A stretch of DNA of 63,969 bases, filler included, from Reclinomonas americana ATCC 50394 (Eukaryota): NCBI GenBank assembly GCA_048213135.1. It is 17 parts of 17 records of this genome, joined end to end, with 100 filler letters (N's around TTAATTAATTAA, not from the genome) between each part and the next. Parts side by side here need not be neighbours in the genome. Positions count along the whole stretch, not along the records: positions 36,075 to 42,578 come from AFZH01019555.1; positions 42,679 to 50,223 come from AFZH01019556.1; positions 50,324 to 56,498 come from AFZH01019557.1; positions 56,599 to 58,656 come from AFZH01019558.1; positions 58,757 to 62,808 come from AFZH01019559.1; 12 more parts are not named here. One strand, given 5' to 3'. This document shows positions 1-63,969 of this stretch, in pieces; positions within the stretch are counted from its first letter, which is position 1; the number at the start of each line of letters is the position of its first letter. The notes under the pieces are model-generated. The model searched no databases. It was given only the letters and a program-made list of their open reading frames with translations, and had not been told where the DNA came from. The translations under genes and the position numbers were made by a program.

Positions 1-42
1 TTCCGTTTACCTTTCCTTCCTCCTCCTCCTCCTCCTCCTCTC

Positions 43-137
<95 letters not shown>

Positions 138-477
138 CTCACACTCTCTCTCTCTTCTCTATCTCTGACGATTTTCAGCACGCTTTCTCTGCCACCTAAG
201 GCAACACCTAACGCTCTCATCTCTCTCTGCATTGCGGTGATACCTGTCACTCATCGCGCGCGCGCTCTTTTGCAACAAAAAACAGGTGTGGACAATCAGC
301 GAGCGCAATTTCGTTCTTGAGAGTCGGCCAGAGTCAGTGACGCGTGGTGTGAGAGAGTGAGAGTGTGCGTGTGTGTGCGTGTGAGCGAAGGTGAGTGTGG
401 GAGAGAGAGAGAGAAGAGAGCGCGTGAGTGTGCAGCGAAAGAATGAGAATTTTCACTGTGTGTGTGAGAGAGAGAGA

Positions 478-510
<33 letters not shown>

Positions 511-587
511 TGCGCAAGTGTGAGAAAGAGAGACAGCGAGCGCGTCACTCTGTTCCATTTCATTCTCCTCACTCTCCTCTCTCTCAG

Positions 588-3500
588 ATGTTCTCTGCGC
601 TCTCACAACTCGCGCGCGACGTCTTCAACACGGCCGACGACGAGGACGACGAAGGGCGTCGCTCGGTCGAGTCGACGACACCCGCGCAATCGCCACCCGT
701 GTCGCCCGTTGATGAGAGACGAAGAGAGGAAGAAGATGAAGAGGGTTTAGGTGGCGATAAGGTGGTGGTTTCGTCGCCTGCGCAGGCCTTGTTGATGCTG
801 CGATCGGTGTCTGCTGTGCATGTGGATGGGGGCGAGGCAGGGGAGGAGGATGGTGGGAGGAGTGGTAGGAGGAGGAGGGGAGAGGCGGGTGTGGTGGTGA
901 CTGGTGGAGGTGGTGGTGGTGGTGTGGCGACGGTGATGGGAGGGGCGGTGGGTGGGGAGGTGGAGGCGATGGTGAGTGGAGGGGGAGAGAGGAGGGGAAG
1001 AGGGAGGGGAGGGAGAGAGAGAATGGCAGCGAAGGCGAATAGCGAAAGGAGGCACAGGACGATTGAAAGCAGCGATAGAAAGCAGAGAGAGATAGAGAGA
1101 AGGAGGAAGAGAAGGCGCTATAAGAGGCTGAGAGCGAACGAGAGTGCCGGTAACAGGCTGAAGCTGCCAGATATCAACGGGCAGAGGAGAGGGAGAGATG
1201 AGGACAGAGAGAAAAAGAGAGGAAGCAAAAGGAGAGTGTCGTCGTCTCCCCAGTCTCTGTTTCTCTGTTTCTCTCTCTTGGCGAGGGCAGGCGCACGAAA
1301 AGTGCGAGAAAGCAGAAACTAAGAGAGACCACACACAGTGTACCAGTCGAAGCAGTGCGATTGTAACGAATGGAGGTGACGAGAAAGTTGAGCAGTGATA
1401 GTGCATCCGAGAGAAAGGAGGAAAGCAGCTCATCGCTCACTCTGCCTTTCCGTCGATAATCTCTCATTGCAATTCTTGTTGTCTCCACTTGTTGCTTCCC
1501 CCTTCTCCTGTAAGTGCACGAGGCGGAAAGGAGCGCTGAAACTGCAGAGAGTTTGTGAAGAGATCGCTCAATGGATGATACTCGTTGCGCCCTCACTCGC
1601 AACTCTTCCTGTTCGTGTCACTGCGTTCCGTTGCCTTCTCCTCCTTGTACATCTCTCTATAATTCTTGATGCCTCTCTCGTCATCCAAGTTGCTAACTGC
1701 ATCTCTCCTTCTCCCTCTCCCTCCCTCTCCCTTCCCCCTCCCCCTCCCCCTCCCCTTCCCCTCTTTCCCTTCGCAGATCGCCTCCCTCAAGCGCGAAAAA
1801 CAAGAAGCTCAAGAGGCCGCCCTACAAGCCGAGACTCGCGGCATGGATCTCGTGCACGAATACCAGCAACTCATCCGCGAAAAGGATGTTGCGCACACTT
1901 CCTCATCCCTCCTCCACCCTTTCCCCAGAACTCATCTTCCTTGCAGAACGAATGCGATCGCCTGAGCAAGCAACTCAAGGCCCTGCAGGGCGACTACGCC
2001 GCGCTGAGTGACGAGTGCTCCAGATGGAAGCGAGAGTGCGAGCAATTACGAGCAGCACCAATGCCCACCACCCCAACCGTGCCACCATCTCCCAATCCAC
2101 CTCCACCACCACCACCACCGACGTCATTGCCAGCAGCGGCGGACGGCCAGCCTCCACCAGCAACCGCATCCGCAGCAGCCGCAGCACCGTCTTCGGAGTG
2201 GATCGAGGTGTCGGTGGACGACGTACCACCAGCGGACGAGTCGGTGGCACCACCAACGTCGTCATCGGATGATGTGGCAGCACTCCGAGCAGAATTGATG
2301 CTGGCACAGCGCTCGCTTGCCGCCCTCACCCAGGTGTTGGTTCACGAGAGGTTTGTGTGTGTATGCTCTCGTCTCACCCGCCCCTCCTCTTCCACGCTGA
2401 CTTGTCCCTGTGTGAAGCGATCGCGTGGCTGTGCTCGGCGATGTGTTGTCGGAGACGGCGCATCCCATGAGCGCCGAACGGTCGATTGTCGAGTCGCTCA
2501 CTCTGTTTCGTCGCGCCCCATAACAAGAACGGTGTGGATCATGCACTCACTTCCCCTTCTTCGTCAGGAGTCTGTCGGTGGACGAGACAACAGACGCAGC
2601 ACTGGTCAAGACCAGAGCAGAATATGGCACGCTAATCGGAGCGATTCAGCTCTTCTGTGACACGCTGCAAGAGACAAAGCAGATGAACGAGAAACTGATG
2701 CGCAAGTTGGAACGATTGGAGAAGGAGAAGGCGTCACAGATCAATGACACGACAGCCGCCATGCTCAAGCAGACTGAAGGTTTGTTCTTCCCATTCCAAC
2801 GCAGCGCAAGAGTGTGCAGAATTCGTGAGCACGTCATGCTTTGCTTTCGTGGGTCCCGCCTCTTCTTCCCCTTGTTCCGTGTCCCTCCTTCTTTCGCATT
2901 CGTCCCCTTCTCCTCGGCCGCTTCTCCCCCCTGCCCCTTTTCCTTCCCCCTGTTCCTTCCCCCTGTTCCTTCCCCCTGTTCCTTCCCCCTGTTCCTTNNN
3001 NNNNNNNNNNNNNNNNNNNNNNNNNNNNNNNNNNNNNNNNNTTAATTAATTAANNNNNNNNNNNNNNNNNNNNNNNNNNNNNNNNNNNNNNNNNNNNCCC
3101 CCTGTTCCTTCCCCCCTGTTCCTTCCCCCTGTTCCTTCCCCCTGTTCCTTCCCCCTGTCCCTTTCCCCTGTCCCTTTCCCCTGTCCCTTCCCCCTGTCCC
3201 TTCCCCCTGTCCCTTCCCCCTGTCCCTTCCCCCTGTCCCTTCCCCCTGTCCCTTCCCCCTGTCCCTTCCCCCTGTCCCTTCCCCCTGTTCCTTCCCCCTT
3301 CTCTTTCCCCCTGTTCCTTCCCCCTTCTCCCTTCCTCCTTCATCCTTCTCCTTCATCACCCTTCTCCTCACCCCCCCCTTTATGCGCCTTCCGCAGAGCT
3401 GAGCGCCGTGAAGCGCGAGCGCGACAGCCTCAACAAACGCCTCTCGCGCCTCACCAAAACCGTCAGCGACATGGAGTCGACGCACATGGCCAGCTCGAAC

Positions 3501-4729
3501 TTGGAAAAGGAGTTTTACGTGCAGCGAGTGGCCCTCACCCGCGCCAACGAGGAGTTGGCGCGGCGCAACTTTGAGTTCCAAGAGCTGTCGATCTCCACCG
3601 AGGAGCAACTGAATGTGCTGCGTGCGCAACTGGCCAAGAAGCAGAGCGACCTGGAGGCGGCGACGTCGCGTGTGGAGGAACTGAGCAAGGTGACCGAGGG
3701 TGCACTGGCCACGCTGCAGACGCGGGTCGACGATCGCGACGCCGAAATCCGCACGCTGACCGGCAAGCTGGCGGCACGTGAACGCGAGCTGGCGGAGCGC
3801 GATCAGCGATCGCGACGTGTAGAGGACGAACTGCGCGCGTCGCTGGCCGACCAGGAGGCGCACGCGCAGTCGCTGAATGTGTCGCTCGCCAACTTGGAGG
3901 GCGTGCTGCAGCAGTTTCAGGTGGAGGAGGACATTCGGGTGCGCGAGAAGACGGTGGCGTTGCAGGCGACCATTCGGCGACTGGAGGACAAGGTGGCGGG
4001 CATGCAGACGGCGCTGCAGGCATTAGAGGTGGGTCAACAGGGAAAAGGAGCATTTCTTCTGCATACTGACTCTCCCTTTTGTTGCACAGAGTGTGAATGG
4101 TGAATTGTCAGTGTCGCGCGAGAGGTGTGCGGAGTTGGAGCGCACGGTGGCGAGCCAGCGCACGGAAATGTGGCGTCTGAACGAGTCGGTCGACGCACTG
4201 AATGCGGAGGTGTCGCGGCTGCTGCGCAAGCTCAATGAGGTGCTGATCGACAGCGACGTGGTGGACAAGGGTGTGGTCGGCCGCCTGCTGGTCTCATATG
4301 TGGGCAGCAAGGAGAAGGAGCGCCAGAAGGAGATGCTGACGATTCTCGCCTCCATGTTGAGTCTGAGTGAGGACGACAAGGAAAAGGTGAGTGCGGAGAG
4401 ACGCGCGGAAGAAGGGGGGAAGTGTGCTCACTCGTTCTCTTGTGCAGATTGGCTTGCGGAGGAAAACGCGTGGCATGTTGTCGAGCATTCTCGGTGTATT
4501 CTCGTTGGCGGGTGACAGCTCCGAACCGGCCAAGTTTCAGCCGCAAGATGTTGCGTTGTCTCCCTTGGGTGCGCCTTCCCTGCCCTTTTCTCATCTGTGC
4601 GTTGTGGTGCAGTCATTATCGGAGCTGTGGATGGAATTCTTGCTGGCGCGTGACAGAGAGAAGGAGTTAGATGCGGGCGTGGCGAGTGCCAGTGGTCTGC
4701 CACCGACTGCAGACGACGGTGAATCATGA
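588..4729 (+). CDS. Multi-exon coiled-coil golgin with C-terminal GRAB domain (GMAP-210/TRIP11/Rud3/GC3-4 family)
   Basis: N-terminus MFSALSQLARDVF, long heptad coiled-coil exons (1778-1887, 1947-2333, 3398-4028), then DVVDKGVVGRLLVSYV...KEMLTILASMLSLSEDDKEKIGL...SLSELWMEFLL, resembling GRAB plus GA1 motifs. Exons between 750 and 1777 are unresolved, and a gap lies in one intron. Confidence 0.75.
2925..3320 (+). repeat. Intronic ~13-bp pyrimidine minisatellite (CCCTGT(T/C)CCTTCC)n spanning an assembly gap
   Basis: Tandem units are directly visible on both sides of the spacer. Confidence 0.9.
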
Positions 4730-5205
4730 ATGAATTAGCTGGGAAGAGTGTCTCATTTGCCCTTGCACATCACAGACTGGGGGAGAAAGGCAAGTGTTAG
4801 TGAATTGACTGGGTGGAGTGCCTCTGCTTCTTCTACATCACAGACAGAGGGGAAAGGCAAGTGTGAGTGGTCTGCCGCCGTCTGCAGACGACAGTGAATC
4901 ATGGATTGACTGAAAAAGAGTGCCTCAGCATGTGCATCACAGTAGACAGGGACGGGTGATGAGCGGCACTGAAGATGGTGTGCCACCAACAACAGACGAC
5001 GGTGAATCATGAATGAATTAGCTGGGAAGAGTGTCTCATTTGCCCTTGCACATCACAGACAGGGGGTGAAAGGCGAGTGTGAGTGCTACAGACGACGGTG
5101 AATTGACTGGGTAGAGCGTGTCTCAGCTTGTGCACGGCAGACAGGGGAAAAGGGGAGCGCAAGCGGTCTGCCACTGACTGTGGACGACGCTGAATCATGA
5201 ATGCC
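4690..5205 (+). repeat. Degenerate ~100-bp tandem repeat derived from the golgin stop-codon/3' region
   Basis: GACGACGGTGAATCATGAATGAATTAGCTGGGAAGAGTGTCTCATTTGCCCTTGCACATCACAGAC occurs at ~4713 and ~4996, with degenerate copies at ~4888, ~5092 and ~5184. Confidence 0.85.
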
Positions 5206-5278
5206 ATAAGTGGGTCCCTTCACACAGCAGACAGATAATAACATAATGAGTGCAGTGCATTACGCGCGTGTGCGTGTC

Positions 5279-8200
5279 TCAGCCGCCCTTGTATCGCACA
5301 AAGCCGACGATATTCTCCTGCACATTCTCCAAGCAGTCCATGTCCTCCTCTGGCAAGTCTCCCGCCCGCGCTGCCATCTGCACAGCACATGTGAGCGAAT
5401 GCGTACTCAGGAATCTTGGCATTATCGGAAGACCAACCATTTGCTTGAACGGCTGCGCCAGCGACTTGAGCAACGCGTGCACATTCAACTCGCGGTACAA
5501 GCCATCGAGGTCATCATTGGCGAAAATGTCGATCAGCGAGTTGACGGCGTCGCCGACCACCAGCAGCAGCCCACATTGCGCAGCGTCCATCAGAACCGAG
5601 CACGTACTCTGTCTCACAAAGGCAGAAGTGAGTGCGCTAGACGGCACACCGCATCCACTCTGGACACGGTTACAAACCCGCAGCACCGCATCGCCGACAC
5701 TGCCCTTCGATGCCATTTGCCCGAGAATCGCCAGCGATTGTGCACGAGCGCGCTCCGTCTGCGCTGCGTCACTCGCCAGTGCGGCCAGCGCACTCATTTG
5801 ATCGGCGCTCTGGTGGTGGGCAAAAAAGGGGGTGAGCCTCCTTGCATTCCACTCTCCTCTTCACGATCGCACTCACCAACGCCGGCACTCGTCGCACCAC
5901 TCCGGAGATCAACTTCAACAACTCCTCGACCAACTGCGTGCGCTGCGACACGGCGAATCCTTGTGGCGCCGCCGCTGCACTGGCAATAGTGGCACCCTCG
6001 CGCGCAATCGCCCCGAAAGCAGCGTCCACCAGCGGGCTCAACAGGCCCGCCATGTCTGTGTGAGGTGGAGAGAAAAGGCATGTGAGCCAAGACGCCATCA
6101 GTATCGCTTTCCTCGCACACCTCGTCGTCTCTTCACAGCCACTATTGATGAAATGAGGAGGGAGGAGAAGGGAGGAGACGAGAGTGAGGACAGGAGAGTG
6201 AAGCAAGAAAGAGAATGGAAAGAGGGAAGAGAAGAGCAGGAGGACAAGGAAAAGTGAAGAGAAACAGGACAAGAGAATATATGAGAGGAGAAGAGCACTT
6301 CTTCTTCACTTCTCTTCACCTCTCCTCTTCTCTGCCATTTTCTTCTCTTCTATATTTTCTTTTCTCGTCTCTTTTCATCTCTTCTCTTTCATCTCATCTC
6401 TTTTCCTCAGCTCTTTGTCTCCTTCTCTCCTTCTCTCCTTCTCGCCTCAACCCTTCTCATCTCTTCTCACCTCTCCTTCCCTCACCTCTCCTTACCTCTC
6501 CTCTCCTCATGGCATCCCTTCTCTGCTCTTCTCCTTATCCCCATCTCCACTCCTTGTCTTCTCACCTCACCCCTCTCCTCCGCTCCCTTCCCCTCTCCTC
6601 ATCTCTTCCATTCTCTGCTCACTCTTCCCTCTCCTCTCCTCTCCTCTCCTCTCCTCTCCTCACCTCCCTCACCTCTCCTCCGCTCTCCTCTCTCCTCTCC
6701 TCTCTCCTCTCTCCTCTCCTCTCCTCTCCTCTCCTCTTCTCTTCTCTTCCATTCCTTTCTTCCATTTTTCTCTCATCTGTTGTCTTTTCTTCTCCCCTTC
6801 TCATATTCGCTACTTATTATCTCTTCTTATCTCTTCTCACATCTTCTCTCATCTTCTCTCGTCCTCTCTCACTCTCGCACCATCCCTCTCCTCATTTCTC
6901 TTCTCCTCTCCTCTCCTCTCCCCCTCGTCTCTTATCTCCTCATCTCTTCCATTCTCTGCTCTTCTCTTCCCTCATCCTCCCTCACCTCTCCTCCCCTCTC
7001 TCCTCTCTCCTCTCCTTCCCCCTCTCGTCTCCTCTCCCATCCCCTTCTCCCACTTCCCCTCTTCTCCCCCTTCCCCTAAATCCCCCTTCTCCCTTCCTTT
7101 CCCCAAACCCACCTGGCGCCTGGTACCACACCACGGCGGACACCAACACCATGGTNNNNNNNNNNNNNNNNNNNNNNNNNNNNNNNNNNNNNNNNNNNNT
7201 TAATTAATTAANNNNNNNNNNNNNNNNNNNNNNNNNNNNNNNNNNNNNNNNNNNNGGCCCGCGTCACGAGATCCATCAGCGTGGTGATCACCGAAAACTC
7301 AATATCGCTGGAGGCGCGAGGAACACCACCCTCCGACAAGTACGAGGTCAGCAGGGCGGCCGTGTGTGCCACCAGCCCATGCTCCGCCGCCGCCACCGCA
7401 CTCGCCAGCGGCGTCGGCTCCGCCTCCTCTCCCTCCACCTCAAAGCCGCACAGATTGGCCAGCACCTCCAGCGCGATGCGCTGTCCCTGAGCCTGCGTCA
7501 ACCACATCTCCACCGCCTCCTGCTCCGGCACGACCTCTCTCCTCTCCTCGCCGCCCTCGACAACCGGCGGCCGTCCCACGTGACTCAGAAACAGCGCAAG
7601 ATCGCGCGCCACCTCGCCATTGACCAGCGCCGCCAGTGGCAGCGTCGCCATGGTCGACACAGCATCGAAGGCCAGCACGTCGCTGAGCACGGCCAGCACC
7701 ACCGACACGAACGCGGGATTGGCGGGCGAATCGGCGCCCATGTTGACCAGCGTGCCAACACACGCACTGCGCAGCATTGGATTCAGCTGCGGATTGGCCG
7801 CCACGTCGCACAGCAGTGCGGCGGTCTCCGCCGAGGCCAGCGACGGGTCGCCTTCCGACAACGTCTGCAGCGCCAGTGCTGTACTTACACATGAGCTTGA
7901 GTGGGGGGAGACACCAGCACACTGTCATACCACAGACCTGCGGCCAGTGCCAATCCCTGATCCTGCGGCGCCGCCTCCACGTGCCTGACCAAGTGCAGCA
8001 CGCCGCCCGAGGCACAAAACGCAGCCGCACACTCCTCACTCTCCTCACTCAACAACTGCAACAGCAGCATGAGCTGCACGCCGACATCCGCCGCCTCCGC
8101 ATCCGCACGCGACACCTCCAATCGCCTTTCCGTGTGCAAAAACGACGCTCCCAGCAGCTGCAGTCCATCCGAGCGCATCACCGTTGCACATGTGGCCTCT

Positions 8201-8971
8201 GCGCTCTCCAACAGCACATTGCGCAACGCGCCTGCAGCACACGCGCGCACCACAAACGAGGTCGGGTCGCACAACAGCTTCAACAGTGCCTCCACTATGC
8301 GAGAGCAGTCGGGCAACAGCAGCACCTCGTGTGGTGTCGACGCAATGGCTGCGCAGGCAAGCTCACGCTCACTGGCATCAGCGTCCTCCAGCTGTGAGTG
8401 AGTAAAAAAGTGAGTGTGAGTGTGAGCGCGTTGTGCATGTGCATCTGCACCAAGACACAAAACACACTTTTTCACTCGTTGTCGAGCTTTTGCGTGCGTG
8501 GGAGTGAGGGAGAGTGTGTATGAGTGGGGGGAAAGTGTGCGTGAGAGAGTGAAAGTGTGTGCAAGTGAGCGTGAGTGAACGAGTGAGAAGTGTGAATGAA
8601 GTGTGCGTAAGTGAGTGAAAGAGTGTGCAAGTGAGTGAGGAGTGAGAGAGAGTGAGAGAGAGAGAGAGAGCGTGCAAGTGATAGAAAGTGAGTGAAAGAG
8701 TGTGCGTGAGAGAGTGAGAAGAGTCTATGTTTTGTAATGCTTGTGTCCATTACGCAACTCTGAGCAACACTGCACTGAGCACTTCAGCACTATCCTCCGG
8801 CACATTGCTGCCTCCGGTGCCCTTGTGCGGTGCAGGCAGAACGTCGGCAAAGCGATCGCCGCCTGCTGCAGCTGAGTGCCCGTTGATTTGCGACGAAGTC
8901 AGCAGACCTTCCGGGTGCGTGCCCTTGCGTTGCTCGCGGTTGCGTTGGTGGCGTGCCTTGGACTTGCCCAT
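5279..8971 (-). CDS. HEATR3: HEAT repeat-containing protein 3 / synportin Syo1 (uL5/uL18 import chaperone), multi-exon
   Basis: Basic N-terminus MGKSKARHQR, ARM/HEAT motifs (ASERELACAAIA; VRACAAGALRNV; QRIALEVLANLC), and C-terminal DAVNSLIDIFAND...NVQENIVGFVRYK resembling the HEATR3 end. GT-AG introns; one gap inside. Confidence 0.8.
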
Positions 8972-9036
8972 CGCTCTCTCCCTGACTTCGTCGTTGCACT
9001 CTTTACGTCCTGCGCCCATGGATTGTCAGACACAAA

Positions 9037-12000
9037 ATGGGCGCGAGATCCAGTGCGCCCATCTCGCACTCTCAATGCCTCTTCCCCGCCGATCTGACGC
9101 TATCCACCGCCACGTCACCGATCCTCTCACTTGCGCTCTCGCCTGTGGTCGACTACAGCGCCGCAGCAGGTCGATATCGACAACTGGTGGCGTGCGCGCG
9201 CAGTGACTCGATCCTCCTGCTCGATGCCGACGATCCACATCGCCCTCTCTTGCCCTCATCTTCCTCGTCGGCTGCTGGTGCATGTGGAGTGGCGCCACAA
9301 CATGAGCGCGTGGTGTTTGGCACGCTGGGCGACGATGGATCACTGATGATGGTGGCGGCGAGTGCGTCGCATGTGTGTCTGTGGGACGCCACGCGCGCGC
9401 TTGATCGCGATGAGGCTGCTGTGCTCAAGTGGAGTGTCCCCTGCGCGGCACACGTGTGGTCGCTGGCCATGACCAGCGATCTGGTGTTTGCGGGCGCGAG
9501 CGATTCGAGTATTCATGTGTTGCGGGCGGCGGATGGAGCGCAGGTGCGGCAAATGGATGGGCATTCGTATACGGTGGTGGCGTTGGCGATTACGGCGGAT
9601 GGGTTGCGAGTGGTCAGTGCGGCTGGCGATCGCACACTGCGTGTGTGGCAGGCGCAGACGGGCGCGCAGGAGCAGTGTTTGCAGGTCGACTCGGTGATTA
9701 TGAGTCTGTGCGTGCTGCGCACTGGCGTGAAGGTGATCACCGGTCACAGTGACGGCACAGTGCGACGGTACTCGTTGAGCAAGAACTCGCTGCGCCACAC
9801 CTACGGTGCCCACAAGAGTGCCGTGCATTGTGTGGCCGTCTCGCAAGACGACACGCTGATTGTGTCCGGATCGCATGGTGCGTCGTCGCACACATTCCCC
9901 CCCTCTGCCTCTGTCATTGTGCTCACTATGTCGTTTGCAGACGGAACGATTCGTCTGTGGGGCAAGCAACGCGAGCTGGTACACCTCAGCGGTCACACGG
10001 ACAGTGTGAATGCCGTGGCGATTTTGAAGTCGCGCAAGATCGTGTCTGGATCCAGCGACGGCACAGTGCGCCTGTGGGATGCTGGCGGTGAGTGTGTGTG
10101 TGAGTGTGATGAAGGTGCACGGCGGTGGTGGTGGTGGTGTTGACTTGCCATCGCAGCCGCCACGCGCAGCGAGCCACCGCCTTCGGGGTTGCGCGGTCCA
10201 CATTCGCTGCTGCTGAGAGAAGATTCGTCGTCACCGCCGCCGTCGCCATCGTCACCGCTGTCACACGGCAGTGGCTCTGGGTCGCAGCTGCTTGCGGCAG
10301 GGTCGTCGAATGCCTTTCGCGAGCACCACGTGGTGGTCAGCGACAGCGAAGGCGACGACAGCGATGTGGGTGGCGAAGGCGATGATCGGCGGCCTGCCCG
10401 TGTGGATGCCGTGCACAGTGATTCTGTGCACGACGATGACGATGGACGGAGACCGTCGCGAGCCAGTGACGAAGAGGAAGGCGAGGAGGAGAACGAGGAG
10501 AGGGAAGTAAGAGAGGAGCTGGACCAGGACGATGAAGATGACGGCGGCGACGAGCAAGGAGGTGATGAAGAGGAGGAGGAGGAGGAAGAGGAGGAGCCCG
10601 CATCACCACCGCCGCAAGTGGCTCCACTGGCACTGACGCCGCGAGTCATGGCGACCTCTAACTCGGCTTCTGCTGTTGCTGGTGGTGGTGGTGGTGGTGG
10701 TATCGCGCGACAACTCTCGCCACCGGGTGCAGTGACGGCCCTGGTCGCGGCACGTACGCTGTCGCTCTCCTCGCTGCCGCTGCCTGCATCGCCAATGAAC
10801 ACTGGCACCGTGTTGCTGTCGTCGCCACGATCGCACTCGGTCGACATGAACGAGTTGGTGGCTCTCAACAACGAGTTGCGGGAGGAGCGCGCCAAGCAGC
10901 AGCTGCTGGCGCAGGATCTGGAGGAGGCGACACGTGCGTCGCGCATGTGGCAGCAGCGGGCGGAGGTTGCCGAGGAGCACGCAGCGCATGTGGCGTCGTC
11001 GGTGGAGTTGCTGCGCGAATCGCTGCAGGTCGAACAGGAGCGGCGAGTGGAACTGGAGCGGGAGGTGGAGCGGCTGCAAAGACTACTCGGGCACTTGGAA
11101 GGTGCGTTTGTTCATTCGTTGTGTGGCTCGACGAGTGTCTTGTTAAAAATTGCGGTGGCAGCGGGCATCCCCGGCTCGTTGCGGAGATTCGACTGGCAAG
11201 AGTTGGTGACTGCCACGAACGGATTCGATGAGCACTTTCTGGTCGGCTCCGGCGGGCAAGGTCGCGTGTTTATCGTGATGCACGAGGCGAGGAAGATTGC
11301 CATCAAGCTCATCGATGCTGACGCTCCGTGGGCGCTCGAGTCGTTTGCGCACGAGGTGTTCCCATTGTGTGAACGACGACGACTTGAAGTTGCAGCGTGA
11401 GCTCACACGGCGTTTTGCAGATTGACACTCTGGGCCAGTTGCAGCATCCGCGCCTCGTACCGCTGCTGGGCTATGCCGTTCTCGAACCGGACAGCAGGCA
11501 TCGCTGCTTGGTGTACAAGGCATTGGAGTGCGTGTGGAGTGGCGCGTGGTGGATGCGGTTGGCATATGGTCGCTGACTCTCTCTCTCTCTCTCTCTCTCT
11601 TGTGAACAGGCGACTCAATCTGGAGGTGCGCCTGTTGCATCCGCCGCCGGATGTGCCGCCCATGACGGTGTTGCAGAGAGTGCGAGTGGCGCATGGTGTG
11701 ATTGAAGGGATTGCGTTTTTGCATCAGGTGAGGGGCAAGGAGAGGGAGGGTGGAAGGGAGGGAGGGAGGGATGGAGAGGGAGACAGAAGAGAAAGGAGGA
11801 AGCTGGGAGAGAGAAAGTGGAAGAGCGAGTGGCAAGCACATGCGTACAGTGAATGACAGGGAGGGAGGGAGAGAGAGTGGGAGGGATGGAGAGGGAGACA
11901 GAAGAGAAAGAGGAGGAAGGTGGGAGAGAGAAAGTTGAAGAGCGAGTGGCAAGCACATGCGTACAGTGAACGACAGGGTGGGAGGGAGAGAGAGAGGGAG

Positions 12001-12863
12001 ACAGAAGAGAAAGAGGAGGAAGGTGGGAGAGAGAGAGAGTAGAAGAGCGAGTTGCAAGCACATGCGTACAGTGAACGACAGGGTGGGAGGGAGATGAGGG
12101 TGGGGGAGAGGGAGATAGTGAATGCTTCGTGGTTAGTGGCACAAAGAACTCTTCGTGTCGGTGCTGCATGACTCTGGAGTGTTTCCAAAGAGAAGCAACG
12201 TCTGTCTGAGTGATGCCGAAAAAACGTGATTGTTTGGAGAGCAGTGTTATACTACGATTGCTTACACGATTGTTCCTCCTCTTCCGTGTTTCTCTGAATC
12301 ACAGCACGATGTCGTCCACCGCGACCTCAAGCCGTCCAACATTCTGCTCGACTCGCGCATGGAGCCGTGCCTCGCCGACTTTGGCATTGCGCGGTTCTTT
12401 GCCGACGACGAGACGCACATTCACACAGAGCCGGCCGGCACTCGGTTCTATCTCGATCCGCTGGCCGTTCGTTCGGGAGAACTGCGCAAGTCGGCCGATG
12501 TGTACGCGTACGGCGTTGTCTTGCTGCAGCTGCTGACCAGTCGGCAAGCGGGCGAGGTGACCGACATGGCCTCGACGTGGGAACGCTCGTTGGCCTCTGT
12601 GAATGTGATGACTGAGATCGACATGAGTGCTGGACTGTGGCCTCCACCAGTCGCTCGTCACATGCTGGAGCTCGGTGTTTCGTTGCGTCGGCGGTGGGAG
12701 GCTGATGAGAGAGAAGGTGGACTCGCTGTTTGATGCTTGCGCACATTGCAGGTGCATGTCGCTGAACACGGACATACGACCAGATGCCGACGCGGCTCTG
12801 CTGGTCATGGAGGAGATTCAACAGTGGTGTCACGGCTCTGGCTTCACGGAGCCAGTGGTGTAG
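9037..12863 (+). CDS. WD40-repeat + acidic linker + coiled-coil + IRAK/Pelle/RLK-type protein kinase, predicted N-myristoylated
   Basis: MGARSS start; WD repeats (GHSYTVVALA..SAAGDRTLRVW; GHTDSVNAVA..SGSSDGTVRLWD). After splicing the kinase reads LRRFDWQELVTATNGF, GSGGQGRV, IAIK, LQHPRLVPLLGY, LVY, HRDLKPSNILLD, DFG, ADVYAYGVVLLQLLT. Seven GT-AG introns keep frame. Confidence 0.85.
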
Positions 12864-13016
12864 CTGACGATTGTTTAGTGTATTTGCGTGCAGTGTGATT
12901 GCATTGAGGTGTGTGTGGGTCGGGGTGTGCAGCACAATGTTCATCACTGAGACGTGCCAGCGTGTTGATCGAGCTATATCGATATTGTATTTACAATCGT
13001 GCACAAGAATTTGCTG

Positions 13017-14477
13017 TCAGTCGGAACCAGCGAGGATAACCTCAGTGGCCGAAGAGGACAATCGCTCCTTTGCTCTCTCCACCGAGGTGGAGGAGGAGGA
13101 GCTGATGGTGTTGGCAGTTGCGCGAATCACAACACCACAGATGCTGAAGTGTGCGTTGATGTACGCTGGGCACTGCAGCCAGAAGACTCGGATAACGTGA
13201 TCGTCGTCATAGGTGACAACGTAGCCGCGACGGTCGTCGTCGAGCTGTGTGTGTCACAGGAAAGTGAGTGCGTCGATGATATTGATGACATCAGATTGCA
13301 CATTACACGCAACTCTTGTGAGCACCATATCTGCTGCGCTGGGCCATTCGCCACTATCCAACTCGATCTTCAGCGTGCACAAATACCGCTTCCGCTTTCC
13401 GTCTGCAATCCGAGTGGCCATCATCGAGTACTCTCCATCCACAACAGCCTCCACCTCCTCGTCGTACTCGGAGAACACACGACCTGATTTGCAGTGCTTC
13501 GTGTAAGTGTCGACAGCATACGCAGCGCAGTTGCACACTTACAAATCTACACACCTTTGAATCCAGCAGAGCTGCTTTCTGTTTGTGGCTGGACTGTGTA
13601 GATCATGGAACCGCGGTTTCCGAAATCGATCTCGAATCTGGGTGGGTTGCGTCGCAGGCGTACTCTCGAATTGATGTAGCAGAAAACGCCAGTGGCTGGT
13701 AGAATCGGAGAAGAAGAGTAAGCATGTGCACACGCTCGAGAACACGATAAGTGCACACACTCACCTGTCTCGGCATCCCTGACTACCGCGAACTTCAACA
13801 CGCCGTGGGCGATGAAGCCCACTTCATATGGCNNNNNNNNNNNNNNNNNNNNNNNNNNNNNNNNNNNNNNNNNNNNTTAATTAATTAANNNNNNNNNNNN
13901 NNNNNNNNNNNNNNNNNNNNNNNNNNNNNNNNCTTGTTGGCGATCACTGGTAGATGCTCATTGTTGTGTATGGATCAGTGAAGTTTCTATTATTATTACG
14001 AATTCGTCCTCCATCCACATGTCCACAGGAGACTCGGTGCCGAAAATGTGCGGACACACAACGCATGCGTGCAACAACAGGCGAGGCGCGCAAAAGCCGT
14101 AGGAAAGGGCCATGACTGTGCTGCTTCGAACCGTCTGCCACGCAAAGCAGTGATGAGCAACGAGTGTCAAAGTTTTCTGCTCCTCCCCCCCTCTCTCTGT
14201 GTATGTACATGTGTGTCTGTGTGTGTGTGTGTGTGCGTGCGTGCTGTCAACCTGTGCTCCGCGTTTCCCATGTGTGAAGCGAACGCACCCCGTTTCGCAG
14301 AGCAGTGAGCGAGAAGACGACTTCTTCACGCGTGTCGACACTTCGGATCACATCCTGCATCGTCTCTCTGGTGACCATGCTCTTGCCTTTCACGAAGCCA
14401 TTGGCATACCGCTTGTGGATTCCACGGATGCGATCTTCAAACTCGTGCAGGGCTCTTGCCGACACGCCACAACCCAT
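13017..14477 (-). CDS. Hypothetical multi-exon protein, possibly dually acylated (MGCGVS); continuity across the gap is inferred
   Basis: Exons in 13017-13832 splice in frame through GT-AG introns to a TGA at 13017. An upstream exon starts ATG GGT TGT GGC GTG TCG at 14477 and ends at a GTGCGT donor. No family recognised. Confidence 0.5.
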
Positions 14478-15506
14478 TGCGATCTCTCAAGCAACCACAC
14501 GCGACAAACAAGCGAGTAGAGTGTGTGAAATCACTTCGTCCGTCTGTTTGGTTTCGTGATCAAACTGCGGACGCTGGCAGTGTGCACGTGCACGTGCGTG
14601 TGGGGTGTGGCGGAGACCGATTGTATCGTGCATCGCTACACTCGCAGCAGTCCAGCAGCAGTGGTGTGACGATGATCACGCATATGATCATGAATCACAC
14701 ACAACACATGTCTCTTTCGATGCAGACTGCGTGCAGCAGGTCGTCATAGTGCTCCGTGTCATTCGCTCTCTGATGGAGACAAAGGATGCTTCCGAGATGG
14801 TGCATGTTGTGCCTTGTGTAAATGAATGTCGTGTCTTCTCTCTCAAAATGCCTGAAAAACTTGTCGGGAGTCATATTTCAAATTTCCCTTATTTGTCAGT
14901 GGTTTTCTCTTGCACCGCATTGCCTCCCGCATCACCCACTCTGAATTGATGTGGGTATGTGGTTATCTGTCACTGAGTGATGGTCGGTACCAATCAATGC
15001 CGATCACTGCCAATCTTCGTAAAAACTTCGCTGCAATCAGTCGAAGACGGGGGAGAATGTCGTCTCAAGGACTGGCTCGCAACAATCAACGTGACATGTG
15101 TACAATCCACTGGTCAACCACGCTTATGCGGTGAAGATCGCAGTTCTCGACTTGTTCGGAGCTCCGAGAGCGAACACACACACACACAAGGAACCTGCAG
15201 CTGCCTCAAGATTGGTGTCTGTGTTGATGTTTTGGATTCGGTTGAACTTGGTCATCAAGACAGCTGTTGCTTGTTTGTCAGTGAATGAATTGAAGTATCC
15301 GGGCACATTTTTTGTTTGGATACCGGTTTTCGTGTATCAGTATTAATTAATATCATCATTGTGGACCCCAGTGACAGTGCTTTCTTCTGCCTCTCCTTAC
15401 GTCAAGCAGAGATGCATGATTAACTCCACACATGCAGGCATCCACGACTTCCGCGACATGCATGAGCGTCCCCGCCGGTCGCCTGTCCCACCGTTGCCAA
15501 CAAAAA

Positions 15507-16165
15507 ATGTCGGGCGGAGGGCGCGATGACACGCTCAGCAACCAGCGCTTCTCGCTGACCACTCCACTGGCACACACCGGAAGCAGCGGCAGCAACAGAC
15601 AAGGAGAAGACAGTGGAGGCAGCGGAGGAGGAGGAAGTGGACAGGGCTTCGGCCTCCTGCAGCAGGGCATGGTTGCCATTGAGCTGGCACCACTGGGAGC
15701 AAGTGCGAATGGCGCTGGCGGTAATGGTGGAAGCCCGTCCAGTGGAGGTGGGAGGAGAGTGTCGGGCATTGGACTGGGAGGTGCTCCTGCGTCACCGGAG
15801 GCAGTTGCGTGTGATTCTCGCACACGCGCGCACACACACGCACACGCACACGCACATACATACACGCAGACACCGCATGTGCGTTGAGCGAGCTTTGCAG
15901 AGAGGAGTGACTGTGTGAGATCAATCTCTCACTCAGTGACATTCTGCACTCTCCTCACTCACTCCTCACTCGCTCCCTCAGTGGAGGACTATGCGCGAAT
16001 TCCACGGTGGCATCAAAGAACAGTTGCGCGAACACCATCTCTCTCATTCTCCTCTCCTCGCTCACCTCTCTCTCTCTCCGTTCTCACAGATGGTACCAAC
16101 CGATCCCGGAGCTCATTCTCACCGACAACAACCGCCCGCTGCCGTCGTCACTCATACAGCAGGGC
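15507..16165 (+). CDS. 5' part of a hypothetical gene (Gly/Ser-rich N-terminus), truncated by a gap
   Basis: ATG at 15507; donors at 15804 and 16023 and acceptors at 15981 and 16089 give ...SPEA-WRTMREFHGGIKEQ-WYQPIPELILTDNNRPLPSSLIQQ with GC-rich third positions. Confidence 0.5.
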
Positions 16166-16770
16166 ACGCGAGCGTCCATTCTCCTGTTGCGTCTGCCCTT
16201 TCTCTCCCTCCTTCATTCACTTCCTCTCTCCCTTGCTCCGTTCTTCATTTCCTCTCTCCGTCCCTCGCCGTTCTGTTTCGCTCTTTGCCTCGCTTCTTCT
16301 CCTCTCCTCTCCACTCCTTTCCCTCTCCTCTCCTCTCCACTCCTTTCCCTCTCCTCTCCTCTCCTNNNNNNNNNNNNNNNNNNNNNNNNNNNNNNNNNNN
16401 NNNNNNNNNTTAATTAATTAANNNNNNNNNNNNNNNNNNNNNNNNNNNNNNNNNNNNNNNNNNNNGGGAGTAGGCGCAGCACGAGGAGAAGGAAGAGTGG
16501 GGCGCAAGAGACCTGCACATGCACGATCGTGATTCACACACACGCACGCACGCGCACACAGTGAAGGACGTGCGCGCGTGTGGTGTCATTGCATTTCACG
16601 TGCGTTGCATGGCGTGCAGGTGGGAGGAGGAGGAGGAGGTGGAGAAGGCAGGCGCGTTGTCGGAAGAGTGGACATGCACATGCACACACTGACTGACTCG
16701 CAAAAAAGAGTTTTTCTTTCTTTCTTTCACGTGGAAAGAAGAGATTGTGTGTGGGTGTATGTGGTACGCA

Positions 16771-16835
16771 CCGCCACCACGTCCGCCGCCAAAGCCACCG
16801 CCACGTCCGCCGCCAAAGCCACCACGACCGCTCAT
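16771..16835 (-). CDS. First exon of an RGG/GAR-box protein (fibrillarin- or GAR1-like); remainder lost in the gap
   Basis: MSGRGGFGGGRGGGFGGGRGG followed by a GTGCGT donor. Confidence 0.6.
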
Positions 16836-17322
16836 TGTGATTGAAAAGGAAAGGAAGTAGGCGCGAGCCGCCGAGTGTTTGTCCCAGTTACAAAACTGAA
16901 GCGTCGGAAACGGGCTACATGACCAACTTCCACACAAACACTAGTCTCGACAGCAGCAGATGGGCTATTCGTGTGCTTGCTCTGGGGAGCGGGTCGGGAG
17001 CTTCGAATTCGAGTTCGAACATCGATATCGCGATCGCCAATTGCAAAAAATCCTCTCGAGGCCAACACGCGTTTGATTGGCTTTGCCTCCTGGAAAAGAA
17101 GATGTCTGTTGGAGAAGAGTAAGTGTGTGCTATGTATATTGTTGTATTGTAACAAGGTCATTGTCGGCAAATCGCATTACTGCATGCAGTGTTTTTCTTG
17201 TTCGAAAACTGCGTTGTTGGTCACCGCTTCTGCGATCGTACACGACGCGTCCAATCGCCGGGGAAAACGCCTCAAAGCCAGGCAAACAAAGCGGCCGGAT
17301 CCGATCGCTGCTATGATGACAT

Positions 17323-20300
17323 TCATTGCGGATCCCCTCCAGCCCTCTTCATCTCCCCCACTCCTTCCTCCAACGGCAGCGGCTGCTGCTGTCGCCGTTG
17401 CTGCTGTCGGTACTCGCAAGCCGCCAGCATATTCTCCGCCGTGATGGTCCACCGATCTTGCGGGCCAAACACCTCTCTGCAGCTGGAGACGCACTCGATC
17501 ATCAGCGTCTCCGCCTCGGCAACCAGCTCACACCGCAGCAGGCAGATGCCAAAGTTGATACACGTGTACAGCGTCGACTCGTGCTTGTCGCCCAGCACCT
17601 CACGTCGCACCGCCAAGCACTCGACGAACAGTTCGGCGGCCTCCGCCACCGATGCCACGGTGCGTTGTCGGTCAAGGGTGACTGCCAGGTTGTTCATCGC
17701 CGTGAGAGTGTCGGGGTGGCGGTTGCCGAGCACACGTCTCCGCGCAATCAGCACCTCGCGCTCGAGCTGAATGTTCTCCGCCGCCCGCAGCGGGTCCTGG
17801 ATGTTGGAGGCGAGGTTGCCGAGGGAGACCAGAGTCTCCAGGTGCTCTTCGCCGAGCACCCGCCGCCGCAGTTCCCAGCACTGACGATCCAGCACCTCTG
17901 CCTCTCCATGCTGCTTGCGGTTGAAGTGGTGCTTGGCGCGGTACACGAGCGTGCGCAAGCTGTCGGGGTGCGCCTCGCCCAGTGTGGCGCACTGCTGGGC
18001 GTGGCACTGCTCCAACAACCCCAAGTCGTCCGTCACAAATGCCAACCACATCACGCACCGAAAGGCATCCATGGTCTCCAGCGTCGACAAGAAGCGCTGC
18101 CGCTCCATGTACAGCTGCCACGCATGGTGTCGCATCATCTTGCAGCGGCTCCACTCCCGCGACATCTCGTACAACCAGGCACAACACGAGGCCGCCGCCG
18201 TCAGCAGTGCACCATGCGTTGCTGTCGGTACATCACGCACACAGTGCGTCACCCGCTGCGCGAGAAGCGAGGCCGTCGCCAGCCCAAAGCCCTGCGGCGG
18301 CAGGAAATTCGATCGGCTCTGCTCACCAATCCACTCAATCGCCCCACACTGCAGCATGACGGTGCGCTCCCCAATGGCGGTCTCGTCCCACATGGCCGTG
18401 TCCTCCGCTAGTCGGCGCCACAGCGTGTGTAGCACGCCGAGAATGTCGCGTGCCACGAGCTGCGCACCATCGCTGTCCTCGCGCAAATCGATCGCCGTCA
18501 GCACGCAACAAACGAGCCGCAATACGAGCTGTTGCGTCCGTGCCACGGCCTTGCCGCTGCGAGTCACAATCCACCGCGCAATCTCGTCGTGCACTCTGTA
18601 CTCCTCCGCCACGTTGCCCTCGCGCACATGCTCACCCGCGAGAATGCGAGCCACGCTGTCTGAACTGCCACTGATATTTACCGTCACCAGTGTCGACGCC
18701 GCCAGACTCTGCAACACTTGCGCCACCCTCTCGCCACCACCGCCACCGCTGCCACCAACCGTCAGCAGGCGGCTACGCCGCGAGCGCACAGCCTGCTCCT
18801 CTTCCACGTTCAACTCGTCAAACTGCAATGCTTCGCCCACCAGATCCGGCGCACGCTGTCGCCTCTCCTTGGCCAGCTCGTGCAGTCGCAGGCAACGCAC
18901 CGATTGACTCAGTTCCAACAACCGACCCACATGCTCCTCATACTCCATCACCACATCTTCCGGCGCCGCTGCCGCCGCCGCCGCCTCCTCCCCTTCCTTC
19001 CCATCGTCCACGTCGGGGATCGCGCTCAGCACGCCGAGCGCCACTCGTGCCAGCGCCAGGGTCACCGGCAAGCCGAGTTCTTTGCAGGCCGTGATCAGTA
19101 CCAGCATGCGGCGAGCCTCCGTCGTCTGCGACATGACGTTGCGCTCGAGAAGACGTGAGAGCGCGTCGCCGCTAATGTCGCTCAGTACGGCCTCGAGTTG
19201 TGCGCCCGCCAGGTCCGCGGGGGATTGGGAGAGAAGCCAGCTGTGAAGGGGGTAGAGGGGGGGAAGGGGGAAAAGGGGGAAAGGGGGAGAGGGGGGAAGG
19301 GGGGAAGGGAGAGGGTGAGAAAAGAGGGGGAAAGAATGAGAGCAAGTGTGCGTGTGAGTGAAAGAGAGAAAGAAAAAGAGGAAGAGCGGAGGGAGCGGGA
19401 GAATGGTAGAAACACAAACTGCGAGACATAGAAAGCAAGAATGGGAGAAAGAGAGGGCTGGAGAGAGAAGGGTAGAAGAAATGTAGCGAGAAAGGAAGAA
19501 TGGAAGACAGGAAGTAGGAAGGAGAGACGAATGTTTCTCTCCAACTCTGTCTCATTTGCAATCCCCTGGTGTGTGTCTCTACTCACCCCACACAGGCACT
19601 CACTCGCAGCGCGCTATTGTGCTCCTGCCCGTGCTCCAGCGCGCGCACAATTTGCTGTCGCACCTCATCCGACGCCACCTCGCGCAACCTCTCCTCCACC
19701 AGCTGCGCCACATCGCCGCTCTCCACATCCTCCACCCGCACGCACTCCACCTCCACGTCGTGCCCCACAATCACGCCATGAATCTCGTCCGCCACCTGCC
19801 CGTGGCGACTCGTGACCACCACAACGGGCGCCACCATGCCATCTGTCGACAGTAATCAGCGAATCACCGACCTGCTCACTCTCTCTTTCCTCACGCGCGC
19901 ACCACCAGCACACTGAACGACGTCTCGCACTTGCTCCGCGGAGCCGACATTGTCGAGCACCATCACGCCGCTCGACGCATGCATCAAGTGTCGCAGGAGA
20001 CGACGCGAAGGCGCCACGTCTCCACTCGCCAGCAGCGAGTCCACCTGGCTGGCCATTCTCCGACCCTCTGCCTCGTCCGCCCGCATCTGTGCCGCCACAA
20101 AGGCACGCAGCAACTCGCTGACGGCACCGGCCGCCTGCCACACACGCGAGATGAGACCAAGGGGAAAGGGGAGGAAGGAGTGACTGCGCCCACCTTTACA
20201 TGCTCTTGCGCGTCAGCCACGTGACCGCGCATCTCCACCGACACGGCGGAACCGTTCCAGTGGTCAGTGGCACTCAACTCGCTCACCAGCAGCTCGGCGA

Positions 20301-20656
20301 GGAATGACTTGCCGCTGCCGCCGTCGCCGGTGAGAACGACGATGATGGGGTGGTGTGCTGTGAGAAGGGGAGGAGGAGGGGTAGGGTGAGAAGACAGAGA
20401 GAGAGCGAATGGAAGCAACTGTGAGAGAGACTACTTCGTGAGCGAAGAACGACATTAGACAGCTCATGAGCAGAGGATTGAGAGACACTGAAGAGTGACT
20501 GAAAGAACGAGAAGGCAAGTTTACAGAGAGCGAGAGTGAGGCATGGAGACAGTAAGCTCTGAGAAGTGAGCGCTAATCGGAGAGACAAGACGCAGCTGAG
20601 CAGCAAGGATGGCCGCGACAACGAACGATCGGAGAAATGCAGAGGAATGCAAGAGA

Positions 20657-20688
<32 letters not shown>

Positions 20689-20757
20689 CAGAGAAGAGAG
20701 AGAAGAGAGAAGAGAAGCACAGGAGACAGGTTGGGGCGAATCGCAAAGACACAATGT

Positions 20758-20803
<46 letters not shown>

Positions 20804-21007
20804 NNNNNNNNNNNNNNNNNNNNNNNNNNNNNNNNNNNNNNNNNNNNTTAATTAATTAANNNNNNNNNNNNNNNNNNNNNNNNNNNNNNNNNNNNNNNNN
20901 NNNCGCAATGAGCGGCTCAACGCGAACTGCAGCACAAAGAGTGAGTGTGAGAGAGACAGAAAACAAGGCAAACACGGCCGACAAAAGTCACCTTCGCTCT
21001 CGCTCAT
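17323..21007 (-). CDS. STAND/NB-ARC-like P-loop NTPase with C-terminal TPR (kinesin-light-chain-type) repeats; NLR-like architecture
   Basis: Walker A VVLTGDGGSGKSFLA, Walker B GVMVLDNV, sensor VVVTSR, NSALRVSACVGWL, and five repeats of the type RRRVLGxxHPDTLxxxxNLA. The start at 21007 (MSESE/VRVEPLIA) lies across a gap and is tentative. Confidence 0.75.
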
Positions 21008-21462
21008 GAAAAAAGCTAAAAATGCGCGCGGCGACGTTCATCCACACTGCGGACTGATCTGTTTTGCAGTGCCCCTTGTGCGTGTATGTGAGAGCAACAG
21101 GCACTGCATTGCATTGGCGGACATGGAGAGACGACAGCAGCAGCAGCAGCGCGTGAGAAAATGCAAAATGAGTAACGTCGACGTTTCCGGGAAAGAAGAC
21201 AGGAGAAGAGAGGAAACAGCAGTAGCGGTAGTGAGAAGCGGAAAAACATGAGGGCACGCGGAAGGTGCTTCCGTCGTTGTTTGCCTCGACGTCCCACACG
21301 AGTCCCACAGACAACTTTCTCGGAGTCGGGGTTCCTCACGCAGACACACTCCTTGCTGTCATCGCCCGCGTGCGTGTCTGTCATCCTCTTACCTCCGCCG
21401 ATCTCCGCCTCCGCCTTTCTTTGCTCGCTTGTGTGCGCGTTTGTGTGTGTGAGTGATCGCTG

Positions 21463-24400
21463 ATGATGAGCGGTGGCGGCCCCGGGGCCACCACTCGTCG
21501 CCCGATGTTGGGTGCCTCGGCCTCTGCACCTCCGTCCTCCTCCTCGTCATCGTCAGGTGGTCCGCTGAAGAAGATCAGTATCAAACCATTCAAGGGTGAG
21601 ATGTCCCACTTTTGTCACTTGTTGCAAACACACACACACGCACACACACACACACACACTCACATACACTCACATTCACTCACTCTCTCTGTCTCACACA
21701 CACATTGATACACTCAAGCACTCACTCGCACACTCTATCGCACACTATTGCACACACACAGACACTCACTCACTCGCTCACACACCCACACCCACACACA
21801 CTGAGCTGACTTCTCTTCTGTTCTTTGTGCCTCTCAGTGCAACCAAAGGTTCCAGAAAACTTCTTTGAAGTGACTTGGGCCAAATTGAAGGACGCAGTGG
21901 GCGCCATCTTTTGCAAGCGAAAGGTTTGTGTGTGCGCGTGTGTCTCTGTGTTGTGGTTGGAATGCGCATGCGAGGAGGAGTGAGAGCGGGAATTGGCGCG
22001 ATTTTTTGATGTGATACTGATTGTATTCAAAGAGCTCTGTGGTGACGCGTTTTTTTCTTCGCTCAATGGAGTGTGTCGTGTGAAGTTCGCTATTGGGGCG
22101 TGCCTATCGCTTTAGTGGAGTAGTGGCGGGGTGGCGCCTGACAGTAGCTATTTCTCGCTCTTGTGGATTGGGGGACACAACGCCAGTCATTCCTCACTTG
22201 TTGTTCACACTCTCGCTTGGCGCACTGTTTACTCGGGTTCTGAATCACACGCCTCTTGCGCTCTGTGTGACACCTGGCACCTGTGGTCTTCTCATGTCGT
22301 TCTCTCTCTCATTCACTCTTGATCGTGCTCTTTTCTCACTCTCGCTTGGCGCACTGTTTACCCGGGTTCTGAATCACACGCTCCTTGTCCTCTGTGGCAA
22401 CTGTGGTCTTCCCATGCCGTTCTCTCTCTCTCACACACGCACTCTCGCACTCTCGCACTCTTGTGACGTGCTCTACTCGCACCGAGCCTCGAGTGACGGC
22501 GGACAGCTCTCACTGGTGTACTTGTCGCTCGCACTCTCTGCTCTTGGCGCACTGTTCACTGGTTCTGAATCGCTCGCGCCTATCACTTTGACTCCATCCC
22601 TCCTCTTTCCTTCTCCCTCTCTCTCCCTCCCCCTCCTCCCGCTTCTCCTCGCCCCCCATTCTCACCCTTCCCCTCTCTCCCCCTCTCCAGACAAACGCCT
22701 CATCGGAGGAGCTCTACCAATCAACCAAGGACCTCTGCCTTCACAAGCACGGCGCACAGTTGTACGCACGGCTGCGCGACGAGTGCGAGCAGTTCGTGGT
22801 GCAGAAGCAAGTACGACTGGTGCACCAGGTGGGCTCCGAGATCAACGGGTTCCTGATGGCCGTGGACGAGACGTGGAATGATCACGTGAATCAGATGGTG
22901 CGTGTTCTCGCGCTGCTCCCTTTTCCCCCGCCCTTCTTCCCTCTCTCACCCCCATCCACTCCAGCGGCACATTCGTGACATTTTCACCGAGCTCATGCAC
23001 TCGTACGTGCGACAAAACACCGGCGTGCGTTCGATCTGGGACATGGGCATGCAACTATTTCGGGATTTGGTGATCCTGCAGCCGGAGATCCAGCGGGCGT
23101 GTGTCAGTGCACTGTTGCAGCTGGTGCAACGGGATCGCATGGGCGAGACGGTCAATCGATCGCTGCTGAAGAGCGTGACGCGCATGCTCATTTCGTTGCA
23201 AGTCTACGGCNNNNNNNNNNNNNNNNNNNNNNNNNNNNNNNNNNNNNNNNNNNNTTAATTAATTAANNNNNNNNNNNNNNNNNNNNNNNNNNNNNNNNNN
23301 NNNNNNNNNNTCCACTTCTCTCCACTTCTCTTTTCTTCTTCTCTTCTTCTCATCTCGTCACTTACCTTCTATTCTCTCTTTTCTTCTCTCTTCCCTTCTT
23401 TTCTCTTCGGTCCTCATCTCTTCTCTTGCTGCTGCTGCTGCTGCGCAGTGTGGTTTTGTGCGCTTGTCGTACACGGCGACGGTCTCCTCTGTTTTTCTCT
23501 CTGCTCTTGCGGTCTTCTTTTTCTCTTGTTTTTCTTCTATTCTCTTGCTGCTGCGCAGTGAGGATGATTTGTGCACTTGTCGTGCGCATCAGCGATCACA
23601 GTCCTTCAATTCTCTTCTCTCCTTTCTATTCTCTCCTCTCTCCTCTCAATTCTCCCCCTTCTCTTCTCTCCTCATCTCTTATCCTCTCCTCTCTCCTCTC
23701 TATTCTTTCCCCTTCTCTCTTCTCTTCCCTTCATTTCTCTTTGTCATCCCTTCTCTTTCTTTTCCCTTCTCACTCTCCGTCACCGCGCAGGGAGTGGGCG
23801 GTGCCATTGTCATGGACCCCGAACGAGACCCGAACATGGTGCAGGATCTGCTCGATTTCAAGGACAAGCTCGACCGCATCCTCGTGGACGCGTTCGACAA
23901 GCACGACGACTTTACATACACGCTCAAGGTTCGTTTTATGATCACGTTGACTCTCCATCGTTGCTGGTTGCTAACACGCGACGGCAGGAATCGTTTGAGA
24001 ACTTCATTAACCGACGCCAGAACAAGCCGGCCGAGTTGGTGGCCAAGTACATTGACAAGCTGATGCGCTCGAAGAGCAAGGTCGCCGACGTGGAGATGGA
24101 CGCACTGATGGATCGCTTGTTGATTATCTTCCGATACATTCAAGGTGGGGGCGCACCGATGCTTCAACATCTCGTGTGTGTGGCGTCTCACCTTCCACCC
24201 GCACAGGCAAGGATGTGTTCGAGGCCTTTTACAAGAAAGATTTGGCCAAGCGGCTGCTCCTGGGCAAGACCTCGTCATACGAAGCCGAACGGTCGATGAT
24301 CACCAAGCTCAAGACCGAGTGCGGTGCCGGCTTCACCTCCAAGCTCGAGAAGATGTTTGCCGATATTGAGGTGAGGGGAAGCGGGGGAAGGGGACGAGAA

Positions 24401-25603
24401 AGGGAGAGGAGAGAAGGAGAGGAAACATGCATGGTGCATGTAGCAGCAAGATGGCAAGTGCGGAGGGAGAGTGGCACAGAGAATCGATAAGTGTTAAATG
24501 TACAAGAAAAGGGAGAGAGAAAGTGAGAGGAGAGAGCGTGATGGAGAGGAAACATGCATGGTGCATGTAGCAGCAAGATTGCAAGTGCGGAGGGAGAGTG
24601 GCACAGAGAATCGATAAGTGTCAAAGGTACAAGAAATAGGGAGAGAGAAGGAGAGCACGATGGAGCGCAGCACGTGCGGTGCATCACAGTATGATGGGTG
24701 GGCGTGGCTAGTGCAGAGACCGCAGATTTGAGAAGTGTGGGATGAACGAACACGGGGAAGGATTTAGCCAGAAGGGAGGAAAGAATGTCTTGCTGGGTAG
24801 CTACTGAGTAAGAGCAAGAGGGAGGCGCGACACACAAAACAGTGAGGCGCAGCGCCGCAGAGCAACGAGTGTGCTCGTTTGTGGCTGAAGGCAGTGCCCC
24901 GCCTTTGCTCCTCTGCTCACACGCTTTTGCTCTCCCCACACAGGTCTCCAAGGACATTGTGGCCGGCTTCAAGCAGACGCGCGAATACTCGACGTACGAC
25001 TACGATCTCACCGTGAATGTGCTGACCACTGGCTCGTGGCCACCATACCCGGCAGTGACGGTCAAGCTCCCCGACAATCTGGCACGCGGCACCGACATCT
25101 TCACCAAGTACTACACGCTGAAGCACAACGGTCGCCGACTGCACTGGCAGCACACGCTAGGTGCGTGCCAGCTGAAGGCCTACTTCCCCAAGGGTCGCAA
25201 GGAGCTGGAAGTGTCGCTGTTCCAGGTGCGTGTGTGTTGGAGAGAATGAGCTGTCTCAACTGGTGACTGACCGACTGTCGGTTACAGGCGGTGGTGCTCC
25301 TGCTCTTCAACGACCGCGAGGCGTGGGCCTTTGCCGACCTCCTCGTTGCGACGCAGCTACCAGCTGCCGAACTGAAGCGCACTCTGCAATCGTTGTCGGT
25401 GGCGAAAGTCAGACCACTGCGGAAAGTGCCACATGTTGCGTTTCGCGGGAGCGGGAAAGGGTCACTGTCTTCCTTTTCTCTCGTCCCCTCAGTTCGCTCT
25501 CACTTGCCTGTCCGACGTGTTGTTCATGTGTCTTCGTGTCTTGTGTGATTTCTTCTCTACACACCTCGCGCGTTGCCTTTCTTCGTCGTCTCTCTGTCTC
25601 TCC

Positions 25604-25668
<65 letters not shown>

Positions 25669-25791
25669 NNNNNNNNNNNNNNNNNNNNNNNNNNNNNNNN
25701 NNNNNNNNNNNNTTAATTAATTAANNNNNNNNNNNNNNNNNNNNNNNNNNNNNNNNNNNNNNNNNNNNACTCATACCCTTTCCCTTCCTTC

Positions 25792-25847
<56 letters not shown>

Positions 25848-26294
25848 CGCTCTCGCTCTCTCCCCCACTGACTGTATTCTGCAACCCTACCTCTCTGTTC
25901 TTGTGCTCATCTCCCCCCTCCTTTCTTCTTTCTCTTTCCTCTTCCCGTGCAGTCACGCGACGTGGACGACACGGACGTGTTCGAGTTCAACGGCGACTTT
26001 ACGAATCGGCAAATCAAGGTCAAGGTCAACACGATCCAGTTGAAGGAGACCGCCGAGGAGAACGCCAGCACCAACGAGAAGGTGTTCCTAGACCGCCAGT
26101 ACCTCATCGACGCCGCGGTTGTGCGCACGATGAAGGCGCGCAAGACGTTGACGCACACGCAGCTGATGGCGGAGCTGTTCAACCAGCTCAAGTTCCACAT
26201 GAAGGCGTCGGATGTGAAGAAGCGCATCGAGTCGCTGATCGACCGTGAGTATTTGAGACGCGACGATGACCAGAGCTCCACGTATCATTACTTG
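21463..26294 (+). CDS. CUL4: Cullin-4, multi-exon; middle part in a gap, terminal exon after the donor at 26295 not located
   Basis: [91 protein letters not shown]; neddylation motif [25 protein letters not shown]. Confidence 0.93.
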
Positions 26295-26890
26295 GTGAGT
26301 GGGGAGGGAGAAGGGAGGGAGAGGGAGGGAGAGGAGGGAGAGGGAGAAGGAGAGACAAACGCGTGTGTTACGAGTGAGGCTGTGGGCTGTTTTATGCCTC
26401 TGTCTGAGAGAGAAGATGAGGAAGAAAAAGAATGAGAGAACTGCGTGAGTCGTGACATTTGAGGCTGGAAGTTGCAAGTTGCATTTTGCGAGGGAACAGA
26501 ATGTGTGTGGAAGGAGCTTGAAGAGAAAGCGTTCTCGCGCGACCATCTCGTCACCAGTGAGGTTGTGGGTTGCTTGTATGGTTGCGTGTGTGCCAGAGAG
26601 AGAAGGAGAAACGGGAAAAGAGAAAGTGTGTGGAAGGAGCTTGAAGAGAAACCGTTCTTTCACGACACCTTGTGACGAGTGAGGGCTGCGGGCTGCGCTG
26701 TGTCGTTTTCCGTATCGAAGTAGACGAAGAATAGGAGGAAGACAGCGAGTGGTAGGAGCAGGAAGTGAGATACAGAATGCGAGAGGGAGTGAATGGAAAG
26801 GTGAGTGACCAGGAGCAGGACGATTGGTTGATGCCAACCTGAAAAGCAAGCATGCACGACTCACAGTCAGAGAGAGAGAGAGAGAGTGAG

Positions 26891-26922
<32 letters not shown>

Positions 26923-27362
26923 AGAAGAGATTGCACGAGAGACAGAGCTGCATGCTGCATTGTGTGCGAGAGTGTGAGAGAGACAGGGTGAGAGAGTGTG
27001 GTCGGCGAAGTAGGACGTTGAGATCTCGATTCTGTCTCCTAACTNNNNNNNNNNNNNNNNNNNNNNNNNNNNNNNNNNNNNNNNNNNNTTAATTAATTAA
27101 NNNNNNNNNNNNNNNNNNNNNNNNNNNNNNNNNNNNNNNNNNNNGTCACTGCTCGCATCGATCGCCGCCACAGGACGCCCGCAAAGTCACCAGCTGCTGG
27201 GGGATCGTCGGGATACTCATCGCGCTCACTCATTCTTGTCTGTGACAAAAGATCGTCCTCGTCTTTCAAAGTCCGCGACGTTGTCGTTTCACTCTTCCCC
27301 TTCCGTCCTCACTCTCTCACTCTTGCTCGCTCGTACACGTGCTCTACGCTCTTCTCCTTGGC

Positions 27363-30267
<2,905 letters not shown>

Positions 30268-30469
30268 TGCTTCTTGTTGTTGATGATGAGGTGGTACAAT
30301 TGCACATGCGGGACAGGGGACGTAAGATGGATGAAGCAAGCGGCGGCGTGGCGAGGAATGCGGTTATGTGCGTCACGGAGGAGAGGAAGAGAGGAATCCG
30401 CGCGTGTAGGAGAAAAAACGTGGTGGATTTGAGTTGTCCTGCATTCGGTGTGAAGTCGATCGGCAACAC

Positions 30470-31113
30470 ATGAACATCGCCTCGCATGATGCAAAGGAGA
30501 CAAGGGCGACAGAGGAGGACAACAATGAAGCACAGATCCGCACTCGTCTTTCCGCATTATACAACGGAGGCACAGTGGTGAGTTCGAAGTCGTTTCCCCT
30601 CGGATTTTTGTTTTTCTTCAACACGGCTCAGCACCACTCACACCACCGGTACCATCTCTCCCAGTACATGCATCACAGTGTGCGCACGCCTGCACAGCGG
30701 TGGACATTCAATTGTCACTCGCTGCTCGCACTCCCGCAAATTTTCTCATCACACACTTGCAGAGCAAATGGTTTGACCCCCACGCACACACGCCCTCTTT
30801 CCCCCTCTCCCTCTCTCACGCGTCCATACAGTGCTCCTCTGCTGACTGCGACGTTGTGCTCTCCGCGCTCGCCACACGCGCCACCACTTTGTCGGCGTGG
30901 GTTCAATTGAAGTCGACTGCGTGCGCGTATCACAGCGAGGCGCTGCGTGAGCTCAATCATGTGCTCATGACGCAACCGGCGGCGTTGCTGGGGGATATTA
31001 AAGTGGCGGCGCCCGCGGAGGTGTTGCAGAGAGTGAGGCCGGAGAGAGTGCTCAAGGTGAGAGGGAGGGAGGGGGAGAGGGGGAGGGAGGGATGAGGGAG
31101 GGAGGGAGGGAGG

Positions 31114-31160
<47 letters not shown>

Positions 31161-34100
31161 NNNNNNNNNNNNNNNNNNNNNNNNNNNNNNNNNNNNNNNN
31201 NNNNTTAATTAATTAANNNNNNNNNNNNNNNNNNNNNNNNNNNNNNNNNNNNNNNNNNNNGAGAGAAGAGAGAGAGAGAGTCAGAGAGAGAGAACCTCTT
31301 TCTTGTGTGCACTGTTACCCTCACAGTGTGTGTGTGTGTGTTGCGTGTTGCGCGTGAGAGGGAGTCTGTCGTGTGCACTCTCATCATCATCATCTCTCTG
31401 TGATAAGTGTGAGACAGATCACTCGTCTTGCTCTTTTGAATTCCCACTCAGCGCTGTCTCGTGTGCATAGTGGTCCATCGCTTTGACACTCACTGCAAAG
31501 CGAAGCACAGTCTTTTGAGTGTGTGTGCGTGTGTGTTTTATGCAGTTGTCCTCAGTTGTCTCACTCGTTTCCCGCCCTCTCTCTCGTTCGCTGCGTGTGG
31601 TTGCGTTGCGGTCTTGTCAAGCATGGGGATCTCGCTCAGAGTTGTCCGTTGTGTGCGCTCTCTCAAAGCGCGCGCTCTCTCTCTCATTGTGCGTATGTGA
31701 TCGTGTTTCATGCAGTTGTCGTCTCCTCTCTCTATCACTGTATAGGTGTGTGTGACGGCCTCGTCGAGCATGTGGATCCGCTTTCTTTCCTCGACATGCT
31801 CTCTCTCCTTCTCAGAGCTGTCTTGTGTCTGCAAAGCGCAGCACAGTCTCTTTATACTGATTGTCGGTGTGTTTTTCTTCTCCGTTCGTCTCTCTTTCGC
31901 TGCGTGAGGGTTTGTGAGAGTCCCGTCAAGCATGTGGATCGCTTCTATCCTCGACTTGCTCTCTCCTTCTCAGAGTTGTTTGTAAAGCACAGCACAGTCT
32001 CTTGATACTGATTGTCGGTGTGTTTTCATGTAGTTGTCCTCACTGCTTCTCCGTTCGTCTCTCTTTCACTGCGTGGGTGTGCGTGACGGTCTCGTCGAGC
32101 ATGTGGATCGCTTTCTTCCTCGACTTGCTCTCTCCTTTGAGAGCTCTCCCACTGACTGCAAAGTGCAGCACAGTCTCTTGTTTTGTGTGTGTTTCATGCA
32201 GTTGTCTTCATTGCTTCTCCCGTTCCTTTTTCGTTCTTTGTGTTCTTCTCTCTCTTCTCCCTCTCTCTTTCTCCCTCCTCTCTCTCTCTCCCTCCTCTCC
32301 CTCCTCTCCCGTCTTGTCTCCTCTTCTCCTCCCGGATATCAGAAGATATCCATGTGGATATCTCGGATATCTCCCCCTCTACCTCTCTTGCCTCGCTCCC
32401 TCGCGCTGTGCTCCATTTCCCACTCCTCCCTACTGCTCCCTGTTGCGTGCCAATCACGATTTTTGCGTGCATTCGAAGAAACGCATTGCTGGCATTTCCA
32501 TCGCGTGCGCACTCTCTCCTTCCTTGGTGATCACCTTCTGCTCCGTGTTCTTGAAAAGGCCCCTCCCTTCCCCTTCTCCCCTCTCCCCTCCCAATCCCCT
32601 CTGCATCGCAGTGACGTGGATATCCGTTGCAAGATATCTTGAGATATCTATTGACTCGCGCACAATTGGTCTCCTCCTCTCTCTCTCTCTCCCACGTCCC
32701 TGTCTTCCACCTCCCTCCTCTCCTCCACCACCACTCCCCTCCCTTTCCTCGTGATCTGAACATGCACAAATCTGGCGAGTGGCATGTTCGTGATGACGCA
32801 TTTGTTGCTGCGTCTGAGTGTGTTTTTCCGCCCTCTCGTGCGTGCACACGACGACGCTCGCGCACTTGCTGCTGCGATGTGTACAGTGAGGCGAGACACG
32901 CAGCCATTGCGGAATGGATATCCACTGGATATCTTTCCGGATATCTCTCGAATTGGGACTCGCGCGTGCCTTTTTGAGCCCTCCTCTCCCTTCCCTGTCC
33001 TTCTACGGCCCTCCTTCTCCTCTCCTTTTACCCCACACGCATCCCACCACTGCCGCCCCCCTCCTGTGCCTTGCGATCTTCTTCCGCCGCCGCCGCCTCT
33101 TCCGGATTTGACCACCGATATCTTCGGATATCGTTCGTGCTCGCCCTCATATTGCGTTTGCGTGTTTTTTCTTTTCGCAGTCGCTGGTGGGCCATGCCAA
33201 CCTGCAATCGCAACGTGTGCGACCGCGCACGGTGCTCGACATGCGACGCGACGCTGCCTCCTCCTCCTCCTCCTCTCCCCTCTCCTTCGGCTGCCCCATG
33301 ATCGACGACTTCCTGCGTGGCGGTGTGCGGCGGCGACAGCTGCTGGAGATCACTGGCGAGGCGGCGTCGGGCAAGACACAGCTGTGCCTGCAGCTGGCGG
33401 CGTGCGCTGCCAGTGCCTCTCCGCATCACCGCGTGCTCTACGTGCACACCGACTCTGGCCCCTTTCCGCACACTCGCCTGCGACAAGTGGCTGCGGCGGG
33501 TGCGGCCGACCGCATCTACGTGCAAGAGGTGGCGACTGTCGACGAGCTGTGGTCGCTGCTCACCATCAACCTCGACCGCCACCTGGCGTCGCTGGTCGGC
33601 GGCGACGAGCGCATGGTGCTGCTGGTGATCGACTCGATGACAGCGCTGTTTCGCGGAAGCGGCGACGAATTGGTGGGCGTCGCGGAGCAAGAGCAGCAGG
33701 AGCAGGAGGAGGTGCCGCCGCCACCACCACCAGCTGAGGGCGAGGAAGTGGCGGCCTCGCGACAGCACTTTCGGCAGACGGCGCACGCCATGCATCGACG
33801 CGCTCGCCAGCTCTTTGCACTGGCGGCCGAGCTGAAGCGACTGGCCGATCGCTACGACATGGCGGTGGTGTGTACCAACCAGGTGACCGACGTGTTTGGC
33901 GAGGAGCCGCGGACAGTGGCCGTCGTTCCTCCGCCACCTCCGCCGCCTCCACCCATGCCAATGGAGGAGGACGAGGACGAGGCGGAAAAGGGTGTGGGTG
34001 CGCGATTCGCCCCGCCTCCGCTGGAGCACGTGGCCGTCTTGCCGCCCCTGGCCGCGCCGCAGCGAGTGCGACCGGCGCTCGGCCTGGCGTGGAGCAACTG

Positions 34101-34371
34101 CATCAACACACGCCTCATGTGCTCGCGGACACGACGTCGCGTCTCCGTTGCTGCTGCAGCGCACAACGACGACGACGACTGCGATGGTGGAGGCGATGCT
34201 GCTGCTGCTGCTGCTGGCAGTGGCGGAGTCGAAGACATGACGCCACTTCGCGAACTCCGCATTGTGCTCTCTGCGCACTTGCCATGTGACGACGAAACGC
34301 TCGAATTCGTCGTCCACTGCGACGCCAACGTGCAAGGCTGGCGGCGACGGCGGCAGCATCACAGCGAGTGA
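30470..34371 (+). CDS. XRCC3: RAD51 paralog XRCC3-like DNA repair protein
   Basis: Last exon 33181-34371: LSFGCPMIDDFLRGGV, EITGEAASGKTQLCLQL, LLVIDSMTALFR, VVCTNQVTD, PALGLAWSNCINTRL. Upstream exons 30470-31056 join in phase 0 across a gap (less certain). Confidence 0.82.
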
Positions 34372-34532
34372 GGTGCGTCGTCTGCCTCTTCTATTATACA
34401 AGTCGTCGACATCGACCTCAAATTTGTGAGCCGCGCAGCGCAAATTACTCGCGATATCCAGCGCTTTCCCGCCCACCTGCAGTTTGCCATCGCACGGTGG
34501 AGCGACAGACACACACACACGCAAGGGGAAAG

Positions 34533-37444
34533 ATGACTTCTACCAGTGCACAAGCCGCGCCTCAGTTGCTCACTGCTCTGCGCAACTGCGTGAATGCACT
34601 TGAGCAGCAACAGCAACAACAACAACAGGAGGCGACTTCTGTGCAACAGCAGCAGCAGCAGCCGGCGGATGCTCGTCAGCTGTTGAATGCGCTGCTGTCC
34701 AAGCTGGCACCGCAGGCTGCGGCCTTGGCGGTGCGTGTGTGTTGTGTGTGAGAGAGGGAGGGCGAGTGAGGCATGGCGCATATCATGACGGAGGGGTGAT
34801 TTTCCGAGAGTGAGATGCATGTTGTGTGTGTCGGGAGGGCGAGGAGGTGTTTCGTGCAGTGAGACACCACCCACCCACTCACCCACCCACCGTGTGTTTC
34901 TTCAAAAGAAAGTGAGTGCACATTTTTGTTGTTGTTACGTTTGGCAACTGATGGTCTCTCTCTCTCTCTCTCCCTCGTGCATGCAGGCTCGTGCCAACCC
35001 TTCGTCGTCGGTGTCAGCTGCGGCTCCGAGTGTGAAGGCGCCACCGACAGCGCCGTTTATCATGGGTGAGTGGGTTGCCCATGACATATTTCCGCGTTGT
35101 CTTTTTTTTTCTTTCCTCTTTCTCTGAGGTGTGGGTGTCTTTGTCTCTCGCCCTCCTTCTCTCTCGCGAGTGTGTGTGAGGGGCAGAGAGGCAGAGTCGT
35201 TTGCTGTTTTCACTTGTCTTTTGCTTTGTTTTTCCTTGCATACTGTCCGCCTCTCTCTTTCTCTCTCCTCTTGCACCTCGCCTCCTCTCTCTCTCTCTCT
35301 CCTCTTGCACCTCGCCTCTCTCTCTCTCTCCTCCTCCTCCTCCTCTCACTTGAATGCGTGTGCACTTGTGACGTTGCATGTGCGTGTGTGTTTATTCTTT
35401 TCTTGCCCTTTCGCGTTTTCTTTCTATGCGCGGGAAACAACAGCACTTTCCTGGTTTCCGGTCTCCGTCTTTTGTGTCATGGCAGAAGACACACACACGC
35501 GCGCGCGCGCGTGGCAGAGGGAGTTGGGGCAGTTGGTCTTTTGTGAGCGAGTGGCTGGTGGTTTTTCCGAGCGAGAGTGCGGGCGCGTGCCTTCCTGCAA
35601 ATGCCTGCCAAGAGACATGTCCTCTTTCCCCTTTTTTTCCCCATTTTTTCTTCCGTTCCGCCCTCCCTCTCCCCCCCCCCTCCTATCCTCCCTTGCATGT
35701 TGGCCTTGTGGCCCGCAGTCAGTGATCTCAAGTTCCGATTTTGTGGTGGGTGGTTGGTTGTTCCAGCCCAGAAAGGAAATGACCTTCTGTGTCCTGTTTC
35801 TCCTCTAAACTCTCTCTGTGTGCGTGTGAGGGCGCACACTCGCGCAAATGCGGACTGTGGTGGTGTCTCCGACACTGCCACTCCGTCACCTCTTTCGCTC
35901 CTCCCCTTATGGTCTCGCGACTCCCACTCTCTTCTCTCGCCCACCACAAGTCACTGACTCTCTCTCTCTTTCTTNNNNNNNNNNNNNNNNNNNNNNNNNN
36001 NNNNNNNNNNNNNNNNNNTTAATTAATTAANNNNNNNNNNNNNNNNNNNNNNNNNNNNNNNNNNNNNNNNNNNNTGGGATGGTGAGTCCGATTGGCAGAA
36101 GACTACTAGCTTTGTATGGAGAACTCACTTGTGTGTGTCGCCCGCAGCCCTGCGGAAAAGGTCTACACGTGGTTCAAGAACCGCCGTGTGCAGTCGCGCA
36201 TCGAGGGTATGCTGCGACAGGAGATCAACACGCAGTCGGGCCCACAGTCGGACTTGGATTCGGTGGTGTCGGCGGCCGCTGCTGCGGCGACGGCTGGCGG
36301 CGACGAGTGTGGCGTGGCGTCGGGCATTTTGGGCAGCGACGTGGTGTCGCTGATGCCGGAGGAGGCCATGATGGCCACGCCGTTGCAACTGTCGCCGCGA
36401 GGCAAGCGGTCGACGGCCGTCTCTGTGTCGTCGTTCAAGCGGTCGCGCAAGGCGGCCACGGCTCGCAAGGCCGGCAACGAAGCGGCGAGCTCTGACTCTG
36501 GAGCTTCGTCGTCGTCGTCTGGCCACGACTCGGAGGATTCAGTGATGGTGACGAGCCCGGTCATCCAGCCGCGCGGCGGCAAGCGCGGGCGCGAGATGGA
36601 GGCGGAGGGCGCACCACAACAGAAGCGCCAGCGCAGTGGGTCGGCGTCGAGCGTGACGTCGCCAGTGACAATTGCTGCCTCGCCGGTGCCGACCAGCCTC
36701 GTGTTGCCGCCGAAGAAGTCCAGGAGGTTGCAGGGCCGCAATCCGCTGCCACAGTCGCAGGTGACGCCGACGCCGAAGCGAGCAACGGACACGCCGGTGA
36801 AGCCGGATGCGCGCCACAGCCAACCCGCACAGTCGAAGCAGCGACGACCGAGCACACGCCGCCTCGACTTGAGAATGGACGAGGTGGCCGAGGAGACCAT
36901 GATGGCGTCGGCGGAGGCGGTCGCGCTCTCCGACTACGACACCACCTCGATGATTTCACCGTCGGCCAGTGGCGCCGCCGCGGCGGCGGCGGCCGCAGCT
37001 GCCGCAGCGGCACAGCAGCAACAACAACACTCTGGGCGCTTGTTGCCGTCGTTGGTCGACGTGCTGCCGATGCACAGCCACGTGCAGCCGCTGCCGCACC
37101 TGCACCAGGTACTGCCGGTGGAGGATTTGATGATTCTCGGTGGCGCCCACAACGCGCCGTTCATCTACTCGGACTTTTACCACCCGCAAACGCTGTCGGT
37201 GCCACTGCAAATGTCGATGCAGCACGGCGGCCACGATGGCATGATGCTCGACTGCGACAGCAGCGACGATTCCGAGTGGGCGCAGGAGGCCTCTTGGCAG
37301 CAGGCCAGTGCCGTATCGGCGGCCAGTGGCTCACACATGCAGCACCACGGCGATTTCGTGTCGTCGTGGACATCGGCGGCGACCGAGGCCGGTGTGCCAC
37401 TGGGCCAGTCGACTGTCGAACACCTGTTTGACGCCCACCCTTAA
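34533..37444 (+). CDS. Homeodomain protein with Lys50 (WFKNRR) and long low-complexity C-terminus; helices 1-2 lost in a gap
   Basis: Spliced ...GCPAEKVYTWFKNRRVQSR at ~36075-36200. Exons at 34533-34730 and 34987-35065 (polyQ N-terminus) are co-oriented and are assumed to belong to the same gene. Confidence 0.7.
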
Positions 37445-38249
37445 TCTGTTTGACCCTTTTCTCTCTTTCTCCCTCCAATAATCTTGTTTTCTTCTCGTGT
37501 TTCGTTGTGCAGCTGAACTGCGAGCTTGTTGTGTCGCCGGGCGTGCGTAAGCGGGCCGCCTGGGGGCGTTGTTTTTTCTGTGCTCTGTTTTCTTTTTTCG
37601 CCTTTATTTTGTTCCCATCCTTCTCGTTAGTGAGACACGCCGCTGTGCCCCGATGAATGTGGCCAGCTGGTGTGGATCGTCACGGTGCCTGTTGGCACCT
37701 TAATTGCGTTTCCTCTGTGGAATGAAAAATACCATGTACCATGCATCAAATGTCGGAAGGGGGTGAGGGAGAGGGAGGGGGCGACGGGAGAAGGAAACCA
37801 AGCAAAAGCGAGTGCTCGTTTGCAAGCAAAGTCCACCACGACTCATCAACACGTCATGGAGAGAGAGATGAAGCGACGTAGTGGCGTCACACCTCTGAAG
37901 CGCACAACAGAACTCGATTGATCTCGCCGGGAGGCAGGGAAGAGATATGTGAAATATGTGTGTGTTGGTTGTCACACCACTGCAGTGCGGCACAGGGAAC
38001 GAGATGCGAAGAGAATGGGTCGTCATGCACAACAAAACCCGCTTCGCCTCATAAACAGTCTATGAGAAAGAGACACGAGACGACATACGCGTGTTCTTCC
38101 TGGTTGTCACACCACCGCAGTGCACAACTCGCTTTGCTTTCCCTCTCCACGATGCAATGTCAACATCGCAATCGTTTCAGTGACATGCTCCACGTGTGGT
38201 TCACTGCAGCTCGCCACCTACTCTCCCTCTGCGTCTCCAATCAAGAGCA

Positions 38250-41200
38250 TCAGCGGGCCTCAGCCATGATACGCTCGATCTCGTCCACCTCCTTCGGCGC
38301 CGTCGTCAGGTTGATGTGGCCCGTGTCGGTGATCACAATGTTGTCCTCGATGCGCACACCGCCCACGTAGTAGTACTGCTGGACCTTTTCGCGGTTGATG
38401 AACTGTATCCGCGGCGGAAGGGTGAGTGACGACGAGCCGCAGTCGCGAAGCAGGAGGAGGGCAAAGAGACAGAAAACAGAACCTTGCTAACATCGGGGTT
38501 GGCCATGGCCTCCTCGATCAGCGGATCAATGAAGTACAGGCCCGGCTCCACTGTCACCACCATGCCGGCCTGCAGAGTGCGACGCATGCGCAAGAAGCGG
38601 ATGCCGGGCTCCTGAATGCGGTTCACACCCTGCACATCATCATCATCGTTGTTTACAACACAGAGGGTGAGCGAAACTTGTGCCCACCGCCCAGCAAACC
38701 CAAGGCACACACTGCACCTTGGGGTAGCCACCTACATCGTGAGTATCGAGCCCCAGCATATGCCCGAGTCCTGTCAATCGCAGAAGACTGTGAGCACACC
38801 AAGAATTCACGACACGACATGCGCGCATTCGAGACACACCGTGCGGGTAAAAGACAGCCTGCACGTGATTCTTCAAAATGTCCTCCAGCGAACCCGTCAA
38901 CACACCCATGGCGATGAGGCCCTCGGCAATCACACGCGCAGAGAGCCGGTGCATGTCCTCCCACAAGACACCGGCGCGTACCGCCTCGAGCACGGCATTT
39001 TGAGCGCGCAATACTGTCTCGTACACTTCCCGTTGTTCGCGAGTGAATCGGCCTGCGCGAGGAAAGGGGGTGAGAAGGAGAGTGAAGGGAGTGGAGGAGA
39101 AGAGGGAGAGAGAAGGGAAAGAGGGAGAGAGAAGGGATAGAGGGAGAGAGAAGGGAAAGAGGGAGAGAGAGAGGGAGGAGAAAAGAAAGTGAGGGAGGAG
39201 AGAGAGGGAGGAGAGAGAGGGAGAGAGAGGAGGGGGAGGGAGGGAGGAGAGAGTGAGAGGAGAGAGAGGGAGGAGAGAGGGGGAGGAGAGAGAGGGAGGA
39301 GAGAGAGGGAGAGACGGAGAGAGAGGGAGGGAGAGAGCGAAGGAGGGAGAGGGAAAAGGAGAGGAGGGAAAATAAGAAACGCGCAGAGAGCCAATAGAAG
39401 ACGGTGACCGGAAGGGTACAAAATGAAGACGGATAGGAAATAAGAGTGATAGTGAGGAAAAAGAGAGGAGAAGAAGTAAACTGAATCACCAATTGTGACG
39501 GTGCCTTTGTTTTTCTTCATCTCCCAGTCACAGTCTCTGCTCTCCTCTTCAAATCTCCGCACTCACCATTGGCAGGGAAACACCGTGTGATATCCGAATT
39601 GTACAACTGTCGCTCAGCACCGGCATCCACAAGTATCAAATCCCCGTCTTTGATTGGATTCCAACCACCTGTGTAGTGCAGAATTGCAGAGTTGCGGCCG
39701 GTGCCCACAATCGGATTGTATGCCTGAGCGATCACGGGGTAAGAGGAATGTAGCGAACATGGGATAAACAAAACTGTGGCAAATGAAAGAAGACCATGGT
39801 GAAGAAAGAATGAAAGGCAGCGGAAATAATGCAATCAAGAGAACCTACGGGCGGAGAGAAACAGAAATGAAGCAAAGGGCGAAGTGCACGCAGGATAATA
39901 AACAAAAGGCAGTGGAGACGAGGCAATCAAGAGCGCTGCAGTGAAAGAGACGAGAAGACAAAAAGAGCAGACGCAGAGCATGAACAAATTGCAATGAGAT
40001 AAGAGAAGAGAAAAGAGCAGAGAACAGTGAAAGCCAGGGAAGAAAGAGAGGAGCGATAATTCGCAAGTTCTCTATCACCACCACGACGCACCTGGAATCG
40101 GCAACCCTTCTTCGCTGTCTCCGCCACAAACACGCCCTCCAACTCGATTTCTGTCGTTCCCGGCCGCACGGCTCGCCACATCGCCACGTGTGCGTCACTG
40201 CTGATCTTGTTGGTCTCCGCCAATTCCTTGATCTCTGGCTCCTGCTTGATGATGCGGCTCATCATAATGGCCGTCATGAAGTCCTCCGACACCTGCTCGA
40301 AGCCGGCCAACTCCGCCAACGCCGGCTGATATGGCAGCACATGGACGCGGCTGGGTGCGGCGTGGGCCAGGTACTCGGCCAGATTCTCCATGTGGCGCAC
40401 GTCTTCTACGCCGTACTTGGCGCGCGACACCTCCACCGAGTCGCCGGGGCCGTGCCACACGGCGTCGGCAGGGTCCTCATTGGGCAGGAAAATGGTGGCG
40501 GTCGCCGCCTCTGAGATCTCAAAGGCCACGCAGGCGCCGGCGGTCGCGATGCCCGAGAGGTACCTGGGGGTGGGAGAAGGTGAGAGATCGGAGGTCCGAC
40601 GAAAGGCGTTGCTGACACACGTCAAGAAGTGGAGATGGAAAATAGAGAAACACAGCGGAGAGTGAGGCGGGAGGGTGAGCATGTGAGCGACAAGTCTGAC
40701 GAAAAGAGACTACCCCGTCAAGAAGTGGAGATAGGCGACAGAGAACGACAGAGTGGAGAGTGTGAAACACGTCCGTGAGTGACTTAGCGTAACAAGGCTG
40801 ACGGAAGGAGATTGTGAAAAATCTGGCAAGCAGATCAGGACAACAGAGTAACACAGAGGAGAATGAGGCGGGAGGGTGAGTGAGAAAAGCATTTCCGTGA
40901 GTGATCTAGCGAGTGACAAGTCTGACGAAAGGAGATTGGGGCGGAATAATCTGACACGTACCACGAAGCGGAGATGGAAGACAGAGAGAAAGGGAGGGTG
41001 AGAGAGAAGGGGGGAGAGTGAAGAGGAATGGTGAGCGAGTGACACGATTGAAAAAGAAAGCATACATAAGAGGAAAACAAGGCAGAACAAAGCGACAGAG
41101 ACACCGAGAATGCATTCCACTCCCTTGCTCTTCCTCCCTTCTGTCCCCTCACCAGAACGCCGACTCCTGTCGGAACGGCCAGTGACTGTCGGTGCTGTAA

Positions 41201-41319
41201 CGATACTTCAGCTGAGCTCCGCAGACGACAGCGATTTCCCGCCCAGCCACGCCACCCTCCAAGACGGTGGCCGCCACTCGCTTACGGTTGCCCGCGAAGA
41301 ACGAAGTCGGAAAGTGCAT
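38250..41319 (-). CDS. PEPD: Xaa-Pro dipeptidase (prolidase, peptidase M24B), multi-exon
   Basis: [89 protein letters not shown]. Confidence 0.93.
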
Positions 41320-42770
41320 GTTTTGTGGTGTTGTTGATGTTTTTGACAAGATGTTGAACTCGGCAAGTCTGTGTGTTTGGCGACGACAACAACAACAACA
41401 ACAAGAGTGTGTGAGTTGGTGTGTCTGTGACGAGGACAGCAACAACGCACGAGCGTGCGACAGTGTGAGAAGAGAGACAAGTGAACGAGCATGGCCATCT
41501 CATGTCTCGCACACGCTCACGCATGTGTGCATGCACGGGTGCAAAACGAGCACGGAAGAGAAAGAGAGACAGAAGAGCGACACAGGAAGAGTGAAGTGTG
41601 CTCTGCCTCACCGCAAGAACTTTGTTGGTGCAGACTCCGTTGACTGAGTGGACTTGATATCGATTTTCCCGATTGCACTTCCGACAACTGCGTTGACGGC
41701 CGAGCTCAGCAGCGTCCGAGACAACAACGTGAGCAGCAATCCAGATCCTGGCGACACGACACTATTGGCATGTTTTTCCTGTGTGCTCGAATTCGCGCAA
41801 TCCGGCAACTGTGCAACGCTGCGGAGGCAGCGCATGCGCACATATGCGCAAGGTGCTCGTCAGCCATACGAGTCACTGATAATGTGAGACGAAATAACTT
41901 CCTCGCCGCGATCTCCGGTTGAAAATGCTCGTGAAATTCGAAGTTGTCGCGATCGGAGAAAATCGGTGGCACGTGGTCTGTGAAACTGAAGCATCGCACG
42001 ACATAGATAACCGGAAGAAAAGATGAATCGCCACAACCTTGAAAAGGCTCGCTCGCTTCAGGGCTCGAATTTCAACAAGCAGCGTAACCAATTGCCCAAT
42101 ATCGGATCAATTCTTCTTTTGTTTAATCTGTTCCAGTGCTTGCAGCAGACAACCACGGTCTCTTCGCACACGTCAGCTGAACAGCAAGTGTCTGGCTGCG
42201 TATGCCACTGGCTCTCTCCTCTGTTATGAGTGTGCAGTTTCGAAACTGGCGCCGCCGAATATTCTCTGTCGTCCCTTGTTGTGCAAGATGACCAAAAGCA
42301 CAACTCACACACGCACACGCACGCACAAACGCGCGCTCTATTCACACACATTGAGAAGCGGACAAGGAATCTTCCTCTCCCCGCAGTACAGACAGCAACG
42401 AGAGGGTGCTCATCTTGATCACATCTTCAACTGGCAAAAGTGGCCATTGTGTTTGCGACCAATCTGCTGACCATCACACGTGCCCCCCCCCCCCCCTCCC
42501 CTCGTCTCCACAGCAGTGAGCGACACACGACACACGTTCTGTGGTAACAGCGGGAGAGACAGGCGGCAGCTGGCGTCCNNNNNNNNNNNNNNNNNNNNNN
42601 NNNNNNNNNNNNNNNNNNNNNNTTAATTAATTAANNNNNNNNNNNNNNNNNNNNNNNNNNNNNNNNNNNNNNNNNNNNACACCTGTGGCAAGCACAACCT
42701 TGTCTACATCCACCACGTGCGACAGTATCGTGCTGCGCGTCAACCGCACAGACGGCGGCGACATACAGGC

Positions 42771-44383
42771 ATGAGCAACGGAGGTGGCGGCGATTCTGAC
42801 CGTCATCGCCCTCCAGCCACAACCACCACAACAACCACCACAACAACCACAACAGCAACAGCAACAGAGTCAGCAGGAGGAGGAGGAAGTGAGGGGGAAT
42901 CTTCGACGACTGGCCGCACACAACCACGACGGGAAACCACGACGACGACGGCGGAGGCCAGACACCACGTCCACCCGTCGCCACCTCGACGTTCTACGTC
43001 CCCACCACCACCACCACCACCATCACCTCCCGCCAATGCTCGACCGCAGACGTCACCACTGCACACGCAGCAACAGCATGTCAGGGAGGGCGAGCTGGAG
43101 GACGACGAGGAGGATGACGACGCACTGAACGACCCAGTTGGCGGCGGCGAGCGCAAGAAATCGCGCTTCAGCAGGGTGCAGGCATGTCGGCCACACCCCT
43201 GTGCGCACACACCACACCTCTCCACTCTGTGCTCACTCACTGCTGTTGTGCACAGACGGAGCATCTGCGCAGTGTGTTTGAGACGCAGCCGTATCCCAAT
43301 CTGGAAGAGAGACAAGCGCTGGCTCATCGACTGGAGACCACCGTCAACAAGGTCAGCAACTGGTTCCAGAACGCGCGTGCACGAGTCAGCCAGGAGCGTC
43401 GCAAGCAGCACGAGCGTGTACTATTCGTAGCCGCACGCCAGCGGCTGTTTGCACAACAACAGCAGCAGAATCAGCGTGACGAGCGCACACCACCACCACC
43501 AGCAACAGCAACAACAGCACCAGCAACTGCAGAGCAGCAGCGGCGGCGAGTGCAACGCGAGATTCCTTCCCCCCTGTCGACCACGACCACGACCACAACC
43601 ACGCCGACATCTGTGCGCAAGAGACGACGATCTCAGACGCCACCACCACCACCGGAAGAGGAGGAGAAGGAGGACCGCAGTACTGCCGGCTCACCATCAT
43701 TCCCCCTGTCGTCGTCGCCATCATCACAAGACACCGACAGTGGCCACATGCCTGCCGTGGGTGTGCGGGATGGCGAGTGTGACGACTTGTCGTCGCCTCC
43801 ACGACAGAGACATGACGAGTCGTCGCGGTCGGTGCCTGTGCCTGTTCCATTGCCTGTGGCAGCAGGCCAGTCGGCCGACGAGATGAAGGCGGCGGCTGAA
43901 GCGTACGTGGCTGCCACGCTTGCGGCACATCCAAGTTTGACCTCGTCGCCAACACTGACGGTGGGGGTGTGCGTTGCCGAGGCGATGCGGTACCAGCTGC
44001 TTGCCGACGCCTTCCGCAACCTCGCCGCTCGCCTCGTCATGCCGTCGCAGCACGTGGCGACTGCCATGGACGTGGAAGAACCACTGCGTTCCCCGCAACA
44101 CGCAGCAGAGTCCATCCCGCACATGCACCAGCTGCTGGCGGCAGTGGAGAGTCGGAGAAGCGGCGGGCTTCCAACTCCTTCTTCACCTCCAGCTGCAAGA
44201 GTGCCATCTGTTGTTGCCAGCGTAGCTCTGAACGGAGACGCTGGTGGACGGCATGCACATGAGCCAACAGCTGCGCCAACGCAATCAGTCGCCACTGCAG
44301 CCTCCGAGCAACAACAACAACAGCAACTACACCAAGTACATGCTTCAGTTCGTGGCACGTGGCCTGGCTCACGTCCACGCTGA
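42771..44383 (+). CDS. Homeobox gene type A, copy 1 (exons 42771-43181, 43256-44383; 512 aa)
   Basis: Spliced RKKSRFSRVQ/TEHLRSVFETQPYPNLEERQALAHRLETTVNKVSNWFQNARAR has canonical homeodomain spacing (F8, Q12, L16, F20, W48, F49, N51, R53). Confidence 0.92.
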
Positions 44384-46139
44384 CTTGGATGCAGTGAATA
44401 CACCAGCAGCCACACTGCAGCGGCAACCTTGCTCCCATTTTCCTGTGTCGGAGTGAGTGTGTGGTACACAGAGAGAGAGAGCAAGACCAGAAAGGGTAAG
44501 TGTGGACGAATATCGTACCCTGAAGCGCATCTCTCTCTCACGAGGAAGGAGGGGCGAGGGCCACTCACTCAGCTCTCGGGGAGAGGAGAAGGAGGCAACA
44601 ATGGACAAACGCCAGCGAGTGGAAACACAAAAAACTCGTCATCTTTCGTCTCTGTCTGTCGCGAGCAGACAGACGACTGACGATCGACGAAAACGAGCGA
44701 GGGAACAGAAGATCAGAGGCGAGGAGTGAGAGAGTGTTGCAGTGTGTGTTTACATAGAGAGCGGGTTCACATCCAACATGGAGTGAGTGAGGAGCGGGCG
44801 CGCACATACATACACGCACCTGTAATGTGTACATCTTCAAATCGTTATTACTTTGAAAGGAAGGGAGGAGCTGGCACGCCTGGTGGGGAATGGTGAGCAC
44901 GCAGTGGGTGCAGGGCAACGTGTGGCGTGAAGAGTGGTGGAGCGACGGCGACAGGGAGAGAGTGGTGTAGCGTGTGTACATGGTGGGAGATCATGGTCGC
45001 GCACCTGACCACTCGCCCTCTCCTCCTCGTGCGCTGAAGAGGGACAGGCGTGCAAGAAGGCACACACCGCATACAAGACAACCCCCCGCTGTCACCAGCA
45101 GTCGGCAGCTCTCACACTCTTTCTTGTCATTCACAGAGGAGACAAGTGGAGTTGCTCTCACCGAATCCCACGGCCGAGCGCACCTTGCCGCGGTCATTAT
45201 CTCTCTGTCTCCTCTCTCTGTCTCTCTGTCCCCTCCCTGCCATCTCTGGACAGAAGAGGAGAGAGTGAGGACGGATGAGAAACACAGACCCACAGTGAGA
45301 GACGCCTGCGCCTCTCTCTCTGTCAACACAGAAAAGGAGTTCATGTGTTGCCGGAAATTTAACTCATGCCTGCAGCTTTTTTACTCTCTGACTGGTATCT
45401 CCATTTATGTGAGGGGGTTGGTGTTGGTGACTGCTGCGGTGTGTTCTGACACGTGATACACGTCATTAGCACCTGGCTGGTACCAGCAAGCCAGCTGCAG
45501 CCGCCCACCAGTGCGATTGGAGAATCATCAAGTGTCGGCTTTCGCCAATCTGGCCTTCTCCACTTGTCACTGCCCACTCTTGTACAGTCTCGTCGCAACT
45601 CTCACGCACGCGCACAACGTGCTGATCGTGGAGAGTGAGAGTGACAGACAGAGTCTCTGTCTGCCGTATCGATGCATTCCACTCTCGACATTGAAGTCGA
45701 ACCAGACATTCGAATATTCGATGATTCGGATTCTCCGCTCTTCTCGTGCTGTTCCAGTGCAGTCGCCACATTGCTGCCGTATGTACTACGAGCGCAGAGC
45801 TGGTCTCGTCGCACAGCCGGCATGAGTCTCTGGTAACTGAACTCCAATTCTGATGAATATCCACGAGCGACAATGACCGACCAAAGTTCAACACATCGAG
45901 ATCCACACACACACGCACACGCATGCACACACACGCAAGAAAAGAGAATGAGAAAGCCCTCCCACTAGTCGTCGTCCTCCTCTCTGAAATCAAAGGCAAG
46001 CACAACTCGTGGCGGACAGGTGATCAGCAATCTTGTGTTCACTGCTCTCTGATACGCACACCCCGAGTGAGACACACCCACACTGGCATCAACAGCACGA
46101 GAGGCGGTCGCGGCTGACACACAAGATGCCCCCTTCCCC

Positions 46140-46238
<99 letters not shown>

Positions 46239-46768
46239 ATGAGGTCCGAGTCAGCTTGGTACCGACGTCACGAACCGGACTCATCATCCCAAAAAACGAA
46301 AAGAGTCTCACTGTCGCGATACGGAATATTTCTCTGACTCAGTGAGTGTGCGCGTGCTCTCTATGCCCAGTCACACACAGCACTTGCCAGCCACACACAT
46401 AGACACGTAGTCCATCCCACAAGAAAAAAGATGCTATTCATGTTGGGTGTCGTGCGCAAGCCATCACGCGTGTGAAACAAGTCCTGCAGTTGAACGCTCG
46501 TTTCGTCTGTGTACTTCGTGTGTGGCGCGCAGACACACAGCCAATTGCTCACTCAGCTCTTTCTTTCTCATCTCATCTCATCTCTCTCTTCCGTTTCCCA
46601 CTTGCTGTCTCTGTGTGTCTGTCCCTCCGTTTTCTCTCCCGCAACACGCACACAACTGGCAATAACAACTTTGTCTACATCCCTTCGCGCGCATAGGTGG
46701 CAGTATCGTGCCACTCGTGGCTGCTCGTGGACCACTGACAGGCCTGCCACACGCCACCACATACCAGC

Positions 46769-48378
46769 ATGAGCGACGGCGATTGTGATCGTCAACTCTC
46801 TCCAGCCTCCACCACCACCACCACCAACACAGCAGCAGCAACAGCAGCAGGTGGATCTCCAACAACGAACCATGGCACTCGTACAAGGGAAACCACTGCC
46901 GCCACCAACCGTCTCGTCCATTCTGCTCAACATACTTCGCCACCATCTGCCGTGGCCGTTGCCGCCGCCGACGTCACATCTGGTCAGCGTCGTCGTAACC
47001 GGCGCCGGTCGCACACATCTGGGAAGCAGCACGAGGAGCATGTCAGCGACGAGAGCGACGAGGATGGCGAGGAGGAGGAGGAGGAGGAGGACGATGACGT
47101 ACTCAACGACCCACTGCATGACGAGCGCAAATCGCGCTTCAGCAAGACGCAGGCATGTCGGCCACCACACCTCGCACCACCCCCTCTCACTCACTCATTC
47201 GCTCACTCACCCACGCACGTGCATGCACAGGCAGAGTTCCTGCACAGAACATTCGCGACGAAGCCGTACCCCAATCGAGGAGAGAGCGGCGCTGGCCAGT
47301 CGACTGGCGACAACAGTCAGCAAAATCAGCAACTGGTTCCAGAATGCACGCTCGCGCGTCAGCAGAGAGCGTCGCAAGCAGCAAGAGCATGCACTACTGG
47401 TTGCCGCACGCCAGCGGATGCTCGCTCAGCAACATCATGATCAGCAGATGCAACAACATGAGCAACTCGCACCATCACAATCGAGTGTGTCGCCGTGGCA
47501 GCGAGGAGCGACAAAGGCGAATCCGCCAGCAGATCCAACAGCAACCACAACGACCACGACAGCTACCATGCGCAAGAGACGTCGCTCACGGACTCCACCC
47601 GCCGAGGTGTCACAATGCAACACCAGTTAGCTTCCGACTTGCGATCGGTGGTGGTGGCGATGAGACGTCGCCGCCACACAAGAGACACAACGAGTCGCCA
47701 GGAATCGGAGCCAGAGGGTGGCCAATGCCGTTGCCAGTGCCGTTGCCAGTGCCAGTGCCAGAGCCAGCAGCAGGAGTCAGTGTCGTGGACTGTTGCCATG
47801 GTGTGCTGCACGAGTCGGCCGACGACATGAAGGCGGCGGCCGCAGCATACGTGGCCGCTGCACTGGCGGCCCATCCAAGTTTGACCACGTCGCCCACACG
47901 GACAGCACGCCTGTGCATTGCGGAGGCCATGAGGCATCAGCTGCGCGCCGATGCCTTTCGCAGGCACGCCACTCACCTGGCAACGTCGCACCTGCAATCG
48001 ACGGCAGTTGTGCAAGAACCGCATGCACACCATCACCAACTCGCGGAGTCCATTCCGCACATGCACCAGCTGCTGGCTGCCGTGGACAGTCGCAGAAGAA
48101 GCGGTGGCGACGGCATCGACGCCTCACTGCCGCCTCCAATGCCTGTTGGAGGAGAGTCATCAATCGCTGCAAGTCTCGCATGCGCAATCAATGGCGGTGG
48201 AGGTCTCCACGCATACGCCCCAGCTGCTGCCGCGCCTGTGCAGCAGCTGCTGGCGCCACTGGCCTTGACGGCCTCCACACTTTCCGAGCAACAGCGACTT
48301 CAGCAACAACAACTACATCCAGTACACTCGTCAGTTCGTGCCACCTCGTGGCCTGCAGACAGTGCATGGCCACACTGA
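46769..48378 (+). pseudogene. Homeobox gene type B, copy 1; two frameshifts (probable pseudogene)
   Basis: Relative to copy 2: a 2-nt AG deletion at ~47281-47286 inside the homeodomain and a 1-nt insertion at ~47627 creating TAG at 47628-47630. Confidence 0.7.
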
Positions 48379-50668
48379 CACAACTCAAGTGAACACACCA
48401 CAGCAGTGCATCATCCTCGATACTCTCTGCAGGGGTGACAGCAGAGGAGCAGCAGATGCGGTGGGAGATTTGGTGAGTGCGGTGCACCAAGAAGGAAGAG
48501 ATACGTGGGAGAGAAGAGAGAGAGAGAGAGAGGAACTCACAGGAGCAAGAACTGCCTAAGCACGCGATGTGCTGCGAGGGGAACGACAACGACGAGGAGC
48601 AACAAAGAAAGAAAGAGAGCAGCGGACAAAAATCACCCAGACGAATCAACGAAACTGGCCCGGAGACCATGGGAGAGTGGGGCATGAGTGTGTGTCTATG
48701 TGCATGTGCACAGAGTGCGTGCACGTTTCAGTCTGGGGAGTAATGTCCGTGAACTCCTGAAATTGAGACAACCGCATAACGAAGAAGGCGCAGCGTGAAG
48801 AGAGTGTTGGATGGGGGTTTGCAGGTGCACAGGAAGACACGTGTTGGGAGTGATGGTGCTGCGGCAGTAGCAGGAAGAGGAGGAGGAGGGAGGGAGAAAG
48901 GAGAAGAGGAGGAGGGGAGTGGGTTCATTGTTGGCAAAAAAGTGTGTGTTGGAGGTCATGCTCACCGTGCCCACCACCGCCCACTCTCCTCGTCCTTGTG
49001 TGGATGGGAAGCACACACATGTTACACTATAGACTTGTCTCTTGCATCACCGGCAGTTGCACTCGCGGTCGCCTCGGTGCACGTTGTGATCATGCATGCA
49101 TGATCCTTCTATCTCCTCTGTATCTCCTCTCTCTTCTCTCGCATTGCTTCCTTCTGCTGCGTGGGTGGAGGGTGGGCGCTTGCTTGCTGCTGCTAGCTGC
49201 TGCTACTGGTGCTTCACCGCGCCAGTGGCGTCGACGACGACGGTGAGACTGTTGCTGTTTATGGCAACTCGCTGTCTTGCTGGAAATTTAACGGGGTACC
49301 CTCACTGGTATCTCCTCCAATGCATGGTGGTCGCTGGTGCTGCGCATGCATTGCCCTCCTACTTACGGTCGTCTTGCACCCAAGTGCGAACCGCGAGTGT
49401 GATGGTGGGTCGTCGCGTTTGCACGTGTGTGAGATACTGGCCAGTAGGCATATATAGATATCGGAAGTCAAGAACAACAACAACGACGACGACGACAACA
49501 ACAGCAACACCAGTGCACGCAGTGGCATGGTGCTCAGCCTCTTCAGTGAGTACCAGAAATGGAGACAAGTCACGGTTCCGGACCAGGAGAATGTGCGATC
49601 ATGAATTCGAAACTGGTGACCAAGTGCAGCAATGCGGGATTGCAAGCGCAGCCGCGGGCTTTGCTAATGGCAATCTGCTCACTGGTAGACGTATGCCGTC
49701 CGTCAGGTGACCTCGAGCAGAGGGACCGCAACAGTCTGCTTCCGACTCTTTCCAGTGGTTCGAAATTGAATTCCCCCCTTCTTTTCATCCATCACTCTCA
49801 ACACTGGCATGCATGAGACAGGCATCGTTTTCCCTCATCAGCAGAAGTGTGCCACTGGCTCTCACTTTTGTCATGAGTGTGCAGTTTCGAAACTGGCGCC
49901 GCCGAATATTCTCTCGCGTCCCTTGTTGTGCAAGATGACCAAAAGCACAACTCACACACGCACACGCACGCACAAACGCGCGCTCTATTCACACACACAT
50001 TGAGGGGCGGACAAGGAATCTTCCTCTCTCCGCAGTACAGACAGCAACGAGAGGGCGCTCATCTTGATCACATCTTCAACTGGCAAAAGTGGCCATTGTG
50101 TTTGCGACCAATCTGCTGACCATCACACGTGCCCTCCCTCCCTCCCTCCTCATCACAGCAGTGAGTGACACACGACACACGTTCTGTGGTGACAGTGGGA
50201 GAGACAGGCGGCAGCTGGCGTTCNNNNNNNNNNNNNNNNNNNNNNNNNNNNNNNNNNNNNNNNNNNNTTAATTAATTAANNNNNNNNNNNNNNNNNNNNN
50301 NNNNNNNNNNNNNNNNNNNNNNNGACAATGTCGACGAGAGAATATATGCTCATGGGTGTCGCGCATTCGGCATGCGATGATGTGCGACGACGCCGCAAGC
50401 AGCAGTCGACGGAAGTCCTCTGCCTTCCATCATTTCGCTGTCTGGTACCCCCGTCACAGCGCCACCAACAACCACCCACTCTGTCGCCCTCTCGGCTCTG
50501 TTCTTTCTGTCTCTCTCCCTCTCTCCATCTCACCCTCCGATTCTCTCTCTCTCTCTCTCTCATTCTCCTCGCTCACACACCTGTGGCAACCACAACCTTG
50601 TCTATATCCACCACGTGCGACAGTATCGTGCTGCTCGTCAACCGCACAGACGGCGGCGACATACAGGC

Positions 50669-52302
50669 ATGAGCAACGGAGGTGGCGGCGATTCTGACCG
50701 TCATCGCCCTCCAGCCACCAAAACAACCACCACAACAACAACAACCACAGCAACAGCAACAGTGTCAGCAGGAGGAGGAGGAAGTGAGGGGGAATCTTCG
50801 GCGACTGGCCGCACACAACCACGACGGGAAACCACGACGACGACGGCGGAGGCCAGACACCACGTCCACCCGTCGCCACCTCGACGTTCTACGTCCCCAC
50901 CACCACCACCACCACCACCACCACCACCACCACCTCCCGCCAATGCTCGACCGCAGACGTCACCACTGCACACGCAGCAACAGCATGTCAGGGAGGGCGA
51001 GCTGGAGGACGACGAGGAGGATGACGACGCACTGAACGACCCAGTTGGCGGCAGCGAGAGCAAAAAATCGCGCTTCAGCAGGGTGCAGGCATGTCGGCCA
51101 CACCCCTGCACACACACACCACACCTCTCCACTCTGTGCTCACTCACTGCTGTTGTGCACAGACGGAGCATCTGCGCAGTGTGTTTGAGACGCAGCCGTA
51201 TCCCAATCTGGAAGAGAGACAAGCGCTGGCTCATCGACTGGAGACCACCGTCAACAAGGTCAGCAACTGGTTCCAGAACGCGCGTGCACGAGTCAGCCAG
51301 GAGCGTCGCAAGCAGCACGAGCGTGTACTATTTGTAGCCGCACGCCAGCGGCTGTTTGCACAACAACAGCAGCAGAATCAGCGTGACGAGTGCACATCAC
51401 CACCACCAGCAGCAGCAACACTAGCAGCAACAGCAGAGCAGCAGCGGTGGCGAGTGCAACGCGAGATTCCTTCCCCCCTGTCGACCACGACCACGACCAC
51501 AACCACTCCGACATCTGTGCGCAAGCGACGACGATCTCAGACGCCGCCACCACCGGAAGAGGAGGAGAAGGAGGACCGCAGTACTGCCGGCTCACCATCA
51601 TTCCCGCTGTCGTCGTCGCCATCATCACAAGACACCGACAGTGGCCACATGCCTGCCGTGGGCGTGCGGGATGGCGAGAGTGACGACTTGTCGTCGCCTC
51701 CACGACAGAGAGATGACGAGTCGTCGCGGTCGGTGCCTGTGCCTGTTCCATTGCCCGTGGCAGCGGGCCAGTCGGCCGACGAGATGAAGGCGGCGGCTGA
51801 AGCGTACGTGGCCGCCACGCTTGCGGCACATCCAAGTTTGACCTCGTCGCCAACACTGACGGTGGGGGTGTGCGTTGCCGAGGCGATGCGGTACCAGCTG
51901 CGTGCCGACGCCTTCCGCAACCTCGCCGCCCGCCTCGTCATGCCGTCGCAGCACGTGGCGACTGCCATGGACGTGGAAGAACCACGGCGTTCCCCGCAAC
52001 ACGCAGCAGAGTCCATCCCGCACATGCACCAGCTGCTGGCGGCAGTGGAGAGTCGGAGAAGCGGCAGTGGCGATGCCTCGGTGCTTCCAACTCCTTCTTC
52101 ACCTCCAGCTGCAAGAGTGCCATCTGTTGTTGCCAGCGTAGGTCTGAACGGAGACGCTGGTGGACGACATGCACATGAGCCAACAGCTGCGTCTACACAA
52201 TCAGTCGCCACCTCCGAGCAACAACAACAACAACAACAGCAGCAACTACACCAAGTACATGCTTCAGTTCGTGGCACGTGGCCAGGCTCACGTCCACGCT
52301 GA
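50669..52302 (+). CDS. Homeobox gene type A, copy 2 (exons 50669-51088, 51163-52302; 519 aa)
   Basis: Same homeodomain and 74-nt GC-AG intron as copy 1; frame intact. Confidence 0.92.
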
Positions 52303-54631
52303 CTTGGATGCAGTGAATACACCAGCAGTCACACTGCAGCAGCAACCTTGCTCCCATTTTCCTGTGTCGGAGTGAGTGTGTGGCACAGAGAGAGAGAGAG
52401 AGGCACGACCAGAAAGGGTAAGTGTGGACGAATAACGTTCCTTGAAGCGCATCTCTCTCACACGAGACACGAGGAAGGAGGGGCGAGGGCCACTCACTCA
52501 GCTCTCGGGGGAGAGGAGAAGGAGGCAACAATGGACAAACGCCGGCGAGTGGAAACACAAAAACTCGTCATCTCTGTCGCGAGCAGACAGACGACTGACG
52601 ATCGACGAAAACGAGCGAGGGAACAGAAGATCAGAGGCGAGGAGTGAGAGTGCTGGAGTGTGTGTTTACATAGAGAGCGGGTTCACATCCAACATGGAGT
52701 GAGTGAGGAGCGGGCGCGCACGCACATACATACACGCACCTGTAATGTGTACATCTTCAAATCGTTATTACTTTGAAAGGAAGGGAGGAGCTGGCACGCC
52801 TGTTTGCGCGTGGAGAGCACGCAGTGGGTGCAGGGCAACGTGTGGCGTGAAGAGTGGTGGAGCGGCAGCGACAGGGAGAGAGTGGTGTAGCGTGTGTACA
52901 TGGTGGGAGATCATGGTCGCGCACCTGACCACTCGCCCTCTCCTCCACGTGCGCTGAAGAGGCACACGGGTGCACGAAAGCACGCACTCCGCACAAGACA
53001 ACCCCCCGCTGTCACCAGCAGCCGGCATCTCTCACACTCTTTCTTCTCACTCACAGAGGAGACAGGTGGAGTTGCTCTCACCGAATCCCATGCACATGGC
53101 CGAGCGCACCTTGCCGCGGTCATTACCTCTCTGTCTCCTCTCTCTGTCTCTCTGTCCCCTCCCTGCATTCTCTGGACAGAAGAGGAGAAAGTGAGGACGG
53201 ATGAGAAACACAGACCCACAGTGAGAGACGCCTGCGCCTCTCTCTCTGTCAACACAGAAAAGGAGTTCATGTGTTGCCGGAAATTTAACTCATGCCTGCC
53301 TGCAGCTTTTTTACTCTCTGACTGGTATCTCCATTTATGTGAGGGGGTTGGTGTTGGTGACTGCTGCGATGTGTTCTGACACGTGATACACGTCATTAGC
53401 ACCTGGCTGGTACCAGCAAGCCAGCTGCAGCCGCCCACCAGTGCGATTGTAGAATCATCAAGTGTCGGCTTTCGCCAATCTGGCCTTCTCCACTTGTCAC
53501 TGCCCACTCTTGTACAGTCTCGTCGCAACTCTCACGCACGCGCACAACGTGCTGATCGTGGAGAGTGAGAGTGACAGACAGAGTCTCTGTCTGCCGTATC
53601 GATGCATTCCACTCTCGACATTGAAGTCGAACCAGACATTCGAATATTCGATGATTCGGATTCTCCGCTCTTCTCCTGCTGTTCCAGCGCAGTCGCCACA
53701 TTGCTGCCGTGTGTACTACGAGTGCGGAGCAGGTCTCACCACGCAGCCGGCATGAGTCTCTGGTAACTGAACTCCAATTCTGACGAATATCCACGAGCGA
53801 TAACGACCGACCAAGTTCAACACATCGAGATCCACACACACATGCACACGCATGCACACGCAAGAAAAGAGAATGAGAAAGCCCTCCCACTAGTCGTCGT
53901 CCTCTTCTCTGAAATCAAAGGCAAGCACAACTCGTGGCGGACAGGTGATCAGCAATCTTGTGTTCACTGCTCTCTGATACGCACACGCACTCCCACCCCG
54001 AGTGACACACACACGCGCTGGCATCAACAGCATGAGAGACGGTCGCGGCTGACACACAAGATGCCCCCTCCCCCCGCACATACACACACGAATGAGGTCC
54101 GAGTCAGCTTGGTACCGATGTCACGAACCGGACTCATCATCCCAAAAAACGAAATGAGTCTCGCTGTCGCGACACGGAATATCTCTCTGACTCAGTGAGT
54201 GTGTGTGTGCTCTCTATGCCCAATCACATACTGCACTTGCTAGTCACACTCAGAAGCACGCAGTCCATCCCACAAGAAAAAAGATGCTATTCATGTTGGG
54301 TGTCGTGCGCAAGCCATCACGCGTGTGAAACAAGTCCTGCAGTTGAACGCTCGTTTCGTCTGTGTGTACTTCGTGTGGCGCGCAGACACACAGCCAATTG
54401 CTCACTCGGCTCTTTCTTTCTCATCTCATCTCATCTCATCTCTCTCTTCCGTTTCTCACTTGCTGTCTCTTGAGTGTCTGTCCCTCCGTTTTCTCTCCCG
54501 CAACACGCACACAACTGGCAATAACAACTTTGTCTACATCCCTTCGCGCGCATAGGTGGCAGTATCGCGCCACTCGTGGCTGCTCGTGGCCCACCGACAG
54601 GCCTGCCTCACGCCACCACATATATACCAGC

Positions 54632-56205
54632 ATGAGCGACGGCGATTGTAATCGTCAACTCTCTCCAGCCTCCAACACCACCAGCACCACAACAACAACA
54701 GCAGCAACAGCAGCAAGCGAATCTCCAACAGCGAACCATGGCACTCGTACAAGGGAAACCACTGCCGCCACCAACCGTCTCGTCCACTCTGCTCAACACT
54801 CTTCGCCACCACCAGCCGCGGCCGTTGCCACGCCTGCTCAGCATCGTCGCCGGTCGCACACACCATCGCCGCTCACACCTGGGCAGCAGCATGAGGATGG
54901 CGAGAAGGAGGAGGAGGAGGAGGACGATGACGTACTCAACGACCCACTGCATGACGAGCGCAAATCGCGCTTCAGCAAGACGCAGGCATGTCGGCCACCA
55001 CACCTCGCACCACCCCCTCTCACTCACTCATTCGCTCACTCACGCACGTGCATGCACAGGCAGAGTTCCTGCACAGAACATTCGCGACGAAGCCGTACCC
55101 CAATCGAGGAGAGAGAGCGGCACTGGCCAGTCGACTGGCGACAAGCGTCAGCAAAATCAGCAACTGGTTCCAGAATGCACGCTCGCGCGTCAGCAGAGAG
55201 CGTCGCAAGCAGCAAGAGCACGCGCTGCTGGTTGCCGCACGCCAGCGGATGCTCGCTCAGCAACATCATGATCAGCAGATGCAACAACATGAGCAACTCG
55301 CACCATCACAATCGAGTGTGTCGCCGTGGCAGCGAGGAGCGACAAAGGCGAATCCGCCAGCAGATCCAACAGCAACCACCACGACCACAACAACTGCCAT
55401 GCGCAAGAGACGTCGCTCACGGACTCCACCCACCGCGGCGTCACAATGCAACACCAGCAGCTTGCGACTTGCGATTGGTGGTGGTGATGAGACGTCGCCG
55501 CCACACAAGAGACACAACGAGTCGCCAGCAATCGGAGCCAGAGGGTGGCCAATGCCGTTGCCAGTGCCGTTGCCAGTGCCAGTGCCAGAGCCAGCAGCAG
55601 GAGTCAGTGTCGTGGACTGTTGCCATGGTGTGCTGCACGAGTCGGCCGACGACATGAAGGCGGCGGCCGCAGCATACGTGGCCGCTGCACTGGCGGCCCA
55701 TCCAAGTTTGACCACGTCGCCCACACGGACAGCACGCCTGTGCATTGCGGAGGCCATGAGGCATCAGCTGCGCGCCGATGCCTTTCGCAGGCACGCCACT
55801 CACCTGGCAACGTCGCACCTGCAATCGACGGCAGTTGTGCAAGAACCGCATGCACACCATCACCAACTCGCGGAGTCCATTCCGCACATGCACCAACTGC
55901 TGGCTGCCGTGGACAGTCGCAGAAGAAGCGGTGGCGACGGCATCGACGTCTCACTGCCGCCTCCAATGCCTGTTGGAGGAGAGTCATCAATCGCTGCAAG
56001 TCTCGCATGCGCAATCAATGGTGGTGGAGGTCTCCACGCATACGCCCCAGCTGCTGCCGCGCATGTGCAGCTGCTGCCGGCACCACTGGCCTTGGCGGCC
56101 TCCACACTTTCCGCGCAACAGCGACTTCAGCAACAACAACTACATCCAGTACACTCGTCAGTTCGTGCCACCACGTGGCCTGCAGACAGTGCATGGCCAC
56201 ACTGA
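54632..56205 (+). CDS. Homeobox gene type B, copy 2 (exons 54632-54985, 55060-56205; 499 aa)
   Basis: Spliced RKSRFSKTQ/AEFLHRTFATKPYPNRGERAALASRLATSVSKISNWFQNARSR; frame intact. Confidence 0.92.
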
Positions 56206-56335
56206 CACAACTCAAGTGAACACACCACAGCAGTGCATCATCATCGATACTCTCTGCACGGGTGACAGCAGAGGAGCAGCAGATGCGGTGGGAGATTTGG
56301 TGAGTGCGGCGCACTAAGAAGGAAGAGACACGTGG

Positions 56336-56377
<42 letters not shown>

Positions 56378-56667
56378 GACACGAGAGACGAACGAACGTA
56401 CGTACCGTAAACCAACGCGAGTAGTGTCGTACCGGACGGGAACGGAACGAACGAACGGACGGAGACGAACAAAGAAGACGACGACGGAACGTAAAAACNN
56501 NNNNNNNNNNNNNNNNNNNNNNNNNNNNNNNNNNNNNNNNNNTTAATTAATTAANNNNNNNNNNNNNNNNNNNNNNNNNNNNNNNNNNNNNNNNNNNNGA
56601 CGTACGACGTACGTACGACGACGTAGACGTAGTACGACGTAGTACGACGTACGACGAGACGAGAGAG

Positions 56668-56779
<112 letters not shown>

Positions 56780-58848
56780 CTCACAGGAGCAAGAACTGCC
56801 TAAACACGCGATGTGCTCCGAGGGGAACGACAACGACGAGGAGCAACAAAGAGCAGCGGACAAAAATCACCCAGACGAATCAACGAACGAGTGGCCCGGA
56901 GACCATAGAAGAGTGGGGGCATGAGTGTGCGTGTGCATGTGCACAGAGTGCGTGCACGTTTCAGTCTGGGGAGAATAATGTCGGCGAACTCCTGAAATTG
57001 AGACAACCGCATAACGAAGAAGGCGCAGCGTGAAGAGAGTGTTGGATGGGGGTTTGCAGGTGCACAGGTGCACAGGAAGACACGTGGTGTTGGGAGTGAT
57101 GGTGCTGCGGCAGTAGCAGGAAGAGGAGGAGGGAGGGAGGGAGAAAGGGAGAAGAGGAGGAGGGGAGTGCACGTCGGTTCATTGTTGGCAAAAAAGTGTG
57201 TGTTGGAGGTCATGCTCACCGTGCCCACCACCGCCCGCTCTCCTCGTCCTTGTGTGGATGGGAAGCACACACATGTTACACTATAGACTTGTCTCTTGCA
57301 TCACCGGCAGTTGCACTCGCGGTCGCCTTATCTGCACGGTGCACGTTGTGATCATGCATGCATATGATCCTTCTATCTCCTCTGTATCTCCTCTCTCTTC
57401 TCTCTCATTGCTTTGCTTTCCTTCTGCTGCGTGGGTGGAGGGTGGGCGCTTGCTTGCTGCTGCTACAGGTGCTACTGGTGCTTCACCGCGCCAGTGGCGT
57501 CGACGACGACGGTGAGACTGTTGCTGTTTATGGCAACTCGCTGTCTTGCTGGAAATTTAACGGGGTATCCTCACTTGTATCTCCTCCAATGCATGGTGGT
57601 CGCTGGTGCTGCGCATGCATTGCCCTCCTACTTACGGTCGTCTTGCACCCAAGTGCGAACCGCGAGTGTGATGGTGGGTCGTCGCGTTTGCACGTGTGTG
57701 AGATACTGGCCAGTAGGCATATATAGATATCGGAAGTCAAGAACAACAACAACAACGACGACGACAACAACAGCAACACCAGTGCACGCAGTGGCATGGT
57801 GCTCAGCCTCTTCAGTGAGTACCAGAAATGGAGACAAGTCACGGTTCCGGACCAGGAGAATGTGCGATCATCGATCGCAAAACTGGTATCCAAGTGTAAC
57901 GTGCGGGATTGCAAGCACAGCCGCAGGCTTTGCTTGAGGTAGTCTGCTCACCGACAGATGCCTGCCGTCCGCCAGGCGACCTCGAGCAGAGAGACGCAAC
58001 AGTCTGCTTCCGACTCTTTCCTGTGGTTCGAAATTGAATTTCCCCCCTTCTTTTCATCCATCACTCTCAACACTGGCGTGCATGAGGCAGGCATCGTTTT
58101 CCCTCATCAGCAGAAGTGTGACACTGGCTCTCTCCTCTGTTATGAGTGTGCAGTTTCGAAACTGGCGCCGCCGAATATTCTCTCGCGTCCCTTGTTGTGC
58201 AAGATGACCAAAAGCACAACATAACACACACGCACACGCACAAACGCGCGCTCTATTCACACACACATTGAGAAGCGGACAAGGAATCTTCCTCTCTCCG
58301 CAGTACAGACAGCAACGAGAGGGCGCTCATCTTGATCACATCTTCAACTGGCAAAAGTGGCCATTGTGTTTGCGACCAATCTGCTGACCATCACACGTGC
58401 CCTCCCTCCCTCCCTCCTCATCACAGCAGTGAGTGACACACGACACACGTTCTGTGGTGACAGTGGGAGAGACAGGCGGCAGCTGGCGTCCGCTCTCCGA
58501 CAGGCAACAAAAAAGGTCCGACGTGAGTCAGCCAATTTCCCACACAGCACACAACACAGCAGCACACGAATTACTGGCGGTGCAAGTCAAGCCACACGAC
58601 AAAACAAGCTGTCCTCTCTCCCCACCACGACACACAGAAACGAGAGGTCTGGAGTGNNNNNNNNNNNNNNNNNNNNNNNNNNNNNNNNNNNNNNNNNNNN
58701 TTAATTAATTAANNNNNNNNNNNNNNNNNNNNNNNNNNNNNNNNNNNNNNNNNNNNACACCTGTGGCAACCACAACCTTGTCTACATCCACCACGTGCGA
58801 CAGTATCGTGCTGCACGTCAACCGCACAGACGGCGGCGACATACAAGC

Positions 58849-60446
58849 ATGAGCAACGGCGGCGGCGGCGATTCTGACCGTCATCGCCCTCCAGCCACAA
58901 CCACAACCACAGCAACAGCAGCAACAGCAACAGTGTCAGCTGGAGGAGGAGGCAGAGAGGGGGAATCTTCGGCGACTGGCCGCACACAACCACGACGGGA
59001 AACCACGACGACGACGACGGCGGAGGCCAGACACCACGTCCACCCGTCGCCGCCTCGACGTTCTACGTCCCCACCACCACCACCACCACCATCACCACCC
59101 GCCAATGCTCGACCGCAGACGTCACCACTGCACACGCAGCAACAGCACGTCAGGGAGGGCGAGCAGGAGGACGACGAGGAGGATGACGACGCACTGAACG
59201 ACCCAGTTGGCGGCAGCGAGCGCAAGAAATCGCGCTTCAGCAGGGTGCAGGCATGTCGGCCACACCCCTGCACACACACACTACACCCCTCCACTCTGTG
59301 CTCACTCACTGCTGTTGTGCACAGACGGAGCATCTGCGCAGCGTGTTTGAGTCGCAGCCGTATCCCAATCTAGAAGAGAGACAAGCGCTGGCTCATCGAC
59401 TGGAGACCACCGTCAACAAGGTCAGCAACTGGTTCCAGAACGCGCGTGCACGAGTCAGCCAGGAGCGTCGCAAGCAACACGAGCGTGCACTATTCGCAGC
59501 CGCACGTCAGCGACTGTTTGCACAACAACAGCAGCAGAATCAGCGTGACGAGTGCACATCACCACCAGCAACAGCAGCAACACCAGCACCAGCAGAGCAG
59601 CGGCGACGGCAAGTGCAACGCGAGATTCCTTCCCCCCTGTCAACCACGACCACGACCACAACCACGCCGACATCTGTGCGCAAGAGACGACGATCTCAGA
59701 CGCCACCACCACCACCGGAAGAGGAGGAGAAGGAGGACCGCAGTACTGCCGCCTCACCATCATTCCCGCTGTCGTCGTCGCCATCATCACAAGACACCGA
59801 CAGTGGCCACATGCCTGCCGTGGGTGTGCGGGATGGCGAGTGTGACGACTTGTCGTCGCCTCCACGACAGAGACATGCCGAGTCGTCGCGGTCGGTGCCT
59901 GTGCCTGTTCCATTGCCTGTGGCAGCAGGCCAGTCGGCCGACGAGATGAAGGCGGCGGCTGAAGCGTACGTGGCCGCCACGCTTGCGGCACATCCAAGTT
60001 TGACCTCGTCGCCAACACTGACGGTGGGGGTGTGCGTTGCCGAGGCGATGCGGTACCAGCTGCGTGCCGACGCCTTCCGCAACCTCGCCGCTCGCCTCGT
60101 CATGCCGTCGCAGCACGTGGCGACTGCCATGGACGTGGAAGAACCACGGCGTTCCCCGCAACACGCAGCAGAGTCCATCCCGCACATGCACCAGCTGCTG
60201 GCGGCAGTGGAGAGTCGGAGAAGCGGCGGGCTTCCAACTCCTTCTTCACCTCCAGCTGCAAGAGTGCCATCTGTTGTTGCCAGCGTAGCTCTGAACGGAG
60301 ACGCTGGTGGACGGCATGCACATGAGCCAACAGCTGCGCCAACGCAATCAGTCGCCACTGCAGCCTCCGAGCAACAACAACAACAGCAACTACACCAAGT
60401 ACATGCTTCAGTTCGTGGCACGTGGCCAGGCTCACGTCCACACTGA
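58849..60446 (+). CDS. Homeobox gene type A, copy 3 (exons 58849-59250, 59325-60446; 507 aa)
   Basis: Near-identical homeodomain (ESQPYP) and the same 74-nt GC-AG intron; frame intact. Confidence 0.92.
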
Positions 60447-61598
60447 CTTGGGATGCAGTGAATACACCAGCAGCCACACTGCAGCAGCAACCTTGCTCCC
60501 ATTTTCCTGTGTCGGAGTGAGTGTGTGACACAGAGAGAGAGAGAGGCAAAGGCAAGACCAGAAAGGGTAAGTGTGGACGAATATCGTACCCCGAAGCGCA
60601 TCTCTCTCACACGAGGAAGGAGGGGTGAGGGCCACTCACTCAGCTCTCGGGGGAGAGGAGAAGGAGGCAACAATGGACAAACGCCAGCGAGTGGAAACAC
60701 AAAAAAAACTCGTCATCTTTCGTCTCTGTCTCTGTCGCGAGCAGACAGACGACTGACGATCGACGAAAACGAACGAGCGAGGGAACAGAAGATCAGCGGC
60801 GAGGAGTGAGAGTGAGAGAGTGTTGAAGTGCTGGAGTGTGTGTTTACATAGAGAGCGGGTTCACATCCAACATGGAGTGAGGGGCGGGCGCGCACGCATA
60901 CACGCACCTGTAATGTGTACATCTTCAAATCGTTATTACCACGAAAGGCGTCAAGGAGGAGCTGGCACGCCTGCTTGCGCGTGGAGAGCACGCAGTGGGT
61001 GCATGGCAACGTGTGGTATGAAGAGTGGTGGAGCGGCGGCGACAGGGAGAGAGTGGTGTGGCGAGTGCACATGGTGGGAGATCATGGTCGCGCACCTGAC
61101 CACTCGCCCTCTCCTCCTCGTGCGCTGGGGAGGCACAGGCGTGCACAAAAGCACGCACTCTGCACAAGACAGCCCCCCGCTGTCACCAGCAGTCAGCGTC
61201 TCTCACACTTTTTCTTGTCACTCACAAAGGAGACAAGTGGAGTTTCTCTCACCGAATCCCATGGCCGAGCGCACCTTGCCGCGGTCATTACCTCTCTGTC
61301 TCCTCTCTCTGTCTCTGTCCCCTCCCTGCCATCTCTGGACAGAAGAGGAGAGAGTGAGGACGGATGAGAAACACAGACCCACAGTGAGAGACGCCTGCGC
61401 CTCTCTCTCTGTCAACACAAAAGGAGTTCATGTGTTGCCGGAAATTTAACTCATGCCTAGGCCTGCAGCTTTTACTCTCTGACTGGTACATTATGTGAGG
61501 TTGGTGTCGGTGACTGTCGCGGTGCGTTCTGCTCTCACTCGGCAAGTTCTATAAAGCCAACGTTGCAACTGACTCGCAATAATTAACACGAAGCATTT

Positions 61599-62808
61599 TT
61601 ACAAGATAGTACAATCCTTGCTTTGCTTCGCATCAGAGTAGTCAGCATCTACAGGGCCGATGACTCGCTCCAGCAACACACATTTCTCATGTCGGCGATA
61701 TGCATGAATTGACTTTCCAAACGCTCGGACAGTTAGGTCAGGAGTCGGACACTTTCTCGCACGTTCCTCTTTGCCAGTTGCCAGAGACCAGACGCGCACT
61801 GTTTCGTCAGGATAACCACGCGCAGCAACGATGTGCTGACTATCGGGAGTGATTTCCACGGAATCCACAGTTCCAGTGTGGTCCACCATGGCCAGCCGTC
61901 GCAACTCCGCGCCGCTCGCCAACGACCACACTCTCACAGTCTTGTCCCAACTCGCACTCACAATATGTTGACTGTCGCGAGAGACAGCGACAGAGCAGAC
62001 TGCATCAGCGTGACCCTCCAACCGTCGTACTTCTTTTCCACCGGAAACTGACCAGAGTCGCACTGTTTTGTCATAACTGCCACTCACAACGTGTTGACCG
62101 TCGACACAGATGGCGACAGACAAAACACCATCCGTATGTCCCTCAAGTTGCCGTACTTGTTTTCCACTCGCCATCGACCATACTCGCACTGTCTTGTCCC
62201 AACTACCACTCGCGATGTGGTGCCCAGACGGAGTGACGGTGACCGATCGCACCGATCCCGTGTGTCCCTCCAGTCGGCGTATTTCCTCTCCGCTGGAGAC
62301 AGACCACACTCGAACTGTCTTGTCATCACTCCCACTCACTACGAGCTGGCTATCTGAAGTGGTGGTGACAGAATTCACTGCTCGAGTGTGCCCCTCCAAC
62401 CGTCGCACTTCTTCGCCTCTCTCCAGCGACCACACTCGCACTGGCTGCTGCGCACCTCCGCCACCATTCGATGCAGTGTGCCCATCGAGACGGGCGCAGC
62501 TAGCTATAGACTCAGACGGTTCATCGTCATGGTGCACGACTTCTCCGCTCACCACTGACCACACTCGAAGCGTCTTGTCAGCTCCACCGCTCACGATGTA
62601 TTTGCCGTCAGGAGTGACAATAATAGCATTCAGTACGTCGGTGTGCCCATCAAACAATCGCACATTTCTACCACTTGTCAGTGACCACATCCACACCGTC
62701 AAGTCAGCACCACCACTGACAGCAAACTGACCATCAGGAGTAACAACTACAGACGTTACCCCTTCTGCATGTCCATCCAGTTGTCGCACTTCTTCTCCTC
62801 TCGCCACC
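61599..62808 (-). CDS. WD40-repeat protein, 3' part (5' end in gap), ending in CaaX motif CTIL
   Basis: About nine highly regular repeats of the type LEGHTxxVxSVxVTPDGxxVVSGSxDKTVRVWS; 1.2 kb with no apparent intron; ends KDCTIL-TAA. Confidence 0.9.
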
Positions 62809-63044
62809 NNNNNNNNNNNNNNNNNNNNNNNNNNNNNNNNNNNNNNNNNNNNTTAATTAATTAANNNNNNNNNNNNNNNNNNNNNNNNNNNNNNNNNNNN
62901 NNNNNNNNGGTGAAAGATCTTTCCGTGTGGACTGACAAGCACAGGCAGGGTTAAGTTCACACTCACAACCGCGTTGCCGGAGTACACATGATAGAATCAG
63001 TCGTCGCAGGACAAGCGATCTCACAATTGTACAAGTTGTCTCAC

Positions 63045-63766
63045 ATGGGCGCCGGTGGATCCTCCTCCGCCACCGAGATCGTGCCCGGCGATGTCGTGCG
63101 CCTCAAAGTCAGTGCCTCTCTCACTCTCTCTCACACACATCGTTTCTCTTGTCTTCTTCTCACACCAGTGCTCACACAGAGCGAGGCGCGATCAATGCGC
63201 ACAGATCAACGACGCGATGCGGTGTTTCGTGTGCAATCAGTGCGTCTTTATGTGCTCCCTCTTCCTCCCCCCCCCCTCCCTCTCTCTCTCTTTCTGATGA
63301 TTGATGATTGTATTGTGTGTGTGTGTGCGCGCACGCACTCACACAGATTCGCGACGGCCATGTGTTTTGTGAGCAAGGCATCTCGCTGCGCGTGAGTGAC
63401 GTGGAAGCTGTCAAAGACGAGGCCTATCGCACTCGTCGAGAGATCCTTCTCTTGTACCAGGTTGAACTCGCCATCTCTTATTCTCACTCTCAGTGTCTCC
63501 TCAATCATTCGTTCTCCTCGTCACTCGCAGTCTTTCATGGACGCGGCGGGCAGAGCACACTGTGAGGGTGCGCTGTTGTCACTGCAGGCACGAGTGCTCT
63601 CGGCGGCACAGGCAGGATCGTTGATCATGCTGGAGCATTTGGACTTGTCTGGCAACGCGTTCAAGTCGCGCAGTGATGTGTTGGCGCTGCAGCTCTTTCT
63701 CGCCGAGTGGGAGAAGCGCTTTCCCGATCGTGCACAGGAGCTGCTCTTGCGCGACTGTGGACTACA
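63045..63766 (+). CDS. 5' part of a leucine-rich-repeat protein, predicted N-myristoylated (MGAGGS)
   Basis: Four exons splice in frame: MGAGGSSSATEIVPGDVVRLK/SEARS..FRVQS/IRDGHVFCE..LLYQ/SFMD..LEHLDLSGNAF..ELLLRDCGL; truncated at the window end. Confidence 0.7.
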
Positions 63767-63805
63767 GTTCCGTGTGAATGAGGGAGAGTTGGAGAGGGAG
63801 AGGGA

Positions 63806-63851
<46 letters not shown>

Positions 63852-63969
63852 GGCGTCGTGTCGTCGGTACGGTACCGACCGACGACGCGACGACGCGTAC
63901 GGTAGTTAGTGTACGTGTCGGTCGGTCGGTGGTAGGGTAGGGTACGGTACGTTAGGTACGGTACGGTCG

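Follow-up and report, generated by a model that had tools for sequence, protein, structure and literature searches.

A probable second class of 5′ splice sites, GTTGCG(T/C), displaced by one base from the main donor consensus

The hexamer GTTGCG recurred at intron starts in the window (the whole 63,969-nt stretch of DNA analysed here), had a donor profile distinct from that of the other introns, and was anchored by homology in one case, a cullin-4 gene. A real recurrent class of GTTGCG donors is likely, and a mechanism in which these donors are read in a shifted register is plausible on sequence grounds. The best explanation is a genuine second GT-AG donor class, GTTGCG(T/C), which makes up about one intron in 5–8 in the window and with which U1 most likely pairs one base out of register; we hold this complete reading with about even confidence.

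Recurrence of GTTGCG at exon–intron boundaries

The initial annotation had placed GTTGCG(T/C) at intron starts at 1888, 4550, 8758(−), 12682, 13313(−), 15804, 16023 and 25435, together with a GTTCCGT at 63767, and a check of the coordinates confirmed each of them (Table 1). None of these nine sites had a G at −1 or at +5, again as claimed, and GTGAGT and GTGCGT, which had been named as the common donors, were the commonest among the other curated introns (6 of 31 each). The DNA is that of a GC-rich, intron-rich microbial eukaryote.

Table 1. Claimed GTTGCG-type donors and a related prolidase donor (a slash marks the cut; motif-defined introns were proposed because of GTTGCG itself)
Position	Strand	Feature	Donor	Support as intron start	Remark
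1888..1946	+	59-nt intron, GRIP-domain golgin gene	gat/GTTGCGC	good	acceptor CAG
4550..4612	+	putative 63-nt intron, golgin tail	gat/GTTGCGT	weak	motif-defined
8392..8758	−	first intron, HEAT-repeat (SYO1/HEATR3-like) gene	aga/GTTGCGT	moderate	
12682..12751	+	last intron, 70 nt, WD40/coiled-coil/IRAK-like kinase gene	ttc/GTTGCGT	moderate	
13245..13313	−	third intron, 69 nt, unnamed gene	aga/GTTGCGT	moderate	
15804..15981	+	putative intron, unnamed low-complexity gene	gca/GTTGCGT	weak	motif-defined
16023..16089	+	putative 67-nt intron, same low-complexity gene	aca/GTTGCGC	weak	motif-defined
25435..25952	+	cullin-4 intron	cat/GTTGCGT	strong, by sequence comparison	spans contig linker 25669-25768
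38403..38482	−	prolidase intron	aag/GTTCTGT		spliced CDS open
63767..63773	+	putative intron start, end of leucine-rich-repeat-like ORF	GTTCCGT	weak	contig ends before any acceptor

We curated 39 introns for which the reading frame remains open after splicing; together they offer 136 GTs that are feasible donors in phase. GTTGCG was among these feasible GTs in 8 of the 39 introns, compared to 0.87 expected, and in 5 of 36, compared to 0.82 expected (P = 0.0016), when the three motif-defined introns (4550, 15804 and 16023) were excluded. This test counts any feasible GT and not the chosen one. When 2000 sets of exon-internal pseudo-donors of matched sizes were drawn, the mean count of GTTGCG was 0.31 and the maximum was 3. 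Poisson P-values were uncalibrated for hexamers picked post hoc, since some hexamer reached P ≤ 3.8e-6 in 17.7% of the null sets, and thus only the count for the pre-specified GTTGCG is valid.

The frequency of GTTGCG relative to base composition had been proposed as a refuting test, and its outcome was divided. The raw hexamer was not enriched in the whole window (52 matches compared to a mean of 47.0 expected, sd 6.8; 26 of 100 shuffles reached 52), but it was enriched at exon–intron boundaries. On the sense strand of the curated genes there were 17 copies, of which 8 lay at intron base 1, 8 were exonic and 1 was intronic; the exon-internal copies, one of which had +7T, were evidently unused as donors. 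All eight donor sites were found within the first 26 kb, where 29 of the curated introns lie, and none of the eight belongs to the 10 homology-anchored introns of the Rpt5 and prolidase genes. Within the window, where the class accounts for between 5 of 36 and 8 of 39 of the curated introns, the description of GTTGCG as a mainstream donor class was fair. Two further approaches added little: a test for hexamers at which coding potential drops had no power (GTGAGT was only 1.6-fold enriched; GTTGCG was 2.5-fold enriched, P = 0.12), and the output of a Viterbi gene finder that used a flat donor model was largely noise. A literature search on GTTGCG or GUUGCG and splicing gave only unrelated papers among the matches listed.

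Evidence at the individual sites

The cullin-4 gene provided the homology-anchored case. Against a profile built from 77 full-length homologues of cullin-4, donor 25435 gave 404.1 bits in a gapless alignment and outscored every other one of the 18 GT/GC alternatives in phase, in agreement with the claim that this donor fits cullin-4, with a GC at 25438 (397.9 bits) 6.2 bits lower and the nearest GT, GTGCCA at 25426 (391.0 bits), 13.1 bits lower. The best match to the cullin-4 C-terminal part in the protein collection was 68% identical, and a search of metagenome contigs for the 30 bases at the exon end (25434) found no exact match. In the kinase gene, a frame shift across the last intron is needed to reach the kinase C-terminus, and with a profile of 116 kinase segments the 12682 model ranked first of 466 GT/GC-AG models (129.9 bits). 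A canonical-looking g/GTGGGA at 12694 scored only 4 bits lower (125.9 bits), and the branch motif of the 12682 intron was atypically distant, at 47 nt.

For the sites other than 25435 and 12682, the support came from the reading frame and the appearance of the intron, and four had rival donors nearby. Across 1888..1946 the frame shifts and read-through meets a stop, and the spliced coding sequence is open, with a CTNAY branch motif 13 nt before the 3′ end. The support for 1888 was good, with only two in-phase GTs, at 1852 and 1888, feasible; it was also the only claimed site among the 28 candidates of a strict short-intron scan that required 25 open codons on each side. At 8758, an in-frame stop directly after GTTGCG means that an intron is required, and the spliced coding sequence is open, with other in-phase feasible GTs at 8770, 8782 and 8803. 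A word-based search gave no homologues of this HEAT-repeat gene and nothing relevant was found in the PDB. The gene at 13313 has three introns, each 69–71 nt long and each with a CTYAC branch motif and a CAG acceptor; the third of these holds an in-frame stop, and a rival g/GTGCTC lies 12 nt upstream, at 13325. Homologues of this gene were absent from Pfam and Atlas, and the sole match in an exhaustive HMMER search was a spurious one, to a bacterial repeat protein.

The segment 4550..4612 is intron-like, with a branch motif 20 nt from the CAG, and it is in frame and contains no stop (ORF 4391-4729), which leaves splicing there unsupported by the reading frame. Around 15804 all three frames are open with a codon score of about 0, and an in-phase t/GTGCGT is present at 15879. 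The segment 16023..16089 resembles an intron in its CTCAC motifs, its pyrimidine fraction of 0.88 and its CAG acceptor, and the frames impose no constraint. The coding-like sequence ends at a third GTTGCG, at 16186. The codon score of the ORF upstream of 63767 was 37.7. Two paralogous copies of a repeat, at 49732 and 58000, were 94% identical with indels, looked non-coding and were uninformative. Taken together with homology, the reading frame puts the boundary at the GT for 25435, and it is consistent with such a boundary at 1888 and 12682; it lends no support to 4550, 15804 and 16023. On the two-class reading, splicing would take place at all eight GTTGCG sites.

The leading alternative is that the introns are real and that most of them are cut at other nearby GTs, in which case the recurrence would reflect a choice among ambiguous sites. 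In-phase alternatives exist at five of the eight sites, those whose introns are best supported or required, and the rival donors include 12694, 13325, 8770/8782/8803 and 1852. In addition, three of the eight introns were motif-defined, and the lack of −1G would often be expected in random sequence, as shown by the comparison with non-donor copies below. Against this, the count of 5 of 36 to 8 of 39 exceeded the expected number of about 0.8 even though any feasible GT was counted, the null sets never went above 3, and the cullin-4 profile preferred 25435 over the nearest GT by 13 bits. The enrichment of +7T over non-donor copies also argues against it, and the alternative GTs had neither a common motif nor a fixed offset. 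We consider this alternative unlikely.

Donor profile and pairing to U1

The profile of the class was compared to that of the other 31 curated donors and to 43 non-donor copies of GTTGCG. A G at −1 was found in 0 of 8 GTTGCG donors and in 30 of 31 other donors (P = 1.5e-7), although the difference from the non-donor copies (11 of 43) was not significant (P = 0.18). A G at +5 was found in 26 of the 31 other donors, and −1G and +5G, which the GTTGCG class has lost, are the two most conserved positions in these. In this small sample, 6 of 8 GTTGCG donors had a T at +7, a higher proportion than among the non-donor copies (10 of 43, P = 0.008) or the other donors (6 of 31, P = 0.006), and this rate was indistinguishable from that of +6T in the other donors (20 of 31). 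Position −1 was A or T in 7 of the 8 donors and resembled the normal −2 position (27 of 31). With n = 8, the profile was therefore that of a displaced consensus, in which −1 is like the normal −2 and +7 is like the normal +6. This bore out the proposed one-base displacement, as A/GTTGCGT is the main AG/GTGCGT slid by one. In their lengths (59–70 nt in five), branch motifs and CAG acceptors, the GTTGCG introns resembled the other introns; the acceptor was CAG in 39 of 39 curated introns, and the branch motif usually lay 14–28 nt upstream of it.

Pairing was scored by counting the hydrogen bonds that a donor could form with the U1 5′ end given as standard in PMC4856993, which the host U1 presumably shares. 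On this assumption the comparison of the normal and +1 registers, suggested with the initial annotation, favoured the latter: the GTTGCG class scored 8.0 in the canonical and 14.0 in the shifted register, and 13.6, close to the shifted value, with +3U bulged. With the same standard U1, the other donors scored 16.9 in the canonical register, and all GT sites averaged 11.5 canonical, 8.6 shifted and 11.0 bulged. The class thus combined poor canonical with better shifted complementarity, as in +1 shifted sites, again for a standard U1.

The U1 snRNA 5′ end would accordingly be predicted to pair with GTTGCG donors one base out of the normal register. This could occur in two ways, either with +1G paired to C9 or with +3U bulged out, and the register in use is one that we infer from the profile. 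The bulged register keeps the −1G:C9 pair, so −1G would be expected to be favoured, yet it was found in 0 of 8 donors despite the score of 13.6. In either case the cut would stay before the GT, with its position fixed later by U5, U6 and Prp8. Both shifted and bulged U1 registers have been established experimentally in human cells (PMC4856993).

An Rfam search of the 63,969-nt window gave 0 matches at the gathering threshold. Relaxing this to E ≤ 1 brought up nothing but microRNA-like, sub-threshold matches on CT/GA repeats, with U1, U6 and U5 all absent.

A second alternative is simple tolerance, where little beyond GT is needed and GTTGCG has spread by chance or mutation bias. The short introns, the invariant CAG acceptor and the nearby branch site are compatible with this. 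The spliceosome here tolerates a poor match at +5/+6, as seen at GTAATG, GTGACG and GTGCAG, which are verified by homology, so a special register is perhaps unneeded. However, all donors without +5G outside the class, namely these three, the homology-verified GTTCTG and the curated GTGTTC, kept −1G, which the GTTGCG class never does. Tolerance would also predict a variety of weak sites, whereas a single hexamer recurs eight times here and has a further preference for +7T. We regard tolerance as rather unlikely.

A variant or second U1, or altered U6/U5 contacts, could instead pair with GUUGCGU in its own normal register. A precedent comes from Entamoeba and Mastigamoeba balamuthi, whose U1 candidates have altered pairing sequences that match the atypical donors of these species (bioRxiv 10.1101/2022.06.08.495308), and the GTTGCG class is discrete, with one hexamer and no continuum. 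In contrast, the same study reports that the U1 of Thecamonas and Mamiellales is standard although C is found at +4. The Rfam search of the window gave no snRNA, and the profile is already explained if a standard U1 pairs in a displaced register. We regard a variant U1 as improbable.

The introns could also be GC-AG introns offset by three bases (GTT/GCGT), which would add one valine and keep the frame at every site, but this is hardly credible. The GC model scored 6.2 bits lower in cullin-4 (25438) and 2.8 bits lower in the kinase (12685 compared to 12682), and it would place a T at −1 with no likeness to the main consensus; we rejected it on the lower scores in both genes. Two further candidates were rejected. 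The introns are not U12-type, as their branch sites and acceptors resemble those of the other 31 introns and their donor is GTTGCG(T/C), which we take to be unlike the U12-type consensus. A shared mobile introner was rejected because the eight introns, compared by eye, share only the hexamer.

Likeness to known systems and a related prolidase donor

To our knowledge, mammals are the only setting in which U1 is known to read 5′ splice sites out of register, and there it does so as a rare rescue mechanism. If the shifted-register reading is true, register flexibility would be a normal and evolvable part of the splicing code in a free-living lineage. It would provide a natural system for how the cut stays at GU while U1 pairs elsewhere, and gene finders with a single donor matrix would mis-annotate a sizeable share of the genes in such genomes.

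The closest likeness is to human +1 shifted sites. As described in PMC4856993 and PMC9311317, these are cut at GU and have a poor canonical complementarity that is restored by a one-base move; as would be the case in the GTTGCG class, +1G takes the place of −1G and the core is displaced into the intron. The human shifted core is AAGT compared to GCGT here, where the likeness comes from sequence. In humans such sites are rare exceptions, as PMC4856993 predicts about 2% of 5′ splice sites to be in any noncanonical register, compared to 13–21% of the curated introns in the class here. PMC4856993 also describes bulge +2/+3 sites, where an extra U after GU is bulged and +4 to +7 pair like +3 to +6. 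Entamoeba and Mastigamoeba resemble this window in being protists with non-standard donors, which are of a GUGCG type with +4C (compare GTGCGT here; bioRxiv 10.1101/2022.06.08.495308). As described there, the whole donor population has shifted together with U1, whereas in this window the same genes carry both classes.

A discrete second donor class beside the major class in the same genes is also a feature of U12-type introns. A bolder version of the two-class reading is that the same genes use two parallel donor codes of the major type, AG/GTNNGT and N/GTTGCGY, the latter read by a second U1 variant or in a stable, selected and obligatory shifted register. We think this quite improbable; if true, it would define a third class of spliceosomal introns beside the U2-type and the U12-type.

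A related donor was found in the prolidase gene, where GTTCTGT is GTCTGT displaced by one T and −1G is kept. The exons flanking this intron map contiguously to residues 380-424 (+4) and 429-475 of 5m4g_A. With a standard U1 assumed, the prolidase donor fitted the bulge register best, with a score of 17 compared to 12 in the canonical register.

Genes and curated introns

The DNA of the window is eukaryotic and intron-rich, with a GC content of ~52–60%, and it consists of concatenated pieces of a fragmented assembly, namely 17 contigs of ~1–8 kb joined by 16 identical artificial linkers (44 N + TTAATTAATTAA + 44 N). Many contig ends were flanked by long (CT)n, (CA)n or (GA)n tracts. Genes were identified by Pfam matches on open frames, which gave a GRIP-domain golgin, a SYO1/HEATR3-like HEAT-repeat protein, a WD40 protein fused to an IRAK/Pelle-like kinase, a TPR protein, a cullin, an AAA ATPase, a RAD51 paralogue and an M24 peptidase. 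The ATPase and the peptidase were then identified by PDB matches as Rpt5 and prolidase, respectively, and the closest protein match to the cullin C-terminus was 68% identical in a collection that excluded the host's own proteins. The cullin-4 and HEAT-repeat genes are examples that cross linkers, with their pieces in the correct order.

Exon chains were curated by hand for each gene, using frame maps and the sequence, and the openness of every spliced coding sequence was confirmed by script. This gave 39 introns in nine genes, two of which were split by linkers. Three consecutive exons of Rpt5 mapped contiguously to residues 212–275, 276–315 and 316–426 of 8amz_M and thus fixed the donors GTAATG and GTGACG, and two exons of prolidase, mapping to residues 380–424 (plus four further query residues) and 429–475 of 5m4g_A, fixed the donor GTTCTG. 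This homology-verified prolidase donor, aag/GTTCTGT, equals GTCTGT, a donor used at two other positions, with one T added; the displacement by one base is the same as in GTTGCGT compared to GTGCGT, yet the G at −1 is kept.

The acceptor was CAG in all 39 introns, a CTNAY motif lay mostly 14–28 nt upstream of it, and 23 introns were 59–88 nt long. The main donor class is itself unusual, in that G at −1 was near-constant (30/31 of the donors other than GTTGCG), +3 was G rather than A (G 24, T 4, C 2, A 1) and +4 showed no clear preference, in addition to the invariant acceptor. The remaining positions of these 31 donors were A (21) or T (6) at −2, G at +5 (26) and T at +6 (20), and the commonest hexamers were GTGAGT and GTGCGT, with six each.

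GTTGCG at intron starts

The initial annotation had proposed a recurrent class of introns starting with GTTGCG followed by T or C. The motif was confirmed at all eight proposed positions, as was GTTCCGT at 63767, and G was absent from both −1 and +5 at every one of these sites. As a word GTTGCG is ordinary, but intron starts are strongly enriched in it. If the comparison with base composition is read strictly, as one of total counts, it goes against the claim, as both strands together held 52 copies compared to 47.0 (sd 6.8) in dinucleotide-preserving shuffles, 26 of 100 of which reached 52. We then counted without choosing donors: for each curated intron, the range began 60 nt before the curated donor and ended at the first in-frame stop, and every GT within it whose phase matched the curated acceptor was taken. 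Among the 136 feasible GTs across the 39 introns, GTTGCG occurred in 8 introns; its share among GT sites overall (52/8,131) predicts 0.87. In 2,000 control sets, each with 39 size-matched pseudo-donor windows from inside exons, the mean was 0.31 and the maximum 3. Some hexamer at P ≤ 3.8e-6 was contained in 17.7% of null sets; Poisson P-values are uncalibrated for hexamers picked afterwards, so only the pre-specified GTTGCG count is valid. When the three introns proposed by the motif were removed, the count was 5/36 compared to 0.82 expected (P = 0.0016). The 17 sense-strand copies in curated genes lay at intron base 1 (8), inside exons (8) or inside an intron (1). All eight sites were within the first 26 kb, a region with 29 curated introns, and none was found among the ten introns of Rpt5 and prolidase; given this clustering, a single 64-kb sample and manual curation, the GTTGCG share of 13–21% of curated introns could be an overestimate.

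One case, cullin-4, was anchored by homology, and several more were anchored by the reading frame, which had been claimed as support for several sites. For cullin-4, 18 in-phase GT/GC donors were scored to the first in-frame stop, with the acceptor at 25952, against a profile of 77 full-length homologues. The claimed donor at 25435 ranked first (404.1 bits, gapless alignment), followed by a GC at 25438 (397.9 bits) and GTGCCA at 25426 (391.0 bits, with a 3-residue gap that deletes a conserved proline), and the remaining options scored lower still, which upholds the claim made for this site. A linker falls inside this intron. In the kinase gene the C-terminus was reachable only with a frame shift, and the donor at 12682 ranked first of 466 GT/GC-AG models under a profile of 116 kinase segments (129.9 bits); the margin was small, as the canonical-looking g/GTGGGA at 12694 reached 125.9 bits, and the branch motif was atypical at 47 nt away. 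GC-AG introns offset by three bases had lower scores at both of these scorable sites.

At 1888 the frame changes and read-through meets a stop; the only feasible in-phase GTs were 1852 and 1888, and the resulting intron had normal signals. The donor at 13313 opens the third of three 69–71 nt introns in an unnamed gene, with an in-frame stop inside and a rival donor, g/GTGCTC, 12 nt upstream; searches for homologues of this gene found none. At 8758 the immediately following stop makes an intron necessary, three further in-phase GTs were feasible, and a homologue search with the HEAT-repeat gene gave no result. The putative intron at 4550 is in-frame and stop-free and was suggested by appearance alone, and those at 15804 and 16023 lie in a low-complexity gene with three open frames and a codon score of ~0. 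A third GTTGCG(T) in this gene, at 16186 and absent from the initial annotation, lies at the next apparent exon end, where coding-like sequence stops and a CT-rich stretch starts, and may belong to the class as an additional donor.

Coordinates of curated or candidate donors and other features in the window
Position	Strand	Feature	Remark
1888		GTTGCG donor	59-nt intron
4550		GTTGCG, putative donor	63-nt intron
7937	-	GTCTGT donor	
8758	-	GTTGCG donor	HEAT-repeat gene
12682		GTTGCG donor	kinase gene
13313	-	GTTGCG donor	unnamed gene
15804		GTTGCG, putative donor	low-complexity gene
16023		GTTGCG, putative donor	low-complexity gene
16186	+	GTTGCG(T), possible donor	low-complexity gene
25435		GTTGCG donor	cullin-4
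27781		GTGACG donor	Rpt5
28755		GTAATG donor	Rpt5
29243	-	GTCTGT donor	
38482	-	GTTCTG donor	prolidase
63767	+	GTTCCGT, candidate donor	no acceptor in window sequence
2998-3097, 7156-7255		linkers	14 more places
9037-12863	+	WD40-kinase gene	apparently single gene
11743-12115		tandem repeat	kinase gene
24416-24649		tandem repeat	cullin-4
28409-28746		tandem repeat	Rpt5
~42700-62800		~8-kb unit	~3 repeats
44020/44099, 51921/52000, 60083/60162	-	GTTGCG	equivalent positions in ~8-kb units
61602-62807	-	WD40-repeat ORF	402 codons

Flanking bases and pairing with U1

G at −1 was found in 0/8 curated GTTGCG donors compared to 30/31 other donors (P = 1.5e-7) and 11/43 non-donor GTTGCG copies (P = 0.18). 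The base was instead A (4), T (3) or C (1), and the 7/8 with A or T resemble the normal −2 (A/T 27/31). T at +7, a position outside the motif searched, was found in 6/8 GTTGCG donors compared to 6/31 other donors (P = 0.006) and 10/43 non-donor copies (P = 0.008), a frequency that equals that of T at the normal +6. On both sides the flanking bases thus look like those of a consensus moved by one position. Individual sites could be mis-called where another nearby GT is used, but this leaves the enrichment, the cullin result and the T at +7 unexplained.

Shifted and bulged registers between the 5′ splice site and U1 are established in human cells (PMC4856993; review PMC9311317), where 4,270/201,541 sites (2.1%) were predicted in any noncanonical register (PMC4856993) and sites with G at +5 are taken as canonically paired (PMC4856993; PMC9311317). 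A search of the full-text literature found no description of GTTGCG donors or of a lineage with frequent displaced-register donors, which is weak evidence of absence. Hydrogen bonds were counted per register against the standard U1 5′ end given in PMC4856993, with the host U1 assumed to be standard. GTTGCG donors scored 8.0 in the canonical register, 14.0 in the +1 shifted register, in which +1G pairs with C9 of U1, and 13.6 with a bulged +3U. The mean values for all 8,113 GT sites were 11.5, 8.6 and 11.0, and the other 31 donors scored 16.9 in the canonical register. In the normal register, then, GTTGCG donors pair less well than an arbitrary GT, and displaced by one base they approach the pairing of normal donors. 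The missing G at −1 favours the shifted over the bulged register because the bulge keeps the −1G:C9 pair. For prolidase aag/GTTCTGT the bulge was best (17 compared to 12), so the two registers may both be used, assuming a standard U1.

A reading of GTTGCG donors by U1 displaced by one base, which matches both flanks, is inferred as the most economical mechanism. A variant or second U1 for this class would have a precedent in Entamoeba and Mastigamoeba, but the same source found the U1 of Thecamonas and Mamiellales to be standard even though C stands at +4 (bioRxiv 10.1101/2022.06.08.495308); no snRNA genes were found in the 64-kb window. That weak donors are merely tolerated is suggested by the verified donors GTAATG, GTGACG and GTGCAG, but all three retain G at −1, and under tolerance a single hexamer would not be expected eight times.

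Repeats and further observations

The WD40-kinase gene appears to combine a WD40 propeller, an acidic/coiled-coil linker and an IRAK/Pelle-like kinase domain, an uncommon combination. In the kinase, cullin-4 and Rpt5 genes, long introns contained tandem repeats of 105–171 nt. On the plus strand, the ~8-kb repeat units carried ORFs that are homeobox-like and have a WFQNAR-type motif. The WD40-repeat ORF on the minus strand was intron-less and scored low under a codon model derived from the other genes.

What the first reader, a model, noticed from the sequence alone, without database searches (positions are those of the whole stretch)
42207..61530. Tandem array of an alternating two-gene homeobox cassette (A-B-A-B-A)
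Seen: an ~8 kb unit containing two diverged paralogous homeobox genes separated by gene-free ~2.3-2.6 kb spacers, much longer than other intergenic distances here. It is repeated head-to-tail ~2.4 times with many substitutions and indels between copies, so the copies are not identical assembly duplicates. An old A/B duplication was followed by recent amplification of the pair. A gap falls at the same place in every unit, so true copy number may be higher. Established: paired homeodomains control mating and zygote programmes in fungi and green algae, and tandem homeobox arrays (DUX/D4Z4, Rhox, Obox) evolve rapidly in mammals. Inference: a lineage-specific life-cycle, mating or dosage-regulated homeobox locus. 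This is the strongest candidate for an undescribed system in the window.
Basis: partly seen in the sequence, partly recalled or inferred. Interest (0 to 1): 0.85.

Follow-up and report, generated by a model that had tools for sequence, protein, structure and literature searches.

The report
Tandemly repeated homeobox gene pair
An unidentified microbial eukaryote carries a cluster of two related homeobox (DNA-binding regulator) genes that has recently been copied side by side, an ordinary kind of gene-family growth whose true copy number cannot be fixed because the sequence is stitched together from short pieces.

Summary
The repeat is real. A unit of about 8 kb holds two paralogous two-exon homeobox genes, A and B (55% protein identity). 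It appears 2.4 times, and the units are 96% identical at aligned bases. The "gaps" are synthetic 100-nt linkers joining separate contigs. No contig crosses a unit joint. Only A-B-(start of the next unit) is proven, inside one contig. A-B-A-B-A rests on contig order. The second unit could instead be a divergent haplotype; no reads were available to test this.

A1, A2, A3 and B2 are intact, with dN/dS 0.30-0.40 among the A copies. B1 has two frameshifts, one inside the homeobox. The homeodomain is non-TALE. 1.84 billion representative proteins gave no closer relative than generic homeodomain matches. A conserved C-terminal helical block is predicted to dimerise (score 0.71, best control 0.00), which cannot tell homo- from heterodimers.

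Nothing supports a mating or life-cycle role. Verdict: a lineage-specific tandem homeobox cluster, a new member of a known kind, of modest interest.

The parts
36146..37444 (+). Gene C: last exon of a third, unrelated homeobox gene (helix 3 ...KVYTWFKNRRVQ...). The rest of its homeodomain is lost at the linker 35975-36074.
   Evidence: No significant similarity to A outside the homeodomain (best E 0.12). Pfam finds nothing because only helix 3 is present.
42200..42578 (+). U1: first 379 nt of the repeat unit (upstream region of A). The left boundary against unique sequence is sharp at 42199/42200, inside a contig.
   Evidence: 93.4/93.2% to 49847-50221 and 58116-58491.
42579..42678 (.). Synthetic linker (N44-TTAATTAATTAA-N44) between contigs; the U1-to-A1 adjacency is not sequenced.
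42771..43181 (+). A1 exon 1 (137 codons: Thr/Pro-rich, acidic stretch, homeodomain residues 1-12).
   Evidence: The ATG and the acidic ...LNDP... motif are conserved in A and B.
43182..43255 (+). A1 intron, 74 nt, GC-AG (donor CAG|GCATGTCGGCC identical in all five copies).
   Evidence: Inferred from the homeodomain register (Pfam match of exon 2 starts at profile position 13). No RNA evidence.
43256..44383 (+). A1 exon 2 (375 codons + stop): homeodomain residues 13-60, helix extension, basic RKRRRS, disordered linker, conserved C-terminal helical block (residues 206-301).
46769..48378 (+). B1 (exon 1 46769-47152, intron 47153-47230, exon 2 47231-48378). Disrupted by a 2-nt deletion at about 47279 inside the homeobox and a 1-nt insertion at about 47627: a pseudogene or two assembly errors.
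   Evidence: dN/dS versus B2 is 0.67.
49847..50223 (+). U2: start of the second unit, contiguous with B1 in the same contig. This is the only in-contig proof that B is followed by another unit.
50224..50323 (.). Synthetic linker.
50669..52302 (+). A2 (exon 1 50669-51088, intron 51089-51162, exon 2 51163-52302), intact, 519 codons.
54632..56205 (+). B2 (exon 1 54632-54985, intron 54986-55059, exon 2 55060-56205), intact, 499 codons.
56499..56598 (.). Synthetic linker inside the B2-to-A3 spacer, next to (GA)n and (GTACGACGTA)n repeats.
58116..58491 (+). U3: start of the third, partial unit.
58657..58756 (.). Synthetic linker.
58849..60446 (+). A3 (exon 1 58849-59250, intron 59251-59324, exon 2 59325-60446), intact, 507 codons.
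60447..61531 (+). 3' flank of A3 still homologous to units 1 and 2. The repeat ends sharply at 61531/61532 inside a contig, followed by a unique WD40 gene on the minus strand (61602-62807).

Best explanation
This is a lineage-specific cluster of tandemly duplicated homeobox transcription-factor genes in an unidentified eukaryote. A block of about 4 kb carrying one two-exon, non-TALE homeobox gene duplicated long ago and diverged into types A and B. More recently the locus grew to the form L-P-Q-P-Q-P-R, where P is the upstream region U plus A plus 1.1 kb of 3' flank, and Q is spacer plus B plus spacer. This is the product expected from unequal crossing-over between direct P copies flanking Q. 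The copies then exchanged patches by gene conversion. Three A copies and one B copy remain under purifying selection, and one B copy (B1) is decaying. The proteins are inferred to be sequence-specific DNA-binding regulators. They are predicted to pair through a conserved antiparallel helical block near the C-terminus, as homodimers and/or A-B heterodimers. Shown: the repeat, gene models, homeodomain type, selection pattern and sharp boundaries. Inferred: splicing of the GC-AG intron, the unequal-crossover origin, dimerisation, any expression, and the copy number beyond A-B-A.
For: The repeat and its age structure are shown. Unit-to-unit identity at aligned bases is 95.1-96.4%. A-to-B dS is 0.76-0.86, against 0.05-0.09 between units.

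Every junction type lies inside a contig: L|P at 42199/42200, P|Q at 45448/9 and 53378/9, Q|P at 49846/7 and 58115/6, P|R at 61531/2.

Four of five copies keep open frames of 499-519 codons. dN/dS among A copies is 0.30-0.40, and between A1 and B2 it is 0.31-0.44 in each of five domains.

Relationships among the three A copies are mosaic. Private differences number 43, 50 and 78. The odd copy out changes along the sequence.

Homeodomain: Pfam PF00046 E 1.2e-11 to 2.9e-9, aligned without a gap to profile positions 13-54.

Contig order is meaningful where it can be tested: the cullin profile runs in order across two other linkers. None of the 12 linkers outside the array is flanked by duplicated sequence.

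Dimer prediction: score 0.71, best of 3 controls 0.00. That mark was reached by 51 of 78 solved complexes and 2 of 108 mismatched pairs. On eukaryotes it was reached by 39 of 65 solved pairs with no like older complex and by 2 of 126 unrelated pairs. The runs agree in at least 75% of contacts, and the partner's pLDDT is at least 59. The interface (A residues 239-261) is the block most conserved between A and B outside the homeodomain.
Against: No contig bridges any U-to-A joint; all three are linkers. A-B-A-B-A therefore rests on contig order only. The counts of distinct pieces (3 U, 3 A, 2 Q) also fit an A-B-A locus with its middle assembled as two haplotypes. Gaps between copies are a listed hallmark of false duplications (PMC9516828).

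No read depth, spanning reads or RNA could be obtained. Coding and non-coding divergence between units 1 and 2 are nearly equal (3.4% against 3.8%), so selection on the young copies is only weakly resolved. The counts behind the dN/dS values are small (20-32 synonymous and 23-28 non-synonymous differences per A pair).

GC3 of A and B (0.58-0.59) is below that of four of the five other coding stretches measured (0.68-0.82; the fifth, the WD40 gene at 61602-62807, has 0.50). The AlphaFold model is confident only for residues 1-80 (mean pLDDT 48). Close relatives of a true partner also pass the complex test (10 of 12), so the pass does not show A-B rather than A-A binding.
Confidence: 0.55

Rival explanations
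1. Assembly artefact for the extra unit. The real locus is A-B-A. Contig 42679-50223 and contigs 50324-56498 plus 56599-58656 are two divergent haplotypes of the same middle segment, laid one after the other.
For: A linker sits at every unit joint. Gaps between copies are a listed hallmark of false heterotype duplications (PMC9516828). The piece counts 3 U, 3 A, 2 Q fit this reading exactly. U2 and U3 are closer to each other (96.6% over about 477 nt) than to U1 (93.2-93.4% gapped over the roughly 377 nt they share). A3 has the most private differences (78 against 43 and 50), as expected if A1 and A2 are alleles and A3 a paralogue.
Against: The supposed alleles differ by 3.6-3.8% substitutions plus 50 indel events. 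The flanking contigs and the other 42 kb show no haplotig-like duplicate at any of the 12 other linkers. The divergent block would have to span exactly one repeat period. In 44179-44428 A1 matches A3 and A2 is the odd one (16 of 19 variable sites). A1-A2 identity (96.4%) is barely above A1-A3 (95.5%).
Confidence: 0.3
2. A life-cycle or mating-type-like locus. A and B are partner homeodomain proteins whose heterodimer switches a developmental programme, as in fungal HD1/HD2, KNOX/BELL or ORO/SAM. The divergent units would be alleles or specificities.
For: Two diverged paralogues are encoded side by side. Their conserved C-terminal blocks are predicted to bind (0.71, best of 3 controls 0.00; mark reached by 51 of 78 solved complexes and 2 of 108 mismatched pairs; runs agree in at least 75% of contacts; partner pLDDT at least 59). 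Paralogous homeodomain pairs direct the haploid-to-diploid switch in many lineages (PMC8476127, passages).
Against: Both are the same non-TALE type, whereas the pairs whose classes are stated in the passages read include a TALE partner. Both genes are on the + strand. The predicted interface is two-fold symmetric (pairs such as A246-B239 and A250-B235, with B numbering offset by 11), so it gives no self/non-self discrimination. The A copies are 95-96% identical in protein, far less diverged than mating specificities (the latter is recalled, not tested). There is no expression or strain data.
Confidence: 0.08
3. A decaying, unexpressed duplicate cluster with no present function.
For: B1 carries two frameshifts. 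Coding and non-coding divergence between units are almost equal. GC3 is lower than in four of the five other coding stretches measured. 1.84 billion representatives gave no closer relative than generic homeodomain matches.
Against: Four of five copies keep frames of about 500 codons. dN/dS is 0.30-0.40 among A copies and 0.31-0.44 between A1 and B2 in each of five domains. The start codon, stop position, splice-donor sequence and two protein blocks are conserved between A and B at dS of about 0.8.
Confidence: 0.07

Closest known systems
Tandem arrays of fast-evolving PRD-like homeobox genes in mammals (DUX/D4Z4 macrosatellite, Rhox, Obox, LEUTX arrays)
   Same: Head-to-tail repeated units each carrying homeobox genes, with recent lineage-specific copying. 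The best solved-structure match of the A homeodomain is DUX4 homeodomain 1 (E 3.6e-11). The top hit in the 1.84-billion search is a sheep model with 8 DUX-like repeats at 39% identity.
   Different: One homeodomain per gene rather than two. An alternating two-gene unit. Only 2.4 units. The likeness is at general homeodomain level only, with no shared flanking domains. The organism is a microbial eukaryote of unknown lineage. My knowledge of these arrays rests on search listings and abstracts only (PMC13558733, PMC10531175, PMC8208926) plus recall.
[quoted passage not shown]
   Same: Two paralogous homeodomain proteins, here encoded as neighbours and predicted to associate.
   Different: Those systems, as described in PMC8476127 (passages), include a TALE partner wherever the classes are stated. 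A and B are both 60-residue non-TALE domains, are transcribed in the same direction, and have a symmetric predicted interface in a C-terminal block. No mating-type or gamete-specific information exists.
False heterotype duplications in draft assemblies (Ko et al. 2022, PMC9516828)
   Same: Near-identical copies on one scaffold with a gap between each pair.
   Different: Half depth, haplotype-specific k-mers and discordant pairs could not be tested. At least one extra copy is real, because A1, B1 and the start of a further unit lie in one contig, and A3 has its own unique right flank.

Membership tests
Homeodomain proteins (Pfam PF00046) | Profile match above the curated cut-off | tested here: met
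   44.0, 37.0 and 44.7 bits for exon 2 of A1, B2 and A3, against a cut-off of 22.9. A2 and B1 were not scanned; A2 is 95% identical to A1.
Homeodomain proteins (Pfam PF00046) | Helix-3 signature W48-F49-x-N51-x-R53 and core residues F8, L16, F20 | tested here: met
   Read directly from the translations (RFSRVQ|TEHLRSVF...VSNWFQNARAR). F8 lies in exon 1, so it depends on the inferred splice.
Homeodomain proteins (Pfam PF00046) | A complete 60-residue domain in the mature mRNA (removal of the GC-AG intron between positions 12 and 13) | not testable with these tools
   No RNA data. Support is indirect: the exon 2 match starts at profile position 13, and the donor sequence is identical in all 5 copies.
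TALE superclass homeodomains | Three extra residues between helix 1 and helix 2 | tested here: not met
   residues 2-43 align to profile positions 13-54 without a gap. There are four residues between F20 and Y25. Homeobox_KN also matches (31-33 bits) but only from the PYP motif onward.
Life-cycle / mating homeodomain heterodimer pairs | Partners of different homeodomain classes, at least one TALE | tested here: not met
   A and B have the same non-TALE architecture and 55% identity. The criterion is taken from passages of PMC8476127.
Life-cycle / mating homeodomain heterodimer pairs | Physical heterodimerisation of the two proteins | tested here: inconclusive
   score 0.71, best of 3 controls 0.00. 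The mark was reached by 51 of 78 solved complexes and 2 of 108 mismatched pairs. Runs agree in at least 75% of contacts; partner pLDDT at least 59. This is a prediction only. The interface is symmetric and close relatives also pass, so homodimers are equally possible.
Life-cycle / mating homeodomain heterodimer pairs | Gamete- or mating-type-specific expression or presence | not testable with these tools
   No runs were listed and no genome is held.
DUX-type macrosatellite homeobox arrays | Two homeodomains per protein | tested here: not met
   One Homeodomain stretch in each exon 2 scanned (A1, A3, B2). One WF.N.R motif per gene in all five.
False heterotype duplication (assembly artefact) | Gap between the duplicated copies on the same scaffold | tested here: met
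   Linkers at 42579, 50224 and 58657. The criterion is from PMC9516828.
False heterotype duplication (assembly artefact) | Half read depth and haplotype-specific k-mers | not testable with these tools
   Searches gave no reads or genome.

The most novel reading that the evidence does not exclude
The two units are not simple copies. They would be a dosage-variable or allelic homeobox cassette whose A and B proteins heterodimerise through a previously undescribed C-terminal helical domain to switch a life-cycle stage. That would be a non-TALE/non-TALE counterpart of the fungal and algal homeodomain switches, in an unsampled eukaryotic lineage.
Probability: 0.08. Interest if true: 0.7.

Novelty: new member of a known kind. 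Interest (0 to 1): 0.33.

Why it matters
Tandem duplication is the ordinary way transcription-factor families grow, so the array itself is not surprising.

Two points have some value. First, these homeobox proteins have no detectable relative beyond the homeodomain among 1.84 billion representative proteins. They carry a conserved block predicted to be a dimerisation module, which would be a new homeodomain partner domain if confirmed. Second, PMC8476127 (passages) explicitly asks for data on homeodomain function from more unicellular lineages, to settle whether non-TALE genes took part in the ancestral haploid-to-diploid switch. A neighbouring, interacting non-TALE pair would be a candidate to test.

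The case is also a clear example of how linker-joined draft contigs can suggest a larger gene array than the sequence proves.

Tried and rejected
Read depth and expression: the look-up of sequencing runs on 42679-50223 listed no run and no RNA holder. None was listed, which is not the same as none existing. Read laying was therefore not used. No whole genome is held for the window.

Relatives: the word-indexed search with A1 exon 2 scored 8000 candidates and none reached E 1e-3. The exhaustive profile search found 258 proteins at E up to 1e-3. In all 150 listed, the best stretch starts at profile position 1-11, that is, in the homeodomain. The Atlas gave only weak homeodomain clusters (0.80) and nothing for the C-terminal block.

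Lineage: a prolidase exon reached at best 49% identity and a cullin exon 54%. The lineage stays unknown. Rfam gave 0 matches in the window. Earlier findings of this scan held nothing relevant.

Structure: the AlphaFold2 model of A1 exon 2 from a 4-sequence alignment has mean pLDDT 48. Only residues 1-80 are confident. No fold search was run because the rest is unreliable.

Rejected readings. TALE class. Kinship of gene C with A/B beyond the homeodomain. A GT donor six bases upstream in A (GTGCAG): it would delete two helix-1 residues and has no counterpart in B. Transposon or extra genes in the spacers (0 of 99 ORFs).

Linker: a search for the linker string found only the different Tettelin-type spacer. 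I could not learn whether the linker comes from the assembly or from how the window was built.

A homodimer control for the complex prediction could not be run, because the cap is one job.

Full report
What the window is. The 63,969-base window is not continuous sequence. It holds 32 runs of exactly 44 N, arranged as 16 pairs. Each pair encloses the same 12 bases, TTAATTAATTAA, which gives stops in all six frames. These are synthetic 100-nt linkers joining 17 contigs of 1,061-7,545 nt. By my reading, about half of the contig ends abut microsatellites or low-complexity runs such as (CT)n, (CA)n, (GA)n and (GTAC)n. That pattern is typical of a short-contig draft. No whole genome is held and no public sequencing run was listed for the locus. 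Everything below therefore rests on the window itself. Contig order is meaningful where it can be tested: segments of a cullin gene match Pfam profile positions 17-89, 338-397, 397-452 and 451-556, then the Nedd8 domain, in rising order across the linkers at 23211 and 25669.

The repeat. 42200-50221 aligns to 49847-58489 in four HSPs of 93.4-94.1% gapped identity. 58757-61531 aligns to 42679-45448 (93.6%) and to 50577-53378 (91.6%). Within each unit, two blocks are 75-76% identical at a spacing of about 4 kb. Counting aligned bases only, the A regions are 96.4% (A1-A2), 95.5% (A1-A3) and 95.1% (A2-A3) identical, with 15-21 indel events each. The rest of unit 1 against unit 2 is 96.2% identical with 35 indel events. 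Outside the array, self-blastn finds only five short local repeats of 150-367 nt. None of the 12 other linkers is flanked by duplicated sequence.

Anatomy and boundaries. Write P for the 379-nt upstream piece U plus gene A plus 1.1 kb of 3' flank (about 3.25 kb). Write Q for spacer plus gene B plus spacer (about 4.4 kb). The scaffold then reads L-P-Q-P-Q-P-R. Every junction type lies inside a contig and is sharp: L|P at 42199/42200, P|Q at 45448/9 and 53378/9, Q|P at 49846/7 and 58115/6, P|R at 61531/2. What is never sequenced is the inside of P between U and A; all three such places are linkers. One contig runs 165 nt beyond U3 and another starts 253 nt before A2. These two pieces do not overlap, so at least 418 nt are hidden. 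A (CT)n run lies directly before A2. Two contigs end at the same homologous base of U, and two start at the same base before A. That looks like an assembly-graph fork at a repeat.

What is proven. The contig 42679-50223 contains A1, B1 and the beginning of another unit, and A3 has its own unique right flank. A-B-A is therefore the minimum. L-P-Q-P-Q-P-R is what unequal crossing-over between two P copies flanking Q would produce. That origin is an inference.

The rival for the extra unit. The counts of distinct pieces (3 U, 3 A, 2 Q) fit equally well an A-B-A locus whose middle segment was assembled twice, from two divergent haplotypes, and laid in tandem. Ko et al. 2022 (PMC9516828, passages read) list gaps between copies, half depth and single-copy k-mers as the marks of such false duplications. 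The first is met here; the others cannot be tested.

Several points count against this rival. The putative alleles differ by 3.6-3.8% plus 50 indel events, while nothing else in 42 kb looks duplicated. The divergent block would span exactly one period. A1-A2 identity barely exceeds A1-A3. In 44179-44428, A1 groups with A3, and A2 is odd at 16 of 19 variable sites.

Some points favour it. U2 and U3 are closer to each other (96.6%) than to U1 (93.2-93.4%). A3 has the most private differences (78 against 43 and 50). I put the scaffolded array at about 0.55 and the haplotype reading at about 0.3.

Gene models. Each copy has an ATG-started exon 1 of 118-140 codons. It ends in ...(K)KSRFS(R/K)(V/T)Q, followed by a 74-78-nt intron. 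Exon 2 has 373-381 codons up to a stop whose position is conserved between A and B. The intron begins CAG|GCATGTCGGCC in all five copies, so it is a GC-AG intron. Five presumptive donors inspected in the cullin and prolidase genes are all GT (these sites are inferred from where homology ends, not from RNA).

The GC donor is favoured for two reasons. The Pfam Homeodomain match of exon 2 starts exactly at profile position 13, and exon 1 supplies F8 and Q12 in register. The nearby GT in A would delete two residues and does not exist in B. A1, A2, A3 and B2 are open throughout, at 512, 519, 507 and 499 codons. Relative to B2, B1 lacks GA in a GAGAGAGA run at about 47279, inside the homeobox. It also has an extra T at about 47627. 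As assembled it stops 69 codons into exon 2. Because the other four copies show no frameshift, I read B1 as a probable pseudogene, but sequencing error is not excluded.

The proteins. Pfam Homeodomain E-values are 2e-11 (A1), 2.9e-9 (B2) and 1.2e-11 (A3). The domain aligns without a gap to profile positions 13-54, so there is no three-residue loop extension and the domain is non-TALE. This holds even though helix 3 (VSNWFQNAR) and the PYP motif look TALE-like and Homeobox_KN also scores 31-33 bits.

Among solved structures the best match is DUX4 homeodomain 1 (E 3.6e-11). PBX/Exd/Meis follow, matching only from residue 10 onward, and then PRD-like domains. No class can be assigned.

The A copies are 95-96% identical in exon 2, and A to B2 is 55%. 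Conserved between A and B are the homeodomain with a helical extension, a basic RKRRRS motif, and a C-terminal block (A residues 206-301: SADEMKAAA...AEAMR.QL.ADAFR...ESIPHMHQLLAAV.SRR).

AlphaFold2 on the 4-sequence alignment is confident only for residues 1-80 (mean pLDDT 48). The exhaustive profile search of 1.84 billion representatives found 258 proteins at E up to 1e-3 (16 at 1e-10, 1 at 1e-30). In all 150 listed, the best stretch begins at profile position 1-11, that is, in the homeodomain. The top hit is a sheep gene model with 8 DUX-like repeats at 39% identity. Other named hits are basidiomycete, amoebozoan and insect homeobox proteins. The search thus gave no closer relative than generic homeodomain matches.

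Selection. dS between A and B2 is 0.76-0.86 and dN 0.39. Between A copies dS is 0.05-0.09 and dN/dS 0.30-0.40. For B1-B2, dN/dS is 0.67. By domain, A1-B2 dN/dS is 0.31 in the homeodomain and in the C-terminal block, and 0.34-0.44 elsewhere. There is no sign of positive selection. Between units 1 and 2, coding divergence is 3.4% (102 of 3,013 sites) and non-coding 3.8% (164 of 4,351). Divergence is patchy, from 0.4 to 11% per 250 nt. The closest pair among A1, A2 and A3 changes along the gene. I read this as gene conversion.

Dimerisation. The conserved C-terminal blocks (A1 residues 200-306 with B2 residues 189-293) gave score 0.71, with the best of 3 controls at 0.00. The mark was reached by 51 of 78 solved complexes and 2 of 108 mismatched pairs. 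On eukaryotes it was reached by 39 of 65 solved pairs with no like older complex and by 2 of 126 unrelated pairs. The runs agree in at least 75% of contacts, and the partner's pLDDT is at least 59.

The model supports binding but does not show it. Contacts centre on A 239-261 and B 228-250. The pairs are reciprocal (A246-B239 and A250-B235, with B numbering offset by 11). That describes an antiparallel, two-fold symmetric helix packing. Close relatives of a true partner also pass this test (10 of 12). The result therefore points to a dimerisation module usable for homodimers and heterodimers alike. No family is known for this block, so the pass is unlikely to come from memory of a solved complex.

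Surroundings. The spacers hold no recognisable gene: 0 of 99 ORFs of 70 aa or more hit Pfam. Rfam gave 0 matches. The spacers do carry microsatellites: (CA)47 at 46142-46236 and (GA)60 at 56656-56776. Upstream lie a prolidase gene on the minus strand (about 38.6-41.5 kb) and a third homeobox gene, C (36146-37444). C has a K50-type helix 3 (WFKNRR), and the rest of its homeodomain is lost at a linker. It is unrelated to A and B outside the homeodomain. Downstream is a WD40 gene on the minus strand. Other stretches of 3-4 kb without recognised genes exist in the window, so the spacers are not exceptional. The organism could not be placed: the best identities were 49% for a prolidase exon and 54% for a cullin exon.

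Comparison with what is known. The locus works like any young tandem transcription-factor cluster. It resembles the mammalian PRD-like arrays (DUX, Rhox, Obox, LEUTX) in layout, but with a single homeodomain per gene and an alternating pair. I saw those papers only as listings and abstracts.

It does not qualify as a member of the homeodomain heterodimer switches of fungi, green plants and brown algae. In the passages of PMC8476127 that I read, those pairs include a TALE partner wherever the classes are stated. The Dictyostelium pair is called too divergent to place. A and B are both non-TALE and are co-oriented. Failing that membership test does not exclude a similar working principle. The same paper asks whether non-TALE genes once took part in the switch, but nothing here speaks for it beyond adjacency and a predicted, symmetric interface.

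Verdict. The interpretation as an undescribed mating or dosage system is not supported. The locus is best filed as a new, lineage-specific member of the known kind 'tandemly duplicated homeobox genes', with a possibly new dimerisation block as its most testable feature.

Noticed in passing
window, 16 sites (e.g. 2998-3097, 42579-42678, 62809-62908): Every 'gap' is the same synthetic 100-nt linker (44 N, TTAATTAATTAA, 44 N). The window is a chain of 17 contigs of 1.1-7.5 kb, so any feature spanning a linker rests on contig order alone.
   Followed up: yes
window 36146-37444 (+): A third homeobox gene (helix 3 KVYTWFKNRRVQ, K50 type) about 5 kb upstream of A1, with a canonical GTGAGT donor right after the linker. 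The rest of its homeodomain is missing at the contig end. Its 430-residue tail has no Pfam match.
   Followed up: partly
window 43179-43192 and the four counterparts (47150, 51086, 54983, 59248): The intron of all five A/B copies starts with GC (CAG|GCATGTCGGCC, identical in all). Five presumptive donors inspected in neighbouring genes are GT. This would be a conserved GC-AG intron splitting the homeodomain between positions 12 and 13.
   Followed up: partly
window 47279 and 47627: B1 carries a 2-nt deletion in a GA run inside the homeobox and a 1-nt insertion 350 nt later. The other four copies have no frameshift.
   Followed up: yes
window 10144-12730 (+): A long ORF with acidic and coiled-coil-like stretches is followed by a protein kinase domain (Pfam Pkinase E 1.5e-19 at 12230-12730). 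It may be one gene with the WD40 ORF at 8986-10140.
   Followed up: no
window 13000-17300, 19600-22600, 29800-33100: Stretches of 3-4 kb where no ORF of 110 aa or more matched Pfam. They may hold lineage-specific genes or be intergenic.
   Followed up: no
window 61602-62807 (-): A WD40 gene with very regular 126-nt (42-residue) repeats (repeat finder D13). Its frame runs open into the linker at 62809, so the gene is cut by a contig end.
   Followed up: no
A and B exon 2 versus other ORFs: GC3 of the A/B genes is 0.58-0.59, against 0.68-0.82 for gene C, the Rad51 paralogue, the TPR gene and the WD40 gene at 8986. Only the WD40 gene at 61602 is lower (0.50).
   Followed up: no
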